Shown here: positions 1-62,951 of the stretch, piece after piece
Layout of the letters: every line of letters starts with the position of its first letter
Position numbering within the stretch: position 1 is the stretch's first letter
IMG/VR virus record: IMGVR_UViG_3300025816_000007
Origin: an uncultured virus (IMG/VR IMGVR_UViG_3300025816_000007)
Lineage: Duplodnaviria > Heunggongvirae > Uroviricota > Caudoviricetes
Length of the DNA: 62,951 nt
Reading direction: 5' to 3' (one strand)
The notes under the pieces: generated by a model
Told to the model about the DNA's origin: nothing
Seen by the model: only the letters and a program-made list of their open reading frames with translations
The model's database searches: none
Program-made: the position numbers and the translations under genes

Positions 1-2681
1 CCGCTGTTGCCGCCACTGCCGGGCATCACAGGCCTAGTCGGGGGCGCTGGTCTTCCTGGGAAGGGAGTTGGCTTTGGCGAATTATTTTCCGGAGGATTGT
101 TTCTTGGATTGTTAGCCATCCTATTATGAGCATACCCTTTGTTGTGCAATGACTTGTTCATTTCTGAATTCTTTGCATAAACGACGGTATTTCCATCTGC
201 CGACCAATGTTTGTGTTCAATGAATAAATTATTGTTCGGTATGTTTTTGTTAGGTGGCATTGGTGCACCGTTGTTAGGTGGCATGTTAGGCATGTTGTTA
301 GGTGGCATTGGTGCACCGTTGTTAGGTGGCATGTTAGGCATGTTGTTAGGTGGCATTGGTCGTGCCCCGTTGTTAGGTGGCATTGGTCGTGCCCCGTTGT
401 TAGGTGGCATGTTAGGCATGTTGTTAGGTGGCATTGGTGCACCGTTGTTAGGTGGCATTGGTGCACCGTTGTTAGGTGGCATGTTATTAATCACGTTGTT
501 AGGTAATGCGTTATTACGGACTAAGTTATTCGGCAAGCCGTTGCCAACATGATTGTTGTTGTTGTTGGGCACTAAGTTGTTTGGCATGGTTCCATTATTG
601 TTAAAGGAATTGTTAACTGAGTTTAGTTCTTCCATCACTGCGAAGTAACCATTAGTCAATATTTCAAATAATTTTACCATCATGAAGTATTCCTCTTTCG
701 AGGGGGCGTTTTGAGCAAACTGCAACATAAATCCGCTATCTGCAAGATGCCTGAGATGCCTTTGTGCAACGCTGTTTAGTTTATTACCGTATTGTTGGGC
801 GAAATCAATTGCAATAGAAATTAATTGAGTTGTGTCTAATGTTCCGTACAATTCTTCCACATGCAGAGACAATGCTGTATCCATGGCGAATTCTTGTTCT
901 GAAACAAATCTCATGTATGTGTCAAATAATGCGCCTGGAGTTTGTATGCGGTATTCTAATTCTGTTACTGGAATCATTGGAGCTAATGTATTGATTATTT
1001 TATAGATCCTCTCAAACATGTGTTGCCTTACTTCCGAGGTCGTCATTTGGTCTAACTTTTCCTTGTAGTTAGCAATCTCATTCACTACTTGTTCGGCATT
1101 GTTAGAATTATTTATTACATTTGCGATAGCATTGTTGTTGGAATTGTTTATTTGATTCACGACTGGAAGTACATCGTTAACAATTGCTTCCAATTCATTA
1201 ACCTTTGAATTGGTAAGACCCGACAGATATTCTAGGTATGCCCTGTCTGCTGGAGCCCAAAGTGGAGAAGATAGTGCGTATGTTATTGCTTGTTTTATTT
1301 GCTTCATTGTTGGTAAGCTAGACTTCGATTGGGCGAATATTGTCCACTCACCCTTTGGGAATACTGCTACAGGGTTTGAATTCCTGTCGGCACTCTTGTA
1401 TGTCCCATTATCTAGGAATTCGATGCTAGAACCACTCATCCAGTCGAAGTACACATTGGCTTGAACTGTGAAGATATCTTTTACTACTGTCGCAATAGAT
1501 GGCCCATTTGCCATAGCCCTTACTGTTTGTTGCATAGTCGAATTAGGTGCCCTGTAGTTCTTGGTAGGATTGTATCCCCTTCCTTGGCTCGGCACATCTA
1601 TTGTAGTCATAGTCTCGAATGTAGGAGTTTCATCCAATGCTTCTTGACGGCGATTAATTTCCTGTTGTAAGTTGTTCAAAGCAAAGGATATTTCATTTCT
1701 TGCAGTAGGATTATTCTCTAAGTCGAATTGTTGCTGTAATTGATTAGCACTCTGCATTAGAGCTTCAAGGGAAACGCCGGTTGGAGTCATGTTATACGGG
1801 TTGTAGTTGTTTTGCCATGTTTTCAGCGATGGATCGCCTCTACGTGGCCTACCTACTGGAGTCATTGCGTATGGGTCGAAATTGTTTCTAAATGGTACTG
1901 CTGGAGCGTTTGCTACTGCGTGACTTGTGTTGTTGATGTCTAAAGCTACGCTATTTTTCGCTTGTTGGACTGACATTTGACCGCACGCAACCATTTTGAT
2001 GAGTTGTGCGGCATCTTCTGGATTGTACCCTGCGGAAGTGATGGCTTTACCACTTGTAACGGCTTGGTTTCGTACCGCTTGAATGGCGTTGCTTTCAGAT
2101 ACCCCATTTTTCATCATATTTTTCACAGTTTTGTCGATTGTCTTTGATAAGTTTTCAAGTGCTCTAACAACTTGTGGTGAGTTAGATATTTCATTCCAAA
2201 GGTTTTGAGATTCTGTTTTACCTAAAACATAGCTTGCCATTACGGTCTCTTCGAAAAAACTGCGGTCAAATGCTTCATTTTGTTTGATTTCATTAGAATT
2301 ATTTGCAGAGACCCTTATTGCTTGTTGGAAGTCATTACTGTTCCAATAACCATCTCCACAATCACTAATCAATGCTGCTCGAATTTTGTTTTGGTTAACC
2401 AATGGCCTTCGATGGCCGACTGTATTCCGACTGTGATGATTCCAATAACCAACCGGTGCGGCTGATAAATTCACTTCATTTCTCTTCCACCATGCTTTAG
2501 GATTACGTGACAAATTGCTTCTTTCAGCCCTCGGTCTGTTTAGTTCTGAAAGAAGTCTGCCCTTCTCCATAGTGTATGTTTCTTGCGGGACTTTACCTTT
2601 CGCATACCTTTTTTCTAAGGCATTTAAGGATTTTTCAACTCGTTTTACTTCTCTGTTCGTTATAGTTAGACCTGCTCGCAT
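1..2681 (-). CDS. Large Asn/Pro/Met-rich protein, 3'-truncated by window edge (>890 aa); missing from ORF track
   Basis: ATG at 2681 overlaps upstream TAA (TAATG); starts MRAGLTITNREVKRVEKSL; same frame at the left edge reads ...NNSPKPTPFPGRPAPPTRPVMPGSGGNS; both ends translated, middle assumed open. Confidence 0.8.
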   Translation of the reverse strand, partial: MRAGLTITNREVKRVEKSLNALEKRYAKGKVPQETYTMEKGRLLSELNRPRAERSNLSRNPKAWWKRNEVNLSAAPVGYWNHHSRNTVGHRRPLVNQNKIRAALISDCGDGYWNSNDFQQAIRVSANNSNEIKQNEAFDRSFFEETVMASYVLGKTESQNLWNEISNSPQVVRALENLSKTIDKTVKNMMKNGVSESNAIQAVRNQAVTSGKAITSAGYNPEDAAQLIKMVACGQMSVQQAKNSVALDINNTSHAVANAPAVPFRNNFDPYAMTPVGRPRRGDPSLKTWQNNYNPYNMTPTGVSLEALMQSANQLQQQFDLENNPTARNEISFALNNLQQEINRRQEALDETPTFETMTTIDVPSQGRGYNPTKNYRAPNSTMQQTVRAMANGPSIATVVKDIFTVQANVYFDWMSGSSIEFLDNGTYKSADRNSNPVAVFPKGEWTIFAQSKSSLPTMKQIKQAITYALSSPLWAPADRAYLEYLSGLTNSKVNELEAIVNDVLPVVNQINNSNNNAIANVINNSNNAEQVVNEIANYKEKLDQMTTSEVRQHMFERIYKIINTLAPMIPVTELEYRIQTPGALFDTYMRFVSEQEFAMDTALSLHVEELYGTLDTTQLISIAIDFAQQYGNKLNSVAQRHLRHLADSGFMLQFAQNAPSKEEYFMMVKLFEILTNGYFAVMEELNSVNNSFNNNGTMPNNLVPNNNNNHVGNGLPNNLVRNNALPNNVINNMPPNNGAPMPPNNGAPMPPNNMPNMPPNNGARPMPPNNGARPMPPNNMPNMPPNNGAPMPPNNMPNMPPNNGAPMPPNKNIPNNNLFIEHKHWSADGNTVVYAKNSEMNKSLHNKGYAHNRMANNPRNNPPENNSPKPTPFPGRPAPPTRPVMPGSGGNS
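247..483 (-). repeat. Coding tandem repeat (GTTGTTAGGTGGCAT core) encoding MPPNNGAP/MPPNNMPN
   Basis: Repeated 24-27 nt units visible in sequence. Confidence 0.9.
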
Positions 2682-4243
2682 TAATTTGCACCCCCGTATT
2701 TGAAGTTCAAGCGTGAATCGGCTAAGTGCCTAATCAGCTCTCTCATTTCCATCAATTCATCTGTTGTTTGAATTCCGATTTGAACATCTGCTGGACCAAT
2801 GCCCAAGTTGAGTAGTTCCATTTGGGTTCTGGTGTCTAGTTTCTGCCCTTGTGATAATATTTCTTCAATTAAGTTGCGGTATCCAAGGAATCTGTTTCTC
2901 TTCCTCATACCCTTAATTGCAGTGAGTCTTGCCGGACCTGGCACATAGGACATAGCAAGACCTAATCTGCCTATTTCATCCAATAAGTCATACTCTTCAT
3001 CTGAAATGTCATCTGAAATGTCTGTCAATGCCGTATTGTAGTCTTCGAAGTCTCGGATGACGCTTGGATCTATTGGTAGAGATTCTGCTAACATTGCTTG
3101 GGGCATTCCACTTACCGCTACTGTTGCTTGATATTTAGATGTAAACAATCCGCCTTCGATTTCAGATGTGCTTGCCGATAGATGTGCCGTCCATACCTTT
3201 ACTAAGTTTCTTGTGTCGTCAGTAGAGAACATTGACAAACTATTTTGTGCATTTGATACTGACTTGCTTGCGGCTTCTATTTGTGCAGTATTAGTTTTTA
3301 TTTGGAACCATATTGCTTGGCCTTCTTTCACGCCGTTTGTGTAGGCGTTTCTCATCTGTAGTGCATCTTGAACACATTTGTTGTAGCCTTGAGACTCTTG
3401 ATTATACTCACTTTGTTTGTATGCAATCAAATTTTGATAATCTCGAATTACTCCAGCATTTAGGTTGCTTTTTGTAAGAACTTGTCCTATGTTTTCGATT
3501 CTTTGCTTTACATTCGCATATCTTTGAGCGTTGTTTGAGGACATGTTAGCTTCTAACATTTTTCTTTCCCCATTCAATTGCCTCAATTCACGTTCCATTG
3601 ATTTTAGCTCTGCGTCACTTGCCTGCAAAGCGGTTATTGTTGTTTGTAATTGATTAAGTTCGGTAGCTAAAATTTCAACTCTTCGGGAGCGAGATTGGCA
3701 TTCCCTTTCTTTTTCTATCACTTCTATTTCTCTTGGAGTAGCAGCTTCTATTTGAGCCAAGCTTGTGTTCAATCTTATTTGCTGATTCCTCAACTGGCTC
3801 AATTCATTAGAAAATTGGTTAAGATTCATTTCAGAGTTTGATGCACCAGAGTTTTGATTAATCATATGCATCAAAGCAGGTTCAAACACTTTAGCGGCGA
3901 TTTCCATTCTTCCGCCATCTGGACTGTCTTTGATGTAATCTAATGCTGAACCTATTTTACCTTGAACTGGTAAGTTTGAGTTAAGGTTTAGCAATTCCCC
4001 TATTTTCCACATTTTTTCTGCTAAGAAAATTGAATATTCTCCGTTTAGTATTTGTATGGATCTGTTCAAAGCATCCGAAACAACTGCTTTTGGTTGTCTG
4101 CTTAGTTTGGTATGCTCGACGACTGCAGTTAATAATCCTGGGTAAACGCCTGTCCAAAAACCAGGGTAAGGGAATTTAGTCTTGTAATTCATTGAATCTG
4201 GAAACTCTATAATCATACCAGTTGCTTCATTACTTTTTTTCAT
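2681..4243 (-). CDS. Coiled-coil protein, 520 aa
   Basis: Long ORF with Q/E/L heptad-rich centre. Confidence 0.8.
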   Translation of the reverse strand: MKKSNEATGMIIEFPDSMNYKTKFPYPGFWTGVYPGLLTAVVEHTKLSRQPKAVVSDALNRSIQILNGEYSIFLAEKMWKIGELLNLNSNLPVQGKIGSALDYIKDSPDGGRMEIAAKVFEPALMHMINQNSGASNSEMNLNQFSNELSQLRNQQIRLNTSLAQIEAATPREIEVIEKERECQSRSRRVEILATELNQLQTTITALQASDAELKSMERELRQLNGERKMLEANMSSNNAQRYANVKQRIENIGQVLTKSNLNAGVIRDYQNLIAYKQSEYNQESQGYNKCVQDALQMRNAYTNGVKEGQAIWFQIKTNTAQIEAASKSVSNAQNSLSMFSTDDTRNLVKVWTAHLSASTSEIEGGLFTSKYQATVAVSGMPQAMLAESLPIDPSVIRDFEDYNTALTDISDDISDEEYDLLDEIGRLGLAMSYVPGPARLTAIKGMRKRNRFLGYRNLIEEILSQGQKLDTRTQMELLNLGIGPADVQIGIQTTDELMEMRELIRHLADSRLNFKYGGAN

Positions 4244-4247
4244 ATTA

Positions 4248-4598
4248 TCAGCCCTTTATGTTTTCATATGCAACAGATAGCCCGTAGAACATTAGTGCCC
4301 CTGTAATCCCCTTTACAACAATGTTAGAAGGTGTTGAAAATGCTGTTGCGACTGATGCTGCCACCAATATCGCTTTACCAATATTCGTAGCCTCACCGTA
4401 GCCTGTCGTAAAACCCACGTGACCCGATGTTGGTTGTAAGTGCCCCCTTGAGTTTGGAGCACCCACAAAAGAATCACTAATCCTCACTGCATTGTGGCTC
4501 GATGATTTTCTTCTTTGAATATCAGTCATAAATGACGAACCAAAGTTGCTCAAATGAATGTTCTCATATTGCTCACCGTTTGCGAATTTACTCATCAT
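4248..4598 (-). CDS. Small protein with hydrophobic C-terminus (possible virion membrane protein)
   Basis: ORF; hydrophobic C-terminal segments. Confidence 0.65.
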   Translation of the reverse strand: MMSKFANGEQYENIHLSNFGSSFMTDIQRRKSSSHNAVRISDSFVGAPNSRGHLQPTSGHVGFTTGYGEATNIGKAILVAASVATAFSTPSNIVVKGITGALMFYGLSVAYENIKG

Positions 4599-4783
4599 TT
4601 ATTCCTCCTTATGATTGGGCGGAGAACGGGTTTGTAAATTAAGAAATACCAAACTAAAGCGAAGGCAGTGTGGGCGTAAGTAATCGGATAGGAATCCACA
4701 ACGTGCGTGCGATATTCGCCTTTATTCATTTCAGCGTGATGGCCTGCGTTTCTGCCATTATTCATGTGCCCAACCGTATTCAT
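4595..4783 (-). CDS. Small membrane protein
   Basis: ORF; C-terminal TM plus basic tail; ATGA overlaps. Confidence 0.6.
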   Translation of the reverse strand: MNTVGHMNNGRNAGHHAEMNKGEYRTHVVDSYPITYAHTAFALVWYFLIYKPVLRPIIRRNK

Positions 4784-4908
4784 TCACTTTCCCTCCTTAT
4801 GTATGCCAATGATGCGCCTACTTCGTATAGAATAAATGCTGGAGCAATGTACTTCAAAGGTAAATCGGCTACCACTTTGTACAACATATCCAACATTCCT
4901 TTCATCAT
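4780..4908 (-). CDS. Small hydrophobic protein, 42 aa (MMKGMLDMLYKVVADLPLKY...)
   Basis: Hand-translated; fills the gap with ATGA overlaps on both sides. Confidence 0.55.
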   Translation of the reverse strand: MMKGMLDMLYKVVADLPLKYIAPAFILYEVGASLAYIRRESE

Positions 4909-5354
4909 TCGTCACCTGGCTCCACGTAGTTTTCTTCAAGCATGTCATCTGCACCAAATCGGTTATTGAATAGATAGCCTGCCGTCACCAGCAAAGCTCC
5001 AACGCCAGTCCAAATCGCAATATTTGTTCTTGTAGAACCCATTTTTCTTTTCGTACCCCTCATTGGCATAGGAATTTGTGGTGTTTTAACAGGACTGATT
5101 GGCCGATAGCCGGTTGGAGACTGCAAAATGTCAGATTGACCTCCTGAATATGGAGAGTTTAGATGCGGCAGCCCTACGCCGTGTTGAGTACTACCTAATC
5201 CACCCATACCCCCATTCACTAGATTGGAATTGTTAACTTTAGGCGGAGCAATTATATTGTCTGGAGCAGGTCTAGGTGCTGGTTTAACATCAACAAATCC
5301 TAGGCCGTTCATCGTACCAATTGGTTTCGCATTTTCTTTGTTATTGTATTTCAT
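4905..5354 (-). CDS. Pro/Gly-rich protein with one C-terminal TM helix
   Basis: ORF; AGGTGA SD upstream; IAIWTGVGALLVTAGYLF. Confidence 0.7.
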   Translation of the reverse strand: MKYNNKENAKPIGTMNGLGFVDVKPAPRPAPDNIIAPPKVNNSNLVNGGMGGLGSTQHGVGLPHLNSPYSGGQSDILQSPTGYRPISPVKTPQIPMPMRGTKRKMGSTRTNIAIWTGVGALLVTAGYLFNNRFGADDMLEENYVEPGDE

Positions 5355-5372
5355 GATATCACCTCATCAAAA

Positions 5373-5582
5373 TTATAAAACCTCGGCTAATACTAAGCCG
5401 CTATAGGAGACAAAAATCGCCGCAGCAATCCCAGTAAGACTCCCAAACATCAAGCCCGATTCATAAGCCTGTTTTTCGGAGGTGTTGCGATGGGATAAGA
5501 GTCCTTTTGTGAAATAGGGGACAAAACCCGTTGCAATTCCTATGCCTGCTAATGCTACTGCGTATGTTGTTGTTTCGCTCAT
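5373..5582 (-). CDS. Small two-TM membrane protein
   Basis: ORF; AGGTGA SD; two hydrophobic segments. Confidence 0.65.
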   Translation of the reverse strand: MSETTTYAVALAGIGIATGFVPYFTKGLLSHRNTSEKQAYESGLMFGSLTGIAAAIFVSYSGLVLAEVL

Positions 5583-5586
5583 TCAA

Positions 5587-6339
5587 TCACCTAAATGTAT
5601 TTGGTATCAATTTTTTGTCTTGTCTAGTTAGATCGTATTCATGAACTAACAAAGGAATGTACCTAGTAACTTTTACCGAGTTGCCCATTTTTAGCGGGTG
5701 GATTAGTTCAACAGGTATCCAATCTGCCCCCGAAACTATGTTTGGGGCTAGTGTTTTGGTCGCCAACATAACGTGATTCATAGAACCAGGAGAGCCTTCG
5801 CTTGCATCAACTATCATCAGCATTGTTGGATACCCTGCCGCAGCTAATACACACGCACAGCAAGCGGCGATGTCATCACAATCTGCTCCTGATTCACCGG
5901 CTTGTATGTCTCTTAGTACTTTCAGTGGACTTTGGAATAGTTCAACCCCGTATGGGTCTTTCAAATACCTGTAAGAGCCCCTGTCACCCCTTAGTAACGG
6001 CTTACCTATTTCACCTGGAGGGGTGTTTATTGTGTAGGTTCCTTGAAAATAATTCACTATAGCGTTGATTTCCCCCAACTCATCATGATTGAGAATTTTT
6101 GTTTCATTAAGCAATCTTCTTGCAAATTGAACTATTTCGGGATGGTCCACATACCTTGCAGTCATCTCTTGTAAAATCTTTACAGTGAGGATAAAAGATT
6201 GGTCGTCCGTGAACCCCTCATTGAAAGTGTACCTTAGTTGCTGGTCTGCACCGTGAGAATGAGAGGATTCGTAGGAGGTTCTAATCCCCCACTTAGCTTG
6301 GCGTAATGTGCCAGAAAATGCGTGATTATTTCCGGCCAT
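5587..6339 (-). CDS. Transglutaminase-like (cysteine protease fold) protein
   Basis: YRYLKDP, GADCDD (catalytic Cys), NHV (His). Confidence 0.7.
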   Translation of the reverse strand: MAGNNHAFSGTLRQAKWGIRTSYESSHSHGADQQLRYTFNEGFTDDQSFILTVKILQEMTARYVDHPEIVQFARRLLNETKILNHDELGEINAIVNYFQGTYTINTPPGEIGKPLLRGDRGSYRYLKDPYGVELFQSPLKVLRDIQAGESGADCDDIAACCACVLAAAGYPTMLMIVDASEGSPGSMNHVMLATKTLAPNIVSGADWIPVELIHPLKMGNSVKVTRYIPLLVHEYDLTRQDKKLIPNTFR

Positions 6340-6392
6340 GGTTGCCCCATGGGGCTCAATGGTTTAATTGAAACCCGTTCCACCGTTCCGTT

Positions 6393-7739
6393 TCACGAAT
6401 CATCAGGCCATTCATTTTCAGGTAAGAATTGGAAAATGTTAGTTTGTGTATCCGGCATTTCGGGGTCTATTCCCCTCAATCTGTCTTGGAATTCTTGCAT
6501 AATCCTGTCAGCCCTGCGGTTTTGTCTGTCAAAGAATCTTTGCATGTGGTCTTCGAATTTTTGATTAAAGCTATTCATCATTCTTTCAACCATGTTCGCC
6601 ATAGAGCCTTCGAATTGTTGTTGAATCGAATCGCTACTTTTTACTGCATGTTCTTCAATAGTAACAATAGTTTCTTCACCAACCTTTCGCATTTCCTCCA
6701 TTGTAGATAATGATTCTTTCATCAAGTGATCTAATACGCTAACAGGATTTGCTTGCATTGCTGCTTGTATAGGCTTTTCACAATCAAGATGAACAAACCC
6801 GTCTTCAAGTAGGTCGTGACTCCCGTCTGCAGTAATACCTTCTGCAACTTCTAACATGCCTTTCCCTGATGCCGTTCTATTTTCTTTTACACGCTTTGCT
6901 AGTTCAGGGTCGTACCTCAATGCCCCTGCTTCATATAATTGGCTAGTTTTCGGCTTCGGGATGCCGAGAATAAATCCATATCTTTTCTGTATCTTTGCTG
7001 AAACTTCGTAAATCCCTTGCATTAACCTCGCATTTACACCCGTTTCGTCGATACATTCTTCCGGAGTAAGCCACAAACGGTCAGGCAGAGTTATTCTCAC
7101 GGGATTTGGCAAACAAAAGTCGCCCCATTCAATAGCATCATCAACTTTCTTACCCCTTCTCCTGAAATATACATTCCAATTACCTACGGATGTTTCAATT
7201 GGTTCTGCTTTAATTGATGCCCAGCCACGAACAAGCTTAGTAGGATAGATTACCTTGCCCCAATGTTCATTCTTTAGCATATTCCCCCTAGGGAGTCCTT
7301 TGTTCGGACTCTTTGTGTTAGCTGGCAAGTTAATGTCAATTCTGTGAATGTCAATCATCGGCTTTGCTCCACCAGGAAGAGTCGGCCCCGCACGCACCCC
7401 CACTTCGCCTTTTATCTCCAGAATCTTGCGGTCTGCCTCAGTAGCACGATTTCCTTTGATGTATGCCTTGCTGTAGCCCGATACGGATTTCTTACTTGTG
7501 TTTTCTATTCTCTTTACATGCGCCTCAAAGCCAACGCTCCTTGCAATGTATTGCTCACGCTCTAATTTCTTAATGTGTCTGGATACAGTAGAACGGTTTT
7601 TTCCTAAGATTTCCGATATTCTTGACGCAATTTGCCCTCTTTCCACTAAGAGTTCGTACACAGCCCATATCATTTCAGACGGTTTCGCTGACCTCCCCCA
7701 CCATGTTGCACCAATTGTTGCGTCATCAATACCACCCAT
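6393..7739 (-). CDS. N-terminal winged-HTH DNA-binding protein with C-terminal coiled coil
   Basis: ASRISEILGKNRSTVSRHIKKLE HTH pattern. Confidence 0.65.
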   Translation of the reverse strand: MGGIDDATIGATWWGRSAKPSEMIWAVYELLVERGQIASRISEILGKNRSTVSRHIKKLEREQYIARSVGFEAHVKRIENTSKKSVSGYSKAYIKGNRATEADRKILEIKGEVGVRAGPTLPGGAKPMIDIHRIDINLPANTKSPNKGLPRGNMLKNEHWGKVIYPTKLVRGWASIKAEPIETSVGNWNVYFRRRGKKVDDAIEWGDFCLPNPVRITLPDRLWLTPEECIDETGVNARLMQGIYEVSAKIQKRYGFILGIPKPKTSQLYEAGALRYDPELAKRVKENRTASGKGMLEVAEGITADGSHDLLEDGFVHLDCEKPIQAAMQANPVSVLDHLMKESLSTMEEMRKVGEETIVTIEEHAVKSSDSIQQQFEGSMANMVERMMNSFNQKFEDHMQRFFDRQNRRADRIMQEFQDRLRGIDPEMPDTQTNIFQFLPENEWPDDS

Positions 7740-7833
7740 GCAACTTCACCGAGGATTTAAGCGGTATCTCGACGGTATTATGAAGGCTTCGGAGAATCTT
7801 GTCTCCTTTGTTGCATAAAATTTACCCGCATTG

Positions 7834-8029
7834 GGCATTGTTGCGTCGGCTAAGGCATTGTTTTGCACTTGCGAATACAACATTATACAAAAAAACTAAA
7901 CAAAAAAACAATGCTATTGTGAGGCATTGTCGTGAAAGTTTTTAGAATAATCGGAGAAATTCTGTTTTGTTGTAAGTTGTTTCAAGTAATGCAACATTGG
8001 CAAGGCATTGATGCATAATATGGGCATTG
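7834..8029. promoter_or_regulatory. Divergent intergenic region with five GGCATTG direct repeats
   Basis: GGCATTG at 7834, 7854, 7923, 8004, 8023. Confidence 0.5.
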
Positions 8030-8045
8030 TAATTTAATCGCCATA

Positions 8046-8408
8046 TTGAAAGGGACGAGAGTATTCCAACTGTTTATGCTGAGGGCGTCGAAAATAATAC
8101 TTTCAAATGGAATCGAGATGGATGACAAAGATATTTTATTGACAGAAGAGGGAATAAGCGTGATTTCAGAAGATGAAATCGTCATGATATACCATCATGC
8201 CATTTCTTCAATTATATTTGCCGATAAAGTTTCAATGAATTTTATGAGGGCACGCTCACTCTCCCATTACTTCGAAGATGTTGGCAGTGTGCAAGACACC
8301 TTAGAAGAGTTCGATTATGCCGTTCAAGAGTTACATGAGCACATACAACAGCAGGTAAAAGGGGTCGAAAGTGAAGAAGAGCAACCAAAAGACCCTTACA
8401 AAGAATAG
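8046..8408 (+). CDS. Hypothetical protein (start may be ATG 8118)
   Basis: ORF, first of + operon. Confidence 0.6.
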   Translation: MKGTRVFQLFMLRASKIILSNGIEMDDKDILLTEEGISVISEDEIVMIYHHAISSIIFADKVSMNFMRARSLSHYFEDVGSVQDTLEEFDYAVQELHEHIQQQVKGVESEEEQPKDPYKE

Positions 8409-8410
8409 GA

Positions 8411-8734
8411 GTGGATCTCATAACTGACGACATCCCTACGCTATCAAGAGAGGAATTAGTCTCTATACGAGACAAGGCTGCCAAAGCTACTAAGTTACTC
8501 GTACTCTTCATGGATAATCCATTTTCTTATGCCGACAAATTACATGATGTGCATGAGTTAGTCCTTACCTTAATGGATGAAACTTCCGATTATGGACTAA
8601 ATGGCGACAACTTAGAAATATCTACGCCAATGCCCTTTTCGAATCCCTCTGCGACATTTGTTGATGCACTCATCGACGGCGCAGCGCAAAGAATGAAAGA
8701 AATACTAAAACAGGTGAAAGAAAATGGAGAATGA
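8411..8734 (+). CDS. Hypothetical protein
   Basis: ORF tightly packed in operon. Confidence 0.65.
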   Translation: MDLITDDIPTLSREELVSIRDKAAKATKLLVLFMDNPFSYADKLHDVHELVLTLMDETSDYGLNGDNLEISTPMPFSNPSATFVDALIDGAAQRMKEILKQVKENGE

Positions 8735-10265
8735 ATCGCAATTACAAACCGCAGAAGAATATGCTTTTTCAGTAATGGAATTAGAAAAAGACGGCAAATT
8801 TGCCGTTTGGGAGGGTGGCGACAGTACAGACCCTATATCAACGCTAAGCTCAATAATGCAGAAACCGGAGCAAACAGTAAGAAGATACTATGAAACTTGG
8901 CTTGAATCCCCTTCTGCAAGCGATAAATCACAAAGAGCGAAGTCCATAGCACGTAGAAGAATGGGCGGCGGCGCAACCAGCGGCAGTAGTTTGAGTTCAA
9001 CAAACGAACCAACGATGCCAAATATAGCTCCAATCAATATTCCAGATATTGAAACAGTAAGCACAAGCGACACCATATCTTCAACTACAAAATCCGTCAA
9101 TGATTTAGTGAATTTTAGAAGAGCGCAGTCTGATTTACGGAGGATGGAAAGAGAGGATGCGATGAATATGCAACCTCGAAACAGCGGAGATGATGAAATG
9201 AAAGGCTTTTTGCAAAGTCTGGTTTTGAATATGATGGGGTCAAATCAGAAAAATAACAATGACGATGCACTGGTTGTACTAAAGCAAATGGAAGTATCTG
9301 AAAGAGCACAACAACAGTCTAGACAAGACCAACAAATGTTCATCCAACTAATGCAAGCACAACAAGACCGTAGTATGCAGTTAATGTTTGAGTTAATGCG
9401 TGGAAACGGCAATCGCTCAACCGTTGAAGAAAAGATTCTTTCAACTGCACTAGATCGAATGCTGGAACCTCAAGAACCTTCTGGAAATTTTGTTCAAGAT
9501 TTGATGAGCACAGGCGCTTTAGAGCAATTAGGAAAAGGGCTCGGCTCTGCAATGAGCATTATGCGTCAAGCTCCGCCTGGACAGAACCCCTACGAAGTAC
9601 AACAAGCTCAGGTTCAACCTCAATCACAAATGCAACAATACGCATTGATGAATCCACAGATGCAACCCGAACAACAAATGCAACAACAGCAAATGCAACA
9701 ACAGCAAATGCAACAACAGCAAATGCAACAACAGCAAATGCAACAACAACAAATGCAACAACAACAAATGCAACCTCAGCCACAAGTCGCCCAAGAGCCC
9801 TCTTTTCAACAAAAATGTGAAGCTTTGATGACACAAATTCAACAAAGCGACCTTAAACACGAAGGAGCAACAGAACAACAATGGGCTACAATTCTAGCAA
9901 ATGCTATCGAAATAGCAGTTAGAAGAGGAGAAGACACTTTCCCAACCAATATTCAAATGCAAATGGAGCAAGCGTTCTCTGAAATCATATTGATTGCAAA
10001 TCTACGGACATTTGGTTCAGCGATTCAAGCAATTAACAAAGGCGAAGTGTCTATTGGTTTAGCTGCTAACGCAATAAGAGGCAATGAACTTTACCAGTTG
10101 TTCGAACACATGAATTCACAAGACTTGATAGAGACCATTGCTGCTTATTCCGACATTGACGCACAAAACTTGAAGATAATTCAGTTTGATATCGATTACA
10201 TAATCCGTCCTGAGCACCAATCAATTATTGAACAAGTGCTTCTTACGGCAAAGCAGGGGGCATGA
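8724..10265 (+). CDS. Gln/Met-rich protein, 513 aa
   Basis: Long ORF; AGGTGA SD; (QQQQM)n tract. Confidence 0.8.
   Translation: MENESQLQTAEEYAFSVMELEKDGKFAVWEGGDSTDPISTLSSIMQKPEQTVRRYYETWLESPSASDKSQRAKSIARRRMGGGATSGSSLSSTNEPTMPNIAPINIPDIETVSTSDTISSTTKSVNDLVNFRRAQSDLRRMEREDAMNMQPRNSGDDEMKGFLQSLVLNMMGSNQKNNNDDALVVLKQMEVSERAQQQSRQDQQMFIQLMQAQQDRSMQLMFELMRGNGNRSTVEEKILSTALDRMLEPQEPSGNFVQDLMSTGALEQLGKGLGSAMSIMRQAPPGQNPYEVQQAQVQPQSQMQQYALMNPQMQPEQQMQQQQMQQQQMQQQQMQQQQMQQQQMQQQQMQPQPQVAQEPSFQQKCEALMTQIQQSDLKHEGATEQQWATILANAIEIAVRRGEDTFPTNIQMQMEQAFSEIILIANLRTFGSAIQAINKGEVSIGLAANAIRGNELYQLFEHMNSQDLIETIAAYSDIDAQNLKIIQFDIDYIIRPEHQSIIEQVLLTAKQGA
9672..9773 (+). repeat. 15-bp coding tandem repeat CAAATGCAACAACA(G/A) (QQQQM)
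   Basis: About 6-7 tandem units. Confidence 0.9.
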
Positions 10266-10268
10266 CCT

Positions 10269-10748
10269 ATGGTAGCAGAACAATACACGTATGATATGAA
10301 AAAGAGCATTATGCCAGGTTTTCTGGTGAAAGGAGTAAAAATAGACAGCGATTGGGTAGCCCGATGTAAAAGATTCATGGGCGCATCTGGTTGCAATTTG
10401 ATGAGTTTAGTGAACTTCATCAATGGCAATTTGAAAAGCCGAAGGATTGAGGGATTCAATACAAAGGCACTTAATGAGCCTTTGTCGGATGCACAAAAAT
10501 GGACACTCCTTCACCTTGTATTGAAAGATGAAGTCCCAGATTGGATTAGAGACGATGAAAAGGACGAGAATGTGCCTAAATTAATAGAAGCAGAGCCACA
10601 AAGGGAAGGATTGGTAAAGAAAACAGTCAATACGGCTCTCAAGCCAGTGACTTCTTTGTTCAAAGACAGCGATGGCGACGGTATCGCTGATGAAGAAGAT
10701 CCTGACGACGACAATGACGGAATCCCTGACGAATTAGACAACGATTGA
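10269..10748 (+). CDS. Protein with C-terminal thrombospondin type 3-like acidic Ca-binding repeat
   Basis: DSDGDGIADEEDPDDDNDGIPDELD. Confidence 0.65.
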   Translation: MVAEQYTYDMKKSIMPGFLVKGVKIDSDWVARCKRFMGASGCNLMSLVNFINGNLKSRRIEGFNTKALNEPLSDAQKWTLLHLVLKDEVPDWIRDDEKDENVPKLIEAEPQREGLVKKTVNTALKPVTSLFKDSDGDGIADEEDPDDDNDGIPDELDND

Positions 10749-11441
10749 TTGGTGATTATTTTGTACGGGTTGCAAGAATTAGTACCAATCGATGATTTTG
10801 AAGAGGAAGAAGACTCTTATCAAGACGATATTGATTGGTTGCGGGAAACAAATTTGAAAGATAAGAGAATAAGACAGGCATTAGCTGTCTTGACTGGCCT
10901 TCTTGTCATCGCTGCGCCATTGATTTCTGTATTATACCCCTCAACATGGACTATAATCCTATCAACTGCTTTAGCATTTACAATAGGTACAAACTTGCTC
11001 ATTTCTGTTGTAACAGTCAAAGTTGAGTCGAAAGCTCAAAAACTTGAAGAAAGAATGGCGGCTTTGATAAAAGACTTGAATGAAACCGCAGATAGAATGG
11101 TTAGTTTACACGACACTTTGAATATAGCGAATATCCCTGGAGCAATAGATCTGTTCGAGACGGTCAAAAATGAGTTTATGCCGGGCATGAAATCCTTAGA
11201 AGACCTCGATTTGAGATTTGTAAGTTCGGAAATCAGGAAGGTTTCAGAGTTTGCAGATACCTTAGACAAAGAAAAACTGATGGGAGTAATTTCACAATTC
11301 ACAAAAGAAGGTGTAGAACCTGGTACTGACCCATACTCGTTTGAAGATGAGCAAGAATTTTATGAATTCGAAGAGGATATCTTTGAAGACGATGTATATG
11401 TGTTCAATGAAGACGAAGTGCTGGCAAAGTTAGGAATCTAA
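10749..11441 (+). CDS. Two-TM membrane protein with coiled coil and acidic tail
   Basis: Two hydrophobic helices; start uncertain. Confidence 0.7.
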   Translation: MVIILYGLQELVPIDDFEEEEDSYQDDIDWLRETNLKDKRIRQALAVLTGLLVIAAPLISVLYPSTWTIILSTALAFTIGTNLLISVVTVKVESKAQKLEERMAALIKDLNETADRMVSLHDTLNIANIPGAIDLFETVKNEFMPGMKSLEDLDLRFVSSEIRKVSEFADTLDKEKLMGVISQFTKEGVEPGTDPYSFEDEQEFYEFEEDIFEDDVYVFNEDEVLAKLGI

Positions 11442-11455
11442 TCGGCGGCGTTGCG

Positions 11456-11569
11456 ATGAATGACACAATACACAAGATAGCGTTAGATGCTATAACAATC
11501 TTGCAACATTTGGGACAAGAAGAGTTAGCTTCTATATTGCTAGATAGATTCGAGAAGGTGGCTAAATGA
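11456..11569 (+). CDS. Small protein, 37 aa
   Basis: Hand-translated MNDTIHKIALDAITILQHLG...; ATGA overlap with next gene. Confidence 0.5.
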   Translation: MNDTIHKIALDAITILQHLGQEELASILLDRFEKVAK

Positions 11570-11718
11570 AGTGCCCTAAATGTGAAGGGACTATTAGAGG
11601 CAATACTTTGAAAAATAGTGTTCATCTTGAATGTAGGAGATGTAAGTCCGTATGGGAAAGAAATCTTTCATGGTGGAATAGGAAACAAGCGCATCATTCA
11701 AACGGACCAAAGTCATGA
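11566..11718 (+). CDS. Zinc-ribbon protein, 50 aa
   Basis: MKCPKC...ECRRC; ATGA overlaps on both sides. Confidence 0.6.
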   Translation: MKCPKCEGTIRGNTLKNSVHLECRRCKSVWERNLSWWNRKQAHHSNGPKS

Positions 11719-12062
11719 CGGTTGATATGGGAGAGGACATTAGACTAGAGCCAATTGCAACCTCTAACATCAAGTTAAGAGGGATACCTCCCGAACTTAG
11801 AGACAGGCTAGTTGTCATCAAAGATAAAAACGGCTGGCGTTCCTGGGCTGCTATGCTGATGTGGGTTCATAACAATCGCCATAAGTTTGACCCTATTCAA
11901 GTACTCCGTCATGATGAAAATGCCGGATATATTGTCTGTAGAGATATTCCTTTAGAAATCAAGTATGATTTAGTAAGGACGAAGCGTAGGCTCGGTTGGA
12001 GAAGATGGTCTGATTTAATTTACTTGGTTTTGAGAGAATTTGAAAATGGAGAGGAAGAGTGA
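11715..12062 (+). CDS. Tandem ribbon-helix-helix-like regulator
   Basis: Internal duplication IKLRGIPPELRDRL..GWRSWAAML / IVCRDIPLEIKYDL..GWRRWSDLI. Confidence 0.55.
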   Translation: MTVDMGEDIRLEPIATSNIKLRGIPPELRDRLVVIKDKNGWRSWAAMLMWVHNNRHKFDPIQVLRHDENAGYIVCRDIPLEIKYDLVRTKRRLGWRRWSDLIYLVLREFENGEEE

Positions 12063-12502
12063 TGTATGAATTTTGTATTTACGGCAAGCCTGTTAGCCAA
12101 CCAAGGCCAAGATTCGTGCGTCGTGGAAATAGATTGATGTCTTACGATCCAAAAACAGCACAATCAAGTAAAGCTCATATTCAAAATACAGTTTTATTGG
12201 GATTAGAAGAAGATTTTAAGCCACTCGAAGGGCCAATATTCCTAGAAATAGAAGCTTGGTTCCCATGCCCTAAATCAAAATGGCGCAAAAGAAACCCAAT
12301 TCCTCAATCACATAAAAGTAATGGACCTGACATAGACAATGTTGCTAAGCATTACATGGATGCTTTGTTCGCATCCGGTATGCTTTCCAATGATGATAGG
12401 CAAATAGCCAAATTGCATATAACAAAATATCAATGCGCCCAAGGCGACAATCCTAAAACAATAATACGCTTTGGCTTGCTTGAAGAGGGGGTATCCGAGT
12501 GA
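12059..12502 (+). CDS. rusA: RusA-family Holliday junction resolvase
   Basis: GKPVSQPRPRF, PDIDNVAK..MDAL, DDRQI. Confidence 0.9.
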   Translation: MMYEFCIYGKPVSQPRPRFVRRGNRLMSYDPKTAQSSKAHIQNTVLLGLEEDFKPLEGPIFLEIEAWFPCPKSKWRKRNPIPQSHKSNGPDIDNVAKHYMDALFASGMLSNDDRQIAKLHITKYQCAQGDNPKTIIRFGLLEEGVSE

Positions 12503-12852
12503 AAGAGTACGAAGTCGATGCCGTCATGGAAACAATTCGCTCTATTTTCAATATGCCGAAAGGTCAACCAAATACCTTGAGGTTGAGAAAGGCTTTACTC
12601 GCTTGTAATATCGCCCCGCCTTCAAAAAATCGCTGGATTGACTCTGCTAGGGAAGTGGCAGTAGAGATAATTCAAGAAAGAGGAGAAGCTACAATCATAG
12701 ATGTTCTCGACGAGATACCATTGCCTGCTTCAGAAAACACTAGGACAATAGGAGGAGTATTCACTCACCCTATGTTTGAAAGAGTCGGCAACCGCACCCT
12801 CAAAGATGGTAAAAGATGGAAAACTGTCGGAGTATTTGCAATGAGTGATTAA
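12499..12852 (+). CDS. Hypothetical, possibly winged-helix protein
   Basis: ORF; GTGA overlap. Confidence 0.6.
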   Translation: MKEYEVDAVMETIRSIFNMPKGQPNTLRLRKALLACNIAPPSKNRWIDSAREVAVEIIQERGEATIIDVLDEIPLPASENTRTIGGVFTHPMFERVGNRTLKDGKRWKTVGVFAMSD

Positions 12853-12854
12853 AC

Positions 12855-13355
12855 ATGGAACCAGAAATGCCTTATCCAATTGGTGCTGTTGTACGAAGGC
12901 TGATTAGAGGCAGTTTTTTTCACTATGGTATCGCATCAGAATACTACCACCCTGAATCTAAACTTCAAATGATTTATCAATTTGGAGGACCTTATGCTGG
13001 AGATTTAGAAGATTCTTCGATAAGACTCAATGTTTTGAATAAAATTTGGGCGGCACAAAGCGGAACTCATACACATTTTAGAATAGGCCTTACAGATTAT
13101 GTTCTTTTCTCCGAGGGAAAGGACATAGAGGTTGTTACAGTTCCAGAAGACCCATTCCCAGTAATTCAGAGAGCGAAGTCACTGTTGCATAAAGAAGATT
13201 ATAATTTACTTACACGCAATTGTGAACACTACGCCAATTACGCCCTACATGGAACTTGGGAATCGGAACAATCAAAAGACCTGACTGTGGGAAAAGTTGT
13301 GGAGGGAATTTCACTATTATTCGGATCTATATTTGGTAAAAAGGGAGACAATTAG
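12855..13355 (+). CDS. LRAT-like (permuted NlpC/P60) protein
   Basis: HYGI and YNLLTRNCEHYAN motifs. Confidence 0.8.
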   Translation: MEPEMPYPIGAVVRRLIRGSFFHYGIASEYYHPESKLQMIYQFGGPYAGDLEDSSIRLNVLNKIWAAQSGTHTHFRIGLTDYVLFSEGKDIEVVTVPEDPFPVIQRAKSLLHKEDYNLLTRNCEHYANYALHGTWESEQSKDLTVGKVVEGISLLFGSIFGKKGDN

Positions 13356-14105
13356 ATGGGAAAGGATTTATTGGAGAGTTCTCATACCAAGGGATTCATG
13401 ACATCTGCAAAATATTGGGGTCCCGAAAAAGGAGACTTGTTAATCACCAATGGAAAGGAAGTTATTGTCAATCATTGTTACTTATCTCTTGTCGAATCTA
13501 CTAAATTGATGGATTATGTAGTAAAAGGAACTCACCAAGGAAAACATATCAAAACTAGAATACCAGTTGAAGAATTAAACAATAACGGGTGGGCTTGGGT
13601 TAGAGAAAAGTTTCCATTCAAAATTGAATTTGTACTAATGCCTGGTACTTATCATGTAGTAGATCCAAATTCACAAACTTCTGTTGATGTAATAGCAAAA
13701 AATCCATCTATTGCCACAGCTAAAGCTTTGAGTTTCTTTGTCAATAATCCAAATGTTGATTTTGACGTGTCGCCTTATTTTTGTGTTCATGATTTGTATA
13801 AGGTCAGAATCACACCATCTGCTACAAAAATGGTTTCTTCTTTGAATCGGTCTATTACCATGGGGAAATTAGGCAGTGGGCCACTAGCAGATTGTTTCAA
13901 CCATCCAGTGAACAGAGAATCTTTACCAGAATTCAATAGGTTTGAATTGAAAAAATTGCAAAAAAAGGTTGAAGAGGCTTTTTATGAATTATACAAAAAT
14001 ATTGAGTGGATTTCCATTGGCGAAGCAAAAGCCTTTGATACGCAAGACTTTCAAATACATGAAATGATAGCGTCTGTTGATGGCAACATATCGATTTATG
14101 ACTGA
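13356..14105 (+). CDS. Hypothetical protein
   Basis: 249-aa ORF in operon. Confidence 0.7.
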   Translation: MGKDLLESSHTKGFMTSAKYWGPEKGDLLITNGKEVIVNHCYLSLVESTKLMDYVVKGTHQGKHIKTRIPVEELNNNGWAWVREKFPFKIEFVLMPGTYHVVDPNSQTSVDVIAKNPSIATAKALSFFVNNPNVDFDVSPYFCVHDLYKVRITPSATKMVSSLNRSITMGKLGSGPLADCFNHPVNRESLPEFNRFELKKLQKKVEEAFYELYKNIEWISIGEAKAFDTQDFQIHEMIASVDGNISIYD

Positions 14106-14520
14106 TGGCTCTCATTTATTCGCAAATAAGAAAATTGGTCGCTTTGAGCCTTCCACTGGCTACGGCTGGGTTTTGACGAAAAGGGGAAAGGATGGTTTTG
14201 CAAATAGACGATTTTTCAAGAGAATTGATGAAGATTTAACAAACAATGCCGCAGAATGGCTAGCAGTCATTGATGCTGTAAATTATGCAACACGCCATTT
14301 ACGTGACGCATTGAAGGTTGAGATACTTACTGATTCAGAGCTAGTTGTCAAACAGATTAATGGCGATTACCAAATCAAAGACGCCAAATTGAAAGAATAT
14401 TACAAGCAGTTAGACTCGATGAAATTAACTTTTGAATTAACTGTTAAGCACATATACCGTGAAAAAAATGCAGTTGCAGACTCCCTTTCAAAGCTCGGCT
14501 CCCTCATTAGATTTGAATAA
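14077..14520 (+). CDS. rnhA: Ribonuclease HI (archaeal-type)
   Basis: TDGS, TNNAAEWLA, TDSELVVKQINGDY, HIYREKNAVADSLS. Confidence 0.9.
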   Translation: MMATYRFMTDGSHLFANKKIGRFEPSTGYGWVLTKRGKDGFANRRFFKRIDEDLTNNAAEWLAVIDAVNYATRHLRDALKVEILTDSELVVKQINGDYQIKDAKLKEYYKQLDSMKLTFELTVKHIYREKNAVADSLSKLGSLIRFE

Positions 14521-14550
14521 CATTAAACGGACAAGGCGCTTGGTAGTTTT

Positions 14551-15150
14551 ATGGCAGGCGAATGGGCAAAGCGATTTATCGGCATTGAAGGTAATGCAAC
14601 AGACCAAACTAGTGAAGATGATGATTTGACAACTTCTTTCTTAGAATCGATGAATGAAATCAAAGCTGAATTTGAGGCTTTGAAACAATCAAATGAGACA
14701 TTGTTTACTGCAATGCAAAATTTACTATCCGAACTCAATAGGCAAAATACAGAAGCAATCGTCAGCGCAAATAGTCAATTTATGCACTTGGTAATAAGAA
14801 AACTCGACGAGCTAGAAGAGCGTCTTAGTTCAGACGACCCAAGTTACACAAATGTATTGTATTCCAATCCAGAATTATTTAACGAAATCTCTGCAAGAAG
14901 TGAGGAAGATACAAACGAATTGTCTATTGCAGAAGAATTTGCTTCACAGAACATAATCGCTGAAATGGTAAAAGAAGAAAATCCAAATCTCTTAAATGAA
15001 GGGTATCAAGAAGAGTTTTTACCCGAAGTAATTGAAGGATTTAACAAGTGGCAGAACAAAGAAATAAAATGGTCTGATTTTGTCAAGATTGCCGGCGGAG
15101 TAAAAGCGGCTGGTAAGGTAAAAAGAATCATGACTTCCGATAATTCTTGA
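14551..15150 (+). CDS. Acidic coiled-coil protein
   Basis: 199-aa ORF. Confidence 0.7.
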   Translation: MAGEWAKRFIGIEGNATDQTSEDDDLTTSFLESMNEIKAEFEALKQSNETLFTAMQNLLSELNRQNTEAIVSANSQFMHLVIRKLDELEERLSSDDPSYTNVLYSNPELFNEISARSEEDTNELSIAEEFASQNIIAEMVKEENPNLLNEGYQEEFLPEVIEGFNKWQNKEIKWSDFVKIAGGVKAAGKVKRIMTSDNS

Positions 15151-17831
15151 GTCGTTATGCTCATAGGGTCAAACCACTTGGTAGATACATGAGCGAAGAC
15201 TTTACTCAGGATTTCCATTCACGTCTTCGAGAATTGAACCCTTACAAAGAGGTAAGTGATTTATTGCTACTTGAAGTTGCAATTAGATTAGGTGGGACGG
15301 ATGAGGGGGAAGCGTTTTATTCATCTTACCGTAAATCGGAAGAGGTTTCTGACAAACAGTTGATGTTGATGATTGAAGGTTTACACAAAATGCAAGGAGA
15401 TGACAAAATAGACCCTGGAACATCTGTCGGAATGATTGCTGCTCATTCTATATCAGAACCAATTACACAATCAATTATGAGAACTTTTCACTATGCTGGA
15501 ATTCTTACCAAAGCTTCCCCCTTAGTTGCGCTTAACGCAGATGTCAGCATGTCTGGGCCTCCTTATATGCGTCTTGCGATTGCCCTAAAACCACCATACA
15601 ACCAAGACTATGAATTGGCTAGATCATTTGCTTATAGACTAGGACGGCAGAAGTTAGGCGTTTTTGTCGAGATAATTCCAGACCACCCTGCGTATAGAGA
15701 GGGCAACATGATTGAAGAAAAACAAAGATTACAATACCAAATGAATAACTATTCAAAACCAAAATACAAAAAATATACAGATGCTGAATTCAAAAAGAAA
15801 AAGCAAAGATTAGAAAAAATAGGAATCATCTTAACAGACAAATTCTCAAATGAATATACAGACGAATACCAAAAGTTAGTTGATAAGAAAGGTAAGATGT
15901 ACAAGCAGAATGTTTCTGCAATGTTGGAAGCAGGTTCTAAGAATTCGGTGCTTTTTTACTTGAAAGAGGGTTCGGGAATAACTCATGGAGATTTAGAGCG
16001 TTGTATTGATAGGCAATTCAAAGAAGGTGATGGCTCATTTAGGACATTTGGTAAGCCAGAAGATCCACTTCATCTAATTTTTAAAAATGCAAAGATAAAC
16101 TCAATCAAAATAGAACTTGAAGGAAAAGTCCGTGAGGCCGTGTCATTGCACTTTCCAGGATTACCTCACCGATTATTTTTGAATTTGGTTGAAACGATTC
16201 GAGAAGCAGAATTGTGTAACAACTGTAATCACCCTGTAACAATTCCAAAGATGGTTGCACAGAATAACAAAACCAAAGAAGAAACTATCATCGAAGATTC
16301 AAAATGGGACACATCTGCACCGATTGATTCTTACTACAACAAAGTAGCAGAGACTTTGAAGATGGCTGGAATTAAATCAAATCCTCCAACAGAAGTTGAT
16401 TCTACAGGATTGATTGTTATTTCAAGTGAAGAATTTGGCGCACCTGGCAAGGGCATCACATTTCATACTGCAGATAAAAAAGAGCATAAAAGGTGCCCTA
16501 ATTGTAATCACGGTTGGATTAATTTATACCATGATGGATTCGCAAAAGGCAAGGTCAAAAAGGACATTGTTGTTGGCCCAAGGGTAAAGGAGTTTGATGA
16601 TGAGGACGGAAACAAACGATATACTGCCCCTGAAAACTACGACTCCTTTGCACTAATGGACAATGATGTTTTCACAAGAGATGAGGCCCCTAGTGCAATA
16701 TTTATTGATAGAGCAATTCAAAAAGTAAACAAAGAAGGTAAGCCCATGGTTTATCCTGGCTACATCGGCAAAGACGAACAGGGCGATGGAATCAGCGATT
16801 ATCCCCTACAACATACAGGCGACGGCGTAATGATTGCAACGGGCGCTGGCGGAGGTAATTTCGATGGCGAATACTTCTTGATTATAGCGCCTAGTTCTTT
16901 GGAACGGTTAGGCGATAGAACAAGTGGATTCATTGGGCAAGGAGGATATCTACGTGCTGTAAAAGTATTCGAAAGAGAAGTTGGCATCATGGACTTTAGC
17001 CGTACAACTTGTAACGATGTAAGGCAAGTTGAGAATGTACTGGGAATCGAGGCGGCAAGAACTGTATTATTGCATAATTTGATGGAATCCATCAATGATG
17101 CCGGAGAAACACACCTAAAACACGCTATGTTGCTTGCCGATTCAATGTGCGCCCACAACACCATACTAACCGCACCTGCTGGCAGAGGGTCTATTGCGGG
17201 ACTAAATTCACAAATGGGAAATCAAACCGTTGTAAAATCTGATGGTTCTTTTGAGCACTATGGTTCCGTATTAGCTCAAGCATACGAAAGACAAGTCGAG
17301 GTTCTTTTGAAGAGGTCGGTTCAAGGAATGAGAGACAATCTAGCCCACCCGAAATCTGCTGCTACTGTGGGCATGCCTTGGTCGGCAAAGGTTGGAACGC
17401 AAAGTGGAGTTGGTTCTGGTATTTTTTCTGCTGCTGATTATGAAGAAGTTATTGATTTGTATGTTAGAAAGGAACAAGGAGATAACAATGCTGGTTTCGA
17501 ATTAGAAGAGTTATTGAAAGGCAGGTCAAACACAATCACTATTCAAAACATCAAACAACATGCTGAATCTTTATTAAAGCAAATGGATACGATGGCATTC
17601 GAATTAGTTGGGAGAGGATGGAGTACAAATGCACAAAATCCCGAAACCGGCATTATTGATGTAGGATTATGGACAATACCGCCGGCTAACTACAACCCGT
17701 CTATTAGAATCCCTCACATGGAGGCAAGAGATAAAGTTCTTGCAAATGAAGAATTTTCGAAATTGTTTTCTGAATACAAAATTATACTAGAAATCACAGA
17801 ATATCTTCTTGAAAAGATTGGCATTCAGTAA
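15147..17831 (+). CDS. rpoA2: Divergent DNA-directed RNA polymerase subunit A'' homologue with large insertion
   Basis: PGTSVGMIAAHSISEPITQSIMRTFHYAG (trigger loop), CNDVRQVENVLGIEAAR, HAMLLADSM, SVLAQAYE. Confidence 0.85.
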   Translation: MSRYAHRVKPLGRYMSEDFTQDFHSRLRELNPYKEVSDLLLLEVAIRLGGTDEGEAFYSSYRKSEEVSDKQLMLMIEGLHKMQGDDKIDPGTSVGMIAAHSISEPITQSIMRTFHYAGILTKASPLVALNADVSMSGPPYMRLAIALKPPYNQDYELARSFAYRLGRQKLGVFVEIIPDHPAYREGNMIEEKQRLQYQMNNYSKPKYKKYTDAEFKKKKQRLEKIGIILTDKFSNEYTDEYQKLVDKKGKMYKQNVSAMLEAGSKNSVLFYLKEGSGITHGDLERCIDRQFKEGDGSFRTFGKPEDPLHLIFKNAKINSIKIELEGKVREAVSLHFPGLPHRLFLNLVETIREAELCNNCNHPVTIPKMVAQNNKTKEETIIEDSKWDTSAPIDSYYNKVAETLKMAGIKSNPPTEVDSTGLIVISSEEFGAPGKGITFHTADKKEHKRCPNCNHGWINLYHDGFAKGKVKKDIVVGPRVKEFDDEDGNKRYTAPENYDSFALMDNDVFTRDEAPSAIFIDRAIQKVNKEGKPMVYPGYIGKDEQGDGISDYPLQHTGDGVMIATGAGGGNFDGEYFLIIAPSSLERLGDRTSGFIGQGGYLRAVKVFEREVGIMDFSRTTCNDVRQVENVLGIEAARTVLLHNLMESINDAGETHLKHAMLLADSMCAHNTILTAPAGRGSIAGLNSQMGNQTVVKSDGSFEHYGSVLAQAYERQVEVLLKRSVQGMRDNLAHPKSAATVGMPWSAKVGTQSGVGSGIFSAADYEEVIDLYVRKEQGDNNAGFELEELLKGRSNTITIQNIKQHAESLLKQMDTMAFELVGRGWSTNAQNPETGIIDVGLWTIPPANYNPSIRIPHMEARDKVLANEEFSKLFSEYKIILEITEYLLEKIGIQ

Positions 17832-18049
17832 ATCATAGTACGAAGGCCGAGAGTCCTTTGGGGCAACTTCTTGTTAATTTTATTTAGTGCCTTGATTTCT
17901 TTCTCGGCACGTGGAGCCTCATTAACAACTGTTACATCATATTCGCCAGCTTTGTACAATTTCCATTTTGCGCTTATTTCTTTAGAAGGAATACCTTTGT
18001 GTAACTTTCTAAATTCATTCCACTTTATTTTGATGCGATCCATTGCCAT
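17825..18049 (-). CDS. Small basic protein (HMG-box-like pattern)
   Basis: WNEFRKLHKG....EISAKW. Confidence 0.5.
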   Translation of the reverse strand: MAMDRIKIKWNEFRKLHKGIPSKEISAKWKLYKAGEYDVTVVNEAPRAEKEIKALNKINKKLPQRTLGLRTMIY

Positions 18050-18081
18050 AAATCGTCCAAGTGTTTCATCCGTTTAATTAT

Positions 18082-18122
18082 ACCCCGACTTTACAATGGC
18101 AAAAAAACACCCCGACTTTACA
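18082..18122 (-). repeat. 14-bp direct repeat ACCCCGACTTTACA x2 before a TATA-like element
   Basis: 18082-18095 and 18109-18122. Confidence 0.7.
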
Positions 18123-18125
18123 GAG

Positions 18126-18234
18126 GCCAAAAAAAAATATGGGGAGGACACGGCTCATCTCGTGGTGAACCAGTAGCTCCAGCCTCCTTACAGAGGAAAA
18201 TGTCCTATTACCTTACCAAGAACCCATGTTTAAT
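18126..18234 (-). terminator. Structured small unit ending in T9GG; end of the array
   Basis: Stems ATGGG/CCCAT, AGGACA/TGTCCT, GGTTCA/TGAGCC, then T-run. Confidence 0.55.
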
Positions 18235-18608
18235 TATTTACGAATTAGCCAGTTGAAAAACAGTTTATCTTCGTCTGCTAAATGATATTGACAGATTGTT
18301 ACAAACCTATCCTTTCCTTCAAACCATCTAGCGTATTGTTCTTGCAGCCATGAATCATTCAAAGCCTTTTGAACATCAATTTCCATTTTTTCTGCATCAT
18401 CGGACCACACCCCGTTTCCGTTGATTGACACCATCTCTTGTAACGATGCCTCATCAAATCTACACCTTGGGTGTGTTGCATAAAATTCAGCAAACCCATC
18501 AGCGCCGTTGTTCATATTCCATTTTTCCATCAGCATTCTGAATGCTTTGTAAATTATCTTATCTAATACCTTACCTGTTTGATTCAAACCCTCATATAAC
18601 GATTCCAT
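18234..18608 (-). CDS. Hypothetical protein
   Basis: ORF starting at motif ATG. Confidence 0.7.
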   Translation of the reverse strand: MESLYEGLNQTGKVLDKIIYKAFRMLMEKWNMNNGADGFAEFYATHPRCRFDEASLQEMVSINGNGVWSDDAEKMEIDVQKALNDSWLQEQYARWFEGKDRFVTICQYHLADEDKLFFNWLIRK

Positions 18609-18610
18609 GT

Positions 18611-18832
18611 TCAATGTGCGATTACCCCTAGTACAATGAAGCGTTCATGCACCGGAATATATTTCCCGTCCCACACAAGTTCAAGGTGTGGGATATCATT
18701 AATACCTGGGCAAATAATCACTTTTTTTGTCAATGCCTCATGTGCGTTCTTTCCAGACAATTTTCCCTTCTCAGGGTGTGTAAATCTATGTCCACAGAAA
18801 ACGCATTCAAGTTCAAACTCAAACTTTGGCAT
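18611..18832 (-). CDS. Small Cys-containing (Zn-binding?) protein
   Basis: CVFC...CPG; stop within motif. Confidence 0.6.
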   Translation of the reverse strand: MPKFEFELECVFCGHRFTHPEKGKLSGKNAHEALTKKVIICPGINDIPHLELVWDGKYIPVHERFIVLGVIAH

Positions 18833-19196
18833 AATATTTACACCCTTCTAATTCTTCTTTTATCACGCTCGGTATACGATCTCCTAATTCATCAACAATA
18901 TCATAATACCATTTTGGCGCATAGTCGAGAAGGTGTTTGTTGCCTTCTAATTGCCAAGTCAAGTATGTCGCCCCTATCTTTGCGGCTTCTTTGCCCTTAA
19001 CTAACAAAACTGTATCTATTCTTTTTAGACCCATATATTCAATGTACCCATATAGTTCAATATTTTTTTTCGCTATTCCCAAGGCTAACCTCAATAAGTC
19101 TCGAAGTCCGTCTAGGTCGTCACAGTTACCCAAAGTGTAAGGTATAACCATGGCGACATAATCTTTCAGTTCATCTTGTGTCAATTTCGCCTCCAT
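18819..19196 (-). CDS. Hypothetical protein
   Basis: ORF from motif ATG. Confidence 0.7.
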   Translation of the reverse strand: MEAKLTQDELKDYVAMVIPYTLGNCDDLDGLRDLLRLALGIAKKNIELYGYIEYMGLKRIDTVLLVKGKEAAKIGATYLTWQLEGNKHLLDYAPKWYYDIVDELGDRIPSVIKEELEGCKYYAKV

Positions 19197-19198
19197 GT

Positions 19199-19369
19199 TC
19201 AATCTAAATGCAATATTTCGCCACACTTAGGGCATTCTAAGTTCCCGTTATCCATCGTTTGGAAATACCGTGGCTTTTTGCATTTGTGACATTCAATCGG
19301 ATAACCTTTATCTTCCACCTTAACTAGGTGTTTTGGATTTCTTCTAGGGTGCTTATCAGACCATTTCAT
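19199..19369 (-). CDS. Zinc-ribbon protein, 56 aa (not in ORF track)
   Basis: MKWSDKHP...CHKC...CPKC..LHLD*, running from motif variant to motif. Confidence 0.7.
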   Translation of the reverse strand: MKWSDKHPRRNPKHLVKVEDKGYPIECHKCKKPRYFQTMDNGNLECPKCGEILHLD

Positions 19370-19371
19370 GT

Positions 19372-19608
19372 TCAAATTCTCCTTATTATCTTCGCATTCT
19401 TGTGGTTGTATTCGCCAGTGTATTCAAAATTAGGATTTTTGGTTAGCCAAGTCGACAAACTTTGAGTACAAGGCATAGTCCTTAGACTTCTATAATTTCC
19501 ATCAAATGTTCTTTTCTGGTACATCAAATCAATTATGCCCGACGCACTAGACTCGAAACCAGGTTCTGTTATTTTTATACAGAAATCAATAATCCCTTGT
19601 TTCGTCAA
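19372..19608 (-). CDS. Hypothetical protein
   Basis: TTGA overlap start with GGAGG upstream. Confidence 0.6.
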   Translation of the reverse strand: MTKQGIIDFCIKITEPGFESSASGIIDLMYQKRTFDGNYRSLRTMPCTQSLSTWLTKNPNFEYTGEYNHKNAKIIRRI

Positions 19609-19865
19609 ACCTTTGCCTCCAAATCCTCTCTACTCCACCATATTTTGATAACCTCAACTCGATCACGTAGTTTACCGTATGACCGTATTTGAGATTCAAT
19701 CGGCAAACCACTTCCCGCACCTGACTTTACCTCGATAATTTCACTTATTTCGTGTTCATCAAGCGGGGTGCTTTCCAAAATGCCTATGAAATGGTCGTAT
19801 TCGTCCCATTCCATCTCGGCTACTTTTCCACACTCATAATGTATTTCTAACCAAGTTTCGTCCAT
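19605..19865 (-). CDS. Hypothetical protein
   Basis: ORF from motif ATG. Confidence 0.65.
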   Translation of the reverse strand: MDETWLEIHYECGKVAEMEWDEYDHFIGILESTPLDEHEISEIIEVKSGAGSGLPIESQIRSYGKLRDRVEVIKIWWSREDLEAKV

Positions 19866-19867
19866 GT

Positions 19868-20710
19868 TCAATTTGCTATAACCATCAATTCTTTTGGCGT
19901 AGCATTTGCTCTATTATCAAAATCAAACCAGTTAAACAGGCTATAACACCATCCGGACATACAACCGTCCTCTTGACCTTCGCCCTCATTCCAAAGTCTA
20001 ACATCACTCATAATTTCACTAATTTTCTGTTCTTCATCTATTAACTCTTGACTGATTCTATCAATCACAGAAAATCGTAATTCGAATGACAACTTTTCGT
20101 ATGTTTTCAATTCAAATTCCAATTCTTCTGCTGTGTCTTTTATTGAGTCCCAAAGATGGCAACAATGACAACTAGCGGAAGGTGAACCATACGCCTTTTC
20201 ATACTCTGCCCATGATTTCGCAGGTCCTAGATAACTACTGTGTTGTACAAGACCTAACCCCCAAATATCTTCATGCACACAAATCAACTTAGCTTTGGTT
20301 TTACCAGTCGTTAGTGCAATCAATTCTAATTCATCAGGTGTTTTTTCACAGTAAAACGAGTCGTCACCATGCCAATTTTCCTCATCGTAGTAACAATGGC
20401 CTTCTTTCCATAGCCATTCTGCAGTATATCCTCCCCAACCACAACACGATACAATAAAATCCACACCTGTTCCAAAATACTTTTGCAATTGTGCCTTTGT
20501 ATAATGGACATCTGCGTGTTCGTGACACCCTGATTCGATATTAATTACTGCAAATTTATATTCTTTTTTCAGTTTTTTTTCACATTCTCTGCCAATCGGA
20601 GATTTTCTGCTTGATTCTAATTTGTATTTCTTTTTACAAAGTAAACAAGCATCAAACTCCTTTGCATCATACACGTGTTCTACAAAACCTTTATCTTCAA
20701 ATAAATTCAT
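19868..20710 (-). CDS. Protein with N-terminal DUF6011-like Zn finger
   Basis: CLLCKK...S..SPIGRECEKK. Confidence 0.65.
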   Translation of the reverse strand: MNLFEDKGFVEHVYDAKEFDACLLCKKKYKLESSRKSPIGRECEKKLKKEYKFAVINIESGCHEHADVHYTKAQLQKYFGTGVDFIVSCCGWGGYTAEWLWKEGHCYYDEENWHGDDSFYCEKTPDELELIALTTGKTKAKLICVHEDIWGLGLVQHSSYLGPAKSWAEYEKAYGSPSASCHCCHLWDSIKDTAEELEFELKTYEKLSFELRFSVIDRISQELIDEEQKISEIMSDVRLWNEGEGQEDGCMSGWCYSLFNWFDFDNRANATPKELMVIAN

Positions 20711-20712
20711 GT

Positions 20713-21762
20713 TCAATCTGCACTATTTTGAATTCTTTCAATGTGCTCTTTAATCGTAAGCCTTCTTTTTTCATCTCCAATAACAAACTTGTGCTGTATC
20801 AAAGTTGCTTTCCCATGCTTGTTTACGCCTTTTTCAATGCAGGCGGACTCACCACAAAAACCAGTAACATACGGTTGTCGGTGATGTCCATGATTGCATC
20901 GACCACCTTTGTTTAGTGGTTCGCCTGCTTCATGCCATAGCACATGCTTATCGATTTTGTAAAAATTTTCTTCAATCTTTAATGCCTCTTTTAGTCCAAT
21001 ACCATCAGATTCTACAAGGCGATCTATCTCCCAATCTGACAACCAAGGGCACCACATACATGATGACTTGGCTACTGGTGAACCATCGCCTTTGTAATCC
21101 CAATTCATGTGTTTTAGGATATCAAGGCAATCTTCCCTTGTCAAATTCATTTCAATCAGCGGATACAGGAATTCGTGTCCTGTTCTATCGTCCGACATCT
21201 TTGCTCGGTTCATTGTGAACCTCTTGTGTCTTTTACTTTCATTAGCTTCTATACCCAAGCTCCAAATCTTCAATGATTCTGGAAACTTTTCATCTGCCCA
21301 TTTCCTTTGTACACCACCTTTGAACTTATCAGAACATACGTGGCTTGCACCTGGAAGCATAGGCAAAACGCTAGAATCCGTCAACCATTCGTGAATGGTA
21401 TAAGGCTCAACAACATAACGAAATTGATTTTTCGATATATCATCTAAACTTCTGTACTCCTTTACCCTAATTCTATCATTAGTAATTTTATGCCGATAGA
21501 ATCCTTGCTTAAATTGTAATATCTCAAGGTCTAGGCCTTTGTCATAACAAAGGCGTTCAGCATATTCTATGTTTTCATAAGTCTCAGGCCATTCTGAACC
21601 TGGGTCTGCGAATACAACATAGTCATAATCTGGTATGTACTTTCTTAATTCTTTAACTGTAATTCCTAAATATTCTGCAGCTTTCTTTGGCTCTAGGTTC
21701 ATCGCTAAAATTGCGCTAGAGTCAACTCCTCCTCCAAAACTCAAAAAGTTTATTTCGTTCAT
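20713..21762 (-). CDS. PAPS reductase-family (PP-loop) protein
   Basis: LSFGGGVDSSA, FADPGSEWPETY, YPLIE, KSSCMWCP. Confidence 0.8.
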   Translation of the reverse strand: MNEINFLSFGGGVDSSAILAMNLEPKKAAEYLGITVKELRKYIPDYDYVVFADPGSEWPETYENIEYAERLCYDKGLDLEILQFKQGFYRHKITNDRIRVKEYRSLDDISKNQFRYVVEPYTIHEWLTDSSVLPMLPGASHVCSDKFKGGVQRKWADEKFPESLKIWSLGIEANESKRHKRFTMNRAKMSDDRTGHEFLYPLIEMNLTREDCLDILKHMNWDYKGDGSPVAKSSCMWCPWLSDWEIDRLVESDGIGLKEALKIEENFYKIDKHVLWHEAGEPLNKGGRCNHGHHRQPYVTGFCGESACIEKGVNKHGKATLIQHKFVIGDEKRRLTIKEHIERIQNSAD

Positions 21763-21764
21763 GT

Positions 21765-22109
21765 TCAATCGGAGTTCCTATTCCAATGGTTAGTCACTCG
21801 CCTGTAACTGGTGTGTTTCAATCCGTCTTTCTTTGATTCAATCCAGCCTTTTTTTGCGGCATGTTGCACGAAGCCCTTTACTTTGGCGTTCTCCAACATT
21901 GACGCTGGCGCCTGTAATTCTTTTCGTATTTGCCTTATGCTTTTCCAACGATCATCAATGGCTAACAAAACTAATGCAAAGTCAGTCAACATGTATTGTT
22001 TGTTGAAACCGCCTTGTTTCCAGGACATGTCTAAAGTTACATTTATTGCACTAACGAATCCTGATTTATGCGTCACATCTATCTTTTTCTTAGTAAACGG
22101 TTCTTCCAT
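21765..22109 (-). CDS. Hypothetical, winged-helix-like
   Basis: ORF motif to motif. Confidence 0.6.
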   Translation of the reverse strand: MEEPFTKKKIDVTHKSGFVSAINVTLDMSWKQGGFNKQYMLTDFALVLLAIDDRWKSIRQIRKELQAPASMLENAKVKGFVQHAAKKGWIESKKDGLKHTSYRRVTNHWNRNSD

Positions 22110-22111
22110 GT

Positions 22112-22972
22112 TCAATAATCACTTTCGATTCTAGGAGCCAAAAAGAATTGTACATACAATTTTCTTTCTGATTCATACCCGAAATCCCAGTTAACTGATA
22201 TACTTATCGGGTAATTATCTCCTGATTCAATCGTAATTTGTTGTTTCTTCAATGCTTTTGCAATACCATGGAGGTAGCTCAAACTAAATTGAGATCTTGA
22301 CCTTCCATTTTCATGCTTTGCAGTTTCGTTATTTAGTTCTGTAGATACCGAAGTCGAGTTTTCACTTTGCCCTTTGATTGTAGAAGTTATTAGTTTCCCA
22401 TCTTCAATCTCAATGAGCATCAAATCTGCAACTGACTTGCATAGTTCAACTTTATTCAGGAAATCTTCACCCGACAGCGTAACTTTTGCTGGCAAACTCA
22501 TTTGTGGCACATTAGGCCAACTCATTGCATTAGACAGAAGATTGTAGCTTACGACCTTCTTCTTATCTTCGCTTTCATTCACAATTGTAAGATGTTTTTT
22601 ATCGTTATTGATGTGTATATCTAGCATTTCAGCGTAAGTCTTAGCATCTCCTCTGCCAGTAGCCTTACCCCACTTTGCTTTCTTCATCAAGTTTAGAACA
22701 TTCTTAACATCAATGTCAACTCTCTGCGCCATTCCTAAGTTGTGTAACGGTTTTGCACCGTAATTTACGTGAACCATCGAAATGTGCGATGGGTCGACTA
22801 ATTTGCATTCAATCAATCCATCACAAAACGCTATCTTTGCATCGCAATTTACTACATTTAAAACCTCTAATACAGTCATTAATTCTATTCCTGGAATCTT
22901 TACTTCCAAGTCTCCATAATTTACTGAATTTTCAGCAATCTTATCTTTAACCTTCTTTTTACTAACTACCAT
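22112..22972 (-). CDS. pcn: DNA polymerase sliding clamp (PCNA)
   Basis: VDPSHISMV, SQFSLSYL, GDNYPI, C-terminal FFLAPRIE. Confidence 0.9.
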   Translation of the reverse strand: MVVSKKKVKDKIAENSVNYGDLEVKIPGIELMTVLEVLNVVNCDAKIAFCDGLIECKLVDPSHISMVHVNYGAKPLHNLGMAQRVDIDVKNVLNLMKKAKWGKATGRGDAKTYAEMLDIHINNDKKHLTIVNESEDKKKVVSYNLLSNAMSWPNVPQMSLPAKVTLSGEDFLNKVELCKSVADLMLIEIEDGKLITSTIKGQSENSTSVSTELNNETAKHENGRSRSQFSLSYLHGIAKALKKQQITIESGDNYPISISVNWDFGYESERKLYVQFFLAPRIESDY

Positions 22973-22974
22973 GT

Positions 22975-23127
22975 TCAATTTATCAGTTTAGAATAAATCC
23001 ATGCAAACGGGATTACTAGCATAGCTACGATGATTATAACGACAGCTAATGGCAGTTCCAAAAAGAGTATTCTCTTCACTGACATGTCCCTGTATCGCTT
23101 TCCATCAATCATCGATGTGCTATCCAT
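22975..23127 (-). CDS. Small membrane protein, 50 aa
   Basis: Hand-translated; ILFLELPLAVVIIVAMLVIPFAWIY; stop in motif. Confidence 0.55.
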   Translation of the reverse strand: MDSTSMIDGKRYRDMSVKRILFLELPLAVVIIIVAMLVIPFAWIYSKLIN

Positions 23128-23128
23128 T

Positions 23129-23425
23129 TCAGTCCCTAGCCCAAACCAAATTCAATACTGGTGCTTTTTCGTTATCGCTATTGTTTTTGAATGCAATAAT
23201 TTTAACATTTGCTGGAATTGTAATTTCCTTTGTAATCCACTTCTCTGCAAAAACCTTTGAATCATGCCTGACATTTCCATCTTTGTCTTTTGGCTTCCAT
23301 AGCCCACAGATTTCCTTGTATCGTGTGTTCTCTGTCATCATAAGTTTATGCGCTGCTTCTTGAAATGATATTCCTTCCTCTTTAACAATTTCTTCAACCT
23401 TTTCCAAATATACTTCATATTCCAT
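23129..23425 (-). CDS. Hypothetical protein
   Basis: ORF from motif ATG. Confidence 0.65.
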   Translation of the reverse strand: MEYEVYLEKVEEIVKEEGISFQEAAHKLMMTENTRYKEICGLWKPKDKDGNVRHDSKVFAEKWITKEITIPANVKIIAFKNNSDNEKAPVLNLVWARD

Positions 23426-23427
23426 GT

Positions 23428-23745
23428 TTAATCACCCTTATGTCTTAGGTGTAACGAACTAAGCCAAAAAATCTTTCGTATTTCTTTATCTGTAAACTCG
23501 ATATTGTTAATTTTGAGAGACACCGGTATTCTTGGTATTTCCACATTAGAATTCATATTATCATCTAAGTATTCTATAAAACGATCTTCTTCTTCAAATA
23601 TCGGTAAATGTGTTGCATAATTAAATAAATGCATATCACACCATAGCCTTATTGCTACATTCCCTATCATCTTATGCTCATTAGCCTCATCGAAAGGCCT
23701 TCTATCTGCTGTTTTCATTTTCTCAATCAACTTGTCTTCCTTCAC
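23428..23745 (-). CDS. Hypothetical protein (GTG start in motif variant ATTGAACGTG)
   Basis: ORF motif variant to motif. Confidence 0.6.
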   Translation of the reverse strand: MKEDKLIEKMKTADRRPFDEANEHKMIGNVAIRLWCDMHLFNYATHLPIFEEEDRFIEYLDDNMNSNVEIPRIPVSLKINNIEFTDKEIRKIFWLSSLHLRHKGD

Positions 23746-23747
23746 GT

Positions 23748-24059
23748 TCAATGTAATTCGTTTGGATTTATGATTGCTACATCGCCCACAAGAATTGTGA
23801 ATCCTTTGTGTGCCTGATTACCTTCCCATAGAATCCTTGTAGCAGCGTCATTTGGAGGTTTGCCCCTCAAATCGCCCTCTTCATCCATTATCATTAGTTT
23901 CTCTACCCCATCAACCATAACAGGCAGAGTTGTTACATATGTGCATTTGCAGATATCATACAACTCTTCTAATTTGTAGAATTGTCCTTTAGGAACTATG
24001 TCTTCTATCACTTGCTGTTCTGTTTCCTCATTAATCTCTGTTCGTATAACTAATCCCAT
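23748..24059 (-). CDS. DUF3846-like protein
   Basis: YKLEELY..C, MIMDEEG.L...PPNDAAT, ILVGDVAI. Confidence 0.7.
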   Translation of the reverse strand: MGLVIRTEINEETEQQVIEDIVPKGQFYKLEELYDICKCTYVTTLPVMVDGVEKLMIMDEEGDLRGKPPNDAATRILWEGNQAHKGFTILVGDVAIINPNELH

Positions 24060-24061
24060 GT

Positions 24062-24364
24062 TCAATATCTTGGGTCGCCCCAATTCTCCATATCGATTCT
24101 GTGTTGGTTATCTGAATTTGATTGAGACCTGTCAATCATGTAATCCCAATCAATGTCCAGGTTTTCTAGTGCCTCTACAATCAACTGTGCATCCTTCTTT
24201 CCGTCTCTTTCGTTACTTTTCCCAACAAATGTATGCTCTGGTAGCGGTTCTTCTGCGTATTCCGCAACAGATTTCTTGAAATCTTTAATTTCTTTTCTAA
24301 TCCTATATACTTGACTTAATAACATCTCATAATGCTTTATATCACCGTAGTTACTTTCTTCCAT
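24062..24364 (-). CDS. Hypothetical protein
   Basis: ORF motif to motif. Confidence 0.65.
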   Translation of the reverse strand: MEESNYGDIKHYEMLLSQVYRIRKEIKDFKKSVAEYAEEPLPEHTFVGKSNERDGKKDAQLIVEALENLDIDWDYMIDRSQSNSDNQHRIDMENWGDPRY

Positions 24365-24366
24365 GT

Positions 24367-24771
24367 TCAATCATCTCCTTCCTCGTAGTGTCCTTTGAAA
24401 GCCTCTTTCAATTCAGCCTCATTCATGTTGAGTAACTTCTCATGCCAAAAAGCAATTTCTTCTTCTTGGCTGCCTCCTGTTCCCGATAGGCGTATGGCAT
24501 CCCATAACAAGTCCAACTCTTTCTTTTGGCTTATTTGGGGTCGTCTTGAGAGTCGTAGGCTTTCCTTACCGGCTTCCCAAATTTCTTCAATCGTATCTTT
24601 CGCACGTTCCAATTTCAACCAATATTCATCGCCCTCGAATTTTCCCAATAATTCTTCGAAGACACTTTCATGATGGTCTTCAAATGCAAGTGTATTCCCC
24701 CAAGATAACGCCATTTCAGCTACTTTCAAATCCAATTCATATTCCTTATCCAATTCATATTCCTTATCCAT
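24367..24771 (-). CDS. Acidic hypothetical protein with N-terminal DKEYEL duplication
   Basis: ORF motif to motif. Confidence 0.65.
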   Translation of the reverse strand: MDKEYELDKEYELDLKVAEMALSWGNTLAFEDHHESVFEELLGKFEGDEYWLKLERAKDTIEEIWEAGKESLRLSRRPQISQKKELDLLWDAIRLSGTGGSQEEEIAFWHEKLLNMNEAELKEAFKGHYEEGDD

Positions 24772-24773
24772 GT

Positions 24774-24986
24774 TCAATTCCAAACCTCGTGTTGGGTTCT
24801 TAGCACATGAATGCAATGTCCCAATTTCACTTCTGGTATTTCCTCATTTCCTTCCAGTATAGCAACTGCATATCCCATAGATTGTTGTTGGTCTAAGCCT
24901 TTCCTCATTCCTTTCATCATAGCTCTAATAATCATGGAATATTGTAAATCAGATTCTGTCTCAATTTCTCCTTTGTATGTTACCAT
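24774..24986 (-). CDS. Hypothetical protein
   Basis: ORF motif to motif. Confidence 0.6.
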   Translation of the reverse strand: MVTYKGEIETESDLQYSMIIRAMMKGMRKGLDQQQSMGYAVAILEGNEEIPEVKLGHCIHVLRTQHEVWN

Positions 24987-24992
24987 GTTCAA

Positions 24993-25922
24993 TCATAATA
25001 GCAATTTGACTCCATTTTCTGGATTCATCAATCTCATAATTACCTCTAGCGGGCCGAAGGTCAATTTTCCCCCTGCGCCTTGCTTTGTTTTGTAATTGAG
25101 GCTACTTTCTTCGTTTTCACAATTAATGCAGAAGGTAAATGATAATCCCCATGGGATTACCGCCCTTTCTGCGGGATCTTTGATTCCTTGTGTTCCTCTT
25201 TGTGTTCCCCTTGGTGCTAATTCCCACCTTCGAGGTTCAGGCCATAACATATCAATAGGGAATACTCCCCACATATCTGTTGGCTTTTGAGGCCTTCTTT
25301 GTTGTAAATCGCCACCAGACCAAGATGCAAAATAAGTTGTTAGAGTTGGATATTTCCATACCTTTCTCAACATTCCACGTGGATTCTCCATCGACCAATA
25401 CCTAGGATTGATTTCTTGAATCATGTCATGTATGTGATGCACTAATAATAGCGAATTTTCTGCAAACTCTGTTTTTGGAGAGTATGTGTTTTTCGCCCAA
25501 TGAGTGCCACAACTAGCTACACTAAACCCTTGACAAGGGGGTGATGCTAGTATTATGTCCCAATCTCTTCCCAGGTCGTCAACGGATAATTCCATTATGT
25601 CAGCGCATATATCTGGTTCGAACTTAGGGTCAATATCTATTGTAACCACATAATGTCCTCTTTCAGCAAACGCTTTGCTCCAACCTTTTTTGCCACAACA
25701 CAAATCTAACACTCTCAGTTTCTTTGTGTGCTGCTTGTATTCCGGTGCTAATTCTTTTCCTTCTGGATCTAAAATCGTCCTAATATCTGTAGCAAACTTC
25801 CAGCGACACTTCGTATGTATCCAATTACCATCTGACAATTGAATAGCTCTTGAGCCGCTTCGGATTGTTTTACCACAGCACAAACATTCCTGTTTTTGTC
25901 CTAATGTTCCGAATTCTATCAT
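24993..25922 (-). CDS. C5-cytosine DNA methyltransferase-like with N-terminal Zn finger
   Basis: VLDLCCGKKGWS, ASPPCQGFS, MENP, QKPT. Confidence 0.85.
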   Translation of the reverse strand: MIEFGTLGQKQECLCCGKTIRSGSRAIQLSDGNWIHTKCRWKFATDIRTILDPEGKELAPEYKQHTKKLRVLDLCCGKKGWSKAFAERGHYVVTIDIDPKFEPDICADIMELSVDDLGRDWDIILASPPCQGFSVASCGTHWAKNTYSPKTEFAENSLLLVHHIHDMIQEINPRYWSMENPRGMLRKVWKYPTLTTYFASWSGGDLQQRRPQKPTDMWGVFPIDMLWPEPRRWELAPRGTQRGTQGIKDPAERAVIPWGLSFTFCINCENEESSLNYKTKQGAGGKLTFGPLEVIMRLMNPENGVKLLL

Positions 25923-25924
25923 GT

Positions 25925-26125
25925 TCAATTGTCGACTATCACCACAGTCGCTCCCCAATCTTCTCCCAACGCTACTATCTTCGGTATGCAACCTTCACAC
26001 ATCCAATCTCCAAATGCGCCATCTTGCCATGTATGGGTCGTTAGGTTGTCGCAACCTCTAAAATTACATTTTGGAATCCAATCTATTCGTTGTTCAACAG
26101 GGCACCATTTCTTAATTATTACCAT
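25925..26125 (-). CDS. Small Cys-rich protein
   Basis: ORF motif to motif. Confidence 0.6.
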   Translation of the reverse strand: MVIIKKWCPVEQRIDWIPKCNFRGCDNLTTHTWQDGAFGDWMCEGCIPKIVALGEDWGATVVIVDN

Positions 26126-26158
26126 GTTCAATCTTTCTCTAAGGCATCTTGTATTTCA

Positions 26159-26398
26159 TCAGTCAAAGCGACATAGGCTGTAAATGTGTTCAAACAGTTC
26201 CCGACCTTCTTCTGTATATCCAGTAGGTTCTTCGTCTGAACAAATGACATTTCCATCTTTGTCTAAACTGTAAACTTGTGCCTCCATGTCGAATAATTCA
26301 ATCATACGATTGATTATTTGGTCTGCAGTCTCACAAGCAAACTGTATCTTTGTGCTATCTTCCCACAATCCGTTTGCGTCTTCTATTTGTGTTTCCAT
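26159..26398 (-). CDS. Hypothetical protein
   Basis: ORF from motif ATG. Confidence 0.6.
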   Translation of the reverse strand: METQIEDANGLWEDSTKIQFACETADQIINRMIELFDMEAQVYSLDKDGNVICSDEEPTGYTEEGRELFEHIYSLCRFD

Positions 26399-26400
26399 GT

Positions 26401-26607
26401 TCAATCAACTATCGATTCTCCCCTCATGATTTTAAATACCCATGAAGGAGGGCACCAGCCCCCGTTTTGCTCTGATTCCGGTTTTAGAATCAAGTACATC
26501 TGCATTGCACCCGTCAAAAAGTCAGCTTCACTAACATTGCTTTTGCCAACGTGCCTTTTCCTATCTCTAAGCGCCTCTTCTACTGCTTCTTTCAATTCCT
26601 TTTCCAT
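26401..26607 (-). CDS. Hypothetical protein
   Basis: ORF motif to motif. Confidence 0.65.
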   Translation of the reverse strand: MEKELKEAVEEALRDRKRHVGKSNVSEADFLTGAMQMYLILKPESEQNGGWCPPSWVFKIMRGESIVD

Positions 26608-26609
26608 GT

Positions 26610-27005
26610 TTAATATTGCAAAATCGTATCTCCCTCTGTCATTAATTTGCAGAGTTGTCCATCAAACATGAACACATAAGAGCCTACATCCATTTCCCAT
26701 GGCTCAAAGAAAATCGTCGTGTCTAATGCTATGACGATTGTAATTTCATCGCCAGCCATCATGTTCACGAACTCTTCTTTGAATTCTATTTGTCTTACAA
26801 TTTCACCAGTTCTTCTGTTGGGAACTTTCCATTTCCCATTGTTAATATCCTTTAAGTCAGCAAATGTGCCGACCTTCCAACATTTCTTTCCAAATTTAAT
26901 GGGTTCTCCGCCATTTATTGTAACAGTGGAGTGTGATGAAATATGTTCATCAGCACTCAATCTCTTGCTCCAAGGTCTTAGAATTTCATCTACCTGATTT
27001 TTCAT
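26610..27005 (-). CDS. Hypothetical protein
   Basis: ORF motif to motif. Confidence 0.65.
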   Translation of the reverse strand: MKNQVDEILRPWSKRLSADEHISSHSTVTINGGEPIKFGKKCWKVGTFADLKDINNGKWKVPNRRTGEIVRQIEFKEEFVNMMAGDEITIVIALDTTIFFEPWEMDVGSYVFMFDGQLCKLMTEGDTILQY

Positions 27006-27007
27006 GT

Positions 27008-27229
27008 TCAATTTTCTTCATGCATAATGCTATGCACTCTTGAATAGGCCGTTATAGAATATTCTGCTCCGCATTCATCTTCGTCGCCCATTTGCCCTGT
27101 AGCCTCGCAAGTATAATCAAAATTAAACTCTAAGTTTTCTCCATCTTGACTAATTGTAGCACTATCTATATCTAATTCTACAAAACATTGCTGCCCGCAT
27201 TCATCACATCTAAAGTTATAATCTACCAT
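27008..27229 (-). CDS. Small Zn-binding protein
   Basis: CDEC...C...CGAEY; motif to motif. Confidence 0.6.
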   Translation of the reverse strand: MVDYNFRCDECGQQCFVELDIDSATISQDGENLEFNFDYTCEATGQMGDEDECGAEYSITAYSRVHSIMHEEN

Positions 27230-27231
27230 GT

Positions 27232-27615
27232 TCAATCTTTATTCAGTAACTTTTGTCCGCATGAATCGCAATACAATTCATCTAACTCGTCCACTACTTC
27301 TTTAATCACATCAGGTTTTGTTTTATCTCTGCTGAAAGTCCAATCTGCAACAGGAACCCGATCACAATACTTGTCGCCAGTTAGCATGAACTTAGCTGAT
27401 TGCTCTTTATCGTCTTTCTGAAAAGTCACCCAAGTTTCCTCATAATTCAGTGATTGATAAGCTACATCTTCTGCAACTGTCACATCTATGCCCGAATTCT
27501 TGATAACATCGTCTCCTCCCCAAGACTTCATTGCAGTTACGACATATCCTCTGCTAAACATCTTTTTTATAAAATCTTCTAATCCTTCAAGTCCAAAAAA
27601 TTTCAACCTTCTCAT
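27232..27615 (-). CDS. Hypothetical protein
   Basis: ORF motif to motif. Confidence 0.65.
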   Translation of the reverse strand: MRRLKFFGLEGLEDFIKKMFSRGYVVTAMKSWGGDDVIKNSGIDVTVAEDVAYQSLNYEETWVTFQKDDKEQSAKFMLTGDKYCDRVPVADWTFSRDKTKPDVIKEVVDELDELYCDSCGQKLLNKD

Positions 27616-27617
27616 GT

Positions 27618-27932
27618 TCAATCGTCAAGGTCAACCACCACCTGCTCAAGTATTAAGTTTCGACACTCATACCATTCCATGTTGCTCGGTTTTCCTTCAA
27701 GCATTTCAACCACGAACTTTAATTCATCACGCAACCGCTTGACTTCTGCTCGCTCATCCATGAGTGCTTGAAGAAGAATTGGTGCGTCTGCCATCAGTTG
27801 TGCGTTTGCTTTGTTCTCCATATCCACAAAATCATGAGGCATACCGCCCCACTTAATGATAAGACCCACCCCATCGTCATCAACATGCCATTCTCCTTCT
27901 GTATGTCCTTCGTATTTGTCTGTGTCAATCAT
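27618..27932 (-). CDS. Phage-type hypothetical (HTxGxW...ANAQLMADAP)
   Basis: Pattern common in phage proteins; ATGA overlap. Confidence 0.65.
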   Translation of the reverse strand: MIDTDKYEGHTEGEWHVDDDGVGLIIKWGGMPHDFVDMENKANAQLMADAPILLQALMDERAEVKRLRDELKFVVEMLEGKPSNMEWYECRNLILEQVVVDLDD

Positions 27933-28078
27933 TCAATCACTTCCTGTCTTACAAACTTTACAACTGTATCACTAAAACGCCATTCAAATGATTCGCCATC
28001 ATCCAATAGTTGTTTAAACAAATCAATATCATGTTCAGTAATTGGTATTGTTATTCTTCTCATTCGTTTTGCCTCCAT
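27929..28078 (-). CDS. Small protein, 49 aa
   Basis: Hand-translated MEAKRMRRITIPITEHD... from motif ATG. Confidence 0.55.
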   Translation of the reverse strand: MEAKRMRRITIPITEHDIDLFKQLLDDGESFEWRFSDTVVKFVRQEVIE

Positions 28079-28080
28079 GT

Positions 28081-28551
28081 TCAATTTGTTCCAAATCCCC
28101 CTAGTGCATCCATCACAATTTGCAATCCTTGAACTGCCTTATTTTCGACTTCTATTGAGTCTCCATTGTGTTTTATGTATGCTTCTTTGAATAATTCTAA
28201 ATCTAATTTTTCTTTCAAGTGTTCATAGATTTGTTTCTCTTTCTTTCGAGAACGCCTCTTCCTTTCATCTATTGTCAGCCTAGCACCTGCAGAGGCTTTG
28301 CCTAATACAAACGCTTCTGTCATCCAACCGTAGCCATCGCCATTGGTATGCCAACTCAATTCTGTTTCATTTACTCTAATGTAAATTCCTTTTCCTTTTT
28401 GGTAATCGACTTTTACTGCAGCGTATTTTCCTCGAACAACTCTTAATGTGTCTGTGCCAGGAACCTTTTCTTCTACATCTCCAATCTTGATTACCATTCG
28501 ATTTTTGCCATCCATGTATTCTCTTTCTTTCAAATCATACTCTCTTTCCAT
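28081..28551 (-). CDS. Hypothetical protein
   Basis: ORF motif to motif. Confidence 0.7.
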   Translation of the reverse strand: MEREYDLKEREYMDGKNRMVIKIGDVEEKVPGTDTLRVVRGKYAAVKVDYQKGKGIYIRVNETELSWHTNGDGYGWMTEAFVLGKASAGARLTIDERKRRSRKKEKQIYEHLKEKLDLELFKEAYIKHNGDSIEVENKAVQGLQIVMDALGGFGTN

Positions 28552-28553
28552 GT

Positions 28554-28856
28554 TCAATCTTCCCACAAGTAACCTTGTAGTTTAATTAGCGGTTTGGCTT
28601 CTATCTTCATGCCTTCAAAAGTTCCATCGTAACGGCAATCAATTGTCCAACTCCCACCTTCATGCTCTGTTATAGCTTCTGAAAGTGAATCGCCGGCTCT
28701 ATCATACCATTCGCTAGTTTCTTCGTCATAATTGTCATATTTGTCTTTCATAATATCTAAAGCGAATTTCACAGGATCGGGTCTTTCTGCCTCCCTGTAA
28801 ACAAACACTTCTCCATCATGCATATCATAACCAAAAATTATCCAATCTTCATCCAT
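28554..28856 (-). CDS. Acidic hypothetical protein
   Basis: ORF motif to motif. Confidence 0.65.
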   Translation of the reverse strand: MDEDWIIFGYDMHDGEVFVYREAERPDPVKFALDIMKDKYDNYDEETSEWYDRAGDSLSEAITEHEGGSWTIDCRYDGTFEGMKIEAKPLIKLQGYLWED

Positions 28857-28858
28857 GT

Positions 28859-29947
28859 TCAATCTTTTCTTATTGCTTCAAACAATCGCCCAAAACAATT
28901 TTCGCTCAATTCTTCTATTTGGCCCGCAGGGTCAACCCAGTCTTCCCATATGGTTATCGCTAAATCTTCAATATCCATAGAATCTACATAGTGTTCTGAA
29001 ACTATGTAAGTCTCGGTAGCGACTATATCAGCCCATATCTTGCCAACCACGGTACCTTCAAAGTCGCTATAGGTCATCCCGTTCTCTACTGCCTCCATTA
29101 TTTTGTCAATCCAAAATCCGTGAGGCAATCCAAAACTTCGGTAAAGCGACCTCACCCAGTTCAAATCTACATCAAATCCCCAAGAAGTATGCCCAGTTAT
29201 ACCGGTAGTCAAAAGTTCTTGAATTTCTGGATAAACATCATCCATCATATTCCGCCATTCTTCATCTCCAAGCCTTCTCACTAGCTCAGGTACTTCTTCA
29301 CATCTATCATAGAAGAAATCGTAATCTAATTTGTTTCTATCTACCTTGAAATAAATTGTCGTCGGCCCATTTCCCATCCATTTTTTCAAATTGCCTAAGT
29401 CGGCATCCTCAAATTTTTGAGGGGTTTGATTTGTAAATATAGGCTCATACCAAACTGTACTAGCGTCTATTAGACTAACCTTCATTTCCCATTCATTGTG
29501 ACATACAATTGAATAATTTTCACTATAACCATCAGCATATACATATGCCAAAGGCACATATTTTCTTTTCTTCAATCTCAATGGATTGATTTCTATATGA
29601 TTAGGCAACTTTTCGTCTATGCTAATCTGTAGTTTTTTCCTGTGCCCCAGCAATATTGCTTTCATACCTGCTTTCTCGTTACTGCTAAGACCCAACCGAA
29701 AAGTCGACACAACTACAAAATCATCTTCATAGTTTTCGACTTTGGTTGCTGCCTTCGCTAATTCTGAGTCTAGTTTGCAGTCATACTTTAACATACGACT
29801 TTCAGTTCTTTCCTCAAGAAAATTAATGTGTAGGTCTTTTTTTTCAACCTTCTTCCAGCATTCAGGACCAAATCCTCTTCGCTTGTGTTCGTGAATCGTC
29901 AATTTTCTGCCACATGTAATACACTTATCATGTAGTATAGATTTCAT
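28859..29947 (-). CDS. Protein with N-terminal DUF6011-like Zn finger
   Basis: CITCGRKLT...RRGFGPECWKK. Confidence 0.75.
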   Translation of the reverse strand: MKSILHDKCITCGRKLTIHEHKRRGFGPECWKKVEKKDLHINFLEERTESRMLKYDCKLDSELAKAATKVENYEDDFVVVSTFRLGLSSNEKAGMKAILLGHRKKLQISIDEKLPNHIEINPLRLKKRKYVPLAYVYADGYSENYSIVCHNEWEMKVSLIDASTVWYEPIFTNQTPQKFEDADLGNLKKWMGNGPTTIYFKVDRNKLDYDFFYDRCEEVPELVRRLGDEEWRNMMDDVYPEIQELLTTGITGHTSWGFDVDLNWVRSLYRSFGLPHGFWIDKIMEAVENGMTYSDFEGTVVGKIWADIVATETYIVSEHYVDSMDIEDLAITIWEDWVDPAGQIEELSENCFGRLFEAIRKD

Positions 29948-29949
29948 GT

Positions 29950-30177
29950 TCAATATCTTTCACTAATGTTTTCGGCTACCCAGTGCCCAATACCATTACC
30001 GTTTTTGTCACTTACTAGACCACCAAAACCTTCTTTTGGCCTCTTTCCTTCTTCCAAATCGCTCCAAGCCACCTTGATTTTATCAATAAGCTCTAGCAAT
30101 ATCCTTTCTGTTTCTGGAACAGGCGTTCCATCAAACGCTGCATTATCTATCTGAAACTGTATCCTTATCTGCGCCAT
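29950..30177 (-). CDS. Hypothetical protein (DNAAF...DKNGNGIG)
   Basis: ORF motif to motif. Confidence 0.65.
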   Translation of the reverse strand: MAQIRIQFQIDNAAFDGTPVPETERILLELIDKIKVAWSDLEEGKRPKEGFGGLVSDKNGNGIGHWVAENISERY

Positions 30178-30179
30178 GT

Positions 30180-30380
30180 TTAATCTTCTTTTACATCTTC
30201 AAAGAACATAAAGCCAGGTCCGTTTCCTTCTTGGTCCCGAGAAACAACCATTTGGTGTGTTTCTCCATCTTTTTCCACTATGAAAACAGGCCATGAGTCT
30301 ATTCCCTCATCGTCCATTTTGAATCCAACAATTTTGAATCCAACCATCTGTTTGTAATACTCCTCTAAGTTAAAGCCCAT
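30180..30380 (-). CDS. Hypothetical protein (SRDQEGNGPGF)
   Basis: ORF motif to motif. Confidence 0.65.
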   Translation of the reverse strand: MGFNLEEYYKQMVGFKIVGFKMDDEGIDSWPVFIVEKDGETHQMVVSRDQEGNGPGFMFFEDVKED

Positions 30381-30382
30381 GT

Positions 30383-30655
30383 TCAATCATTTCCTTTATA
30401 CCAATGGCTTGCGTAGCGGTGCCCTTGTTCGTGCAATTCTTTTGCACAAGTCGTTGCATTGTGAAATCCTAAGTTTTTCCACCACGACATTCCTAGCATC
30501 GGTCTTGGAACGCAAGTGCCACAAGGACAACCTGTGTTCAAGTGTATGCCTGCGACTTCATGTTGCTCGTAAAGAAACTTCACAAGTTCTTTCACATCTT
30601 TGAGTTCCCCATTTTGGAACATTTCATATTGCTCTTTTACTTCATGCCATTCCAT
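30383..30655 (-). CDS. Hypothetical Cys/His protein
   Basis: ORF motif to motif. Confidence 0.6.
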   Translation of the reverse strand: MEWHEVKEQYEMFQNGELKDVKELVKFLYEQHEVAGIHLNTGCPCGTCVPRPMLGMSWWKNLGFHNATTCAKELHEQGHRYASHWYKGND

Positions 30656-30721
30656 GTTTAATACAATCAAATATGCCATCGCCACCTTAACCTCTTTGAG
30701 TCATTCGGTCAATACTCATGT

Positions 30722-31060
30722 TCAATCGCCTATACCAAACCGGTCCAATTCTGTTTGAAGAACCGTTCTCGCTCGATATCGGTTTACATATCCAGTAATG
30801 TGTTTCGATGTAGTTGAAGAGAAATATTGATCTGTTTTGAAGAATCCATATTCGTCTTCACCTGCAACTGGAGTCTTATACGAAAATAATATCCTAACTC
30901 CGTTTTTGTAAACTACTTCTCTTTTGTTTCCTTTCGTTGTAACCTCGTTATAGTGCGTTAGAAAGTTAATGCAATCTATTTCTCTTGCAGTACACTCGCC
31001 CCAAGGCACATGTATCCTACCTGTAGCTTCTAAAATAACTCTCTTGAGTTTATCATCCAT
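30722..31060 (-). CDS. Phage-type hypothetical (FSYKTPVA...FSSTTSKHI)
   Basis: ORF motif to motif; pattern common in phages. Confidence 0.65.
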   Translation of the reverse strand: MDDKLKRVILEATGRIHVPWGECTAREIDCINFLTHYNEVTTKGNKREVVYKNGVRILFSYKTPVAGEDEYGFFKTDQYFSSTTSKHITGYVNRYRARTVLQTELDRFGIGD

Positions 31061-31066
31061 GTTTAA

Positions 31067-31240
31067 TTAGTCAAGTGATTCTAAGTCTCGCACGAAAAAA
31101 CATGGATTTTTTCTAAATATCCATCTTTCCGGTTCGTCAAGTTTCACAACATACCGAATGATGCGATTTAGTTCATTTTCTTTCCTTAGTACTGTGCCTT
31201 CTCCAAAAACTGTATTTACACGTTTTCCGATGTAATTCAT
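31067..31240 (-). CDS. Small protein, 57 aa
   Basis: Hand-translated MNYIGKRVNTVFGEGTV... between motifs. Confidence 0.6.
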   Translation of the reverse strand: MNYIGKRVNTVFGEGTVLRKENELNRIIRYVVKLDEPERWIFRKNPCFFVRDLESLD

Positions 31241-31246
31241 GTTAAA

Positions 31247-32086
31247 TCAAAGGACTTCGACTTCCTTTGGAAAATTATGACCCTCCCCTATTCTGTGAAG
31301 GGTTTCTTTTCTATCTCTTCTATTATCTCCAATCGCCCATGCATATACATGGTTTCCTGGATGCCTAATCTTAGGCAATGACTTTTTTGCCCGAATGCAA
31401 AATTCTTTCCATGTCTCGCTACCTTCTTTAGCTGGAACTCCAGTATCTAGCACTTTTTGGTAAGCATAACTTTCGCCTTTGTCTGCGACTATTTTTCGCC
31501 AAGTCCTATCGGGAATTATATTTCCGTCAAAACCACTAACTTTGGTTCTTTTTGTTGTCCTACCAAGATAATTTCCATTATGTGCTTGATAAATTGTACC
31601 TACGTGTCCAGGCATTACTATTTCTCCACCAGAATTTACCCTCACTAATGGATCCGATGTAGCCATAACCGAATCAACCATTGATGTCTTCTCAGATTCA
31701 AGAAGTAAACCAAATGATTTCTTCAAAAACCATGTTTCACCGTTAGCTGGCACATCATCTAGTAATACAAATCGACCTAAATCAACTCCCTGTTCTGGTC
31801 TGCATTTCAACCAATAAGGAATAACATTCTGCGACATTGGTACTGAAAAACCTGCAACTCCGCACAGTTCATGCTCCCCATTAGAGTTATCTCGAAATAA
31901 TCCGATATCAAGCCTAGAAGCCACGTAAGACTTGCTGTAATGATGCTTCACTACGAAATCTTTAGCCTCAAACTTGTCAACTATCTTTGCAAAATATCCA
32001 TCGCCATTAATGTCAATAGGCTCACCTATTGGCCTATAACTCGAACGATGCGTTCTCCATCTTTGACAGCCTTCAATTTCTATCAT
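31247..32086 (-). CDS. Mom-like (GNAT-fold) DNA adenine-modification protein
   Basis: FVVKHHYS, LGRFVLLDDVPANGETWFL, SDP, GHVGTIYQAHNGNYLG. Confidence 0.8.
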   Translation of the reverse strand: MIEIEGCQRWRTHRSSYRPIGEPIDINGDGYFAKIVDKFEAKDFVVKHHYSKSYVASRLDIGLFRDNSNGEHELCGVAGFSVPMSQNVIPYWLKCRPEQGVDLGRFVLLDDVPANGETWFLKKSFGLLLESEKTSMVDSVMATSDPLVRVNSGGEIVMPGHVGTIYQAHNGNYLGRTTKRTKVSGFDGNIIPDRTWRKIVADKGESYAYQKVLDTGVPAKEGSETWKEFCIRAKKSLPKIRHPGNHVYAWAIGDNRRDRKETLHRIGEGHNFPKEVEVL

Positions 32087-32088
32087 GT

Positions 32089-32721
32089 TCAATTTTGTTC
32101 TTTGTCAATTACTGCTTGTATTCTTTCTGCGTAATCGTAATCACACCATAACCCAGGGCAGGGAAGTTTTTCTTCACTTTCTATGTAAATCCACTTCATC
32201 AACCTGCTTCCTAAGCTGGCATAATATTCGCGTAGCCACTTATCTGATTTGTTAACCATTTCTTTTTCATATTTCAGAATCAGTTTTTTCAGTTCATCTT
32301 TTGTCAATGACCGATCCACCCATTCTCCTCCGACCATGCCTACGCAAACTTTGTAAGTCTTGAGATAGTCTGCTATGAGTTCCCCAAATGATTCTTCCAT
32401 TGCTTCTGCTTCAGAGCCACCTTTAGCCCAATATATTGCGTTTGAAAGCGAATCCCAAACATAATGCGACAACGAATTAGCATCATTGTTAAACTCATCA
32501 ATTGCGCCCATCAGGAAACCCCCTTTCCAAACAGTAAAAGGCTTACTAAACCATCTATCAAACCAGGCTCCGATATGTTTGCCTCCGTCGATTTCGTACA
32601 ATGCATCTTGCATGTATTCAACTCGATTCATATTCATTTCCGTCAGTACATTTTGCATGTATTTTTCGCTATGCAAAATCTTATCCGTCTTCTTTACCTT
32701 GAAGTGTTCTCCATTTACCAT
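32089..32721 (-). CDS. Hypothetical protein
   Basis: ORF motif to motif. Confidence 0.7.
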   Translation of the reverse strand: MVNGEHFKVKKTDKILHSEKYMQNVLTEMNMNRVEYMQDALYEIDGGKHIGAWFDRWFSKPFTVWKGGFLMGAIDEFNNDANSLSHYVWDSLSNAIYWAKGGSEAEAMEESFGELIADYLKTYKVCVGMVGGEWVDRSLTKDELKKLILKYEKEMVNKSDKWLREYYASLGSRLMKWIYIESEEKLPCPGLWCDYDYAERIQAVIDKEQN

Positions 32722-32723
32722 GT

Positions 32724-33074
32724 TCAATTTTTGCATGTGTAGCAGTCATCATCGATGCCGTAGAATTCTTCACATACCTCGCAATTATAAAATTCGACAA
32801 AATATACATCAATAACTGATTCTTTTTCGTCGTCTAGATGTTGAGAGGCTATACTTTCAAGTGCCTCTAAATCCTTTTCAAATTCTATTCTTGATTCATC
32901 ATCATAGAATGCGTCAAAATCTCGACATCCGAAACCGAATCCTGAACCGTCATATTCCCATGTATTTCTGATTTTAGATTCAATTATTTCTGGGTCGTGC
33001 CCTGCATCGATTACTTTCTGCCAATTCCAATCTACACAAAGTCTCCTGTGCAATTCTTTTTCTTTCTTGTTCAT
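32724..33074 (-). CDS. Hypothetical protein with C-terminal Cys cluster
   Basis: ORF motif to motif. Confidence 0.65.
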   Translation of the reverse strand: MNKKEKELHRRLCVDWNWQKVIDAGHDPEIIESKIRNTWEYDGSGFGFGCRDFDAFYDDESRIEFEKDLEALESIASQHLDDEKESVIDVYFVEFYNCEVCEEFYGIDDDCYTCKN

Positions 33075-33099
33075 GTTCAATATAATCAACACCAGGGTT

Positions 33100-33969
33100 T
33101 CAAACCCAAAGCGCATTTCCATTTGATGATGCGGCTCTTACTGCTGCTGCTGCTGCACTAGGAGAGTTGAAAGTTACATTGGTTATGAAAACCAACTTGT
33201 TGCCATCTTCCTCTAAGACTCCTTCATCAATCAATTTCTTTCTAGATTCTACTTGGCTCCTTCTCCAAGATGGTCTCGGCTCATTGTTAGCTGTTGAACC
33301 AGCTAAAACAACGAACTTGTTATCTTCGAGCTTTCGCCCAAAGGCTTCGACTCCGTTCTTCAATTTCAACTTCAAAACTTCTCTATCGAATGTTTCTTCC
33401 GTCAACCAATTTCCGCTTCTATTGCACATTCTAAGCACTTGCAATCCAATTCCTTTCCATGCTTGTGAAAATACTACTGATATTGATGCTTGCCTAGATG
33501 CTCCGCCTGCTCTTTGATTAGGACCTGTAAAATCAAGCCTACCTCTAAAGAATACTAAATGCGATGCTCTAGGAAATATTGTATCATGCCAATAATAGTT
33601 CGAAGTGTACCCAGGTATTAACATAACAACTGTTTCTGCAATACCTGATTTCACCGACTTCCATGCCTTTTCAACCCAATCTTTGATTGTGGTTTTATCT
33701 TCTTGCCTCACGTAAGGTGGATTACACCAAACCTTACCTTTCCAATCTTGTTCCAAGGAATTTACTTCTTTGTCATAAAATTTTTCGGTCAAGGCGTTTT
33801 CTTTACTAGCTGCAGCATCAAGTGTGAATGGTCCGAACTTCTCATCTAACGATCTAAATACCGCTTCCGGCGTTCTGAAATCATTTTTGTCACTCAATGG
33901 CATCTTGTTATTTTTATTCCAATTCTGAAAATCTCTTCTTCTTTCTTCCTCTTCATCGTCCTTTACCAT
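33100..33969 (-). CDS. Phage Dam-type N6-adenine MTase fused to DUF4357-like domain
   Basis: FRTP, FTLDAAAS, WCNPPY, RGRLDF; C-terminal FVVLAGS...FNSPSAAA..SNG. Confidence 0.85.
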   Translation of the reverse strand: MVKDDEEEERRRDFQNWNKNNKMPLSDKNDFRTPEAVFRSLDEKFGPFTLDAAASKENALTEKFYDKEVNSLEQDWKGKVWCNPPYVRQEDKTTIKDWVEKAWKSVKSGIAETVVMLIPGYTSNYYWHDTIFPRASHLVFFRGRLDFTGPNQRAGGASRQASISVVFSQAWKGIGLQVLRMCNRSGNWLTEETFDREVLKLKLKNGVEAFGRKLEDNKFVVLAGSTANNEPRPSWRRSQVESRKKLIDEGVLEEDGNKLVFITNVTFNSPSAAAAAVRAASSNGNALWV

Positions 33970-33971
33970 GT

Positions 33972-34685
33972 TCAATCAGCACCAAACCTCTCTTTAATGC
34001 CTATTCTCAAATTGCTCATCCCTTCGCTATTTTCATCTTCAATCCATCTAATCATGTGGCTTAACCTTTCACCATCAAGCATATCAATCAAAGAAAGGAT
34101 TTCCTCATCGGTTAATTTACCGTCTTTCCATCTCTCATAAAGAATCTCAACATCATCTTCATCTTCAAACAATTGCTCTAAATTAGAATCGGCACCAGCC
34201 GCAGACCACCAATTATCACAAATCTTTCTATCACACGGCTCGTAAATCTCCCAGCCTTGCCCATAAGGACCAGCCCTCTTTCTTAACTCATCAACAAATT
34301 TGTCTGCTGCCTTCACTGTATTGAAAACAAAGGTGTTGGAATAGTATTGATTACCATTCTCAACCAAAACAGTCCAAATTCCATCTGTAACGATGTTATG
34401 GGTCCTGTGTGCCTTCAACCAAGCGTGGGCTTTTCGTAGCTTGTCTGCCCTATCTGCCCACAATAAGTCTGATTCGTAATCATTCAATACCGTAGTTCCA
34501 TCAGCGTATTCTTTTGTTTTTTCAATACAATTTTCTAACGCTTCTTCTAAACTACAATCTGCTAAATCTTCGCATCCATACGCAAGTTCTTCAACGATAT
34601 TCAATACATCATCAAATGAATTGACATTTGCAGGTTTGTAATCCCACTCTGTACTATCTGTCTTTATCTTTACTTCCTTGTCCAT
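33972..34685 (-). CDS. Acidic hypothetical protein
   Basis: ORF motif to motif. Confidence 0.7.
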   Translation of the reverse strand: MDKEVKIKTDSTEWDYKPANVNSFDDVLNIVEELAYGCEDLADCSLEEALENCIEKTKEYADGTTVLNDYESDLLWADRADKLRKAHAWLKAHRTHNIVTDGIWTVLVENGNQYYSNTFVFNTVKAADKFVDELRKRAGPYGQGWEIYEPCDRKICDNWWSAAGADSNLEQLFEDEDDVEILYERWKDGKLTDEEILSLIDMLDGERLSHMIRWIEDENSEGMSNLRIGIKERFGAD

Positions 34686-34687
34686 GT

Positions 34688-34816
34688 TCAATTACTTTTT
34701 TGAATGTTCTTTGTTTCCCATTCCAAACACAATTTGCATATGCATTTTTCTCGATGGGGTTTCAAACCTCTTTTGATTCTCGCATGATACGACTCATACA
34801 TGTAATTTTCATTCAT
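34688..34816 (-). CDS. Small Cys protein, 42 aa
   Basis: Hand-translated ...CICKLC...KSN*, motif to motif. Confidence 0.55.
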   Translation of the reverse strand: MNENYMYESYHARIKRGLKPHREKCICKLCLEWETKNIQKSN

Positions 34817-34958
34817 GTTAAATCACCATCTTACCGATCTACGACCAAGCTCATACATCATGTAGTAAATCCTCTCTTCCTCTTCGGTTATTCCAGCCAT
34901 GATGTATTGTTCCTGTAAAAATAGTTTGAATTCTTCTAGTGTCATTTTTCTCATTCTA

Positions 34959-35162
34959 TCAAATCCTTATTTCAGTTAGTAACTGTTTGCAGCCTGTTGC
35001 TGCACAAGTAAATATTCTCCTTGCGTATTCTTCTTGTCTCCCATTTGGAAGAACATCAATATCATCTATATCCTCTACGTGAACAAACCAAACTTTTCCG
35101 TGGTGAGCGCAGATTAGAGGATACCATAGTTTTTGAAATTCGTATCTCTTTCCCGTTGACAT
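34959..35162 (-). CDS. Small Cys/His protein
   Basis: ORF from motif ATG. Confidence 0.6.
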   Translation of the reverse strand: MSTGKRYEFQKLWYPLICAHHGKVWFVHVEDIDDIDVLPNGRQEEYARRIFTCAATGCKQLLTEIRI

Positions 35163-35164
35163 GT

Positions 35165-35377
35165 TCAATTTACTTCCAATGGTTCTGTATTTCCATTTGT
35201 TTCGAAGTGTTCAAACGCTCTTTTGTAAAGTGCGTTTATGTTTTCATCACTCGATGATAAAAAGTATTCAATCAATGGGTGTCCAAACATATTCATCACT
35301 CCACTCATTTGAACTCGATAATATTCGCCCCATATCTCTTTTGTAATCTGGTAAGGAGGCTTTAACAAATTATGCAC
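35165..35377 (-). CDS. Hypothetical protein (VQMSGVMNMFG)
   Basis: ORF ending in motif. Confidence 0.6.
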   Translation of the reverse strand: MHNLLKPPYQITKEIWGEYYRVQMSGVMNMFGHPLIEYFLSSSDENINALYKRAFEHFETNGNTEPLEVN

Positions 35378-35688
35378 CCCTCGCCTTTGTTAATTTGCTC
35401 ACTACATTCTTTACAGTAAGCCCATAATCCAAAGTCACCGTCACTCCAACACCAATACTCGTTTTCTTCATGTATTGTGTTGTCTGTGAGCCATTCTTCG
35501 ATTTCATCAACGGTATCGACAAGGTATTCGTACTCAAATTCATCACCTGGAGTCTCGCTCGGTAGTTCAACCGGTTCTCTCCAAACCCAACCCAGTTCCT
35601 CTGCGAATCGGATGATTCGACAACTGTTGTAGTAGTGCCCAAACGCTCCATCAAAATAACATCCAACTTCATATTTCTTTTTTTCCAT
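35362..35688 (-). CDS. Hypothetical protein
   Basis: ORF from motif ATG. Confidence 0.65.
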   Translation of the reverse strand: MEKKKYEVGCYFDGAFGHYYNSCRIIRFAEELGWVWREPVELPSETPGDEFEYEYLVDTVDEIEEWLTDNTIHEENEYWCWSDGDFGLWAYCKECSEQINKGEGCIIC

Positions 35689-35690
35689 GT

Positions 35691-35981
35691 TCAATCGTAC
35701 ATTTCTTTCAACCAAATGTCACTTACATTGTATTTTTTCTCGGTGTACCCGTCTTCATCATGCGTGATGAGGACTCCTTGGCCTTGAGTGCCTACTGAAA
35801 CAAACTCAACAAGACATTCTGGTGAACAAAAATACCATTCTTGTGTTTTTCTTGCGTTGTTTATGCTTCTTGTTTGTATTCTCACAGGCCTACATGTTGC
35901 CCAATCTTTTACCTCTTTACATTGACGGCATGATGGCCCCCAAAATCTTCCGTTTTCATCCGGTTTTATTCTTCCACCCAT
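35691..35981 (-). CDS. TRASH-like Zn-finger protein
   Basis: CRQC...YFCSPECL. Confidence 0.6.
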   Translation of the reverse strand: MGGRIKPDENGRFWGPSCRQCKEVKDWATCRPVRIQTRSINNARKTQEWYFCSPECLVEFVSVGTQGQGVLITHDEDGYTEKKYNVSDIWLKEMYD

Positions 35982-35983
35982 GT

Positions 35984-36178
35984 TCAATTGAGTTCTTTTT
36001 GTAGTTCTCCAATCTTTTCCTTGTATAGTTTCCTTGCCATACCCGCAGACATGCCACACCAGCCTTCAATATACTCTTCTTTTTTATGGCAATAGATATC
36101 AACTACACATTTCAATTCATTACTGTGCCTATACCAAATTACCTCTTTTGTTCCGATAAGTCCACTCTCATTTCCCAT
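35984..36178 (-). CDS. Hypothetical protein
   Basis: ORF motif to motif. Confidence 0.6.
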   Translation of the reverse strand: MGNESGLIGTKEVIWYRHSNELKCVVDIYCHKKEEYIEGWCGMSAGMARKLYKEKIGELQKELN

Positions 36179-36180
36179 GT

Positions 36181-37287
36181 TCAATTGATGTAAACTTCAA
36201 GTTCTCTAGTGGAACTCTTGATACATTCTTTTGCTTTGTTTAGTAACTTCAAATTCTGATGGTCGGTCCAATTTGTACTTGTCCAGCGTTTTTCTAGCAT
36301 TTTTGCTAATCCGTCTGGATCTCCTTCATACTCATTGTAAACCTCATTGTCCTTCTTCAATTCCCAAGCATTGTGAATACCTCGGATTTCAGTAGCTTTA
36401 CCACCTTCCAATTGTAGTACTTTTGTAAAATCTTTCAATGACATTCCGTGAAACGGATAGTCTTCATCTTTCAATCGCATTGACAGAAACTCCTGATTCC
36501 TTTGATTCATGATGTTATTCAGTTTGCTACCGCATCGAATAAATCTACCATGCGTGGTATCAAAGATTGCGAACATTTTCGCATTCAATCTCCAGCTAGT
36601 AGCATCAACCGATTTGGCACCCAGCAAAGCCGCTAAAGGTGCTGCATTCATACCGCCTGCCCCTAACAAAAACACTTCTTGCCTGTCTAAGTCCGGCATG
36701 ATTTCAAATATCCTTTCCCAAATCACATTTCTCGGAATAACAGAGGCTTTTTGGCCTCTTAGTTTACCATTTTTTATTCTCCCCATTACTGGAACTGTCG
36801 ACTGAGATAAATTAGAACCAACTGCAACCATTTTTTCACTATTCAAACCATACATGTCTCTGTGATTAAATATCTCCTCGACAGTTTGCCCGTGTAATAC
36901 AGGTATTGTTTGCTTAATCTGTGATTGCATTCGGTCATACCATTCAACGCTAATCATTTGCCGCCGAATAACCTCATTCTTTTTCATATCAACTCCAGTG
37001 GGAATCGGAAAATCAGCAGACATAATCGTGTCATGCCTTCCAAACCCAATTCGTTTGTGATTGTTAATCAGTTCATCTACATCAAAAGTTTCAGCTAGTT
37101 CCGGTTGCCCTAAGAACTGGAAACCTCCAGAATCTTTTGCAACCTTTGTTTTTGCTTCAAACGTGTCCTCGTGCCAGTCATCGGGTAAATCCCCTCTAAC
37201 TGTTACTAGAACTGCGTCATTGATTTTGTCTATCTTTACTTTCGATTTCTCTATCATATCAATATCTTCTGACATATAGTTCAACAT
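36181..37287 (-). CDS. TGT/DpdA-like guanine transglycosylase-family protein
   Basis: DSGGFQ, ADFPIP, IPVLHG, FLLG, SVDATSW, HNAW. Confidence 0.75.
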   Translation of the reverse strand: MLNYMSEDIDMIEKSKVKIDKINDAVLVTVRGDLPDDWHEDTFEAKTKVAKDSGGFQFLGQPELAETFDVDELINNHKRIGFGRHDTIMSADFPIPTGVDMKKNEVIRRQMISVEWYDRMQSQIKQTIPVLHGQTVEEIFNHRDMYGLNSEKMVAVGSNLSQSTVPVMGRIKNGKLRGQKASVIPRNVIWERIFEIMPDLDRQEVFLLGAGGMNAAPLAALLGAKSVDATSWRLNAKMFAIFDTTHGRFIRCGSKLNNIMNQRNQEFLSMRLKDEDYPFHGMSLKDFTKVLQLEGGKATEIRGIHNAWELKKDNEVYNEYEGDPDGLAKMLEKRWTSTNWTDHQNLKLLNKAKECIKSSTRELEVYIN

Positions 37288-37289
37288 GT

Positions 37290-37760
37290 TCAATCTTGCT
37301 CATCGGCTAATTCCCAACAGTAACAAGGAGATCCAAATACTTCGATTTTTTCTCCATCAATCGTTTCTGCTTCGCATAATTGCCAGATTATTTCCGGTGA
37401 GAAAATTCCGTATTCAGTCCTAACGAATCCGTCTTCTTCTTCATCGTCTTCAAAGTTATCATCATCAAATTTACAATTTTGTTCATCATAAATCCAAAGT
37501 TCATGCTCTTGATTTTCTTCGTTGAACTTCAATTCCCATTTATCGCCAGCACCAATCTTAAAATATTCGTCTTGTTCAGGCAACCATGCTTTTACTTGTT
37601 CAACGGTAAATGCAGGACATTCCCAACCGTTCCAAGTGTTATATCTTGTTCTTTCTTCATCTTTTGCCCTGTTGATGTAACCTTCTAGTTCACCACCAGC
37701 GCAATGTATCATTACTTTACGATATTTTCCTTGTAGTATAATTTTTTCTCGTTTTCCCAT
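37290..37760 (-). CDS. Hypothetical protein (WNGWECPAFT)
   Basis: ORF motif to motif. Confidence 0.7.
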   Translation of the reverse strand: MGKREKIILQGKYRKVMIHCAGGELEGYINRAKDEERTRYNTWNGWECPAFTVEQVKAWLPEQDEYFKIGAGDKWELKFNEENQEHELWIYDEQNCKFDDDNFEDDEEEDGFVRTEYGIFSPEIIWQLCEAETIDGEKIEVFGSPCYCWELADEQD

Positions 37761-37762
37761 GT

Positions 37763-38182
37763 TTAATCATATGTTGCTCTAATCGAGGATGCCATAATTT
37801 TCATAATATCTTCATCAGAAAAACCATTCTCGTGATTCCATTTTCTAGCTAATTTATCAGCCCTCTCATTTGCAAGAACCATGTCAATTTCGCCCTTTTT
37901 GTTTGTAAAGTGTTCAAACATCGCCAAATACCAAGGTGCTTGTAACTTACCCGGATTACCTATCATTGGATAATAACCTGGTTTGTTTTCCTTTACGATG
38001 CACCAAATAATTCCATGCTCATTGGAAACGTGTCCATTCCAAGCAATCCATCTTTCGGCTTGTTCCGTAATTTCATTCAATTGGCCGTATCTTTTTTCAA
38101 GGTCAATGTAATCAACTCCTTCATCCATTTCATTAAGCCTTTTTCCAAATTCTTTTCCATCAACTCTGTCTTCCTTACCCAT
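37763..38182 (-). CDS. Hypothetical protein
   Basis: ORF motif to motif. Confidence 0.7.
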   Translation of the reverse strand: MGKEDRVDGKEFGKRLNEMDEGVDYIDLEKRYGQLNEITEQAERWIAWNGHVSNEHGIIWCIVKENKPGYYPMIGNPGKLQAPWYLAMFEHFTNKKGEIDMVLANERADKLARKWNHENGFSDEDIMKIMASSIRATYD

Positions 38183-38189
38183 GTTAAAT

Positions 38190-38627
38190 TCATTCTATGA
38201 AGAATTTGTTTCGGTCTTGCCGGTAAACGGTTGATGAACCGTTTTCAGTGATAACCGTACAAATTTTTCCTTCATCGTGAAAATCAATCATGCTTTGAAT
38301 TTCACGATTGTAGTTTTCTTTACCATCGCAAGTCACTAACGACCAATCGCCCTCTGCATAATTTAGTGTCTGCAGTTTTATTGGATTGACCCATACTCCA
38401 TAGTAAGGAGCATCTTGTCTTGTATCAAATTGTAGCCAACCTTCTTTTGCTCGATTGTCTGCAAAATCAATAACATATCTTTCTTCTTCATTATGATATG
38501 AGTCAAGGAAAGCCCTTTGGATTTTCCTTCCTTCTTTTGGGATAATGTTTCCATTATCACCCATAACCCCAACATCTTTCTTTTCAGACTTCTCAAATAA
38601 CTTCTCCAAAAATACATTTATCTCCAT
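38190..38627 (-). CDS. Hypothetical protein (QFDTRQDAPYYGVWVNP..YAEGD)
   Basis: ORF from motif ATG. Confidence 0.7.
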   Translation of the reverse strand: MEINVFLEKLFEKSEKKDVGVMGDNGNIIPKEGRKIQRAFLDSYHNEEERYVIDFADNRAKEGWLQFDTRQDAPYYGVWVNPIKLQTLNYAEGDWSLVTCDGKENYNREIQSMIDFHDEGKICTVITENGSSTVYRQDRNKFFIE

Positions 38628-38633
38628 GTTCAA

Positions 38634-38975
38634 TCATTGTACCTCCAATTCCCTAATACTCATTGCGTGATGTTCATTTCCTGAAAACACCACACCGTCT
38701 GTGTCGCACTTGCAACCAGGGCAATGTTTTGTGTTGTGTAATACATCAAAAAACCAGTCTGCATCAGCACCTGTTGGTATTTTTCCATGATAATTCCATT
38801 CGTAAAATTGCCTATCTCTAGGGTCTTTACTATTACCGTGATAACGCATCAATTGTTTCCATTGGTTTTCAAGATGCCATGCTAAATGCTTCCTAGCTTT
38901 CTTTAGACTGGAAAATATCTCTACATTATTTCCTTCGTAATGTTCTTCTTCAACTACAAATACTGTTTTTCCCAT
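38634..38975 (-). CDS. Hypothetical protein
   Basis: ORF from motif ATG. Confidence 0.65.
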   Translation of the reverse strand: MGKTVFVVEEEHYEGNNVEIFSSLKKARKHLAWHLENQWKQLMRYHGNSKDPRDRQFYEWNYHGKIPTGADADWFFDVLHNTKHCPGCKCDTDGVVFSGNEHHAMSIRELEVQ

Positions 38976-38981
38976 GTTTAA

Positions 38982-39239
38982 TTATTGCAACCAAGCGTTT
39001 GCTAATATGTCATAACAACCTCTATCGAATTCCCACGTAGTTGTTGCGTAATCAAATGCCCAAAGAACTGTCTCTTTGCACATATCAATTCCATCTTCGT
39101 AGTCACTCACTAGCTGCTTTGCAACGAATATTGAGTAAGTCCAATCTTTGAAACCCGTTAGATCCATAAATGTTACAGCATCTAATTTCCCAATATCTAA
39201 TTTCCTAATTTCCTCTATTGTTTTACAACCATTTCTCAT
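38982..39239 (-). CDS. Hypothetical protein
   Basis: ORF from motif ATG. Confidence 0.6.
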   Translation of the reverse strand: MRNGCKTIEEIRKLDIGKLDAVTFMDLTGFKDWTYSIFVAKQLVSDYEDGIDMCKETVLWAFDYATTTWEFDRGCYDILANAWLQ

Positions 39240-39247
39240 GTTTAATT

Positions 39248-39388
39248 CTATCTTTGCCACAATATACCTGTGTGCTTGTAATCACATTTGTTGCATTCGC
39301 TGGTTCCAAACAGGACCGAACCTGTGCTATCATGTCTTCTTGTATGACTTAATTTACCATCACATTTGCTACAATCGTTTTTATCCAT
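39248..39388 (-). CDS. Zinc-ribbon protein, 46 aa
   Basis: Hand-translated MDKNDCSKC...ECNKC. Confidence 0.6.
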   Translation of the reverse strand: MDKNDCSKCDGKLSHTRRHDSTGSVLFGTSECNKCDYKHTGILWQR

Positions 39389-39444
39389 GTTAAATTCACT
39401 TAGTTATGCCATCGCTACCCTAAGCTTTCTAGTTGTAAAGCAAT

Positions 39445-40125
39445 TCAAGCCTTCAACAGATTTCGTATGTGATTTTTCCAGTATGAGTCTAATTTATCTA
39501 TTAGATCTCTCATTTCTTCTGCTGTCTTTACAACAGGTTCCGCCCAAGGGTCCGCATGTGATTCATGGTCCTTCAACGGAAATTTTTTGTAAAGTATTTC
39601 ACATACAATGTCAAAATACTCATTGTGACTCCATGTATCATGAAGAATTTTATCCCAATATTCTTTCCATTTTGCCGGATTGCTAGGTTTTTCCCAGCGA
39701 AACCGGTTATAATCTTCGGCCATGAATCTGACTATGGCGTGAGGGTCTATTTCATGTATTCCAAACTCGCCCTCGTCAATCCTATCGTTCATTTCTTCTA
39801 GGATGTTAGACTCAATATCAACCAAAGCCTTGCCGTCTGTTTCATCAACTACTTCTTTGAAAGCATTAATTAGCCTTCTTTGTTGTTTTTGTTCATTGGG
39901 TGTTTCATCAGCATGAGGGTAAAAAATCTCCCAAGTCTGCTGATTCATCAAATAAATCATTCTTAGTTCATTGTAACTACCTGCACCATACATTTTTTTC
40001 AAATCTGGATATGTGGGCATTTCTACACAAATATGATCTGCCCAATTATCGGTTTCTGCTTCTGAGTGTTTTCCACCTTCGATTACAATTTTCAGTTCAA
40101 CTATTTCCTTATCTAAATCTTCCAT
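39445..40125 (-). CDS. Hypothetical protein
   Basis: ORF from motif ATG. Confidence 0.7.
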   Translation of the reverse strand: MEDLDKEIVELKIVIEGGKHSEAETDNWADHICVEMPTYPDLKKMYGAGSYNELRMIYLMNQQTWEIFYPHADETPNEQKQQRRLINAFKEVVDETDGKALVDIESNILEEMNDRIDEGEFGIHEIDPHAIVRFMAEDYNRFRWEKPSNPAKWKEYWDKILHDTWSHNEYFDIVCEILYKKFPLKDHESHADPWAEPVVKTAEEMRDLIDKLDSYWKNHIRNLLKA

Positions 40126-40134
40126 GTTCAATCA

Positions 40135-40387
40135 AATCCCATTAGTAATTTCAACCACTTAGGGATTATGCTACTGAATAAATCAGAAATCAATGGCGGG
40201 TGTCGGCGTGTTTTCTACATACGGTGCCGTTCAAGTGATTTTCACTTGGTACAACATCATCGCTTAACCCGCCATTGATTCCTTCTTCATCGCAAATTTC
40301 GCAATATCCTCTTGTCATGTTTAATTTAATCCCATTAGTAATTTCAACCACTTAGGGATTATGCTACTGAATAAATCAGAAATCAAT
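40135..40387 (-). repeat. Perfect 60-bp direct repeat (40135-40194 and 40328-40387)
   Basis: AATCCCATTAGTAATTTCAACCACTTAGGGATTATGCTACTGAATAAATCAGAAATCAAT twice. Confidence 0.95.
40190..40318 (-). CDS. Small Zn-finger protein, 42 aa
   Basis: MTRGYCEIC...VCRKHADTRH* from motif ATG. Confidence 0.55.
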   Translation of the reverse strand: MTRGYCEICDEEGINGGLSDDVVPSENHLNGTVCRKHADTRH

Positions 40388-40388
40388 T

Positions 40389-40751
40389 TTATCCCCTGTA
40401 AGGCATCCATTGTTGGGCCTCATCGGACCATACCATATAATCCCCATTCCAGATAATAAACCACTGGCCGTTCATTTGGAACGGTTCGTTTTGCATCTCA
40501 CCTGGGTTAGAAAATTGTCTTGGTACTTCTTGAGACATACTGACATGCCTTGGAGATACTGGTTGCATAATTGGCACCCAGCACCAAACTGTTACTACAA
40601 GAGCACCCATCCAAAATGCAGGCGTGTGCATAAATCCGGGTATGTCAAAACCCTCAATTTCGTATTCGTTCCACCGTCCATAGGCATAAATTATCCCAAA
40701 CAGTATGATAAAAATTCCGAGTAGTCTCCTCAACACTGCGCCTATCATCAT
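40389..40751 (-). CDS. Two-TM membrane protein
   Basis: Two hydrophobic helices. Confidence 0.7.
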   Translation of the reverse strand: MMIGAVLRRLLGIFIILFGIIYAYGRWNEYEIEGFDIPGFMHTPAFWMGALVVTVWCWVPIMQPVSPRHVSMSQEVPRQFSNPGEMQNEPFQMNGQWFIIWNGDYMVWSDEAQQWMPYRG

Positions 40752-41017
40752 ACCACCCGATGAGATTCGTCCTCATCAAAGTGTCCCTGATACTCTAAGT
40801 TATCGCCATTAATCACGAAATGTTGTTTTCCATAAAACTTGATGAATTGGGTAATTGCGGCTTGCCTTGGGGCATAATTCGCTCCCAATTTATCAAAAAC
40901 AATATCGTATGCCTGCCCTTTGGTAAGTTTCTTTATTTTCCTCTCTTCGCAATACTTTGCAACTATCTTAGGTATTTTGTTTCTCAATTTTTCTTGATTA
41001 TTATCATTTTTACTCAT
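40748..41017 (-). CDS. Hypothetical protein
   Basis: ORF from motif ATG. Confidence 0.65.
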   Translation of the reverse strand: MSKNDNNQEKLRNKIPKIVAKYCEERKIKKLTKGQAYDIVFDKLGANYAPRQAAITQFIKFYGKQHFVINGDNLEYQGHFDEDESHRVV

Positions 41018-41141
41018 GTTAAATTAGGGAGCCAAGAGACCGAACCCAAAAAACGCCGGAGATAGAGGAATAACGACAAAAAGGTACTCTTGACTCAACA
41101 CTCCGATATCTATCTAGCATATAACCATGACTTCATCGAAA

Positions 41142-41205
41142 CCAAAAAAAAACGGGACTTTGAAAATGCAGGCGTAAATATCGCCTACACCATTCAAAGT
41201 CCCGT
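41142..41205 (-). terminator. Hairpin plus T9 terminator-like element
   Basis: 13-bp IR ACGGGACTTTGAA (41152-64) / TTCAAAGTCCCGT (41193-205), inner AGGCG/CGCCT, T-run on minus strand. Confidence 0.75.
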
Positions 41206-41246
41206 ACATGTGTCAAACCATGGTATGTTCAATCATTGTTAAATAT

Positions 41247-41774
41247 CTATTTAAAGAGACTGCTCAGACTCTCTTTTTCTTCGCTAAATATTTCCTTGAG
41301 GGCCAATTCCGCATTCCATAAACCTATCACGTTTTGAACCAATTCATATCCAGATGGCACATCATCCCATGCGCCATTTTTCCATTCATCGAGTCTTCCG
41401 TCACTATTCACATCAATGCGTTCACCCAAATGGTGCTTCGCAAGTAGTAGAGTCGCTGTAACTAATCCATCATATTCCTTTCTATTTGTCTTGCAGAAAT
41501 TGAAAACTAAATCTTGGTCTTCTCTCCAAGATACTTGTTCATTCTTTCTTTCCAAGTAAAATGTTTCGTGACCGCCTTCAAATCTGATTTTTACCTCGTC
41601 GATTTCTGGTGGATTCCACCATTTTGCTTCATCACCACTATAATACTCAATTTTAGCCCTTTCTAAGATTGGACTATCAACAATCAATGCTTTCGCATCA
41701 GTTGTAAATTTATTCCATATCTCTTCTTCTACTTCCTTATCCCTTTCCATATACCAATAGTGTGTATATCCCAT
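41247..41774 (-). CDS. Conserved viral-type hypothetical (MGYTHYW...FNFCKTNRKEYD)
   Basis: Recognisable motif set. Confidence 0.75.
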   Translation of the reverse strand: MGYTHYWYMERDKEVEEEIWNKFTTDAKALIVDSPILERAKIEYYSGDEAKWWNPPEIDEVKIRFEGGHETFYLERKNEQVSWREDQDLVFNFCKTNRKEYDGLVTATLLLAKHHLGERIDVNSDGRLDEWKNGAWDDVPSGYELVQNVIGLWNAELALKEIFSEEKESLSSLFK

Positions 41775-41781
41775 GTTTAAT

Positions 41782-42157
41782 TTACCTTAACTTGCTAACT
41801 TCGTCCAGGGCCTCATCATTCTTTCGAACTTAGATTCATATCATTGTGTCCCTATGTCTTTTATTGCTTCGCTAGAAGGCCATGTAGGTTCCAAAAGTGC
41901 GGGCTGCGATCACCTCCACTAACTGCCCCGATGTATGACATGCGTCACCGCATATCAGCTCCCATCACTTTCCTACAATTTTACGATTAAAACCGAATCC
42001 TACTCGCCATCGTGTCAAATAAGTCCACGCAATAGGAGCGAGTGCATTAATCCTTTTTTTTGCTCCCAATTACTTCTTACGAACGCACTCGAACTTCTCT
42101 GCAATCAACAGAGAATAGTTGCGTGGTTTCATTTCAACCGTCTTTTGTTCAATCTTT
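41782..42157 (-). ncRNA. Candidate structured ncRNA (~375 nt) between two motif copies
   Basis: No minus ORF of 60 aa or more; several complementary segments incl. possible pseudoknot. Confidence 0.5.
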
Positions 42158-42200
42158 CATGTTCAATATTCTAAGCCACAGGGGGCTTAGGGTATTTGGT

Positions 42201-42464
42201 TCAATCTTGCTCGTCCCAAGCTTTGATTTCATCACTGTTATTTTCGCATTCTTTATCTTCATAGTAACCTTCTGCTTCGACTCCTAAGAAGTCTAAGTGC
42301 CGCCCTATCATGATGCCTATCGCATCAATTAAGGCCAACATCTCATTCGTGTGGTCGTGCATGCATGATACATCTTTTCTTATTTCAGAAAGTGAATAGA
42401 TTACATATGCTAATACGATAATTCCAATAAATCCTAAATCATTCAGTTGTATATCTAATACCAT
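42201..42464 (-). CDS. Small protein with N-terminal TM
   Basis: ORF from motif ATG. Confidence 0.6.
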   Translation of the reverse strand: MVLDIQLNDLGFIGIIVLAYVIYSLSEIRKDVSCMHDHTNEMLALIDAIGIMIGRHLDFLGVEAEGYYEDKECENNSDEIKAWDEQD

Positions 42465-42466
42465 GT

Positions 42467-42844
42467 TCAATTGAAGTCGATTACTATGTTATTTCTGTCG
42501 TATTTGCCTTTATGTGACAAAGCTTTCTCAAACTTCTTCTCGTATAGTTCTGGATTTTCTTTGAAAAGACAAAATATGCATTCATCGATGATGCAATGAT
42601 TTACACAAGGGCCACCGTTCTCATCATAGTGAAATTGTGGTTCTTTGCTTGGAATACCAAACTCTGGCTCACTGTATGTTTTGCCATCAGCCCACACCCA
42701 TTCAGTTTTTATTTTGTAAATTCCACAACAATAACCGTCTGAACATTGTGTGCATTTCCAATATTTTTCCCCATTGTCTCGACTTATCAAAACCAAATTC
42801 TTCAAATTTTCATATCTTTTTCGATATTTTGGTCTTCTAACCAT
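42467..42844 (-). CDS. Cys-rich hypothetical protein
   Basis: ORF motif to motif. Confidence 0.65.
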   Translation of the reverse strand: MVRRPKYRKRYENLKNLVLISRDNGEKYWKCTQCSDGYCCGIYKIKTEWVWADGKTYSEPEFGIPSKEPQFHYDENGGPCVNHCIIDECIFCLFKENPELYEKKFEKALSHKGKYDRNNIVIDFN

Positions 42845-42846
42845 GT

Positions 42847-43047
42847 TCAATTTGTCAACAATTTTTTGGGAACTTCTTGTACAACCTTCGTCGCCAAAGA
42901 GACTACAGTCGCCCTTTTACCGTTATGTGATAAAACCTCAACTAGTTCATCTTGCATCAATGAACCTATTGAATCTACCACCCTCAATATATCCCCCATC
43001 CTAATTGTATCTTCTAACCATACAAACGGTACATTCCAGTCTGTCAT
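42847..43047 (-). CDS. Hypothetical protein
   Basis: ORF motif to motif. Confidence 0.6.
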   Translation of the reverse strand: MTDWNVPFVWLEDTIRMGDILRVVDSIGSLMQDELVEVLSHNGKRATVVSLATKVVQEVPKKLLTN

Positions 43048-43056
43048 GTTTAATTT

Positions 43057-43395
43057 TCAAAAGTTTGAAAGGTTGAGCTTTAAGTTTGATTTCTTGGACT
43101 TGGACTTAGGCTTTCGCTTTTTACTCCATTTCAATACTTCAAACTCTGTGGCTTCACAAGTGTAGGCAGACCTTTGAGATACTGCCACCTCTACATTCTT
43201 GTATGTACCAAATTCCCTTGGCAACTCAATTCCTTGAGGGTGTTCTACCTTGATTCTTTCCATCACTTCTTCTTTCAAATCTTCTATATCCTTCTTCATT
43301 TTATTGTGCGTATCCATCATTTCTCGAAGCATTTTCAAATCTTCGATTAGCACACTTAATTCTTGAAATTCACCATATTCTAGTTTACTTTCCAT
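43057..43395 (-). CDS. Hypothetical protein, coiled coil with basic tail
   Basis: ORF from motif ATG. Confidence 0.65.
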   Translation of the reverse strand: MESKLEYGEFQELSVLIEDLKMLREMMDTHNKMKKDIEDLKEEVMERIKVEHPQGIELPREFGTYKNVEVAVSQRSAYTCEATEFEVLKWSKKRKPKSKSKKSNLKLNLSNF

Positions 43396-43403
43396 GTTTA
43401 ATT

Positions 43404-43583
43404 TTACCAGATTTTGTATTCTTTCTCTGGGTCTAAATTTCGTGGCAGAATAAATTCTTCGTCATCTTCTGCTAAACTCTTAATAAACTTCCAAACTTTA
43501 TCTGCTAACTCCTCTGGCAATGCTATTTCTTGCAATGCCCCATTAGATCTATCTACGAATACTCCCCATGTATTTACTTCCAT
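43404..43583 (-). CDS. Small protein, 59 aa
   Basis: Hand-translated MEVNTWGVFVDRSNG... Confidence 0.6.
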   Translation of the reverse strand: MEVNTWGVFVDRSNGALQEIALPEELADKVWKFIKSLAEDDEEFILPRNLDPEKEYKIW

Positions 43584-43591
43584 GTTTAATT

Positions 43592-44956
43592 CTAATTAAA
43601 TGGTGCAAGTTTACACCCATTATGGCACAATTCGCCTATTTTTCTTTCACAATGACAAAAAGGACAGTCTTCATATTCTGACCGCCCCCTATCATTGAGT
43701 TGTGTTGCCGCAGAGCTTCCGCAATGCGTACACGCTCCGGACATATCTGTTGTTGTGTGGTCGCAACCGTTGTCAATTGACGTGACGATGTGTTTTACCT
43801 GAACACTTACACCCCAACTGCAATTATTACACTCATAGTAATATGCATCTCTATCATGATTCGCTTCTACTTCACCGCCGCAATCGGGGCAAGGATAGTT
43901 AGTCAAATCAGCGGATAGTTCATCTCCAACTTTCAGTTTATTATAATCCATGTTCAATTCTTGTTCTTTTTTCCACTCTGCATGAACCTCAACCCATGCG
44001 TGTGTTATTTGTTCTGCTAACCAATCCCCTGTTGCGTCTATGAATTCGTCTGTAGACTCTTCTGCATCATATATTTCTTTTTTTATTATTGAATGCAACG
44101 CATCCGTAAATGCATGAGGGTGGTCGGCACAATCTAATATTTGCCCAATCACTTCAAGATTTTCTTCGTACACTGCCAAACTACACATTTCTTGTATGTA
44201 GTGGTTACTTATATTTCTTGACAAGTAGTGTAGAAGTTCATATCCATCTTGAAAAGGGTTTTCTATACCGTTATATTCCATCCCTACAATTGCATCTTCA
44301 TGCATTCCAGTTCCAAGATTCAATTTGATGCTCTCAACAAATTCTGCATCATTAACAAATCCATTTTCTAGCCAATCTTCTTTTCCGCCTCGATAGTAAA
44401 ATTTAGCAGGCATTTGTTCTATCACAAAATCCCCGTCCTTAACCATCGCTGATTCAAATAAATTGTAAGGCAGATGATATCTTGCTTCGTGAGAATTCGC
44501 AGGCCTGTAGTAATTTAGCCCTGTGCGACTCCCCTTTGCGATATACCAGTCATTTATTACTGCCATATTTCCGTTTTCATCTTGCATAAATGTGAGCCCA
44601 TACTTGTGTCGTTTCGCAAGTGGGTTGACATTCTCATCAAATGGCCTACATTCTACATCTACTTCCTTGAACCATAGATGATTTGCATCGTGAGTATCGC
44701 TCCCGTATTCATGGACTTGCATAATCACAGTCTCAGCATTCTGTTCCATTCCAAGTTTAGAGGCTAATATTGACAAATCTTCATCATCTTCGTCAGTTAG
44801 CTTCAATCTTGAAGGAAATATTACTGGCACTACCAAGTATTTGCTTTTTTTTGGTTTATTAGCTAAATGCTTATGCCAACATTCAGGGCCATAACCCCGT
44901 TCTTTGCTTACTTTTGATTTTAGTTCTTTTTTGCATAATTTACAATTATCAAACAT
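43592..44956 (-). CDS. DUF6011-like Zn-finger protein fused in frame, through a motif copy, to a Cys-rich unit (43592-43951)
   Basis: CKLCKKELKS..S.ERGYGPECW; internal motif at 43949 reads ELNM. Confidence 0.7.
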   Translation of the reverse strand: MFDNCKLCKKELKSKVSKERGYGPECWHKHLANKPKKSKYLVVPVIFPSRLKLTDEDDEDLSILASKLGMEQNAETVIMQVHEYGSDTHDANHLWFKEVDVECRPFDENVNPLAKRHKYGLTFMQDENGNMAVINDWYIAKGSRTGLNYYRPANSHEARYHLPYNLFESAMVKDGDFVIEQMPAKFYYRGGKEDWLENGFVNDAEFVESIKLNLGTGMHEDAIVGMEYNGIENPFQDGYELLHYLSRNISNHYIQEMCSLAVYEENLEVIGQILDCADHPHAFTDALHSIIKKEIYDAEESTDEFIDATGDWLAEQITHAWVEVHAEWKKEQELNMDYNKLKVGDELSADLTNYPCPDCGGEVEANHDRDAYYYECNNCSWGVSVQVKHIVTSIDNGCDHTTTDMSGACTHCGSSAATQLNDRGRSEYEDCPFCHCERKIGELCHNGCKLAPFN

Positions 44957-44962
44957 GTTCAA

Positions 44963-45625
44963 TTATTCAAATAGGAAGTGATATTTCTTTTTGCCATCAG
45001 GCCCAATATCCTCTTTATCCCATTTACCTTCCTTAATTTCTTCTCTTAGTATCCGTCGTGAACTCCAACGGTCTCCCGAATGTTTTTTTTCGTCTAGTCC
45101 AGGATAACCCCTTTCCAAAATGTCTATTCCAGACATACCAAATATTCTAATTGGTATGCAATCAATTTTTGGAGTCCCTATATCATAGATTTCAAAAAAC
45201 TTTGAAACTGCTTCTTCAACCAAACTTTCATATTTCGGCCAGTGCATCTTTACTTTTCCAGTCCTCACATCGCTAGCTAAATCCGCAAGCAATTCAAGCA
45301 TATCGTTGTATGCCTTGTGAGACCATCTAATACGGAATTGTCCTACTTCATGATATTTCATTCCACGAAGCGATGTTTCTGCATCTAACAATTTACCTGC
45401 TTTTGTAGTTTCATAGTTCCAAGTCAGTCTTGACCTACCCCCTACTGAATTCATCATGTCATTTGCTCTATCTTTTGCCCATTCTTTCGGCACTATACAT
45501 CCTTCTTCCATTTTATCTGTCGTAACGCAAAGTTTCATCTCACTCTTCATTTTAACTAAAATGAGATTTACTTTGCTAAGTATATCTTTTCTCTTTTCTT
45601 CAAAAATATCTTCCATACTTCCCAT
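44963..45625 (-). CDS. Hypothetical protein
   Basis: ORF from motif ATG. Confidence 0.7.
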   Translation of the reverse strand: MGSMEDIFEEKRKDILSKVNLILVKMKSEMKLCVTTDKMEEGCIVPKEWAKDRANDMMNSVGGRSRLTWNYETTKAGKLLDAETSLRGMKYHEVGQFRIRWSHKAYNDMLELLADLASDVRTGKVKMHWPKYESLVEEAVSKFFEIYDIGTPKIDCIPIRIFGMSGIDILERGYPGLDEKKHSGDRWSSRRILREEIKEGKWDKEDIGPDGKKKYHFLFE

Positions 45626-45635
45626 GTTAAATTTT

Positions 45636-46568
45636 CTATAACTCATAATTCCATTCTTCCGTTTCGAAATCGCTGGAATGTATTTCTATTTCATTGTACG
45701 AAATCCATTCAAATACTGTTGCTGTAATTCCATCAAAGTAGCAATCCACAATATGTTGCAAAGGATCTTCTTTGAATTGTCCTTCACTGAATTCATAGCA
45801 ATTACTTGCGTATTCAGATATTCCTTCAATTGTATTATCCTCCATGCAATCAACTACTCCTGATAATCTTTCTTGTATGGTTTGCTTTTCCTCTTTTGTA
45901 AATCTTCTTTCTTGACCGTAAACATACCACTCGTAACATGACTCTACCAAGTCTGTTTCTTTGATTTTAGATAAAGCGACACCGTAGTTGGTGTTCTCTT
46001 CTAAAAACATCTTAACCTTGTTTTGACTAGTATATTCGTCTTGAGGCAAATAGCCCGCATCATGAAGAGTTTTGAAATCATATTCCAACGAATCGCTTTC
46101 GTCATTCGCACTTGCAAATTTTGGAACACTATTCAATTCATCACCCCAATGACCCAATCTCTGATACAAGTAGGTCAAAATGCCGATAAATAAACTTCCA
46201 TGGCCTAATCCATTCTTTGCTCCATGCGATGCTTCTAAATGAAAGCAAACGATGTGTGCCATTTCGTGAATAGCACAATTTCTATCTGCTTCCATCCTAT
46301 ACTCTATTTTACAGCCTTCTTGTAAAACCCCTACGCCTCTATATGCTCTGCCAAGATAATTTTCTTTTACATCTTGGAAAAAATAATACCGAGGCATACA
46401 AATCCCATACATTTTTGAGATTCTGTCCATCGTGTTAACCATTTGCTTCATTGATTCATTAAAACAAGTAATACGGGGATTGCTGCAATAGTGTGTGCTA
46501 TTCATCGCAAATTCGTAATTATATGCGAGTATAGCCTCATCTTTCCTCTTTTTATCATCATTTGTCAT
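45636..46568 (-). CDS. Zincin-like (HExxH) metallopeptidase-domain protein
   Basis: AIHEMAH...GHG..F. Confidence 0.65.
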   Translation of the reverse strand: MTNDDKKRKDEAILAYNYEFAMNSTHYCSNPRITCFNESMKQMVNTMDRISKMYGICMPRYYFFQDVKENYLGRAYRGVGVLQEGCKIEYRMEADRNCAIHEMAHIVCFHLEASHGAKNGLGHGSLFIGILTYLYQRLGHWGDELNSVPKFASANDESDSLEYDFKTLHDAGYLPQDEYTSQNKVKMFLEENTNYGVALSKIKETDLVESCYEWYVYGQERRFTKEEKQTIQERLSGVVDCMEDNTIEGISEYASNCYEFSEGQFKEDPLQHIVDCYFDGITATVFEWISYNEIEIHSSDFETEEWNYEL

Positions 46569-46570
46569 GT

Positions 46571-47425
46571 TTAATATGTTAGACACTTTTCAATCATGCC
46601 TTTGTCAATCTCAATAGATATGCTGTGTCTACCTGTTTGCAGACAGGCTGCTGCGAGTGACAAAGAACCTGCGAAGGGATCTAATACAATCTCTCCTGGT
46701 TCAGAGCCAAACTCAACTAACCTTGCAATCAAATCAATTGGCTTTTGCGTTTCATGCCTCCTTACCAAGTAGTGCTCTCTTGGATAACACAATACATCTG
46801 GTGTTGCCCTCATAGGATGTCCTTTTCCGAATAACCTTCGCTTTCCTTTCGAAAAGAAGTAAATCAATTCGTGTCTTGCTCGGCCTCGGTAGCCCATTCC
46901 CATGTGTTTCTTATCCCAAACCCATTGCCTGTTGTAAGTCCAACCACACTCCTTAGCTATCTTGATTTGATTTTCAAGATATTCATGTGTATCACTTGCG
47001 CTTGCTGGCATAAATGAAAACATGTGTCCTCCTGGCTTCAAAATCCTCAACAGTTCCGAATAATACTCCTCATCAAGGTCTTCTGTCTGGAATAGCCACC
47101 CCTTTCTTAGGTTTCTTTTCCTAGTAGTCCCTGTTTGCATTTGTTTGTCAAGTATATTGTATGGAAAATCCATAATTATTTGGTCGATTGATTCATCGTC
47201 TATCTTCTTGAGTTCTTCTCGACTGTCACCATTTATGATGACTGCTTGAATTTCTCCAAAGGTAGCAATGTATATGCCTCGACCAATTCTTTCAAAACAC
47301 CTACCAACATTTTCATTGAGTCGCCCCCGAATCGTTGATTCTTTTTCGTCCTTAAAATTTGAATATATTTCAACTAAGCTTTTACTTTCTTTCAAAAACT
47401 CCCATATTCTGTTTTTCAAACTCAT
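46571..47425 (-). CDS. N4/N6 DNA methyltransferase (beta class) with N-terminal HTH-like domain
   Basis: IIMDFPY, LKPGG, HETQKP, VLDPFAGS. Confidence 0.9.
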   Translation of the reverse strand: MSLKNRIWEFLKESKSLVEIYSNFKDEKESTIRGRLNENVGRCFERIGRGIYIATFGEIQAVIINGDSREELKKIDDESIDQIIMDFPYNILDKQMQTGTTRKRNLRKGWLFQTEDLDEEYYSELLRILKPGGHMFSFMPASASDTHEYLENQIKIAKECGWTYNRQWVWDKKHMGMGYRGRARHELIYFFSKGKRRLFGKGHPMRATPDVLCYPREHYLVRRHETQKPIDLIARLVEFGSEPGEIVLDPFAGSLSLAAACLQTGRHSISIEIDKGMIEKCLTY

Positions 47426-47427
47426 GT

Positions 47428-47592
47428 TCAATTCTTGTGTCGTTTCGATTGTTCATCACCTTCTGTAATTTCATTAACCAAATCCCAAAATTCCATCCAA
47501 CTAATACCAATCATATTTTCTAATTCCTCATCGGGTGTGTTCATCCATTCACTCAAGTTTATTATTATCATCTTCATTAATTCTATATTCAT
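47428..47592 (-). CDS. Small acidic protein, 54 aa
   Basis: Hand-translated; preceded by 7-codon mini-ORF at motif 47610; stop in motif. Confidence 0.5.
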   Translation of the reverse strand: MNIELMKMIIINLSEWMNTPDEELENMIGISWMEFWDLVNEITEGDEQSKRHKN

Positions 47593-47618
47593 TGTTCATC
47601 AACTCCTTCCATGTTAAA

Positions 47619-48653
47619 TTAAGCCTCTTGTTTTACCAAAGAGACTGGTTTTCTAGTCATTGTACCACATTGGTTCGGACATTCGTCACATCTTGTATCA
47701 CAAGCAATCACAAATGTATCCCAATCTTTGTACTTATCAAATCCTTTTTCTGACAGGAGCATACCTGCAGATTTCTTTCTGCCTGCCTTTCCTGTTGTAT
47801 ATGATTTGACATGATTCATATTTTCATGCAGAAGATAGTCATTTCTAGGGTCATTCCCCTCAAACTTCCATGGTGTTTCGAGAATCCTTATTCCGTATTT
47901 CTTCGAAAATTCATAGAAAAACTTCTGCGTTTCATCTAATAGCTCTCCTATCGGATTTTCCCTATCAAAAGAAGCCGAGCAGATTCTCATGTATACTGAA
48001 TCTGCGAATTTGCTCTTCCTTGGCCTAGTCATTTTATCAAACCTAACCAAAATTGATAGAACCGTTTGGACTCTATTTTCATCTTTCCTTCGCCCCACTG
48101 CTATGTGTGGTGCCCATTCGTAGCCAGGAATCAAACTAAAGTGTATGATAGCCCCTGCAATCGCCAACCTTTCTAGTTGTACATCACTGGGAAACTTCCA
48201 CATCTTTGTAATTACTACTGTTCTAACTCCCATTCTACCTGCCGCTTCTGCAAATCTGCAAGCGGCATCCCAATCATAACTTGGATCTCCCAAAGTTCCA
48301 TTTCTTACCCAATTCAATACATACGCTTGCTCGTCACCAAAATGTACATTGTTTGACATCATTTTGTAAATGTCGTACTGTATGATTTCAGGACACACGC
48401 ATTGTGTTACTGGGTCGGTGAATACTAGTCCACCTTGTAAAAACCCCATAGACCTTGCTGCGTAGCAACCAAAACAACCGCCTGCACATCCTTTTGTTGT
48501 GTCAGATACATTCGGTTCTGTTTTCGAGTTACCTTGAATCCTAGCTAAATTTCTAGGAGAGGGCACTCTTGGCTTTTCTCCGCCGCATTGAGTCTTTATT
48601 GTTTTCCTCACTTTTTCCTTTTGTATAACAGGTAATTCCATTATCTTTGCCAT
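47619..48653 (-). CDS. Radical-SAM-like protein
   Basis: GCAGGCFGCYA (CxxxCxxC), RNGTLGDP, VITK, C-terminal CxxxCxxCxxxC. Confidence 0.65.
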   Translation of the reverse strand: MAKIMELPVIQKEKVRKTIKTQCGGEKPRVPSPRNLARIQGNSKTEPNVSDTTKGCAGGCFGCYAARSMGFLQGGLVFTDPVTQCVCPEIIQYDIYKMMSNNVHFGDEQAYVLNWVRNGTLGDPSYDWDAACRFAEAAGRMGVRTVVITKMWKFPSDVQLERLAIAGAIIHFSLIPGYEWAPHIAVGRRKDENRVQTVLSILVRFDKMTRPRKSKFADSVYMRICSASFDRENPIGELLDETQKFFYEFSKKYGIRILETPWKFEGNDPRNDYLLHENMNHVKSYTTGKAGRKKSAGMLLSEKGFDKYKDWDTFVIACDTRCDECPNQCGTMTRKPVSLVKQEA

Positions 48654-48663
48654 GTTTAATTGA

Positions 48664-48876
48664 TTAATTTCCAAATAGTTTCTTTTTGGCCTCTTTAATT
48701 AGTCGAGATTTGTCATCAATTTCTCTTTCCAAATTTTCAAACGCTTCACGTAGTTCGCTATCGTCATGCCTGTTTTTGATATACCAATATCTGCCCCTAT
48801 TTTGGAATAGGTTATTGATTATGTTATCGATTTCCAAGCATTTCTTCAAACTCTTCTCAAAGAAGAGTTGCGTCAT
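48664..48876 (-). CDS. Hypothetical protein
   Basis: ORF. Confidence 0.55.
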   Translation of the reverse strand: MTQLFFEKSLKKCLEIDNIINNLFQNRGRYWYIKNRHDDSELREAFENLEREIDDKSRLIKEAKKKLFGN

Positions 48877-48884
48877 TGGTGCTC

Positions 48885-49094
48885 TCAATTAAATCCCTCA
48901 ATAAATTTCTTTGCTTGTTTTTCATTCATATCTGACATTCCAAAGCAAAGCATCATCATTACATAATTGTTAGTTGATTCATGTTTTCCAAAATCAGAGG
49001 ACAAGCTAGCCATTGCTGCATTAACACCACTTCTTTCTAATTCTCCGAGTGCTCTTTCTTTACACCATTCAATATGTTCTGTTCTTTCATCCAT
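48885..49094 (-). CDS. Hypothetical protein (EHIEWCKERAL)
   Basis: ORF from motif ATG. Confidence 0.65.
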   Translation of the reverse strand: MDERTEHIEWCKERALGELERSGVNAAMASLSSDFGKHESTNNYVMMMLCFGMSDMNEKQAKKFIEGFN

Positions 49095-49103
49095 GTTCAA
49101 TAG

Positions 49104-50033
49104 TTAATCGAAACCTGCTTCATCAGGATTGATAAGTTTCCAGTATTCACCTTCATACCATTCGCCCATCTCAATCCGTTCTTCAAGTTCATTGATTTTC
49201 TCTTCATACTTTTTGGCTACTGCTTGAGTAGCTTCGTGTATCATAATACTAACCTCATACTTTTCGTCGGTTTCGACTTCTCCTTCTGGTAGCTTCATGA
49301 AAGCGAACCAATAAGTTCCCGTTCCATCTCTGCTAACACTTTTCTTAGTTCTAGTTCCAACCAAAGGCAATTGTGAAAAACACTCAAGCATATCTGTAAC
49401 AGGTATTGAAAGGTCGTTATACTTGAATAGTAAAACTCCGTAATCTTTCAACACCCTCATAATTTCCTTAAATGCAAGTGTCATGTCTTCTTTCCACTTA
49501 CTTCCAAGTTTTCCATACTTCTTGAGCATGATTCCACCTTTGGCTTCCTCTATGTGCGGAGGATCCCATACAATCGTGTGAAAGGTTTTGTTAGGATAGA
49601 ACATATCCCGATAATCGCCTATCACATCAGGCTTTACTGCCCAATTAGGTTGTAATTCAATCGCTCCTGGCTCTTCCTCTCGAATGTCCATGTAAAGACA
49701 GGCTGGGTGTTCCTTATCCCACCAGATAGACCTAGAACCACAGCAAATGTCTGCGATTACCTTTCCATCTAATTTGACTTGGATCCTCCAATATCCTTTT
49801 TCAAGCCCCGTCTTGTGAACTCTGCCCTTCCCTTTCAAAGTTTGAAGGGCATTTCTTACCTTGTGTTTCCATTCGGGTGTATCATTCCAACCTGTAGTAC
49901 AAACGCTGTCGTAATCTATTAGGCTGGAATAGTTCTCTTCCACATATCTGTAAATATCATCAATGTGATGAACTCCGTCTGGAACGCACTTCATATTAGT
50001 TTCCGTAAGTCTCCTCTGTAGAGTCGTTTCCAT
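49104..50033 (-). CDS. DNA methyltransferase with N-terminal Mrr_N-like winged helix
   Basis: WKHKVRNALQTLK..G..KGYW; DICCGSRSIW, VWDPPH, RVLKDYGVLLFK. Confidence 0.8.
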   Translation of the reverse strand: METTLQRRLTETNMKCVPDGVHHIDDIYRYVEENYSSLIDYDSVCTTGWNDTPEWKHKVRNALQTLKGKGRVHKTGLEKGYWRIQVKLDGKVIADICCGSRSIWWDKEHPACLYMDIREEEPGAIELQPNWAVKPDVIGDYRDMFYPNKTFHTIVWDPPHIEEAKGGIMLKKYGKLGSKWKEDMTLAFKEIMRVLKDYGVLLFKYNDLSIPVTDMLECFSQLPLVGTRTKKSVSRDGTGTYWFAFMKLPEGEVETDEKYEVSIMIHEATQAVAKKYEEKINELEERIEMGEWYEGEYWKLINPDEAGFD

Positions 50034-50035
50034 GT

Positions 50036-50269
50036 TCAATTTTTCAGTTTCCAAACGCATTGTCTATTACGAATACCGTTTGGTTTTGTATTATTTACAA
50101 AATCAACTTTTTCAATAGATGGGTGCCTAGAAAGGATGTTCGCCACTTGATTTGTTGTAGCGCCCCATTTCAAACTATCATTCACATAATCAATTATGCT
50201 AGAAGTAGTTCCTTTTCCGTTCTGCTTCAAATAATCCACCACTAAATCCTTCACTCTTTGATTTCCCAT
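50036..50269 (-). CDS. Small winged-helix protein
   Basis: TTSSIIDYVN..TTNQVANILSR...VW. Confidence 0.65.
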   Translation of the reverse strand: MGNQRVKDLVVDYLKQNGKGTTSSIIDYVNDSLKWGATTNQVANILSRHPSIEKVDFVNNTKPNGIRNRQCVWKLKN

Positions 50270-50653
50270 TTATTCACTTCCATAATTTATCGCAACAGCG
50301 ATTGCTTTGTATATCCCGTATTCAGGTTCCAAACAACTTAGGATGTAGTCCAATGGCTCTATAACCTTTCTACCATGTTTTTCAAAGATTTCATTTGCTT
50401 CATTATTGAGTTCTTTGATGTAAGTCCTAAAGTCTATATCAAAACTCGGACCAACTGATTGCTCAATAGTATCTCCTATTTTTATATCAATATGAATACT
50501 AATAGGGTGGTATTCATTTTGTCCACCTCTTCCCCTGTTAGATACTTCGAATTCAAAATCATGCATTGTATCTTTAATTTCCATAGTCCACGCAACACCA
50601 TTGCGAGTTTCTAATAAATCTAAATTTTTAGCTACTAAATCTGTCAATCCCAT
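50270..50653 (-). CDS. Hypothetical protein
   Basis: ORF from motif ATG. Confidence 0.65.
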   Translation of the reverse strand: MGLTDLVAKNLDLLETRNGVAWTMEIKDTMHDFEFEVSNRGRGGQNEYHPISIHIDIKIGDTIEQSVGPSFDIDFRTYIKELNNEANEIFEKHGRKVIEPLDYILSCLEPEYGIYKAIAVAINYGSE

Positions 50654-50655
50654 GT

Positions 50656-51042
50656 TCAATCTTCGGCTTCTTCTTCACAATCTCCACAGATTGATTCAAC
50701 GCCATTCCAATTTACAGTCTCTTCGGTGCAATCATCCATAGCGCACTCAACATCTTCGTATAGCGAATGTTCGCCATCTGGACATAATGCATCCATCTTT
50801 GCTAGTGCGTTACCGATTTCTACTCCTGGTGAATACATTCCACTTCCACCTATTATCATTGATGGAACGTGCCCACAATCTTTGAGTTCCTTAAGAACCG
50901 ATTCTCTGCATCCACCTTTGCGTAGGGTTTCGATAGCTTCTTCTTTACTGACAAATGGTTTTGATTGTCTTGATTGGTATTCAGATACCGTTTCAACAAT
51001 CCACCATTCTCTTTCGTCTACTTGTAATAAATCTCTTCCCAT
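50656..51042 (-). CDS. Hypothetical protein with C-terminal Cys cluster
   Basis: ORF motif to motif. Confidence 0.65.
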   Translation of the reverse strand: MGRDLLQVDEREWWIVETVSEYQSRQSKPFVSKEEAIETLRKGGCRESVLKELKDCGHVPSMIIGGSGMYSPGVEIGNALAKMDALCPDGEHSLYEDVECAMDDCTEETVNWNGVESICGDCEEEAED

Positions 51043-51173
51043 GTTCAATCTTTTCTAATCATTATGACCCTGTGTGCGGGGGGAAATTTCCATGCCCCTG
51101 CCCTCATAATCAATTCTTGCAATTCGTATGCTTTTGCCACTGATGGCGTTATCAATAATTCTTCCATGTTAAA

Positions 51174-51527
51174 TTATTCAATCAAAAGATCTATTTCTCT
51201 ACTTTTCTTTTGAACTTTCATCATCCAGGGTTGGATTTCCATTGTATTCAACCAATCTTGAGGAGTGGGTACAAACCCACAATCCTCCGTGATGTGTTGC
51301 TCAACAATCATTTTTACGGGTATATCTCGGCCATTGCTGTTTACTACAACATGTCCGAACTTATCAATAGCCCATTCGACTCCAGCCGAATGATGCCTCA
51401 TTGCCCTATGCCTCCAATCACCTGTGTATTGTTTTGTTTCATCTAGCCACTGATGGATATGTATGTAATCCATCGGGCTACCGCCCCATTTCTTAGCTGT
51501 TGATTCACTGTGTTTGTAAGGCGTCAT
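51174..51527 (-). CDS. DUF6915-like protein
   Basis: PYKHSES..KKWGG, IHQWLDETK, RHRAMRHH, EQHITEDCG. Confidence 0.75.
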   Translation of the reverse strand: MTPYKHSESTAKKWGGSPMDYIHIHQWLDETKQYTGDWRHRAMRHHSAGVEWAIDKFGHVVVNSNGRDIPVKMIVEQHITEDCGFVPTPQDWLNTMEIQPWMMKVQKKSREIDLLIE

Positions 51528-51987
51528 GATTCTCATCTTCGGATTCTTCAAGGCCAAATGTCGTTTTTTCACTTTCAACATATTCGTAACCCCAATCGTG
51601 GTAAGTTACCTTTCCAGTATCCAGATGATAAGCAACAGTGTCACCATAACTTTGACCTTCGCCAGCGCCATTGTAACCATATCTTTCCCAAGCCCAATCG
51701 TCAATTTCTTTCTCAAAATCTAACCACTTGCTAAGCATGGCCTCACCATTCAATGTATCCTTATCAGGCCTAAATCTGCCTTTTTCGCCCCACTCTTTTT
51801 CTTTAGATTCATCAAAGTACTTAACGCTCCAACAGTCTACCTCAATGTAGCCTTCGTCACTTCCGCCTTGAAATTCAATCTTTATCTTATCAATCCCCAA
51901 ATCCTTTGCAATGTTTACGAATCGCTTTGGAAATGGTGCTATTTGACCATATTTAATCTCATATCTCTTTTCTTCAACTTCTTCCAT
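51505..51987 (-). CDS. DUF6878-like protein
   Basis: IEFQGGSDEGYI. Confidence 0.6.
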   Translation of the reverse strand: MEEVEEKRYEIKYGQIAPFPKRFVNIAKDLGIDKIKIEFQGGSDEGYIEVDCWSVKYFDESKEKEWGEKGRFRPDKDTLNGEAMLSKWLDFEKEIDDWAWERYGYNGAGEGQSYGDTVAYHLDTGKVTYHDWGYEYVESEKTTFGLEESEDENHDALQTQ

Positions 51988-51996
51988 GTTAAATTT

Positions 51997-52416
51997 TCAT
52001 TCTTTCACAATCGGATTTTGTAATCTATGCCCGAAATCCGAGCTACAATCTTCATGTATCTGAATACTTTTTGCCATCTTAATGTGATCGCTACTGTTGT
52101 CTAGTGTCACAACTCTAGCATTCTTCCTGATTGCTTCGTCGCAATGTAAACATTTGATTCCACCTGCTGATTTGTTCTTTTTGATTCTTGAACACATCAT
52201 TTGCGGGTGGTCTGTTTGTAATGCTTCCCCAAGTGAATATAGACAACCTGCATGAACCCAAAGGTTCACCTTCTTCCCTTTTACTTCTTGAGTAAGCATA
52301 GCTTCATGAAATCCTTTATCCATTAGTTCACCACACCAAACACAAGCTTGATTCTTAGTTTGGCATTTTTTCCATTCAATCTTTACATTTCCCAATATCG
52401 GGTGTTTTGCAAACAT
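51997..52416 (-). CDS. Tandem CxxC...HxxC Zn-finger protein
   Basis: CVWC..HAGC and CLHC..HEDC. Confidence 0.65.
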   Translation of the reverse strand: MFAKHPILGNVKIEWKKCQTKNQACVWCGELMDKGFHEAMLTQEVKGKKVNLWVHAGCLYSLGEALQTDHPQMMCSRIKKNKSAGGIKCLHCDEAIRKNARVVTLDNSSDHIKMAKSIQIHEDCSSDFGHRLQNPIVKE

Positions 52417-52423
52417 GTTAAAT

Positions 52424-53467
52424 TCACTCTAGTTTCTCTAGTAGTGTAAATAGTTTCACCACATCACCTGGTTTCATTGAGAATAACAAACCGATTCCCG
52501 TAAAGAACTCTGCTTTCGTAGAGACCTTGCCGGATTTAATCAGACTTGTCATCTTATCAAACAGGATTTGCCCTGTCGTTTCTTCCTTGATGCGTTTCAA
52601 CATATCAATATCATCGTCCCAAAATTCTGCAAGTAAACTCCACATTCGCACTTGTTCAACAAATGTTTCCGTTTTGCCCTTTTCATCTATTTGAGTCAAA
52701 CTGTGGTTTTCTTCAACTTCCACAGTTACCTCACCCATATTCTCTTGAGGGTCATGTGTAGGGTCATCGTGCATGTGTTCGTGCATACAGTCCTCATCGC
52801 AACCATCGTCGACGTGATTATCTTCTATTTTTTCATTTTCGCCATCAAATTGTAAGTATTCGTCCATATCACCAATCTCGTAATGGTTTTCTGTTTCTTC
52901 TTCTTTGATTGCTATTTCTTCTTCAATCTTTTCAATGAGTTGTTTTTTGTTACCAGTCTTAGATAATCCAAGTTCTTCTGCCATCTCCTTCAATTGGGAT
53001 TTGGTTTTATCATTCAAATCTTCAACTTCATCGACTATATTTTCTTCAACCGTAGTCAATGCTGATTCAACTAGTATATCCTCTTGAGTTATTTCAACAT
53101 CTTTCAATTCATGTTGTTCTAACAATTCAAATTCCAAATAAGGTTTCAATTGTTCCATCAATTCATTGATTTCATCTGTTTTGTAATCCTTTTCTATCAA
53201 CCATTCTTCAAGGGATTCAAAGGAATTCAACTCTGCTTTTTCGCAAATATGTTTCACCAAATCCTGTTTAGACTTGTTGATTACCTCTTCTTTGCTGTTA
53301 GCATATAGTTTTCCTTCTGAACCCATTTCTCGTATCATTGTGACAAAATCAAAATTCGTTGCATTCGGGCTGTCCGAAAGTTTCTCAACATTCAGAAAAA
53401 TGTCCCCAATCCAGTCCAATGATTCCGCAATACCTCCAAATAATTCATCTGTGCTTACGCCACTCAT
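52424..53467 (-). CDS. Acidic protein with SAP DNA-binding domain
   Basis: TKSQLKEMAEELGLSKTGNKKQLIEKI. Confidence 0.75.
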   Translation of the reverse strand: MSGVSTDELFGGIAESLDWIGDIFLNVEKLSDSPNATNFDFVTMIREMGSEGKLYANSKEEVINKSKQDLVKHICEKAELNSFESLEEWLIEKDYKTDEINELMEQLKPYLEFELLEQHELKDVEITQEDILVESALTTVEENIVDEVEDLNDKTKSQLKEMAEELGLSKTGNKKQLIEKIEEEIAIKEEETENHYEIGDMDEYLQFDGENEKIEDNHVDDGCDEDCMHEHMHDDPTHDPQENMGEVTVEVEENHSLTQIDEKGKTETFVEQVRMWSLLAEFWDDDIDMLKRIKEETTGQILFDKMTSLIKSGKVSTKAEFFTGIGLLFSMKPGDVVKLFTLLEKLE

Positions 53468-53475
53468 GTTAAATT

Positions 53476-54510
53476 TCAAATGACAGAACACATTAGTTTC
53501 CATCGCTTAGGATTCGCTTGAGCTAGTTTCAAGGCCTTGTAAAGTGTCCTCATACTTCGCTCTTCACCTTCGTAATCGTCCGAACAAATCCAATCAACAA
53601 CTTCCTTTTTCAGTGTTGGATATGGATAATTCGGCCTATTCATTTGCGGCTCCATATTTTGTGCTACCGTCTTCATTCGCTCTATCATTTCTGCATCTGT
53701 GATTTCTATTTCAAAGAATATCGATCTGTCACGCATTGGCTTGTCAATCTTTTTGGTAGGCTCATTCGTCAAAACGATAACGCCACCTTCGTATGTGACT
53801 GACGCAGGTAACTTCCCCCCCTTTTCATTGGGGTCCATTGAAGTCCTGTCAGTATGCCACGTAACAATTCTTTCTTCGTAAGTGTCCATCAATGCTTTCA
53901 TCATGTCAACCATCTTTTGCCCCTTGATAGGAACATCGTCAAAGACGATAACTGGAACAGTTTTCTTCTTCTTTCCTTTTGACTTAGCATCTTTCTCCTT
54001 AGCTTGTCTTTTCCATTCTTTTACTTTTTCTGCCCACATGCAAACGATTCTGTAAACTCCGTATTCCGAAACACCTGCTTTGATGATAATGAAATCTTCA
54101 TTTTCCACCATACCCATTTTCTTGAATAACTCTTTCAGAGTGTGTGTTTTACCGATACCTGGTCCTGAACGAACCATAACTGCCGGCAAGGTTCCAAGTG
54201 CTACTGCTCTGAAACCATTAGCCATAGTTGCCAAACGGTCATTAACCGATAGGCGGTTCATTCTATCTATTCTCGATACAATTTTCCTCTTAGGTGCCAC
54301 TGATTCTTTTTTTGCGTAGACTTGTTCTCTTTGCTTCGCACTTACTTGCCCTTCCGTTGCATTAGTTCTGCTACGGGGGACTATCAGTTCTTCTCCTGTC
54401 TCAAGTTGGATTACATCTGCTTCTTCCATTTCTGGAGTTTCTTTCTCGCTTACTGGACTTTCTGCATTTTTTATTACATCTGTAACAAATTTTCGCTCTC
54501 TTTTCCACAT
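53476..54510 (-). CDS. AAA+ ATPase (phage-type)
   Basis: Walker A SGPGIGKT, Walker B IVFDD, VLTN, MRDRS. Confidence 0.8.
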   Translation of the reverse strand: MWKRERKFVTDVIKNAESPVSEKETPEMEEADVIQLETGEELIVPRSRTNATEGQVSAKQREQVYAKKESVAPKRKIVSRIDRMNRLSVNDRLATMANGFRAVALGTLPAVMVRSGPGIGKTHTLKELFKKMGMVENEDFIIIKAGVSEYGVYRIVCMWAEKVKEWKRQAKEKDAKSKGKKKKTVPVIVFDDVPIKGQKMVDMMKALMDTYEERIVTWHTDRTSMDPNEKGGKLPASVTYEGGVIVLTNEPTKKIDKPMRDRSIFFEIEITDAEMIERMKTVAQNMEPQMNRPNYPYPTLKKEVVDWICSDDYEGEERSMRTLYKALKLAQANPKRWKLMCSVI

Positions 54511-54517
54511 GTTTAAT

Positions 54518-54892
54518 TCAATCCTGAGCAAAACCGCACAGGCAATGGGCAAAATCGCACCAGTCGCAATATGTTATGCGTTGTATGCCGTGGTCTTGCC
54601 ATGCTTTCATCAGTTCTGGAAACTTATTCACGTGAATAGGTTGCCCGTTTTTTGTTGTGTAATTCCAAGCATGCCCTAGTTCCCAAGCGTCACAACACAA
54701 TCTATTGTCGTGAGCAATGTGCAAATACACATTTCCATTGTTGTCTTCATGAAAATGCAAATCGTATCCACCATATTCGTTAGTTGCCAATACAAAATCT
54801 TTCAGCGTTCCGAATTTGGTTTTCAAATAATAAATCGTTTGCATTATTCCTCTTTCTTTTGGTGAATTCATTAATTCTCTAAAATATTCCAT
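54518..54892 (-). CDS. Hypothetical protein
   Basis: ORF from motif ATG. Confidence 0.65.
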   Translation of the reverse strand: MEYFRELMNSPKERGIMQTIYYLKTKFGTLKDFVLATNEYGGYDLHFHEDNNGNVYLHIAHDNRLCCDAWELGHAWNYTTKNGQPIHVNKFPELMKAWQDHGIQRITYCDWCDFAHCLCGFAQD

Positions 54893-54894
54893 GT

Positions 54895-55179
54895 TCAATC
54901 TAATTTTTTATCCAACTCTAAGTCAAATATTCCATCAAGTATAGGCAGTAAAACTCCTTCATAATAATCAATCTTATGTTTTTCAGATAACATTCTGCTT
55001 TTGTCTGCGAAATGCCTTAACGCCATTGATGGTGAACTCCAACTCTTTTTTGAAATTACAAATCCACTCTCTAGCGTCAAAACACTCCATTCATCCATCC
55101 CATGCTTTGCATGCCTCTCCCGAAATAACACAATATCCATTTTTTCAAATCTTCCTTGAAAAATTATACTATCATCCAT
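54895..55179 (-). CDS. Hypothetical protein
   Basis: ORF motif to motif. Confidence 0.65.
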   Translation of the reverse strand: MDDSIIFQGRFEKMDIVLFRERHAKHGMDEWSVLTLESGFVISKKSWSSPSMALRHFADKSRMLSEKHKIDYYEGVLLPILDGIFDLELDKKLD

Positions 55180-55181
55180 GT

Positions 55182-55679
55182 TCAATCTGTTAAGTCTTCG
55201 TATTCAATGCCCCATTCTTCAAGAACATCTGCTTCTGCATCGTCCCACCAATCACATGCTACTTTTTGAGCAAACCTGTCCATCTCTGGAAGCCAATGTG
55301 TGTAAACAATGGCTTTGGGCACGCTCTTTGAATGCCCTTCAATTTCACCTACCAAAAAGAATAAACTATCATCATCCGGTATTAACGCTTTTTGTGATGG
55401 TTTCAATGACTTGAATGCTGCATCGCCTATCAAATCTTCCTTGATTCCAAATGTGTATCCTAGAAATTTTACAATTGTGTTTGGTTTAGCGATTCTCTGT
55501 CTGCTGTTTCCTTCCCCCCACCAATTTTTAGTGTCGCACCAACCAATAGCACCAAACAAGCGATCCACGCCATTGTCGGTCCCTTCTTTACTTTCATTTT
55601 CTAAATACCAATTAAAGTGTGCCGCTATTTTTTTATCGACAGCATCTGCTAAATCTCCTTTACTCCATTTTTCTTCCAT
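55182..55679 (-). CDS. Hypothetical protein
   Basis: ORF motif to motif. Confidence 0.7.
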   Translation of the reverse strand: MEEKWSKGDLADAVDKKIAAHFNWYLENESKEGTDNGVDRLFGAIGWCDTKNWWGEGNSRQRIAKPNTIVKFLGYTFGIKEDLIGDAAFKSLKPSQKALIPDDDSLFFLVGEIEGHSKSVPKAIVYTHWLPEMDRFAQKVACDWWDDAEADVLEEWGIEYEDLTD

Positions 55680-55692
55680 GTTTAATTGTTAA

Positions 55693-55839
55693 TTAGATAG
55701 ACCCATCAATTCTTTCTAATAATTGAATAATTCTATCCAATTTACTTTCTTCTATCGCTTTGATTTTTGTCAATGTCCTATTCGCTTTCTGCAATTCTAA
55801 TACAATTTTATGTGTATCCATCTTTTCTCTTATTGCCAT
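55693..55839 (-). CDS. Small coiled-coil protein, 48 aa
   Basis: Hand-translated from motif ATG. Confidence 0.5.
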   Translation of the reverse strand: MAIREKMDTHKIVLELQKANRTLTKIKAIEESKLDRIIQLLERIDGSI

Positions 55840-55841
55840 GT

Positions 55842-56126
55842 TTAATCTTCTATCCAAAATGTTCTAGTTTGGTAATGCTTTCCTTTTCTCTTTCCTTCTT
55901 TGGCCTTAGTCTTAGACCTTAGAATTATCAGAACTCTTGTTCGCATCACTGTCTTTTTCCCTTTCTTGATTGGTATTGATGTAGTATCAATTGATTCTAC
56001 TATCCAAGTTTTTATCTTATCCATCAAGGGACTTTTTTGCACTAGTTTCTTGCTCAACAATATCTTGGTTTTGACTTCATCTCCAACTGAAATGTTTTTG
56101 ATTGGTCTTCTGTCAATCATTACCAT
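55842..56126 (-). CDS. Basic hypothetical protein
   Basis: ORF ending in motif. Confidence 0.65.
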   Translation of the reverse strand: MVMIDRRPIKNISVGDEVKTKILLSKKLVQKSPLMDKIKTWIVESIDTTSIPIKKGKKTVMRTRVLIILRSKTKAKEGKRKGKHYQTRTFWIED

Positions 56127-56538
56127 TCCACCTGCCTTGAAGTATTACTTGCTCGAAGGTAATCTTACCATCTTTACGCGTTTTATCCCGTTGTCTTCCA
56201 AATTTAGAAACGATTTCATTCATCTTCAAAACCTTGCCCTCATCTGGAATTACTTGCCATTCTTCACCGACCTTTTCTGTAGCCCATGCTTCAAGCGGGA
56301 ATTGTCCGTCTTCGAGTGCTTCAAGTGTTTCAGATTGCAATGATTCAATTCCAAGTTCTTTGAGGAAGCCGTCTATGAGTATATTCAACCCATCTATAGT
56401 ATTGATTAAAGATTCATTTGTCGAATCTACATCCACCACTTCTCTCAATTTCCTATCAACCATTTCTTGCTGAACTTTTTCTCTTTCTTTTCTTAGTTCT
56501 TGTACTCTTTTGTTAACATCTTTTATTCTGTTACCCAT
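56113..56538 (-). CDS. Hypothetical protein
   Basis: ORF from motif ATG. Confidence 0.65.
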   Translation of the reverse strand: MGNRIKDVNKRVQELRKEREKVQQEMVDRKLREVVDVDSTNESLINTIDGLNILIDGFLKELGIESLQSETLEALEDGQFPLEAWATEKVGEEWQVIPDEGKVLKMNEIVSKFGRQRDKTRKDGKITFEQVILQGRWNGND

Positions 56539-56686
56539 GTTCAATTACTGATTACTCCATTATCCTGTTACAACCTTTACAGCTAGTTGGGTGACACCCA
56601 ACGTGGCGCGGCATAGGATTGTCGCATTTACAAATTTCCTCTGGAAAGTATTCATCATCTTCTAAATTATCTTTCATGTTTAATCA

Positions 56687-56902
56687 TCACCTAAACCGAC
56701 TTAGCGGGGGCATTCGCCCCATAGCCATGCACTTTAGCAGTTCAACATCTTCTATTTCAGTGATTTGCACCAATTCAAGTTTCTTGATTGCTTTTTTAGT
56801 TGCTAACCACATATGAATTGTATTTGCATCATCTCGGTTGTTCATATAGTGACATACTCTTTTTTTGTTTTTTACATATGTTATTACATATCTTTTAGCC
56901 AT
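56687..56902 (-). CDS. Hypothetical protein
   Basis: ORF. Confidence 0.55.
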   Translation of the reverse strand: MAKRYVITYVKNKKRVCHYMNNRDDANTIHMWLATKKAIKKLELVQITEIEDVELLKCMAMGRMPPLSRFR

Positions 56903-57488
56903 TGACAATCACCGTGTCAGGAAGGTCAGCTACTGTGATGCTTGAATCTACTACAACCCAAACATTAGCTGTTCCACCTCGGCTTGTTGGCCTTCTTTCT
57001 CCCGACTTGCCTACGACACCTGCTTTGTCTAGCAGGCCTCTAGGGTATCGAATTGAGTTTTTCTTTGCTTCTTTTCCAAGATTCAAACGCTTTTCAATAA
57101 CAGACTGTATTTCGTCATCTGTCAAACCGTCTTCATGATCGAGTAGTGCCTGGTAAATGTCCCTTGACATCTGCCCAATCGCTGCTGTGCTTGGTAGTTC
57201 TTTTTCTCCATCTCCGTATAGTTCCAAACGATTAAACAATACTTTCAATCTATTATTGATTATCTCGTCATCTTCTGCACCTAGCAGAATATCTAACATA
57301 GTCTGCATCATGCTTCGGTTTCCAATTCCAATTTTCCCATCAGGGAATAATTGTCTCATTAGATCGAATTCTTGTTTACTCAAATTCAGTATCAAGTGAT
57401 GCTCATTTACAATATGTCCATCTCTAAGGTTCACGTCGTTTTGAATAAAGTCAACTTCTCCGCCTTTCAAATCACTCATTTTTCTCAT
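56895..57488 (-). CDS. Winged-helix DNA-binding protein
   Basis: GLTDDEI...SIRYPRGLL..G.V..SGERRPTSRG..ANVW. Confidence 0.7.
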   Translation of the reverse strand: MRKMSDLKGGEVDFIQNDVNLRDGHIVNEHHLILNLSKQEFDLMRQLFPDGKIGIGNRSMMQTMLDILLGAEDDEIINNRLKVLFNRLELYGDGEKELPSTAAIGQMSRDIYQALLDHEDGLTDDEIQSVIEKRLNLGKEAKKNSIRYPRGLLDKAGVVGKSGERRPTSRGGTANVWVVVDSSITVADLPDTVIVNG

Positions 57489-57512
57489 GTTAAATCCCTT
57501 ACTTCACTAAGG

Positions 57513-57580
57513 CCAAAAAAAAAGCGACCCTGCTCGGTTCTTTCTTCTGCCGAGTAGAGTCGTTAATTGTTGTGTTTAAT
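57513..57580 (-). terminator. Hairpin plus T9GG terminator-like unit headed by motif variant ATTAAACACA
   Basis: CGAC..CTGCTCGG / CCGAGTAG..GTCG stem; A9 on +. Confidence 0.7.
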
Positions 57581-57589
57581 TTGATTACC

Positions 57590-57907
57590 TCATTGTGAGG
57601 CGTCGTTAGCGAAATTTCTGACCCTCCTCACAAGGTCATTTGCGGCAAGTGACTCATCTGATAAGTCATCTTTTATTATCCGCAAAGCCTCTGTAAGTTT
57701 GGCCTCTCTAGCATCCCAATCTCCAGTTCCATTCTTCCAAAAATAGAATTCTTTCACTTGCCAAAGTTCGATACTGCCTATTTTGCCCACCAAGTAGCGG
57801 CGCTTATGCCAGTATTCTTCAGGCGCTAGATGCTTAAAGTTGTCTTCTGGAATAAATTCTTTCCCATCTATAACTATCACTGCTTCCTTTTCGTTCACTT
57901 TTTCCAT
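57590..57907 (-). CDS. Hypothetical protein
   Basis: ORF from motif ATG. Confidence 0.65.
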   Translation of the reverse strand: MEKVNEKEAVIVIDGKEFIPEDNFKHLAPEEYWHKRRYLVGKIGSIELWQVKEFYFWKNGTGDWDAREAKLTEALRIIKDDLSDESLAANDLVRRVRNFANDASQ

Positions 57908-57926
57908 GTTAAATTTTTTAATAAGG

Positions 57927-57958
57927 GCCCTTAACGCCCCCTAGGGGGCGAGAAGGGC
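57927..57958. other. GC-rich hairpin GCCCTT..CGCCCCC-TA-GGGGGCG..AAGGGC
   Basis: Near-perfect inverted repeat in intergenic gap. Confidence 0.7.
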
Positions 57959-58035
57959 ATTTATGCTGTTGCTGTTATTTTTCCTTCCTCGTCACAGCAT
58001 ATTAATTCATAATTCACCATTTGGCCGTAAATCCT

Positions 58036-58998
58036 TCAAGCTTCGACTTGTATTGCTTCCGATTCCTCTTCCACGTAAAAGTCATTAATTCTTGCTGGCT
58101 TACTTACCAAACGGTGTTCTTCGACATTCAATTCATACTTGTGTGCAGGCTTAAAACCGAATAGTGGATTGCTTTTACACCATGTCCACTTAGGGAATAC
58201 ATTGTAGTGCTCCCCTTTCCTGTTCATCCTGATTATATTTTCACATGAGCACTTTGATTTGCTTGCATCGCAAAAAGTTCTTACAAATTCACTATGATTT
58301 GACCTGTTCCAAGTCTTGACTTGATTGTGGATTGGCGTGTATGCCTTTTTCTTTCCAACAAACAACCACTCTCCCCACATGTTGTCCCACCTATATTGTG
58401 AGTCATCAATGTATTTTGCGGAGTCTCTTTGGAATTTGTCTTCGCCCCAGTTTTCCAGTCGGGCTTGAGGATGTTCAGCGGACTTTTCTTCCACTTTCCT
58501 CAGTAGAGGCATATTTTCTTGCTCTATCATCAAATCGTAGATTTCTTCATTATTTTGAAGGTAATCCCATTCATCGAATAACATAGAGTGTCTGCCAGCC
58601 TCATATCCCGCTTCATTTTCCTTTGTAATTTCATCCATGGCTTCTACCAATAAATTTTCTGCTGCCAAGGCCGTCAAAACTATCTGACCTGTAGCTGTGT
58701 TATGGCACATTCCATTTAGTGCCAGTTTTCGGTAATGCCAGGAATTGTCTCCGTAGTTCTCTAACTCATTGTTTTCTTGTGCATCAATTTCAAACATAGC
58801 TGTGTTGTCATTGTAGCGACCAAAAACCTCGTTCACAAAAAAGCCTTTCAATCCCCAATATGGGTGTTTTTCTCCGCCTTTCATTTGGTGAACTCCGAGG
58901 TCCCCTGGTGCTTTCGAATGTTGAGCCATGATTGGTGATGCTGTACAAAATATGTTATGTCCTTCTCCTATCGTTCCTGTTTTGAATTTATTATTCAT
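58036..58998 (-). CDS. Hypothetical protein
   Basis: ORF from motif ATG. Confidence 0.7.
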   Translation of the reverse strand: MNNKFKTGTIGEGHNIFCTASPIMAQHSKAPGDLGVHQMKGGEKHPYWGLKGFFVNEVFGRYNDNTAMFEIDAQENNELENYGDNSWHYRKLALNGMCHNTATGQIVLTALAAENLLVEAMDEITKENEAGYEAGRHSMLFDEWDYLQNNEEIYDLMIEQENMPLLRKVEEKSAEHPQARLENWGEDKFQRDSAKYIDDSQYRWDNMWGEWLFVGKKKAYTPIHNQVKTWNRSNHSEFVRTFCDASKSKCSCENIIRMNRKGEHYNVFPKWTWCKSNPLFGFKPAHKYELNVEEHRLVSKPARINDFYVEEESEAIQVEA

Positions 58999-59006
58999 GT
59001 TTAATT

Positions 59007-59249
59007 TCATAAAGTTGAAAAGTCACTAGCACCAAGCCACATATCATATTGTAACTCTACTGTATCCTTGTCCAAAGTGTATTGTTCATTGCCAATGAAA
59101 ATAATCACTTCATTGCCAAGTTTTTCAGCCCATAATGCAATTTGCATTTCTATTTGTCTATTTGACGCTTTATCGAATTTCATCGATGCTTCGTTTAGAT
59201 CAATACTTCCTTCTCTACCTCTATTCGCAAGCCATAATTGCCTTGTCAT
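59007..59249 (-). CDS. Hypothetical protein
   Basis: ORF from motif variant ATTAGACATG. Confidence 0.6.
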   Translation of the reverse strand: MTRQLWLANRGREGSIDLNEASMKFDKASNRQIEMQIALWAEKLGNEVIIFIGNEQYTLDKDTVELQYDMWLGASDFSTL

Positions 59250-59322
59250 GTCTAATTGTATATTGTAAGTTTACAATATATTCTATCTGTTTATCTTTAT
59301 CTTTATCTTTATTTTTCGTTGT

Positions 59323-59362
59323 AAAAGGAGGAGAAGGGGTCGCATTGCTGCGACCCCCCTCC
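59323..59362 (-). terminator. Hairpin GGGGTCGCA-TTGC-TGCGACCCC, terminator-like
   Basis: 9-bp perfect stem 59336-59357 followed by pyrimidine/T tract on minus. Confidence 0.55.
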
Positions 59363-59552
59363 AAAATTCCACATTTAGAATGATTCGCCACTACCCTTCG
59401 ATTCTAACCCGATTCGTAGTGGGTGTTAACTCAATTAAGTCATATTGACGCAATCCTTGAGCACACGGCTTCATTGGGTTTCCCCTTCACCGCATTCACA
59501 TAGTTTCACTTTTTATGTGGGTTTCTAATAATATAAACTAATGATTGTAGCT

Positions 59553-61064
59553 TTACTCGTTAAAAACTTGGTTTATATTGAGGTCTATCATGTAATCTGA
59601 TTCCTCATTTTCTGCCAGTTCAGAGTATCCTAAACTTACACCTGCACCAGTGAATTTCACAAATGCTTGGTGTATTGGGTTGCTAACCATGTTATTTAGT
59701 TCTGTAGTCCATGACTTCTTTTCTGCTGGGTCCGTAGGTGGCCTATTTTCTAACAACATGTCTTCCTTGTTCGAAAACAGTGTCTGCCACTTGTGGTGGT
59801 CGCTTCCGGCTTTTGGCCTTCCACTCGCTTCCGCTGCCTTGTAACCATGCTCAGGAATTTCTGTTTCATCATCAACAAATATTATCATTCGAGCACCGGT
59901 GTAAACACCAAATCCTCTCACCAAATGTCTTAGATGGTCCAGTTGTTTTTCGTCAATTCCCTTTGTATCATTAGCGTAAAATGCCCCATTGCTTGAGCCA
60001 AGAAGGGTTTTCAAGTTGATGTTATTTCTAACCTCGCACTCAATCCAATTCTTTTCGACTGATGTTATGCTCGCCAGTTCTGCTGGTATGCATGGTTGAG
60101 GAGCCAATACTGTGTTAAACATAGGATAACTAATCTTTGCAACACCCTTTTTCAAGGCGATGCTGTTGATATCATCCCAGTCCATTTTTCCAGCGTCCTT
60201 CATACCAATGCGTTCCTTTGCTTGGTCTGCTCTAGTCAAAATTTTTCCATTCTCGTCAAGCACTGAAATTCGGCTTTTTTGTATTACTGGAGCATTAAAT
60301 ACTCCATCTGCCGGCATTTCCGCAATTGCTATAACTTCCCATTCATTCGAACTGTTCAGTAGTTTTTTACCAAATTTGTTCGTCCTGTAAGTCTTTTTCA
60401 CAAAGAAGAGTTGATTCTTTTCCTCAGCATTGTCATCATAAACAACATTGCCCATAAGTAAGTTTATCATCATGTTCGCCTCGTATGCATTCCACAAACG
60501 CTCCTTTTTCTTGAAGCTGATTTGTTGGACTTGCTGATATTGTTCAGCAGTGTCGTTGTCCCTTCGCTTTCGAGTGTACCAAGATCTGTTTAGGTAGTTT
60601 CTTGCATCCAATAGTGATTCCATTGATGCACTAACTCTAACATTGTCCCTACCAGTACCCCTGTATTCTATACCCACTTCACCTTTAGTTTGGTTGATGT
60701 GATAAACAAGTCTACTTTCAGGAATACCAAGTTTCCTAATTGCTTTGAGTAGCCAAGCCGCTTCCGGCGTTTTTGGCGTAGCATGTTGTACAGCCTCATC
60801 GTAAAATGATACTGCTAACTTTTCTGCTATAACATCGAACCAGTAACTAGGAGCAATAAATTTTATGCTCCATGTGTCGTTTTTCTTGTCGAAGTTTCTC
60901 TCAATCTTTAGCTTCTTATTTTCATTATTTGACAGCCTATCTACGATAGAACGGTACATAACTAGACCTGTAATAATCCAGTTTACCGCTTTATTCTTCA
61001 ATTTGTCCGTCAAGCTCATTTCTCTTTTTTTATTTTCTGTTTTTGTTTTTTCTTTATTTCCCAT
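59553..61064 (-). CDS. Large hypothetical protein, 503 aa
   Basis: Long ORF with GGAGGT SD; no family recognised. Confidence 0.8.
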   Translation of the reverse strand: MGNKEKTKTENKKREMSLTDKLKNKAVNWIITGLVMYRSIVDRLSNNENKKLKIERNFDKKNDTWSIKFIAPSYWFDVIAEKLAVSFYDEAVQHATPKTPEAAWLLKAIRKLGIPESRLVYHINQTKGEVGIEYRGTGRDNVRVSASMESLLDARNYLNRSWYTRKRRDNDTAEQYQQVQQISFKKKERLWNAYEANMMINLLMGNVVYDDNAEEKNQLFFVKKTYRTNKFGKKLLNSSNEWEVIAIAEMPADGVFNAPVIQKSRISVLDENGKILTRADQAKERIGMKDAGKMDWDDINSIALKKGVAKISYPMFNTVLAPQPCIPAELASITSVEKNWIECEVRNNINLKTLLGSSNGAFYANDTKGIDEKQLDHLRHLVRGFGVYTGARMIIFVDDETEIPEHGYKAAEASGRPKAGSDHHKWQTLFSNKEDMLLENRPPTDPAEKKSWTTELNNMVSNPIHQAFVKFTGAGVSLGYSELAENEESDYMIDLNINQVFNE

Positions 61065-61881
61065 TTCGATACCTCCATATCGTAATTTTGTTGTTCAATT
61101 ATGTTAAATCAAAGTTTCATCTCTATTTTGTTTATCACTTCGGCATAATCCTGTCTGCCTCCGATTTGCGAATTCCAAATCACTACTCCAACAACCCGAT
61201 TCCAAAATATATCTTTTGGATTACAAAATGTCCATTGCATTTCTGTATGCTCCCATACTGAGTAGAAATGTTTGTCAATTTCGATTTTGGGTTTGATTCA
61301 AATTCACATATTAGGCTCTACTGTCTCCAGCGAACTTTCATATCTTCCTTTGAACCAAGTTGTTGTAAGAGTAGCTTCAAAACTCCATAGTTCTTCCACT
61401 TATCCTTGTGTGCTCTCCTATCTGGAATAATCCAGCTAATATGCTGGATTAAGCACGTATTATGTTCAATTGCTTGAATCCCTCAACTGCTTTTACACAG
61501 GAGAGTTAGAGTGTAGGTTCAAAACCTTCCATTCTTTCGATGGCATCATTTTATCCGTCGATTCGCATCAACAGCCTGGACTCAATTATTAGACTTCCAT
61601 TCGTCCAACCATTCGCTTTTGTTCCGATTCATTTCACGTACTTCGTGGGCGGGCCTTATCCCCATCTTCCAACTTCTGTATTCATTCTGTTCTGCACAGA
61701 TATGACACTTCCATTACCCGGTGTATCGGTTGATTGAAGGCATTGTTACCACGTAGCCGTGATTTGGTATAATTTAACCATTTTACCCTCCTGGACCTTC
61801 AATCGTATGAAGAGACACGCGCGATATACGCCACTCCGCTCCTCTTCACTTTACTAGGTCATTGGGGTCTTAAGCCCCTCC

Positions 61882-62199
61882 CTAATGTTTAATTTTGTTA
61901 AGTTTCGATAACTCATAACTCCACCATGATTCATCAGGCCTCCAAGACCCAAATTTGTATAGAGCCTCATTTGCTCTCCATTGTTCCATGAGTGGTTTTA
62001 GTGCGTCGGCTCGCCTGTGTTGCCCCCTTCCAAAGGCCATTCTGCGAGCCAAACGACTAACTTTGCCATCAAAACTTCCTTCTTTTGATTGCTTATGTCG
62101 CTCCCAAAAAATAGCATTTTCTATCCGTTCTAGTTCTTGCTGTTGTTTTCTGTAAAAGTCTAGTTCTTTTTTGTAAAAGTCTATATCTACTTCTTTCAT
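61882..62199 (-). CDS. Hypothetical protein
   Basis: ORF from motif ATG. Confidence 0.6.
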   Translation of the reverse strand: MKEVDIDFYKKELDFYRKQQQELERIENAIFWERHKQSKEGSFDGKVSRLARRMAFGRGQHRRADALKPLMEQWRANEALYKFGSWRPDESWWSYELSKLNKIKH

Positions 62200-62212
62200 G
62201 TTAAATTGTAAT

Positions 62213-62800
62213 TATGTTTAATTGATGAATCATTAAGTGGTGTAACGCCGCTTCCGATAACCTTCCTCAGTTGCATAAGCAACCGTATGATAGCTTAGTC
62301 ATACCCCGTAAGGGTTTAGACTAGAGTAGCCTCGGTTCTGTTATTCCAATGACATTGCTGTCAATGAAATCTATCAAATGTCTGACGACCATAATGTCCC
62401 TCGGAATTTACCGAGTGTCCAACCCACCCTTTCGTTTGATGTGGTCCTTTACGCCATTACACCTGATTCATCTTAGTGTATTTATTCATACCCCTGCTCC
62501 ACGGGGGTTAGATCTTCATCCTTCTGCTCTTTCGAGTGTTGTCGGTTTCTGTTGTCAATTACTCAACTCCGCCGACAGCTTGCCTCTGGTAAGCAACCAA
62601 AGGCAGTTCACGGATGATGCTTATTCGAAGGCGTGACTAAGTGAAGCTCACGTATCTTCGAATGTGTTCAGTCGGTAAACCGTAATTCCTCAAGATTATC
62701 CTTGCTAAAGGTTCCTTGAGGCGACTTGTGAGAGTCCTTAGACTCACCGACTTCAATATTATATGCTACTGGGCGGTTAAGCCCTGTCCATATGTTTAAT
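62213..62800 (-). ncRNA. Candidate large structured ncRNA (~570 nt) bounded by two ATTAAACATA motif variants
   Basis: About ten or more stems incl. long-range GATGAATCA/TGATTCATC and GGTGTAA/TTACACC; strand inferred from motif orientation. Confidence 0.6.
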
Positions 62801-62951
62801 TCATTACTTTGTATGTAGTAATGTCATACTGCTAAATTATGCCATAGGCTACTATGTAAGTGGCCTATTTTGAGGCAGATTAGCCCCGAACTAGCTCCAT
62901 CTATGTGTTATTCTGGAGATCTTGTCCTGGTTCGCAATCAATACTTTGTAT

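Follow-up and report, generated by a model that had tools for sequence, protein, structure and literature searches.

An enlarged archaeal RNA polymerase A''-like gene beside a heptamer-led gene array in an uncultured marine virus, and its possible role as a swap-in subunit

Several viruses divert the host RNA polymerase (RNAP) without bringing a whole polymerase of their own, through sigma-like factors, AsiA and MotA of phage T4, the TFB homologues of rudiviruses, or the RNAP inhibitors of archaeal viruses. These are accessory factors or inhibitors, whereas the gene described here, which may pursue the same goal, encodes a core subunit of the catalytic cleft. To our knowledge, there is no described case of a virus that supplies such a subunit. 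In the portion of PMC9501531 drawn on here, archaeal viruses are said to have no polymerases and to rely on TATA/BRE promoters of the host, and TFB homologues are reported to exist among them. The nearest precedent is magrovirus group D, marine elements associated with MG-II in which genes for a thermosome and a resolvase accompany a largest-subunit RNAP gene of archaeal type; in the part of the source that we could draw on, one sentence names a “DNA-dependent RNA polymerase A” and proposes no function for it (Philosof et al. 2017, PMC5434244). Beyond that sentence, our literature searches found no virus-supplied core RNAP subunit of this sort.

The window analyzed here is a stretch of 62,951 nucleotides from an uncultured virus (IMG/VR IMGVR_UViG_3300025816_000007). 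Its features relevant to this analysis are as follows.

14080..14520, + strand: RNase H-like gene, upstream of the A''-like gene
15189..17831, + strand: enlarged A''/Rpo1C-like gene, stop included, likely start ATG 15189
15468..15500, + strand: trigger-loop motif QSIMRTFHYAG (residues 108-118), which aligns with the trigger-loop segment of Rpo1C/Rpb1 chains
15897..16982, + strand: family-specific insertion (about residues 251-612, about 360 aa), with no cellular Rpo1C counterpart
16215..16226, + strand: CNNC, first Cys pair C357/C360 (residues 357-360), invariant in 16/16 and 9/9 sequences of the family alignments
16494..16505, + strand: CPNC, second Cys pair C450/C453 (residues 450-453), invariant in 16/16 and 9/9 sequences of the family alignments
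17037..17147, + strand: C-terminal Rpo1C block, VLGIEAAR to HAMLLADSM, conserved in Rpo1C
17382..17828, + strand: C-terminal helical extension (about residues 746-894, about 150 aa), without counterpart in Rpo1C
18101..18137, - strand: T9 and T7 runs after a hairpin at the distal array end, archaeal-terminator-like as read from the sequence
18225..62206, - strand: array of about 86 called genes over about 44 kb, with 83 copies of ATT[G/A/T]AAC directly before ATG
61065..62806, - strand: two non-coding stretches of strong structure at the array head (61065-61900 and 62207-62806; z -6.5 and -6.7)

The open frame of the A''-like gene begins with a TTG at 15147 and encodes 894 aa from there to 17831. 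Because homologues in the family alignment begin at MSED, the ATG at 15189, which is residue 15 of this frame, is the likely start, and the product would then be 880 aa. The sequence-only reading saw here an A'' subunit enlarged in comparison with a typical Rpo1C of about 400 aa, with trigger-loop and C-terminal motifs held about 500 aa apart. The translation of 15147..17831 bears out each of these points. Residues 106-120 read ITQSIMRTFHYAGIL, VLGIEAAR occupies residues 631-638 and HAMLLADSM residues 659-667, and the 512 residues measured between the trigger-loop motif and VLGIEAAR include both Cys pairs. NCBIfam rpoA2 (TIGR02389) matches the protein with E 1.1e-30 and 106.9 bits, below the equivalog cut-off of 420.65 bits, and Pfam RNA_pol_Rpb1_5 (PF04998, Rpb1 domain 5) matches it with E 5.9e-22. 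Among solved structures, the best matches are archaeal Rpo1C chains, 391-397 aa long, which align over two stretches (residues 61-121 and 614-689). A model of the whole protein, mediocre in quality (pLDDT 59.5) and used solely to confirm the Rpo1C/Rpb1 core, also matches archaeal Rpo1C chains (VIA Z 12.5, 296 residues aligned). Homology to archaeal RNA polymerase A''/Rpo1C, in both the N-terminal trigger-loop block and the C-terminal block, is confirmed far beyond chance.

The viral protein differs from archaeal Rpo1C in its length, its four-Cys insertion, its tail, its placement in a separate clade and its location outside an rpo operon. The alignment to the rpoA2 model breaks off at residue 250 and takes up again at 613, and cellular sequences have no residues opposite 251-612. 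An invariant G-W follows the CPNC pair, and the four invariant Cys of the insertion probably form a zinc site. Folded alone, the insertion gave a mean pLDDT of 44, too low for a fold search. Its position is presumably that of the jaw of Rpb1, on the downstream-DNA side. Cyanobacterial and plastid RpoC2 offers a comparison, since there, too, the C-terminal part of a divided largest subunit (beta') has grown through a large insertion particular to the lineage. RpoC2, however, belongs to the cell's own enzyme and its insertions sit inside the trigger loop, whereas the viral gene lies on a mobile element and its insertion follows the trigger loop and the start of the jaw; a weak rpoC2 match of the viral protein is confined to the trigger-loop segment. 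The N block, insertion, C block and tail show dN/dS values of 0.02-0.08 (0.068 for the insertion, vs L023, and 0.021 for the tail); purifying selection is strong in each of the four.

The trigger-loop residues M111, R112 and H115 are kept, and R112-G118 (RTFHYAG) is invariant in 16/16 aligned members, even though identity within the family drops to about 30%. Just after the trigger loop, SPLVALNADVS replaces the cellular G-x-PR motif in the A''-like proteins, and the catalytic competence of the protein is therefore not assured. This replacement would suit a decoy, that is, a dominant-negative viral A'' that binds host A' or RpoH, leaves a dead or stalled polymerase and so shuts off host transcription. 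Complete relatives without catalytic partners, described below, would suit it as well, and inhibition of host RNAP is known from archaeal viruses (PMC9501531, in the portion drawn on here). However, a decoy would require neither invariance of R112, T113, F114, H115, Y116, A117 and G118 nor low dN/dS throughout the protein, and a virus without its own polymerase needs the host enzyme. We consider a decoy improbable.

Searches for relatives returned 15 full-length homologues of 852-980 aa, and E<=1e-30 was reached by only 21 of 1.84 billion representatives. The sequence-only reading had asked whether the protein nests among ordinary cellular Rpo1C. It does not: the viral sequences (24/24) are monophyletic and fall outside the 69 cellular and eukaryotic ones (support 0.99 and 0.90) in FastTree-only trees of 169 columns whose cellular sample consists of the top scorers of the 1.84-billion-representative search. 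The enlarged type was absent from the 185,579 species genomes searched, where all 6 confirmed matches were ordinary DPANN genes. Few of the 10 top cellular matches carry cluster names, and those that do are Diapherotrites. A search for shorter homologues gave fragments only and no named Rpo1C, and tblastn against GenBank phages gave no match.

The window is syntenic and collinear with two IMG/VR genomes of about 128 kb each, here G1 and G2, which carry direct terminal repeats and are rated 100% complete by CheckV. Both carry Cpn60_TCP1 (thermosome) and Resolvase genes, which the window does not reach. Among named cellular matches, the G1 thermosome is closest to those of Poseidoniales and Thermoplasmatota, at about 35% identity, while a single-protein thermosome search recovered the query alone; an archaeon of marine Group II (Poseidoniales) is the probable host. 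The element may be a virus or a plasmid: a search for a capsid gave no match, and only a terminase-like ATPase was found.

The absence of any other RNAP subunit from the window, as first read from the sequence, is borne out within the sensitivity of the searches. None of the 101 other ORFs matched an RNAP family in a Pfam scan (E<=0.001), and tblastn with the RpoH-like and TFB-like proteins of the relatives gave nothing better than E 0.5 in the window. No A' remnant was seen in the ORF upstream of the A''-like gene, and that candidate was rejected. The search for subunits elsewhere in the genome was run on the complete relatives and detected no A', B or DxDGD catalytic subunit. Rpb1 domain 2 (PF00623) and Rpb2 domain 6 (PF00562) were found in 0/2 of G1 and G2, compared with 14/14 control genomes. 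No called protein of the window, G1 or G2 has a DFDGD-type motif, and the only two DxDGD strings in these proteins lie in products of 159 and 56 aa. Since sequence searches found no catalytic partners in G1 and G2, the A''-like protein cannot belong to a self-sufficient polymerase.

The description of the A'' as “lone” fits the window but is too strong for its relatives. G1 encodes an RpoH/Rpb5_C-like protein (Pfam E 2.3e-6, above cut-off; NCBIfam subunit H E 2.1e-8), so that an RpoH-like gene is found in 1/2 complete relatives. G1 and G2 also encode TFIIB (TFB)-like proteins, with weak matches below curated cut-offs (E 1.8e-3, 7.9e-5 and 1.4e-3); for that of G2, a PDB search gave no match. 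A TFIIS zinc ribbon is present in G2. Prediction of a complex between the A''-like and RpoH-like proteins of G1 scored 0.00, which we take neither for nor against binding.

Many large ORFs could be assigned to no family; those of the window measure 892, 520 and 513 aa and those of G1 and G2 span 900-3000 aa. The ones near the A''-like gene could encode unrecognized partners. Such ORFs leave room for a complete viral multisubunit RNAP that is phiKZ- or crAss-like and diverged beyond recognition. Its A'' part, however, is easily recognized (E 1e-30), and the partners would need to have diverged much further, with the Pfam domains that mark every control genome and the DFDGD-type motif missing from the called proteins. 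In addition, three large proteins encoded near the A''-like gene had no PDB match to RNAP in sequence searches. We regard such a polymerase as very improbable.

Two contigs that fit the description of magrovirus group D in the portion of PMC5434244 drawn on here, G004 and G006, have a full-length Rpo1 in place of the lone A''; it comprises domains 1-5, measures 1608 and 1611 aa, and bears NADFDGD or NADYDGD as its catalytic motif. Neither contig has Rpb2 domain 6; they are 52% and 79% complete, which leaves room for a B subunit outside the contigs. In G004, RNase H precedes Rpo1, the order seen in the window, and RNase H is likewise upstream of the Rpo1-type gene in G2. The G004 Rpo1 sits on a very long tree branch (2.39), and G006 is not among the tree tips, most likely because an occupancy filter dropped it. 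With full-length Rpo1 and no Rpb2 domain 6 on these contigs, a lone largest subunit is a recurring theme in this group of related elements. The thermosome, resolvase, Rpo1-type gene and marine MG-II association are common to our family and to group D as far as the portion of PMC5434244 drawn on describes it. While G004 and G006 combine full-length Rpo1 with a family B DNA polymerase (PF00136) and have no heptamer arrays, the family of the window has the A'' part only, has the arrays described below, and has no such DNA polymerase (0/2 in G1 and G2). G1 and G2 provide two closed genomes that have the thermosome, the resolvase and an Rpo1-type gene in common with magrovirus group D, a group of debatable nature since 2017.

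The reading that best fits these data, and one to which we give somewhat better than even credence, is that the A''-like gene is a virus-borne replacement for host A''/Rpo1C, yielding a modified enzyme that serves the viral program. In euryarchaea, A' and A'' are by nature separate parts of the largest RNAP subunit, and a foreign A'' could therefore slot in. After infection, the viral A'' would assemble with A', B and the small subunits of the host, joined in some lineages by the viral RpoH-like subunit and with a viral TFB-like factor at hand. The outcome would be a virus-modified polymerase, perhaps of changed specificity, its trigger loop still catalytically competent, with about 360 extra residues on its jaw face, a four-Cys, probably zinc-binding, site and a helical tail. 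This polymerase would serve a viral program that includes the array of about 44 kb, with its heptamer-ATG genes and no Shine-Dalgarno or TATA signals. The sequence-only reading had proposed a swap-in subunit that may redirect host RNAP, possibly to the motif sites. The lack of catalytic partners in G1 and G2, the retained trigger loop and the purifying selection agree with the first half of that proposal, but for redirection to the motif sites the evidence is co-occurrence. If true, a virus that supplies one core subunit lining the active site would represent a new mode of transcription takeover, and a lone viral A'' would offer a natural experiment on the modular assembly of RNAP. The coexistence of related elements with a whole Rpo1 and of these with A'' only also bears on the evolution of split largest subunits.

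The motif array beside the A''-like gene is real: ATTDAACATG occurs in 84 copies in the window, 83 of them on the - strand (18225-62206), where 1.56 were expected and 100 shuffles gave a maximum of 4. About 80 genes are led by the same seven-letter signal, which touches the ATG. The array adjoins the A''-like gene and is convergent with it, an arrangement found in 16/17 testable loci, while 0/2 related contigs with full-length Rpo1 (G004 and G006) have heptamer arrays. This co-occurrence is the evidence for a link between gene and array. The exact ATTDAACATG is not common to the lineages; ATTGAAC, ACTGAAC, ACTGACC and ACCGCTC are lineage-specific versions. The link is correlative, with co-occurrence fully confounded with phylogeny by common descent.

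Given this confounding, the arrays may have nothing to do with the A''-like gene, the heptamer being a translation re-initiation or RNA-processing signal with another viral factor as its reader, and the adjacency being conserved gene order. Heptamer-led genes are poor in Shine-Dalgarno-like words (5/64, 5/47 and 4/64, vs 8/35, 34/100 and 40/98 for non-array genes), and no TATA-like signal was found upstream of them. On the other hand, the heptamer followed by A also precedes hairpins, and both non-coding structured stretches begin just after it, which argues against a purely translational role; variation of the motif by lineage is expected for a virus-encoded reader. We hold unrelated arrays to be possible, though on the unlikely side. 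The structured stretches had no relatives in Rfam, with 0 matches in the window at gathering thresholds and, by E-value in 60900-62951, isrD only (E 0.61, chance level). Three other roles for the heptamer were rejected. As a Shine-Dalgarno site it has no likeness to GGAGGTGATC and differs between lineages; as a recombinase site its flanks are not conserved; and as the target of an antisense or guide RNA, its few + strand copies show no extended complementarity.

Some array genes have no heptamer and overlap their upstream neighbor, which implies polycistronic RNA. Together with the position of the insertion and the T9 and T7 runs at the array end, oligo-T being an archaeal terminator, such RNA would accord with a role of the viral A'' in elongation by host RNAP, either as processivity or anti-termination over the array or as resistance to a host or viral RNAP inhibitor, with the heptamer not recognized at all. 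However, runs of T>=6 are not depleted in the arrays (12, 5 and 10 observed vs 7.7, 4.3 and 5.9 expected), and selection against oligo-T terminators was accordingly rejected. An elongation role, which is in any case a version of the swap-in explanation rather than a true alternative to it, appears decidedly unlikely.

Under the swap-in explanation, the most likely role of the heptamer is to define the 5' terminus of leaderless mRNAs, as an initiator or a processing site. By the RNAP geometry that we assume, the insertion-bearing part of A'' faces downstream DNA and not positions -7 to -1; consequently, the TFB-like factor is at least as good a candidate for the heptamer reader as the A''-like protein. 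The poxvirus late promoter TAAATG offers a parallel, as both are short conserved elements at the ATG of one gene class. TAAATG contains the ATG and sets where the RNA starts. However, poxviruses carry a full polymerase of their own, and the heptamer, known here from sequence, varies between lineages. In the fullest version of this scheme, marine archaeal viruses of about 128 kb would rebuild host RNAP with a viral A'' jaw and trigger-loop module, with or without RpoH, and a TFB-like factor. Starts free of TATA/BRE would lie at a 7-nt initiator touching the ATG, giving leaderless mRNAs for 60-100 genes and large structured leader RNAs, and initiator and viral parts would co-evolve in the manner of T7-group promoters and polymerases. 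Taken as a whole, this scheme is doubtful. The lineage-specific heptamers offer, for archaea that are abundant in the ocean and uncultured, a sequence signal open to direct testing. Marine metatranscriptome contigs from 2 runs of one study, which attest presence only, with DNA carry-over possible, and give no starts, ends or strand, are identical to positions 16417-16718 of the A''-like gene and to parts of array genes, and some of them span gene junctions.

The open reading frame at 15147-17831 on the plus strand encodes 894 aa counted from a TTG; because homologues open with MSED, the ATG at 15189 is probably the real start. Every motif that the sequence-only reading had named is present in its translation.

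Motifs of the A''-like protein
Residues 108-118, QSIMRTFHYAG
Residues 357-360, CNNC
Residues 450-453, CPNC
Residues 631-638, VLGIEAAR
Residues 659-667, HAMLLADSM

The protein matched Pfam RNA_pol_Rpb1_5 (E 5.9e-22) and NCBIfam rpoA2 (TIGR02389, E 1.1e-30; 106.9 bits, far under the equivalog cut-off of 420.65), with model positions 16-203 of 367 falling on residues 63-250 and a second matching stretch at 613-687. The best solved chains, again matched over two stretches (61-121 and 614-689), were archaeal Rpo1C (391-397 aa); eukaryotic Rpb1, RPC1, and RPA1 came next. Modelling by AlphaFold from 16 sequences gave a mediocre structure (pLDDT 59.5); its top matches were nonetheless Pol II Rpb1 and archaeal Rpo1C, and VIA-align placed it on Rpo1C chain 7ok0_C (Z 12.5, 296/393 residues aligned, across model residues 21-710). 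On these matches, the protein is an A''/Rpo1C homologue with ~360 extra residues between its conserved blocks and ~150 at the C-terminus.

Full-length relatives recovered by a word-indexed search numbered 15 (852-980 aa, 28-95% identity), all metagenomic, and a profile run against 1.84 billion representatives yielded just 21 matches at E<=1e-30, ordinary Rpo1C beginning at ~1e-30. The four Cys, trigger-loop R112-G118, VLGIEA-R, and AQAYERQ are invariant in the family alignment. Relative to a 95%-identical copy (L023), dN/dS by region was 0.078 (N block), 0.068 (insertion), 0.025 (C block), and 0.021 (C-terminal tail). For phylogeny, we used FastTree only, on 169 conserved columns and 93 of 95 sequences (two were dropped for poor coverage): 24 viral, 52 unnamed cellular (340-520 aa, from the profile search), six named DPANN, and 11 long sequences, mostly eukaryotic-type Rpb1-like with one named archaeal full-length subunit. 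With a cellular sample biased to top scorers, all 24 viral sequences formed a single clade (support 0.99, or 0.90 once a group-D Rpo1 is added). No enlarged copy turned up among 185,579 species genomes; the six confirmed matches there were ordinary genes of Micrarchaeota, Altiarchaeota, and Undinarchaeota sharing RTFHYAG[VI]L. The gene therefore does not nest among cellular Rpo1C with a known lineage-specific insertion, the outcome that would have made it ordinary. In four Micrarchaeota MAGs (L017, L018, L019, L022), frames around the Rpo1C match run to 1129-1293 aa and have A'-like beginnings, so Rpo1 seems unsplit in those DPANN genomes; those of Altiarchaeota and Undinarchaeota, at 366 and 369 aa, are split.

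The window looks viral, with genes for RusA, RNase H, Mom, Dam, N4/N6 and C5 methylases, a PAPS-reductase-like protein, and DUF6011, the majority of its genes lacking a family assignment. It is collinear with, and covers roughly half of, two IMG/VR relatives that have direct terminal repeats and a completeness rating of 100% (G001, 128,784 bp, and G002, 127,570 bp; hereafter G1 and G2). Among their products are a group II chaperonin, a serine recombinase, glycosyltransferases, giant proteins (2100-3000 aa), and a terminase-like ATPase; neither a capsid protein nor a family B DNA polymerase was recognised in the two complete genomes. Among named cellular matches, the G1 chaperonin is closest to Poseidoniales and Thermoplasmatota thermosomes (~35% identity), and thermosome affinity is an argument used, in passages of PMC5332604 and PMC5434244, for assigning hosts to MG-II viruses. 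Identical short contigs occur in two marine metatranscriptome runs, which is evidence of presence only.

That the window holds no other RNAP subunit was borne out: the A''-like protein is alone there at the sensitivity of our searches. Rpb1 domain 2 and Rpb2 domain 6 were found in neither G1 nor G2 (both searches matched 14/14 control genomes), and no called protein has a DFDGD-type motif; G1 has a gene for an RpoH/Rpb5_C-like protein of 98 aa (Pfam E 2.3e-6, above cut-off; NCBIfam subunit H, E 2.1e-8), of which none was found in G2. A weak TFIIB-like protein lies just past the array head in G1 and in G2 (Pfam E 1.8e-3 and 7.9e-5; NCBIfam 1.4e-3 for G1), and a TFIIS-type zinc ribbon lies within a giant G2 protein. 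Giant proteins of 1600-2460 aa (L014:8517-15893, minus strand, and L060 in G2; L004:9899-16351, minus strand, in G1) bring together unrelated modules: ATP-dependent DNA ligase, DUF5824, and a TFIIS zinc ribbon in one protein, and guanylate kinase, DUF7831, and DUF5754 among the others; such products may be polyproteins.

Given a constrained catalytic trigger loop in a genome without a catalytic partner, the protein must work with host A', B, and small subunits. We lean slightly toward a swap-in model, in which viral A'' would join these host subunits and function within host RNAP. Euryarchaeal hosts have a naturally split Rpo1, which makes the swap mechanically simple. A'' and H touch in archaeal RNAP, and the G1 RpoH-like gene would fit a viral A''-H sub-assembly. 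The lone subunit could instead be a decoy, a rival that sits poorly with the constrained trigger loop, or belong to a hidden complete viral polymerase, for which the many unassigned genes leave room and against which the missing A'/B-type domains speak.

Beside the A''-like gene lies the heptamer array. ATTDAACATG occurs 84 times in the window versus 1.56 expected, 83 of these on the minus strand (18225-62206); its ATG is the start codon, its internal TTG a spurious one. G1 and G2 lack this exact motif, and each has its own heptamer touching ATG.

Heptamers before ATG
Window, ATT[G/A/T]AAC, 83 copies on the array (minus) strand and 1 on the plus strand
G1, ACTGACC, 61 copies, 60 on one strand
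G2, ACC[G/A]CTC, 98 copies, all on one strand
Metagenome loci L024 and L025, ATTGAAC, 5-6 copies
Metagenome locus L026, ATTT[G/A]AC, 23 copies
Ten loci of the 28-33% identity clade, ACTGAAC, 4-25 copies each

In each of the window, G1, and G2, array and A''-like gene are convergent, the array starting 0.4-1.6 kb past the gene's stop. We examined 27 of 34 metagenome loci (the omitted L050-L056 comprise a short fragment and six weak matches that appear cellular), 14 of which had the >=2 kb of downstream flank that made them testable. At least four copies of one heptamer before ATG stood on the opposite strand in 13 of the 14, the exception (L029) having two copies of ATTGAGG; loci with shorter flanks (L023, L040, L041, L049) had two copies each. 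Heptamer changes run stepwise along the A'' tree, and no array was found in two contigs with full-length Rpo1 (G004, G006) or in fragment G003. The proposed link between gene and array thus stands as co-occurrence, in 16/17 cases counting the window, G1, and G2. As a functional link it is weaker: gene order is conserved throughout what is a single family, and co-occurrence therefore cannot separate function from descent; a rival reading has the array unrelated to the gene. The three genomes are collinear except within the arrays (window 18.2-62.2 kb, G1 73.7-113.9 kb, G2 11.9-56.7 kb), where shared genes up to 83% identical stand in thoroughly shuffled order, each bearing the heptamer particular to its genome. 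In behaviour the arrays resemble cassette regions with fast turnover. At 18225-18234 (minus strand), the final heptamer-ATG in the window array opens a mere four-codon frame (MGSW), followed by a hairpin and T-runs and then by a heptamer 22 nt upstream of a conserved 74 aa gene (17825-18049).

The heptamer is strand-specific, with ATG next in 48/58 copies in the window (ATTGAAC), 60/67 in G1, and 87/97 in G2, and an A directly after it in 55/58, 62/67, and 95/97. Copies without ATG stand before hairpins and non-coding stretches; the window's two structured stretches start right after heptamer plus A.

Non-coding structured stretches at array heads (z versus shuffles)
61065-61900 and 62207-62806, minus strand, window, z -6.5 and -6.7 (one value each)
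L008:13885-14700, minus strand, equivalent region of G1, z -7.2
L012:16765-17600, minus strand, equivalent region of G2, z -6.3

All of them fold much better than their shuffled versions. Here the window and G1 have in common the exact blocks GGATAAAATGATGCCATC and ATAATTGAGTCCAG (18 and 14 nt). No Rfam family matches these stretches, which may be a new structured leader RNA. Upstream of heptamer-led genes, no position between -45 and -8 is conserved, and an A/T peak of the TATA kind is lacking. By crude gene calls, Shine-Dalgarno-like 5-mers accompany 5/64, 5/47, and 4/64 heptamer-led genes, versus 8/35, 34/100, and 40/98 non-array genes and 4-5% of random windows; the heptamer itself bears no resemblance to a ribosome-binding site. 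The motif stands before 80% to 93% of the genes called in the arrays, and some motif-less ones overlap their upstream neighbour, an arrangement that implies polycistronic RNA. T-runs are not depleted in the arrays, and the window array ends in a hairpin with T9 and T7 runs. Taken together, these features point to a signal, read by something virus-encoded, that would set the 5' end of the RNA on the AUG or beside it. The heptamer could be a processing site or an initiator; in the latter case its pyrimidine would fall at -1 and the A at +1, the pattern of known initiators.

That a modified enzyme is needed for heptamer-led genes is a tentative proposition that we rate below even chances, and it seems improbable that the A'' insertion reads the heptamer directly. 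The insertion corresponds in position to the Rpb1 jaw, on the downstream-DNA side; the B-reader elements of the TFB family approach -8 to +2. That placement would also suit an elongation-only role, a further rival.

Two IMG/VR contigs that bear a thermosome, G004 with 72.8 kb and G006 with 110 kb, carry Rpo1 of 1608 and 1611 aa.

Full-length Rpo1 on virus-classified contigs
L077:2165-6988, plus strand, G004
L078:2378-7210, plus strand, G006

Both have Rpb1 domains 1-5 with NADFDGD or NADYDGD, are apparently active, and are convergent with PolB (family B DNA polymerase) near a resolvase; Rpb2 domain 6 is on neither contig. In G004, the contig for which that position was scanned, an RNase H gene is immediately upstream of Rpo1. 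The contigs fit the one-sentence 'group D' (magrovirus) description in Philosof et al. (PMC5434244), and a passage of Xu et al. 2023 presents group D as without structural genes and possibly plasmid-like. Thermosome and resolvase are common to group D and the window's family, as is the RNase H-then-Rpo1 order of G004; the window's family, in contrast, has the A'' part only and no PolB. Our literature searches turned up no account of an A''-only family of this type or of heptamer arrays; supplements of PMC5434244 and PMC10160649 may list such genes. For the group D 'RNA polymerase A', we found no function, the sole mention being one sentence (Philosof et al., PMC5434244). The system around the A''-like protein may prove a new way of taking over transcription.

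Two further regions of the window stand out. Between its minus block (1-7739) and plus block (8046 onward), the divergent intergenic region 7740-8045 holds about six copies of GGCATTG(T), which look like operator sites, beside a 448 aa protein (6393-7739) with an N-terminal winged-helix (ArsR/MarR-type) motif. At 27750-27940 (~190 bp), depth in DNA runs is about six times that of the surroundings (157 vs 25), with numerous alternative joints and loose ends; this appears to be a short element, either hypervariable or present in many other genomes of the sample.

What the first reader, a model, noticed from the sequence alone, without database searches (positions are those of the whole stretch)
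18225..62800. A 44-kb array of genes and RNAs punctuated by one 10-nt motif, ATT(G/A/T)AACATG: candidate new system
Seen: about 83 exact copies (manual count), all in one orientation, roughly one per 530 bp, and none seen in 1-18.2 kb. The motif ATG starts nearly every gene, which is why the ORF track shows so many 'MNM' N-termini. Motif-started genes show no consistent SD. Inference: three mechanisms fit. (a) A minimal transcription initiator giving leaderless mRNAs, analogous to the poxvirus late TAAATG element and possibly read by the element's own RpoA2 variant. (b) An endoribonuclease site that cuts one long transcript into leaderless mRNAs and small RNAs. (c) The crossover scar of a cassette-capturing recombinase: ATTTAAC matches the integron inverse core RYYYAAC, but no attC hairpin follows. 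I know of no described system with this architecture, but could not search the literature.
Basis: partly seen in the sequence, partly recalled or inferred. Interest (0 to 1): 0.95.

Follow-up and report, generated by a model that had tools for sequence, protein, structure and literature searches.

The report
Ten-letter gene-start word in a marine virus
Nearly every gene in a 44-kb stretch of this marine, probably archaeal, virus-like element begins with the same ten-letter word ending in the start codon; related elements use their own versions of the word, and it most likely marks where each RNA starts.

Summary
ATT[G/A/T]AACATG occurs 84 times against 1.6 expected: 83 on the minus strand at 18225-62206 and one on the plus strand at 12848. 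Its ATG opens an ORF of 30 aa or more in 79 of 83 cases. All conservation lies in 10-11 nt.

Relatives with a homologous RpoA''-like protein (down to 26% identity) keep the same architecture but use other words: ATTT[G/A]ACATG, ACTGAACATG, ACTGACCATG and ACC[G/A]CTCATG.

Versions of the word lacking TG sit in front of hairpin and T-run units and of two tRNA genes. The word therefore marks RNA 5' ends, not only translation starts.

Other genes carry a second word, TNAAACGG, 28-29 nt upstream of the ATG, a spacing typical of archaeal leaderless genes. Complete relatives encode a TFB-fold protein and the RpoA''-like subunit, but no detectable catalytic RNA polymerase subunits.

Best reading (0.55): a minimal, lineage-specific initiator promoter that gives leaderless mRNAs.

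Gene cassettes also differ between relatives exactly at the word. No RNA 5'-end data were available.

The parts
18225..62206 (-). One-strand array of 83 copies of ATT[G/A/T]AACATG, each giving the start codon of a gene. There are about 80 mostly small genes. They include DNA methyltransferases (Dam, N6_N4, C5, Mom-like), a PAPS-reductase-like protein, and DUF6011 and DUF3846 proteins.
62791..62800 (-). ATTAAACATA, a TG-less version of the word. It heads about 570 nt with no long ORF, running to the next copy at 62222.
   Evidence: no Rfam match
61100..61109 (-). ATTTAACATA. Its 8th base lies 38 nt upstream of the ATG (61064) of the 503-aa gene 59553-61064, which has a GGAGG before its start. 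This is a word-led unit with a leader.
61461..61470 (-). ATTGAACATA heading a noncoding stretch. Similar copies lie at 61884-61893 (ATTAAACATT) and 62213-62222 (ATTAAACATA).
41144..41233 (-). Small noncoding unit made of ATTGAACATA, then a long perfect hairpin, then T9. A second structured stretch with T6 (41053-41048) follows, and then the next word-led gene (word at 41024).
57495..57523 (-). T9-GGCC (a hairpin and T-run like the array-end terminators), followed 19 nt later by ATTTAACATG of the next gene.
23743..23752 (-). ATTGAACGTG, the word with a GTG start codon.
18040..18234 (-). Array end. The last copy of the word (4-aa ORF only) is followed by a structured stretch and two hairpin and T-run terminators (T9 at 18137, T7 at 18107). 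The same layout, with TG-less words, is seen in relatives.
17825..18077 (-). Second word TTAAACGG (18077-18070). Its first base lies 28 nt before the ATG (18049) of a conserved 74-aa gene.
15147..17831 (+). RpoA''-like protein (RNA_pol_Rpb1_5) with a long insertion that carries four invariant Cys. It is convergent on the array in every relative.
12848..12857 (+). The only plus-strand copy (ATTAAACATG). It starts the LRAT/NlpC-like gene 12855-13355.
18235..22969 (-). 4.7-kb block of 7 genes that is absent from relatives L002 and L003. It is bounded by the copies of the word at 18225-18234 and 22970-22979.

Best explanation
The word is a minimal, virus-specific transcription start signal, an initiator-type promoter. 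Seven lineage-specific bases are followed by C(-1)A(+1). RNA synthesis is proposed to begin at the A, which for protein genes is the A of ATG, so each gene yields a leaderless mRNA. For noncoding RNAs and tRNAs the TG is dispensable.

The likely reader is the host archaeal RNA polymerase, reprogrammed by two element-encoded proteins: a TFB/TFIIB-fold factor and a variant RpoA'' subunit. Because the same 10 nt precede every gene, they also serve as micro-homology where cassettes are exchanged.

Shown:
- the anatomy and statistics of the word;
- its lineage-specific versions;
- the TG-less copies before noncoding units and tRNAs;
- the fixed-distance second word;
- the TFB fold;
- the cassette boundaries.

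Inferred:
- the start site at A;
- which proteins read the word;
- the archaeal (Poseidoniales) host;
- early timing or an anti-defence role of the array.
For: 1. Only 10-11 nt are conserved, with no SD and no TATA.

2. The word differs by lineage while ...CATG and the architecture stay the same:
- WIN: ATTDAACATG, 83 copies.
- L004: ATTTRACATG, about 25.
- Nine loci: ACTGAACATG, 5-25 copies each.
- G001: ACTGACCATG, 60, all on one strand.
- G002: ACC[G/A]CTCATG, 98, all on one strand.
This fits a co-evolving element-encoded reader rather than the ribosome.

3. TG-less versions keep the word up to the A and head noncoding units:
- WIN 41233: hairpin and T9.
- WIN array head: 5 copies.
- Array-end units in WIN, L004, L012, L015, L016/17, L021, L023 and G002.
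- G002: ACCGCTCA without TG occurs 8 times on the array strand, 7 in or next to the array, against about 2 expected per strand. The counts are; the expectation is my arithmetic.

4. In G002 the word lies less than 10 nt upstream of tRNA-Lys. A one-mismatch copy lies directly upstream of an intron-containing tRNA.

5. Position 8 is A or G (ATG or GTG) and position 7 is always C. This is the pyrimidine-purine rule for start sites (established knowledge).

6. A second word, TNAAACGG, lies at a fixed distance from the ATG. It has 77 hits in 13 sequences. 41 of them are followed by an ATG-ORF of 50 aa or more within 15-45 nt, and 28 of those 41 are at exactly 28-29 nt. My count on the sequence printed puts the same word 28 nt before the 5' end of tRNA-Arg. 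This is the TATA-to-start distance of archaeal leaderless genes (established knowledge), so these elements do place the ATG at RNA 5' ends.

7. T-run terminator-like elements inside the array are followed within 19-30 nt by the word and nothing else (57523, 41053, 23471).

8. G001 and G002 encode a protein next to the array head with a TFIIB repeat (E 7.9e-5 and 1.8e-3). Its model has mean pLDDT 70.8. The model's top structural matches are TFIIB/TFB: 7egb_R at E 6.9e-8, and P. woesei TFB 1d3u_B with TM 0.74. All relatives encode RpoA''.

9. The nearest named cellular thermosomes are from Poseidoniales MAGs.
Against: - No RNA 5' ends were seen. The four RNA runs laid are assembled contigs and cannot show starts.
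- A promoter confined to -7..+3 with no upstream element is unusual for multisubunit polymerases.
- In 57 of 82 junctions the upstream ORF ends inside the word or within 12 nt of it. Most transcripts would therefore have to read on through downstream genes.
- No terminator follows most genes.
- The link between the TFB-like or A''-like proteins and the word is guilt by association. The TFB-like gene is not inside the window.
- The TG-less copies in WIN are few: 6 against roughly 1 expected, by my estimate.
- G001's tRNA-Lys has no word upstream.
Confidence: 0.55

Rival explanations
1. RNA processing site. The array is transcribed as long precursors from the head, and an element-encoded or host endoribonuclease cuts at or in the word. 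This releases leaderless mRNAs and small RNAs.
For: - It explains equally well the lineage-specific words, the TG-less copies before noncoding units, and the tight packing with upstream stops inside or next to the word.
- The array ends with three consecutive hairpin and T-run terminators, which implies heavy read-through transcription.
- No terminator follows most genes.
Against: - No nuclease candidate was found by Pfam or PHROGs in the window.
- Internal T-run terminators directly upstream of word-led genes would block a precursor.
- A cut next to tRNA 5' ends would be redundant with RNase P.
- The elements carry transcription-initiation proteins.
- The parallel TNAAACGG word at the TATA-like distance shows that ATG-at-5'-end is achieved by transcription elsewhere in the same genomes.
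Confidence: 0.2
2. Translation signal. The word is read on the mRNA, by the ribosome or by a viral factor, to start or restart translation at internal AUGs of polycistronic RNAs, replacing the Shine-Dalgarno sequence.
For: - The ATG is part of the word, and a GTG variant exists.
- There is no SD.
- 35 of 82 upstream ORFs stop at T[G/A]A inside the word in the window.
- The region downstream of the ATG is AT-rich.
Against: - The stop position relative to the word differs by lineage: inside it in WIN, 3-8 nt before it in G001, and directly before it in G002. G002's word holds no stop codon.
- TG-less copies precede noncoding hairpin and T-run units and tRNAs.
- Words differ between lineages, whereas rRNA tails are conserved.
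- One copy lies 38 nt upstream of an SD-led gene.
Confidence: 0.07
3. Recombination site as the primary function. The word is the crossover site of a cassette-capturing recombinase, making the array an integron-like system.
For: - Indels and replacements between relatives end exactly at the word. WIN 18235-22969 is absent in L002/L003, and WIN 18235-18604 is replaced by 675 nt in L001.
- 112 of 272 homology-block ends inside arrays fall within the word +-3 nt, while such bases make up 2.4-4.9% of the arrays.
- Array gene order is scrambled between WIN, G001 and G002.
- G001 and G002 encode a serine recombinase.
Against: - The site would be only 10-11 nt and asymmetric, with no attC-like inverted repeat.
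- No recombinase is in the window.
- This reading does not explain the obligatory start codon, the TG-less copies before tRNAs, or the strict single orientation.
- Gene boundaries and words coincide, so any exchange of whole genes must end there. Exchange at repeated regulatory words by short homology is a sufficient explanation.
Confidence: 0.08

Closest known systems
Coccolithovirus (EhV) immediate-early gene motif
   Same: [quoted passage not shown]
   Different: EhV is a eukaryotic giant virus with its own full RNA polymerase, and its motif sequence is different. Here the host is probably archaeal, the word changes between lineages, it also heads tRNAs and noncoding units, and it bounds exchanged cassettes.
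Poxvirus late promoter TAAATG (recalled, not from a call)
   Same: A very short initiator overlaps the start codon, every gene has one, and the upstream gene's stop often overlaps it.
   Different: The polymerase and host are different. Poxvirus late mRNAs carry poly(A) heads, and no such data exist here.
Jumbo-phage RNAP promoters (phiKZ, AR9)
   Same: About 10-nt conserved motifs, 'different from phage to phage', mark the early genes. The phiKZ late promoter is only T(-3)ATG(+1), overlapping the start site (PMC7598289, passages).
   Different: Those phages encode complete beta/beta'-like enzymes, and their early motifs centre at -10. Here only an A''-like subunit and a TFB-fold factor were found. 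The word abuts and includes the start codon.
Archaeal BRE/TATA promoters of leaderless genes (established knowledge)
   Same: The ATG sits at the RNA 5' end. The elements' second word TNAAACGG lies 28-29 nt upstream, as a TATA box would.
   Different: Array genes have no conserved element at -25 to -35 at all. All their information is at -7..+3.
Integron cassette arrays; T4-type PeSL mobile regulatory cassettes (both recalled)
   Same: One-way arrays of small accessory genes whose units are exchanged at a repeated boundary sequence.
   Different: There is no attC hairpin, no tyrosine integrase and no common Pc promoter. Unlike PeSL, there is no promoter-plus-stem-loop module, only 10 nt that include the ATG.
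Magrovirus 'group D' elements
   Same: They come from marine metagenomes and carry genes for RNA polymerase A, thermosome and resolvase 'with highest similarity to archaeal homologs'. Their nature is undetermined and no capsid gene has been found (PMC5434244; PMC10160649; PMC11706807). The window holds the RNAP A''-like gene. G001 and G002 have all three genes.
   Different: Pfam DNA_pol_B, listed for group D, was not detected in G001 or G002, so membership is likely but not shown. The passages I looked up in those papers mention no gene-start word.

Membership tests
Integron (attC cassette array) | attC: imperfect inverted repeat of 57-141 bp with core and inverse-core sites at each cassette end (recalled) | tested here: not met
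   Nothing is conserved beyond 10-11 nt around the 83 copies. Only the 14 ATTTAAC copies fit RYYYAAC; the 48 ATTGAAC copies do not.
Integron (attC cassette array) | Adjacent IntI tyrosine recombinase with Pc promoter; promoterless cassettes | tested here: not met
   There was no integrase or recombinase hit among the 98 window proteins scanned. The complete relatives have a serine recombinase far from the array head.
Integron (attC cassette array) | Gain, loss and reordering of single cassettes with breakpoints at the repeated site | tested here: met
   (112 of 272 block ends at the word +-3 nt)
Initiator-type viral promoter overlapping the start codon (poxvirus-late or EhV-IE kind) | Short conserved motif ending in or at the ATG of most genes of a class | tested here: met
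Initiator-type viral promoter overlapping the start codon (poxvirus-late or EhV-IE kind) | RNA 5' ends map to the motif | not testable with these tools
   Only assembled RNA contigs were available.
Initiator-type viral promoter overlapping the start codon (poxvirus-late or EhV-IE kind) | Virus-encoded transcription machinery able to read it | tested here: inconclusive
   A TFB-fold protein and an RpoA''-like protein are present. No Rpb1_2, Rpb2_6 or TBP match was found in the two complete relatives. No binding test is possible.
Canonical archaeal promoter (BRE/TATA about 26 nt upstream) | Conserved element 23-37 nt upstream of the start | tested here: not met
   The information profile is flat from -60 to -2 for array genes in WIN, G001 and G002. 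The feature is met only by non-array genes through TNAAACGG.
Shine-Dalgarno-led bacterial-type genes | GGAGG-like element 5-10 nt upstream of the start | tested here: not met
   No such signal precedes the 83 copies. It is present before some non-array genes.
Magrovirus group D | RNA polymerase A, thermosome, resolvase and DNAP B genes of archaeal type; marine; no capsid gene found (PMC5434244) | tested here: inconclusive
   RNAP A'' is in the window. Thermosome and resolvase are in G001 and G002. The nearest named cellular thermosomes are Poseidoniales. DNA_pol_B was not detected. No direct comparison with published group D contigs was made.

The most novel reading that the evidence does not exclude
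A widespread lineage of marine archaeal virus-like elements takes over the host RNA polymerase by supplying its own A'' subunit and a TBP-independent TFB paralogue. Together these read a 7-nt, lineage-specific word directly abutting the start site. Every gene, tRNA and small RNA of a 45-kb accessory array thus carries its own 10-nt promoter and is made as a leaderless RNA. The same word serves as the joint at which genes are swapped between elements. The result is a self-expressing cassette array, functionally an integron without attC or integrase.
Probability: 0.3. Interest if true: 0.9.

Novelty: new variant of a known kind. Interest (0 to 1): 0.8.

Why it matters
**Transcription in archaeal viruses.** A review abstract seen in a search listing states that archaeal viruses encode no RNA polymerase and depend wholly on the host (PMC5569661). 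These elements carry an RpoA'' variant, a TFB-fold factor and a compact signal that no canonical archaeal promoter model predicts. If the word is an initiator-only promoter, it offers a simple system for asking how TFB-like factors and the polymerase cleft select start sites without TBP or TATA.

**Annotation.** The word gives an exact rule for gene starts, and for finding small RNAs, in an abundant, uncultured and so far uncharacterised group. That group is probably 'magrovirus group D', whose nature is described as undetermined in the passages read from 2017 to 2025.

**Genome evolution.** The word-bounded exchange of genes gives a concrete mechanism for the turnover of accessory genes such as methyltransferases, which are likely anti-defence genes.

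Tried and rejected
- **RNA evidence.** One run search and one laying of four RNA runs gave only assembled contigs at small shares. They show that parts of the region occur in RNA libraries but cannot show 5' ends. Of about 60 listed piece ends, two touch a word, which I estimate is about what chance gives.
- **Public phage records.** tblastn with the RpoA''-like protein found no match. A single-protein scan of viral contigs found none; the alignment-based scan found two.
- **Whole genome and earlier findings.** Neither is held or open. The metagenome loci could not be extended.
- **RNA families.** There is no tRNA and no Rfam match at gathering score in the window. There is none at E<=1 in 55000-62951.
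- **TFB-like protein.** A PDB sequence search found nothing; only the fold search did.
- **T-runs as general gene-end signals.** The rates are 1.07/kb in coding and 1.21/kb in noncoding sequence in WIN, so this is uninformative.
- **Stop codon as part of the signal.** Rejected, because the stop position differs by lineage.
- **CATG methylation or restriction avoidance as the reason for the word.** CATG is not depleted, with observed/expected 0.8-0.99.
- **A guide RNA complementary to the word.** There are no antisense copies apart from the single plus-strand gene start.
- **Literature search for the bare sequence.** It returned only primer lists.
- **Polar orientation or packaging sequence.** Rejected, because the word is tied to start codons.

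Full report
**1. The observation**

ATTDAACATG matches 84 times in the window, against a shuffle mean of 1.56 and a maximum of 4. 83 copies lie on the minus strand between 62206 and 18225, and one lies on the plus strand at 12848. The window's composition changes at about 18 kb to a strongly purine-rich minus strand, with GC skew about -0.26.

- The ATG of the word opens an ORF of 30 aa or more in 79 of 83 copies.
- The ORF lister's TTG starts two codons upstream explain the 'MNM' N-termini.
- Position 4 is G 48, A 21, T 14 and never C.
- There is also one GTG version, at 23752.
- From -60 to +40 only the word and the base before it are conserved. There is no SD-like and no TATA-like signal.
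- Sigma-70-like promoters and bacterial-type terminators are not enriched in the array.

**2. What the element is**

Pfam and PHROGs hits in the window:
- RusA, RNase H and a clamp-loader-like ATPase.
- Several DNA methyltransferases: Dam, N6_N4, C5, Mom-like and phrog_954.
- A PAPS-reductase-like protein, DUF6011 and DUF3846.
- An 894-aa protein with RNA_pol_Rpb1_5 at 15147-17831 (+).

Relatives of the Rpb1_5 protein:
- It has only 15 metagenomic relatives. After those come an archaeal beta' and eukaryotic RPB1.
- Cellular genome hits are DPANN archaeal subunits.
- 34 marine metagenome loci and two complete IMG/VR records with direct terminal repeats carry homologues. The two records are G001 (128,784 bp) and G002 (127,570 bp).

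Gene content of G001 and G002:
- They encode a group II chaperonin, a serine recombinase, PCNA (G001 only), glycosyltransferases and giant multidomain ORFs.
- Next to the array head lies a protein with a sub-threshold TFIIB repeat. Its AlphaFold model (12-sequence alignment, mean pLDDT 70.8) matches TFIIB/TFB structures first: 7egb_R at E 6.9e-8, and P. woesei TFB 1d3u_B with TM 0.74.
- No Rpb1 domain 2, Rpb2 domain 6, TBP or DNA_pol_B match was found in either record.
- The viral chaperonin's nearest named cellular homologues (36-38% identity) are thermosomes of 'Euryarchaeota', Poseidoniaceae and Thalassarchaeaceae MAGs.

Comparison with 'magrovirus group D':
- Philosof et al. 2017 list DNAP, thermosome, resolvase and RNA polymerase A for group D. 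They report no closed genome and an undetermined nature (PMC5434244, passages).
- Passages from 2023 and 2025 still describe the group as lacking structural genes and as yet to be characterised (PMC10160649; PMC11706807).
- The gene content here fits, except for the polymerase B that I could not detect.
- Membership is therefore likely but not shown, and a Poseidoniales host is an inference.

**3. The word in relatives**

Every relative with enough sequence has a one-strand array, convergent on the RpoA''-like gene, whose genes begin with a 10-nt word ending in CATG. The first seven bases depend on the lineage.

| Source | RpoA'' identity to the window | Word | Copies |
|---|---|---|---|
| Window, L001-L003 | 84-95% | ATT[G/A/T]AACATG | 83 in the window |
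| L004 | 46% | ATTT[G/A]ACATG | 13 + 12 |
| L010, L012-L017, L021, L023, L024 | 28-36% | ACTGAACATG | 5-25 per locus |
| G001 | 40% on the best segment | ACTGACCATG | 60, at 73.7-113.9 kb |
| G002 | 26% | ACCGCTCATG / ACCACTCATG | 87 / 11, at 11.9-56.7 kb |

It is the word's place that is conserved.
- Gene order itself is scrambled. 32 of 80 window array proteins have a BLASTP match in another array, and these matches are not collinear.
- Lineage-specific versions argue for a co-evolving, element-encoded reader rather than a conserved host component such as the rRNA tail.

**4. The word marks RNA 5' ends, not only translation starts**

(a) Stop codons:
- In the window, 35 of 82 upstream ORFs stop at T[G/A]A inside the word.
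- In G001 only 2 of 59 do, although that word also contains TGA.
- In G002 the stop lies just before a word that holds no stop codon.
- The stop is therefore a packing effect, not part of the signal.

(b) Copies lacking TG keep the word up to the A and stand before noncoding units:
- Window 41233 has ATTGAACATA, a long hairpin and T9.
- Five ATTDAACATA/T copies lie in the ORF-poor 61.1-62.8 kb head of the array.
- One of these lies 38 nt before the ATG of the SD-led 503-aa gene.
- At the array end a last copy is followed by a hairpin and tandem hairpin and T-run terminators. That copy is TG-less in L004, L012, L015, L016/17, L021, L023 and G002, and has a 4-aa ORF in the window.
- In G002, ACCGCTCA without TG occurs 8 times on the array strand, 7 of them in or beside the array, against about 2 expected per strand. 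The counts are; the expectation is my arithmetic.

(c) tRNAs in G002 and G001:
- The word lies just upstream of G002's tRNA-Lys.
- A one-mismatch copy directly precedes an intron-containing tRNA found by Rfam.
- G001's tRNA-Lys has none upstream.

(d) A second, lineage-conserved word, TNAAACGG:
- It has 77 hits in 13 sequences.
- 41 of them have an ATG-ORF of 50 aa or more within 15-45 nt. 28 of those 41 are at exactly 28-29 nt.
- By my count on the sequence printed, the same word lies 28 nt before the 5' end of tRNA-Arg.
- This is the distance from an archaeal TATA box to the start site (established knowledge). These elements evidently place ATGs at RNA 5' ends, as leaderless mRNAs, by transcription.

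(e) T-run elements like the array-end terminators occur inside the array, 19-30 nt before a word-led gene. Nothing else conserved lies in between (57523, 41053, 23471).

(f) Position 7 is always C and position 8 is A (or G). This is the pyrimidine(-1)/purine(+1) rule of start sites.

**5. Mechanism proposed**

The word is an initiator-only promoter spanning -7 to +3, with the A as +1.

- Protein genes are made as leaderless mRNAs starting AUG or GUG.
- Noncoding RNAs and tRNA precursors start with the same A.
- Most transcripts would read on into downstream genes, since few genes have terminators. Only the 5'-proximal ORF of each RNA would then be translated, which would explain why every gene needs its own copy.
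- Candidate readers are the TFB-fold protein and the RpoA''-like subunit. The latter has a long insertion with four invariant cysteines.
- In Pol II and archaeal systems the B-reader of TFIIB/TFB contacts the template strand just upstream of +1 (recalled). A factor reading -7 to -1 is therefore conceivable.
- None of this was tested.
- I estimate confidence at 0.55. The main rival is an endonuclease site, at 0.2.

**6. Recombination**

- L002 and L003 lack window 18235-22969 (7 genes). The two homology blocks overlap by the word itself.
- L001 replaces window 18235-18604 by 675 unrelated bases between two copies.
- Over 15 sequences, 112 of 272 homology-block ends inside arrays fall within the word +-3 nt, where 2.4-4.9% of bases lie.
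- Caveat: gene ends and words coincide, so whole-gene exchange must end there.
- Single cassettes are shared between otherwise different contexts, for example L012 9427-9861 with L016 14856-15288, both ends at words.
- I read this as exchange at a repeated regulatory word by short homology, in the manner of T4 PeSL cassettes (recalled). I do not read it as an integron-like site-specific system, because the attC and integrase criteria fail.

**7. Literature**

- Searches.
- 'Promoter' has 0 occurrences in PMC5434244, PMC10160649, PMC11706807 and PMC7481178.
- 'Motif' has 0 occurrences in the first two. I did not look it up in PMC11706807. In PMC7481178 its 6 occurrences, in the passages shown, concern protein motifs.
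- The library lacks most subscription journals, and I opened no supplements.
- Closest analogues:
  - the coccolithovirus immediate-early motif ending at the ATG (PMC7239649);
  - jumbo-phage promoters, about 10 nt and phage-specific, with phiKZ late TATG at the start site (PMC7598289);
  - poxvirus TAAATG (recalled).

**8. Limits**

- There are no RNA 5' ends.
- Host and group membership are inferred.
- The TFB-like gene lies outside the window.
- The absence of catalytic polymerase subunits rests on Pfam models, which can miss very divergent proteins.

Noticed in passing
window 14523, 18077; G002 (L050-L056) and 10 other loci: A second conserved word, T[C/T]AAACGG (often followed by NTGAAC), lies 28-29 nt before the ATG of non-array genes. 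This holds for 28 of the 41 hits that have an ATG-ORF within 15-45 nt. By my count it also lies 28 nt before tRNA-Arg in G002. It is probably the elements' TATA/BRE-position promoter for leaderless genes.
   Followed up: partly
G001 and G002 whole records; window: Extreme avoidance of some palindromes. ACGT occurs 0 times in both 128-kb records (179 and 213 expected). In the window CGCG occurs 5 times against 53 expected. GATC is at 0.25-0.43 of expectation. This suggests restriction pressure.
   Followed up: no
window 62800-62230 and 61893-61110 (minus strand); G002 57592-56764; G001 about 115600-113900: Long ORF-poor, hairpin-rich stretches at the head of each array, each begun by a TG-less copy of the word. 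No Rfam match. They may be large noncoding RNAs.
   Followed up: partly
G002 58150-57600; G001 about 116100-115600: About five tandem repeats of roughly 100 nt lie just upstream of the array head, between it and the TFB-like gene. They could be an origin or a regulatory region.
   Followed up: no
G002 50413-50540 (L052 10413-10540, minus): A 128-nt tRNA match (44.8 bits), probably intron-containing, lies inside the array. ARAGORN missed it.
   Followed up: partly
G002 L054:8517-15893 (2459 aa) and L054:16083-20000; G001 L043:10018-18858 (2947 aa), L044:9899-16156: Giant multidomain ORFs. One fuses DUF5824, an ATP-dependent DNA ligase and a TFIIS-type zinc ribbon. Others carry guanylate kinase plus DUF7831 or DUF5754.
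   Followed up: no
window 40325 and 40132 (minus strand): Two successive copies of the word are preceded by the same 47 nt. This is a local duplication of a leader with different versions of the word (ATTAAACATG and ATTGAACATG).
   Followed up: no
window 43949-43958 inside ORF 43595-44956 (minus): One copy of the word lies in frame inside a 454-aa ORF that itself starts at a copy. This may be an internal start giving a 119-aa product.
   Followed up: no
window 27618-28085, 51174-51987 and other gaps: Several word-led short ORFs are followed by a second ORF of 70-120 aa without the word, for example 49 aa then 104 aa. These may be coupled pairs or frameshifted genes.
   Followed up: no
window 59553-61064 (minus): This SD-led 503-aa gene with no family match is the longest part of the laid 20 kb covered by RNA-library contigs in two runs of one study. 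Contig depth cannot rank expression.
   Followed up: no

What the first reader, a model, noticed from the sequence alone, without database searches (positions are those of the whole stretch)
41224..62800. The motif loses its ATG (ATTDAACATA/CA) at non-coding units, so its role is not only translational
Seen: ATA variants at 41224, 61100, 61461, 62213 and 62791, and ATTAAACACA at 57571. None supplies a start codon, and most head hairpin or non-coding segments. Several ATG copies start only tiny ORFs: MGSW* (18225), MSIDRMTQRG* (30717), MKD* (42158), MEGVDEQ* (47610). The motif also persists where the upstream stop lies outside it (38180, 43045, 52414). Inference: the ATTDAACA core acts at the DNA or RNA level.
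Basis: partly seen in the sequence, partly recalled or inferred. Interest (0 to 1): 0.8.

Follow-up and report, generated by a model that had tools for sequence, protein, structure and literature searches.

The report
Start-less copies of a viral gene-start motif
In this marine, probably archaeal, virus about 83 genes on one strand begin with the same 7-base element fused to ATG, and a few copies that lack the start codon head structured non-coding stretches or terminator hairpins, so the element probably marks where RNAs begin rather than only helping ribosomes.

Summary
All six listed sites are real, as are the four tiny ORFs. I found one more start-less copy, ATTAAACATT at 61884-61893.

In the window alone the excess is modest. 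ATTDAACATW occurs 6 times against 2.65 expected, and 3 of 100 shuffles reach 6. All six lie on the gene strand, and five lie within 1.7 kb at the head of the gene array.

Relatives make the case stronger. They use other cores before ATG (ACTGAAC, ACTGACC, ACCGCTC, ATTTGAC) and carry start-less copies too. One complete relative has 8 against 0.9 expected, and 7 of the 8 start with A. In 11 loci the array ends with core, A, a covarying hairpin and a T-run.

The cores have no Shine-Dalgarno and no TATA/BRE upstream. They persist after terminators, and in the window they are avoided inside genes on both strands. The family encodes an archaeal-type RNA polymerase A''-like protein. Two complete relatives encode a TFB-like factor beside the array head.

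Best reading: a virus-specific initiator-type gene-start element that gives leaderless mRNAs. The ATA copies start non-coding RNAs or leaders. RNA processing and translational reinitiation remain live rivals. No RNA 5' ends could be mapped.

The parts
18225..62206 (-). Array of 83 copies of RATTDAAC-ATG-R. 79 open ORFs of 40 aa or more and 4 open ORFs of 3-10 codons. There is no SD or TATA/BRE signal upstream.
62791..62800 (-). ATTAAAC-ATA. It heads a 571-nt non-coding unit (62223-62793) that opens with a 5' hairpin.
   Evidence: (z -7.0)
62213..62222 (-). ATTAAAC-ATA, the upstream member of a tandem pair. It lies 16 nt before ATTTAAC-ATG (62197-62206), which starts a 105-aa ORF.
61884..61893 (-). 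It heads a 416-nt non-coding unit (61471-61886). That unit holds a roughly 75-nt element (61539-61612) shared with relative G001.
   Evidence: (z -3.3)
61461..61470 (-). ATTGAAC-ATA. It heads a 354-nt non-coding unit (61110-61463) with a 5'-proximal hairpin.
   Evidence: (z -4.7)
61092..61109 (-). Tandem ATTTAAC-ATA and ATTGAAC-AAC, 38 and 28 nt upstream of the ATG (61064) of a 503-aa gene. That gene has its own SD (GGAGGT).
57571..57580 (-). ATTAAAC-ACA, 9 nt after the stop of the upstream ORF. It is followed by a hairpin and T9-GGCC (T-run at 57515-57523), then by the next core-ATG at 57495.
   Evidence: (MFE -17.2)
41224..41244 (-). Tandem ATTTAAC-AAT and ATTGAAC-ATA. They head a 202-nt unit (41025-41226) made of two hairpin plus T-run terminators.
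   Evidence: (z -6.1)
42146..42167 (-). Tandem ATTGAAC-ATG (a 3-codon ORF) and ATTGAAC-AAA. They head a 379-nt stretch with no ORF over 34 aa. Its fold is not significant (z -1.65).
18129..18234 (-). Array end: the last core (ATG plus a 4-codon ORF), about 85 nt of structure, then T-run-GGCC. This is the counterpart of the core-A-hairpin-T-run module of the relatives.
18050..18078 (-). ATTAAAC (18072-18078), 22 nt, then the ATG of a conserved 74-aa gene. This is a separate TTAAACGG element kept in every clade (TATA-like, inferred). It is not the array core.
15147..17831 (+). 894-aa protein like the archaeal RNA polymerase subunit A'' (Rpo1C). It is the family marker used to find relatives.

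Best explanation
The 7-base core plus the A that follows it is a virus-specific gene-start element read on DNA. It works as an initiator-type promoter that fixes the transcription start at that A.

When the A belongs to ATG, the RNA is a leaderless mRNA. That explains why these genes have no Shine-Dalgarno sequence. When the next bases are TA, TT or a C-containing pair, the same element starts an RNA with no ORF at its 5' end. In the window such RNAs are structured non-coding units, the leader of an SD-led gene, or a short hairpin trailer before a terminator.

The proposal is the host's archaeal RNA polymerase reprogrammed by viral proteins: the A''-like subunit encoded in the window, and a TFB-like factor that two complete relatives encode beside the array head.

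Shown: the anatomy, the strand bias, the clade-specific cores, the conserved start-less copies, the absence of SD/TATA/BRE, and the folds.

Inferred: that RNA 5' ends lie at the A, that the element is read on DNA, and which protein reads it.
For: 1. Each clade has its own core fused to ATG, on one strand only. The window has ATTDAAC 83 times. G001 has ACTGACC, 60 on one strand against 1 on the other. G002 has ACCGCTC, 87 against 0. Ten loci have ACTGAAC and L004 has ATTTGAC/ATTTAAC. A host ribosome signal would not change clade by clade. The same phage-like genome uses ordinary SD sequences elsewhere.

2. C at -1 and A at +1 are kept in every clade. Start-less cores keep A at +1: 7 of 8 in G002 and 10 of 15 in the window. 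Of 18 start-less cores in these arrays that have A at +1, 15 have a pyrimidine at +2.

3. There is no conserved position between -45 and -11 in any of three genomes (information content 0.13 bit or less). The signal at -10 to -8 (up to 0.39 bit) reflects the stop codons that abut the core. So there is no SD and no TATA/BRE.

4. Exact cores stand where reinitiation is impossible, directly after terminators or non-coding gaps. Examples are 57495, 41024 and 57914; gaps between stop and core run from 18 to 422 nt.

5. Start-less cores exceed chance in G002: 8 against 0.89 expected, p 4e-6. In the window they mutate only the G of ATG.

6. In the window, cores are avoided inside the 79 ORF bodies on both strands: sense 3 against 11.2 expected, antisense 2 against 9.3-9.5 expected under codon shuffling. 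Only 4 of 60 (sense) and 2 of 60 (antisense) composition-matched control patterns are as depleted. Avoidance on the antisense strand is expected for a signal read on DNA, not for one read on RNA.

7. The family encodes initiation machinery. The A''-like protein has archaeal Rpo1C as its best solved match (E 1e-32). The 363-aa protein of G002 and the 316-aa protein of G001, next to the array heads, match only TFIIB/TFB/Brf among the top 36 fold hits (P. woesei TFB: target TM 0.73-0.76, rmsd 3.4-3.5 A).

8. Leaderless starts seem to be used elsewhere in this virus. TTAAACGG, 22 nt and then ATG, with no SD, is kept across clades.
Against: - No RNA 5' end was observed (one search gave contigs only).
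- Archaeal promoters normally need TATA/BRE, and none is present here. A TATA-less start would be unprecedented for this machinery.
- The TFB-like gene was found only in two distant relatives, not in the window. The window stops about 150 nt beyond the first core.
- No catalytic polymerase subunit is detectable in the window or in G001/G002.
- A promoter placed directly before a terminator makes little sense. Yet all 3 strong T9 terminators in the window have a gene-less core 57-97 nt upstream. In 11 loci the array ends with core, A, hairpin and T-run.
- Four contigs of one RNA library (run X1, a relative) include a core and stop 1-2 nt after it. That looks like RNA 3' ends at the core, which a plain promoter does not predict.
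- The within-ORF depletion is only at about the 3rd to 7th percentile of controls. It is testable in one genome only.
- The window-only excess of ATA/ATT copies is modest.
Confidence: 0.4

Rival explanations
1. RNA processing site. The array is transcribed as long polycistronic RNAs. A sequence-specific endoribonuclease, viral and co-evolving with the core, cuts at the core. The cut gives each gene a leaderless 5'-AUG and leaves the core at the 3' end of the upstream mRNA. Start-less cores trim leaders and trailers and release non-coding RNAs.
For: - It explains naturally why a core follows the last gene of each unit, just before the terminator. This holds for 3 of 3 strong terminators in the window, for the covarying array-end hairpin module in 11 loci and for G002 48352.
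- Four X1 RNA-library contigs end 1-2 nt after a core.
- It needs no TATA/BRE at each gene.
- The clade-specific cores fit a co-evolving nuclease as well as they fit a promoter factor.
Against: - No nuclease candidate was found. Pfam scans of 122 window proteins and a PHROG scan of 30 of them gave none.
- Units that follow strong terminators would still need a promoter, and only 19-23 nt with no recognisable promoter lie between the T-run and the next core.
- Avoidance of the core on the antisense strand is not expected for a signal read on RNA.
- The contig ends come from one run, from a relative, lie 1-2 nt past the expected cut, and could be assembly breaks.
Confidence: 0.25
2. Translational signal. 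The core is a spacer or recognition element for termination-reinitiation, or for SD-independent ribosome recruitment on polycistronic mRNA, perhaps through a viral factor. Start-less copies are then either the termination context of the last gene in a unit or disabled former starts.
For: - Stops sit very close to the start. In the window the stop lies inside the core in 42 of 83 cases. In G002 the stop abuts the core in 30 of 85 cases and lies one base away in 13. Upstream ORFs almost never run through the core.
- The variable fourth base is never C, so the core always holds a stop codon in one frame.
- One tiny ORF (47619) ends in an ATGA overlap with the next gene.
- Five of 8 start-less cores in G002 directly follow a stop triplet.
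Against: - Exact cores persist where no upstream ORF ends nearby, including after terminators.
- Cores differ between clades, whereas ribosomes are conserved, and the same genome uses SD elsewhere.
- Start-less cores keep the core and +1 A intact, head structured non-coding units and stand 28-38 nt upstream of an SD-led gene. None of this is useful for reinitiation.
- ACCGCTC holds no stop codon and yet behaves the same way.
Confidence: 0.2
3. Cassette boundary or decay. The cores are short recombination joints between shuffled gene cassettes. The ATA copies are dead starts of decayed genes with no function of their own.
For: - RNA-library contigs of relatives diverge from the window exactly at cores, and a further core variant ([AC]TCAAAC) is seen there.
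- Five of the 6 changes are G-to-A transitions.
- The frame from the ATA at 62793 stays open for 41 codons and ends in a core-like ACTGAAC.
Against: - Neutral decay would strike the core as often as the ATG. Instead 6 of 14 one-mismatch variants change only the last base, and several of the others are working starts (GTG at 23745, and the variants at 59256 and 19376).
- The non-coding units fold far better than shuffles.
- One unit shares a roughly 75-nt element with a distant relative.
- The array-end module is conserved with covariation across clades.
Confidence: 0.1

Closest known systems
Late promoters of giant phages with their own polymerases: phiKZ TATG (G is the start) and AR9 AACA-N6-TA/G. 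Read as passages of PMC5312081.
   Same: A very short virus-specific motif at or near the start site is repeated before many genes and is read by non-host-type initiation.
   Different: Those phages encode complete polymerases, and AR9 leaders are 26-491 nt. Here the motif abuts ATG, no catalytic subunit is detectable and the host is probably archaeal.
Halovirus HF2 intergenic repeats that carry promoters. Read as abstract and passages of PMC8707807.
   Same: Repeated intergenic elements in an archaeal tailed virus act as promoters. Their most conserved part runs from 7 nt upstream of the start site to 1 nt downstream.
   Different: Nine repeats of 29 or 58 bp were tested, with a TATA box at about -26 and a BRE, and they are read by host factors. 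Here there are about 83 copies of an 8-nt element with no TATA/BRE.
Consensus early-gene regulatory sequences of Sulfolobus viruses. Read as abstract and passages of PMC11065993.
   Same: Many small early genes of an archaeal virus share one regulatory sequence.
   Different: Those sequences are canonical TATA plus BRE cores with flanks, not a motif fused to the start codon.
Poxvirus late initiator TAAATG and the coccolithovirus EhV-86 motif before 86 genes.
   Same: A short promoter or initiator overlaps or abuts the ATG of many genes in a virus with its own transcription factors.
   Different: Those are eukaryotic viruses with complete polymerases. No test was run here.
Termination-reinitiation coupling at stop-start junctions, and leaderless mRNAs made by MazF-type cuts. 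Both are recalled.
   Same: Stop and start lie within about 10 nt, and genes are translated without SD.
   Different: Neither uses a clade-specific 7-nt word, and neither explains start-less copies or copies after terminators.

Membership tests
Shine-Dalgarno ribosome binding site | A purine-rich GGAGG-like word 5-10 nt upstream of the start | tested here: not met
   There is no such signal upstream of the 83 cores. It is present at genes in 1-18 kb and at about a dozen array genes that lack a core.
Canonical archaeal promoter (BRE/TATA) | An AT-rich TATA box centred near -26 and a BRE upstream of it | tested here: not met
   Information content is 0.13 bit or less from -45 to -11 in the window (83 sites), G001 (60) and G002 (85). 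A TATA-like TTAAACGG at the right distance exists only at another gene class.
Translational coupling (termination-reinitiation) | The upstream stop lies within a few nt of the start at every junction | tested here: inconclusive
   Met at most junctions. Not met at cores that follow gaps of 18-422 nt or terminators.
Hairpin plus T-run terminator | A GC-rich hairpin followed by a T-run | tested here: met
   Window 57523, 41152 and 18137: T9 runs with upstream 45-nt MFE of -13 to -17. Array-end hairpin in 11 loci: 97.9% of cells paired, 5 of 10 pairs with compensatory changes, 0 of 500 shuffles as good.
Known RNA families (Rfam 15) | A match to a covariance model | tested here: not met
   No match at gathering score in the window. 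No match at E up to 1 in 56000-62951.
Virus-encoded multisubunit RNA polymerase (phiKZ/AR9 type) | Catalytic double-psi barrel subunits (DxDGD motif, Rpb2_6, Rpb1_2) | tested here: not met
   No DxDGD motif in the window, G001 or G002. No PF00562 or PF00623 hit in G001/G002. Very divergent subunits could be missed.
TFB/TFIIB (the protein beside the array head in relatives) | An N-terminal zinc ribbon and two cyclin folds | tested here: met
   Model pLDDT 70. The top 36 Foldseek hits are TFIIB/TFB/Brf. Cys pairs lie at the N-terminus. Pfam TFIIB scores are just below the cut-off: 23.0 and 18.6 against 23.6 bits. The gene is absent from the window as far as it reaches.
Magrovirus 'group D' (Philosof 2017, PMC5434244, passages) | Thermosome, resolvase and RNA polymerase A of archaeal type | tested here: met
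   The A''-like gene is in the window. A thermosome and a serine resolvase are in relative G001.
Magrovirus 'group D' (Philosof 2017, PMC5434244, passages) | A B-family DNA polymerase, by which the group was defined | tested here: not met
   No PF00136 match in G001 or G002, and none among the window proteins scanned. Membership therefore stays open.

The most novel reading that the evidence does not exclude
A family of roughly 128-kb marine archaeal viruses or elements carries its own TFB-like factor and an RNA polymerase A''-like subunit. With these it makes the host polymerase start, without TATA or BRE, at an 8-nt clade-specific initiator that abuts ATG. The result is about 60-90 single-gene leaderless transcription starts on one strand. 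Start-less copies of the initiator drive structured non-coding RNAs at the head of the array.
Probability: 0.3. Interest if true: 0.9.

Novelty: new variant of a known kind. Interest (0 to 1): 0.72.

Why it matters

Here a whole family shows a different gene-start grammar. A short clade-specific word is fused to the start codon of most early-type genes, and the same genomes encode a polymerase subunit homologue and a TFB-like factor.

The start-less copies are the handle that separates an RNA-start function from a translational one. They also point to unknown structured RNAs.

If the reading holds, it gives three things:
- a compact portable promoter or leaderless-expression element for archaea;
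- a direct way to call genes and transcription units in these uncultured viruses;
- a test case for how an initiation factor and about 90 target sites co-evolve.

My seven literature searches found no description of this motif.

Tried and rejected
- Phage collection: no DNA match for 41001-49000.
- Whole genome: none is held for this window.
- Rfam: nothing.
- Consensus scans: sigma-70-type promoter sites (63 against 58.6 expected) and terminator-like sites (13 against 11.3) are at background in 43-63 kb.
- AR9-type reading (AACA at -11 to -8): rejected, because the start would fall inside the ORFs.
- Array core as a TATA box: rejected, because other clades' cores are not AT-rich and the start would fall about 23 nt inside each gene.
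- ATA/ATT as start codons: rejected.
- An antisense copy of the core in the non-coding units, as a possible guide RNA: none. The only + strand copy in the array region, at 57231, lies inside a gene.
- Catalytic polymerase subunits, TBP and B-family DNA polymerase in G001/G002: none found.
- Nuclease or other candidate reader among 122 window proteins scanned: none.
- RNA runs: four runs were laid as contigs at 90% likeness. Coverage was patchy and mostly from relatives, and no table of molecule starts or ends was filled, so expression and RNA ends are not shown. The depth peak at 61025-61055 is a low-complexity A-rich stretch. Parts without cover mean nothing.
- GTDB genomes: only cellular archaeal A'' genes of DPANN lineages were found, so no host link came from this.
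- The resemblance of AUUGAAC to the 8-nt 5' handle of archaeal CRISPR RNAs is recalled only. It was not tested, and other clades' cores do not share it.
- One literature search failed on term length and was not repeated.

Full report
**What the window is.** The window has 39% G+C. It gave no DNA match in the phage collection, no tRNA and no Rfam family. From 18 to 63 kb the - strand carries a dense one-way array of mostly small ORFs. The region from 1 to 18 kb carries larger genes with ordinary Shine-Dalgarno words such as AAGGAGG and GAGGTGAT.

The recognisable array genes are DNA methyltransferases (Dam, C5, N4/N6), a Mom-like protein and a PAPS-reductase-like protein.

The 894-aa protein at 15147-17831 (+) carries RNA_pol_Rpb1_5. 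A profile of the protein and 15 relatives matches archaeal Rpo1C/A'' best (E 1e-32) and bacterial beta' only weakly (E about 1e-7 to 1e-8). Its nearest cellular relatives in GTDB genomes are archaeal.

Relatives come from marine metagenomes. They include two complete IMG/VR records of about 128 kb with direct terminal repeats, G001 and G002. G001 also encodes a thermosome (best matches are archaeal group II chaperonins) and a serine resolvase.

This gene set recalls the 'group D' sequences of Philosof et al. 2017. That paper lists DNAP, thermosome, resolvase and RNA polymerase A and leaves the nature of the group open (PMC5434244, passages; see also PMC10160649, passages). I found no B-family polymerase in G001 or G002, so membership is open. 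The host is probably an archaeon. This is inferred.

**The motif.**
- ATTDAACA occurs 102 times against 19.1 expected.
- ATTDAACATG occurs 84 times against 1.56 expected, 83 of them on the - strand between 18225 and 62206.
- The logo is R-ATTDAAC-ATG-R, with nothing conserved further upstream.
- In 42 of 83 cases the stop of the upstream ORF is the TGA or TAA inside the core. In most other cases it lies within about 10 nt.
- ATTCAAC-ATG never occurs.
- ATTGAAC makes up 33 of 42 cores between 18 and 38 kb but only 15 of 41 beyond 38 kb (Fisher p 1.4e-4).

**The observation.** All six listed sites and all four tiny ORFs are as described. I add ATTAAACATT at 61884-61893 and three companion cores in tandem pairs (61092, 42146, 41237).

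In the window alone the statistics are moderate:
- ATTDAACATW occurs 6 times against 2.65 expected, and 3 of 100 shuffles reach 6. These shuffles inherit the dinucleotides of the 84 true copies, which raises the expectation.
- All six are on the gene strand, and five lie within 1.7 kb at the array head.
- Among one-mismatch variants of the 10-mer there are 14 on the sense strand and 4 on the antisense strand. Six of the 14 change only the final G; none of the 4 antisense ones does.
- At the level of the 7-mer core there are 15 non-ATG copies against 8.9 expected, so some are chance.
- The ACA copy at 57571 is not frequent by itself. ACA follows the 8-mer at three sites outside the array.
- Reading from ATA or ATT gives 41, 4, 10, 4, 28 and 10 codons, so these are not hidden start codons.

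**What follows the start-less copies.**
- Three of them head long stretches without ORFs that fold much better than shuffles: 62223-62793 (z -7.0), 61471-61886 (z -3.3) and 61110-61463 (z -4.7).
- The pair at 41224-41244 heads a 202-nt unit made of two strong hairpin plus T-run terminators (z -6.1).
- The copy at 57571 precedes a hairpin and T9-GGCC.
- The pair at 61092-61109 lies 28 and 38 nt upstream of a 503-aa gene that has its own GGAGGT.
- The 379-nt stretch after 42146-42167 is not significantly structured (z -1.65).
- Each of the three strong T9 terminators in the array has a gene-less core 57-97 nt upstream.

**Relatives.**
- Every clade has its own 7-nt word fused to ATG on one strand. 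ACTGAAC occurs in ten loci and ATTTGAC/ATTTAAC in L004. ACTGACC occurs in G001 (60 on one strand against 1 on the other) and ACCGCTC in G002 (87 against 0). C at -1 and A at +1 are constant.
- G002 has 8 start-less cores in its array against 0.89 expected from the rest of the genome and the other strand (p 4e-6). Seven of them begin with A followed by a pyrimidine, and several are followed by hairpins.
- G001 has only two non-ATG cores: one with a GTG start, and one ATA at the array end.
- Across the window, G001 and G002, the 50 nt after start-less cores fold better than those after ATG cores: mean -9.2 for 25 sites against -4.65 for 228 sites (Mann-Whitney p 2.6e-4).
- In 11 loci from two core clades the array ends with core, A, CC-hairpin and T-run. 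The hairpin is paired in 97.9% of cells, 5 of 10 pairs show compensatory changes, and 0 of 500 shuffles do as well. My first structure string was mis-registered by two columns and was corrected. L004 has core-ATA there.
- ACCGCTC contains no stop codon. Even so, upstream ORFs stop right before it (30 of 85 abut it, 13 lie one base away) and rarely overlap it.

**What reads the core.** There is no SD, TATA or BRE signal between -45 and -11 in three genomes.

Exact cores stand right after terminators, where no upstream ORF ends. They are therefore not only reinitiation spacers.

Inside the 79 window ORF bodies the core is scarce on both strands: sense 3 against 11.2 expected, antisense 2 against 9.3-9.5 expected under codon shuffling. 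Four of 60 (sense) and 2 of 60 (antisense) composition-matched control patterns are as depleted. G001 and G002 have too few expected sites to test. Avoidance on the antisense strand points to a signal read on DNA.

Both complete relatives encode, next to the array head and on the other strand, a protein of 316 or 363 aa with N-terminal Cys pairs. The two are homologous (27% identity, E 2e-10). Their Pfam TFIIB scores fall just under the cut-off. A profile of 12 sequences hits only TFIIB/TFB in the PDB, and weakly (E 0.009-0.6). The AlphaFold model (pLDDT 70) has TFIIB, TFB or Brf as its top 36 Foldseek matches; for P. woesei TFB the target TM is 0.73-0.76 and the rmsd 3.4-3.5 A. The window ends about 150 nt beyond its first core and holds no such gene.

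No catalytic polymerase subunit, TBP or nuclease candidate was found.

**A separate element.** The ATTAAAC at 18072-18078, 22 nt before the ATG of a conserved 74-aa gene, belongs to a TTAAACGG element kept in all clades whatever their array core. It is preceded by repeated GTGAAAACGGGGT-like boxes. The same ATTAAAC plus 22 nt plus ATG design, without SD, occurs at 14551 (+) and 6339 (-). I read this as a host-type TATA-like promoter giving leaderless starts. That is inferred. It should not be counted among the array cores.

**RNA data.** Only assembled contigs of RNA libraries were available. Coverage was patchy and mostly from relatives at 90-95% likeness.

Four contigs of run X1 include a core and stop 1-2 nt after it. 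Three of them carry a further core variant, [AC]TCAAAC. This comes from one run and could reflect assembly breaks. I count it as a weak hint of RNA ends at cores, and it fits processing better than a plain promoter.

**Verdict.** The inference that the core works without a start codon is supported, mainly by comparative evidence.

I favour an initiator-type, virus-specific gene-start element that gives leaderless mRNAs (0.4). The rivals are an RNA-processing site (0.25), a translational reinitiation or recruitment signal (0.2), and cassette joints with decayed starts (0.1).

The gene-less core in front of terminators is the main fact that the promoter reading does not explain.

The known systems nearest to this differ in three ways: motif length, their reliance on TATA/BRE or on a complete viral polymerase, and the motif's position relative to the ATG. 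Those systems are the phiKZ and AR9 late promoters (PMC5312081), the HF2 intergenic repeat promoters (PMC8707807) and the Sulfolobus virus early-gene consensus (PMC11065993).

Noticed in passing
L040:17115-18206 (+) in G002; L037:7346-8296 (+) in G001: A TFB/TFIIB-like protein (N-terminal Cys pairs plus two cyclin folds by fold search) is encoded beside the head of the gene array in both complete relatives. A conserved gene of about 147 aa follows it, convergently, on the other strand.
   Followed up: yes
window 15147-17831 (+): An 894-aa homologue of archaeal RNA polymerase subunit A'' (Rpo1C), more than twice the cellular size. It has four invariant Cys (C357, C360, C450, C453) in the extra part. 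No other polymerase subunit was detectable.
   Followed up: partly
window 18050-18140 (-); L004, L015, L036 and others: A conserved promoter-like block follows the array-end terminator. It consists of T-run-GGCC, two GTGAAAACGGGGT-like boxes, TTAAACGG, about 22 nt and then the ATG of a conserved small gene (W-EFRK-HKG motif). The block is kept in clades with different array cores.
   Followed up: partly
window 61539-61612 (-); G001 114086-114168: A non-coding element of about 75 nt is shared at 84-100% identity with a distant relative. It has a hairpin with two compensatory changes. Only two sequences are available.
   Followed up: partly
window 43949-43958 (-), inside ORF 43592-44962: An exact core-ATG lies in frame inside a 454-aa ORF. 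A nested 119-aa product with a zinc-ribbon-like hit may therefore be made from the same frame.
   Followed up: no
window 18-38 kb versus 38-63 kb (-): Core variant use depends on position. ATTGAAC makes up 33 of 42 cores in the downstream half but 15 of 41 in the upstream half. G002 likewise uses ACCACTC-ATG four times near its array head.
   Followed up: partly
window 40133-40160 and 40326-40353 (-); 30663-30690 and 39396-39425 (-): Short repeated intergenic blocks lie just upstream of cores. One is an identical 27-nt block before the cores at 40132 and 40325. Another is a GCGATGGCATA-containing block before 30662 and 39395; its CGATGGCAT word also occurs inverted in the unit at about 61540.
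   Followed up: no
window 20713-50033 (-): A cluster of DNA-modification genes lies in the array: Dam-like (33100-33969), C5 methylase (24993-25922), N4/N6 methylase (46571-47425), another methyltransferase (49104-50033), Mom-like (31247-32086) and PAPS-reductase-like (20713-21762).
   Followed up: no
run X1 contigs laid on window 45242-60852: RNA-library contigs of a relative carry yet another core variant ([AC]TCAAAC-A). They diverge from the window, or end, exactly at cores, which suggests gene-cassette shuffling at cores among co-occurring strains.
   Followed up: partly
window 12848-12857 (+): The only core-ATG on the other strand starts an NlpC/P60-LRAT-like gene (12855-13355) inside the SD-using module. 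The stop of the upstream gene lies inside the core.
   Followed up: no
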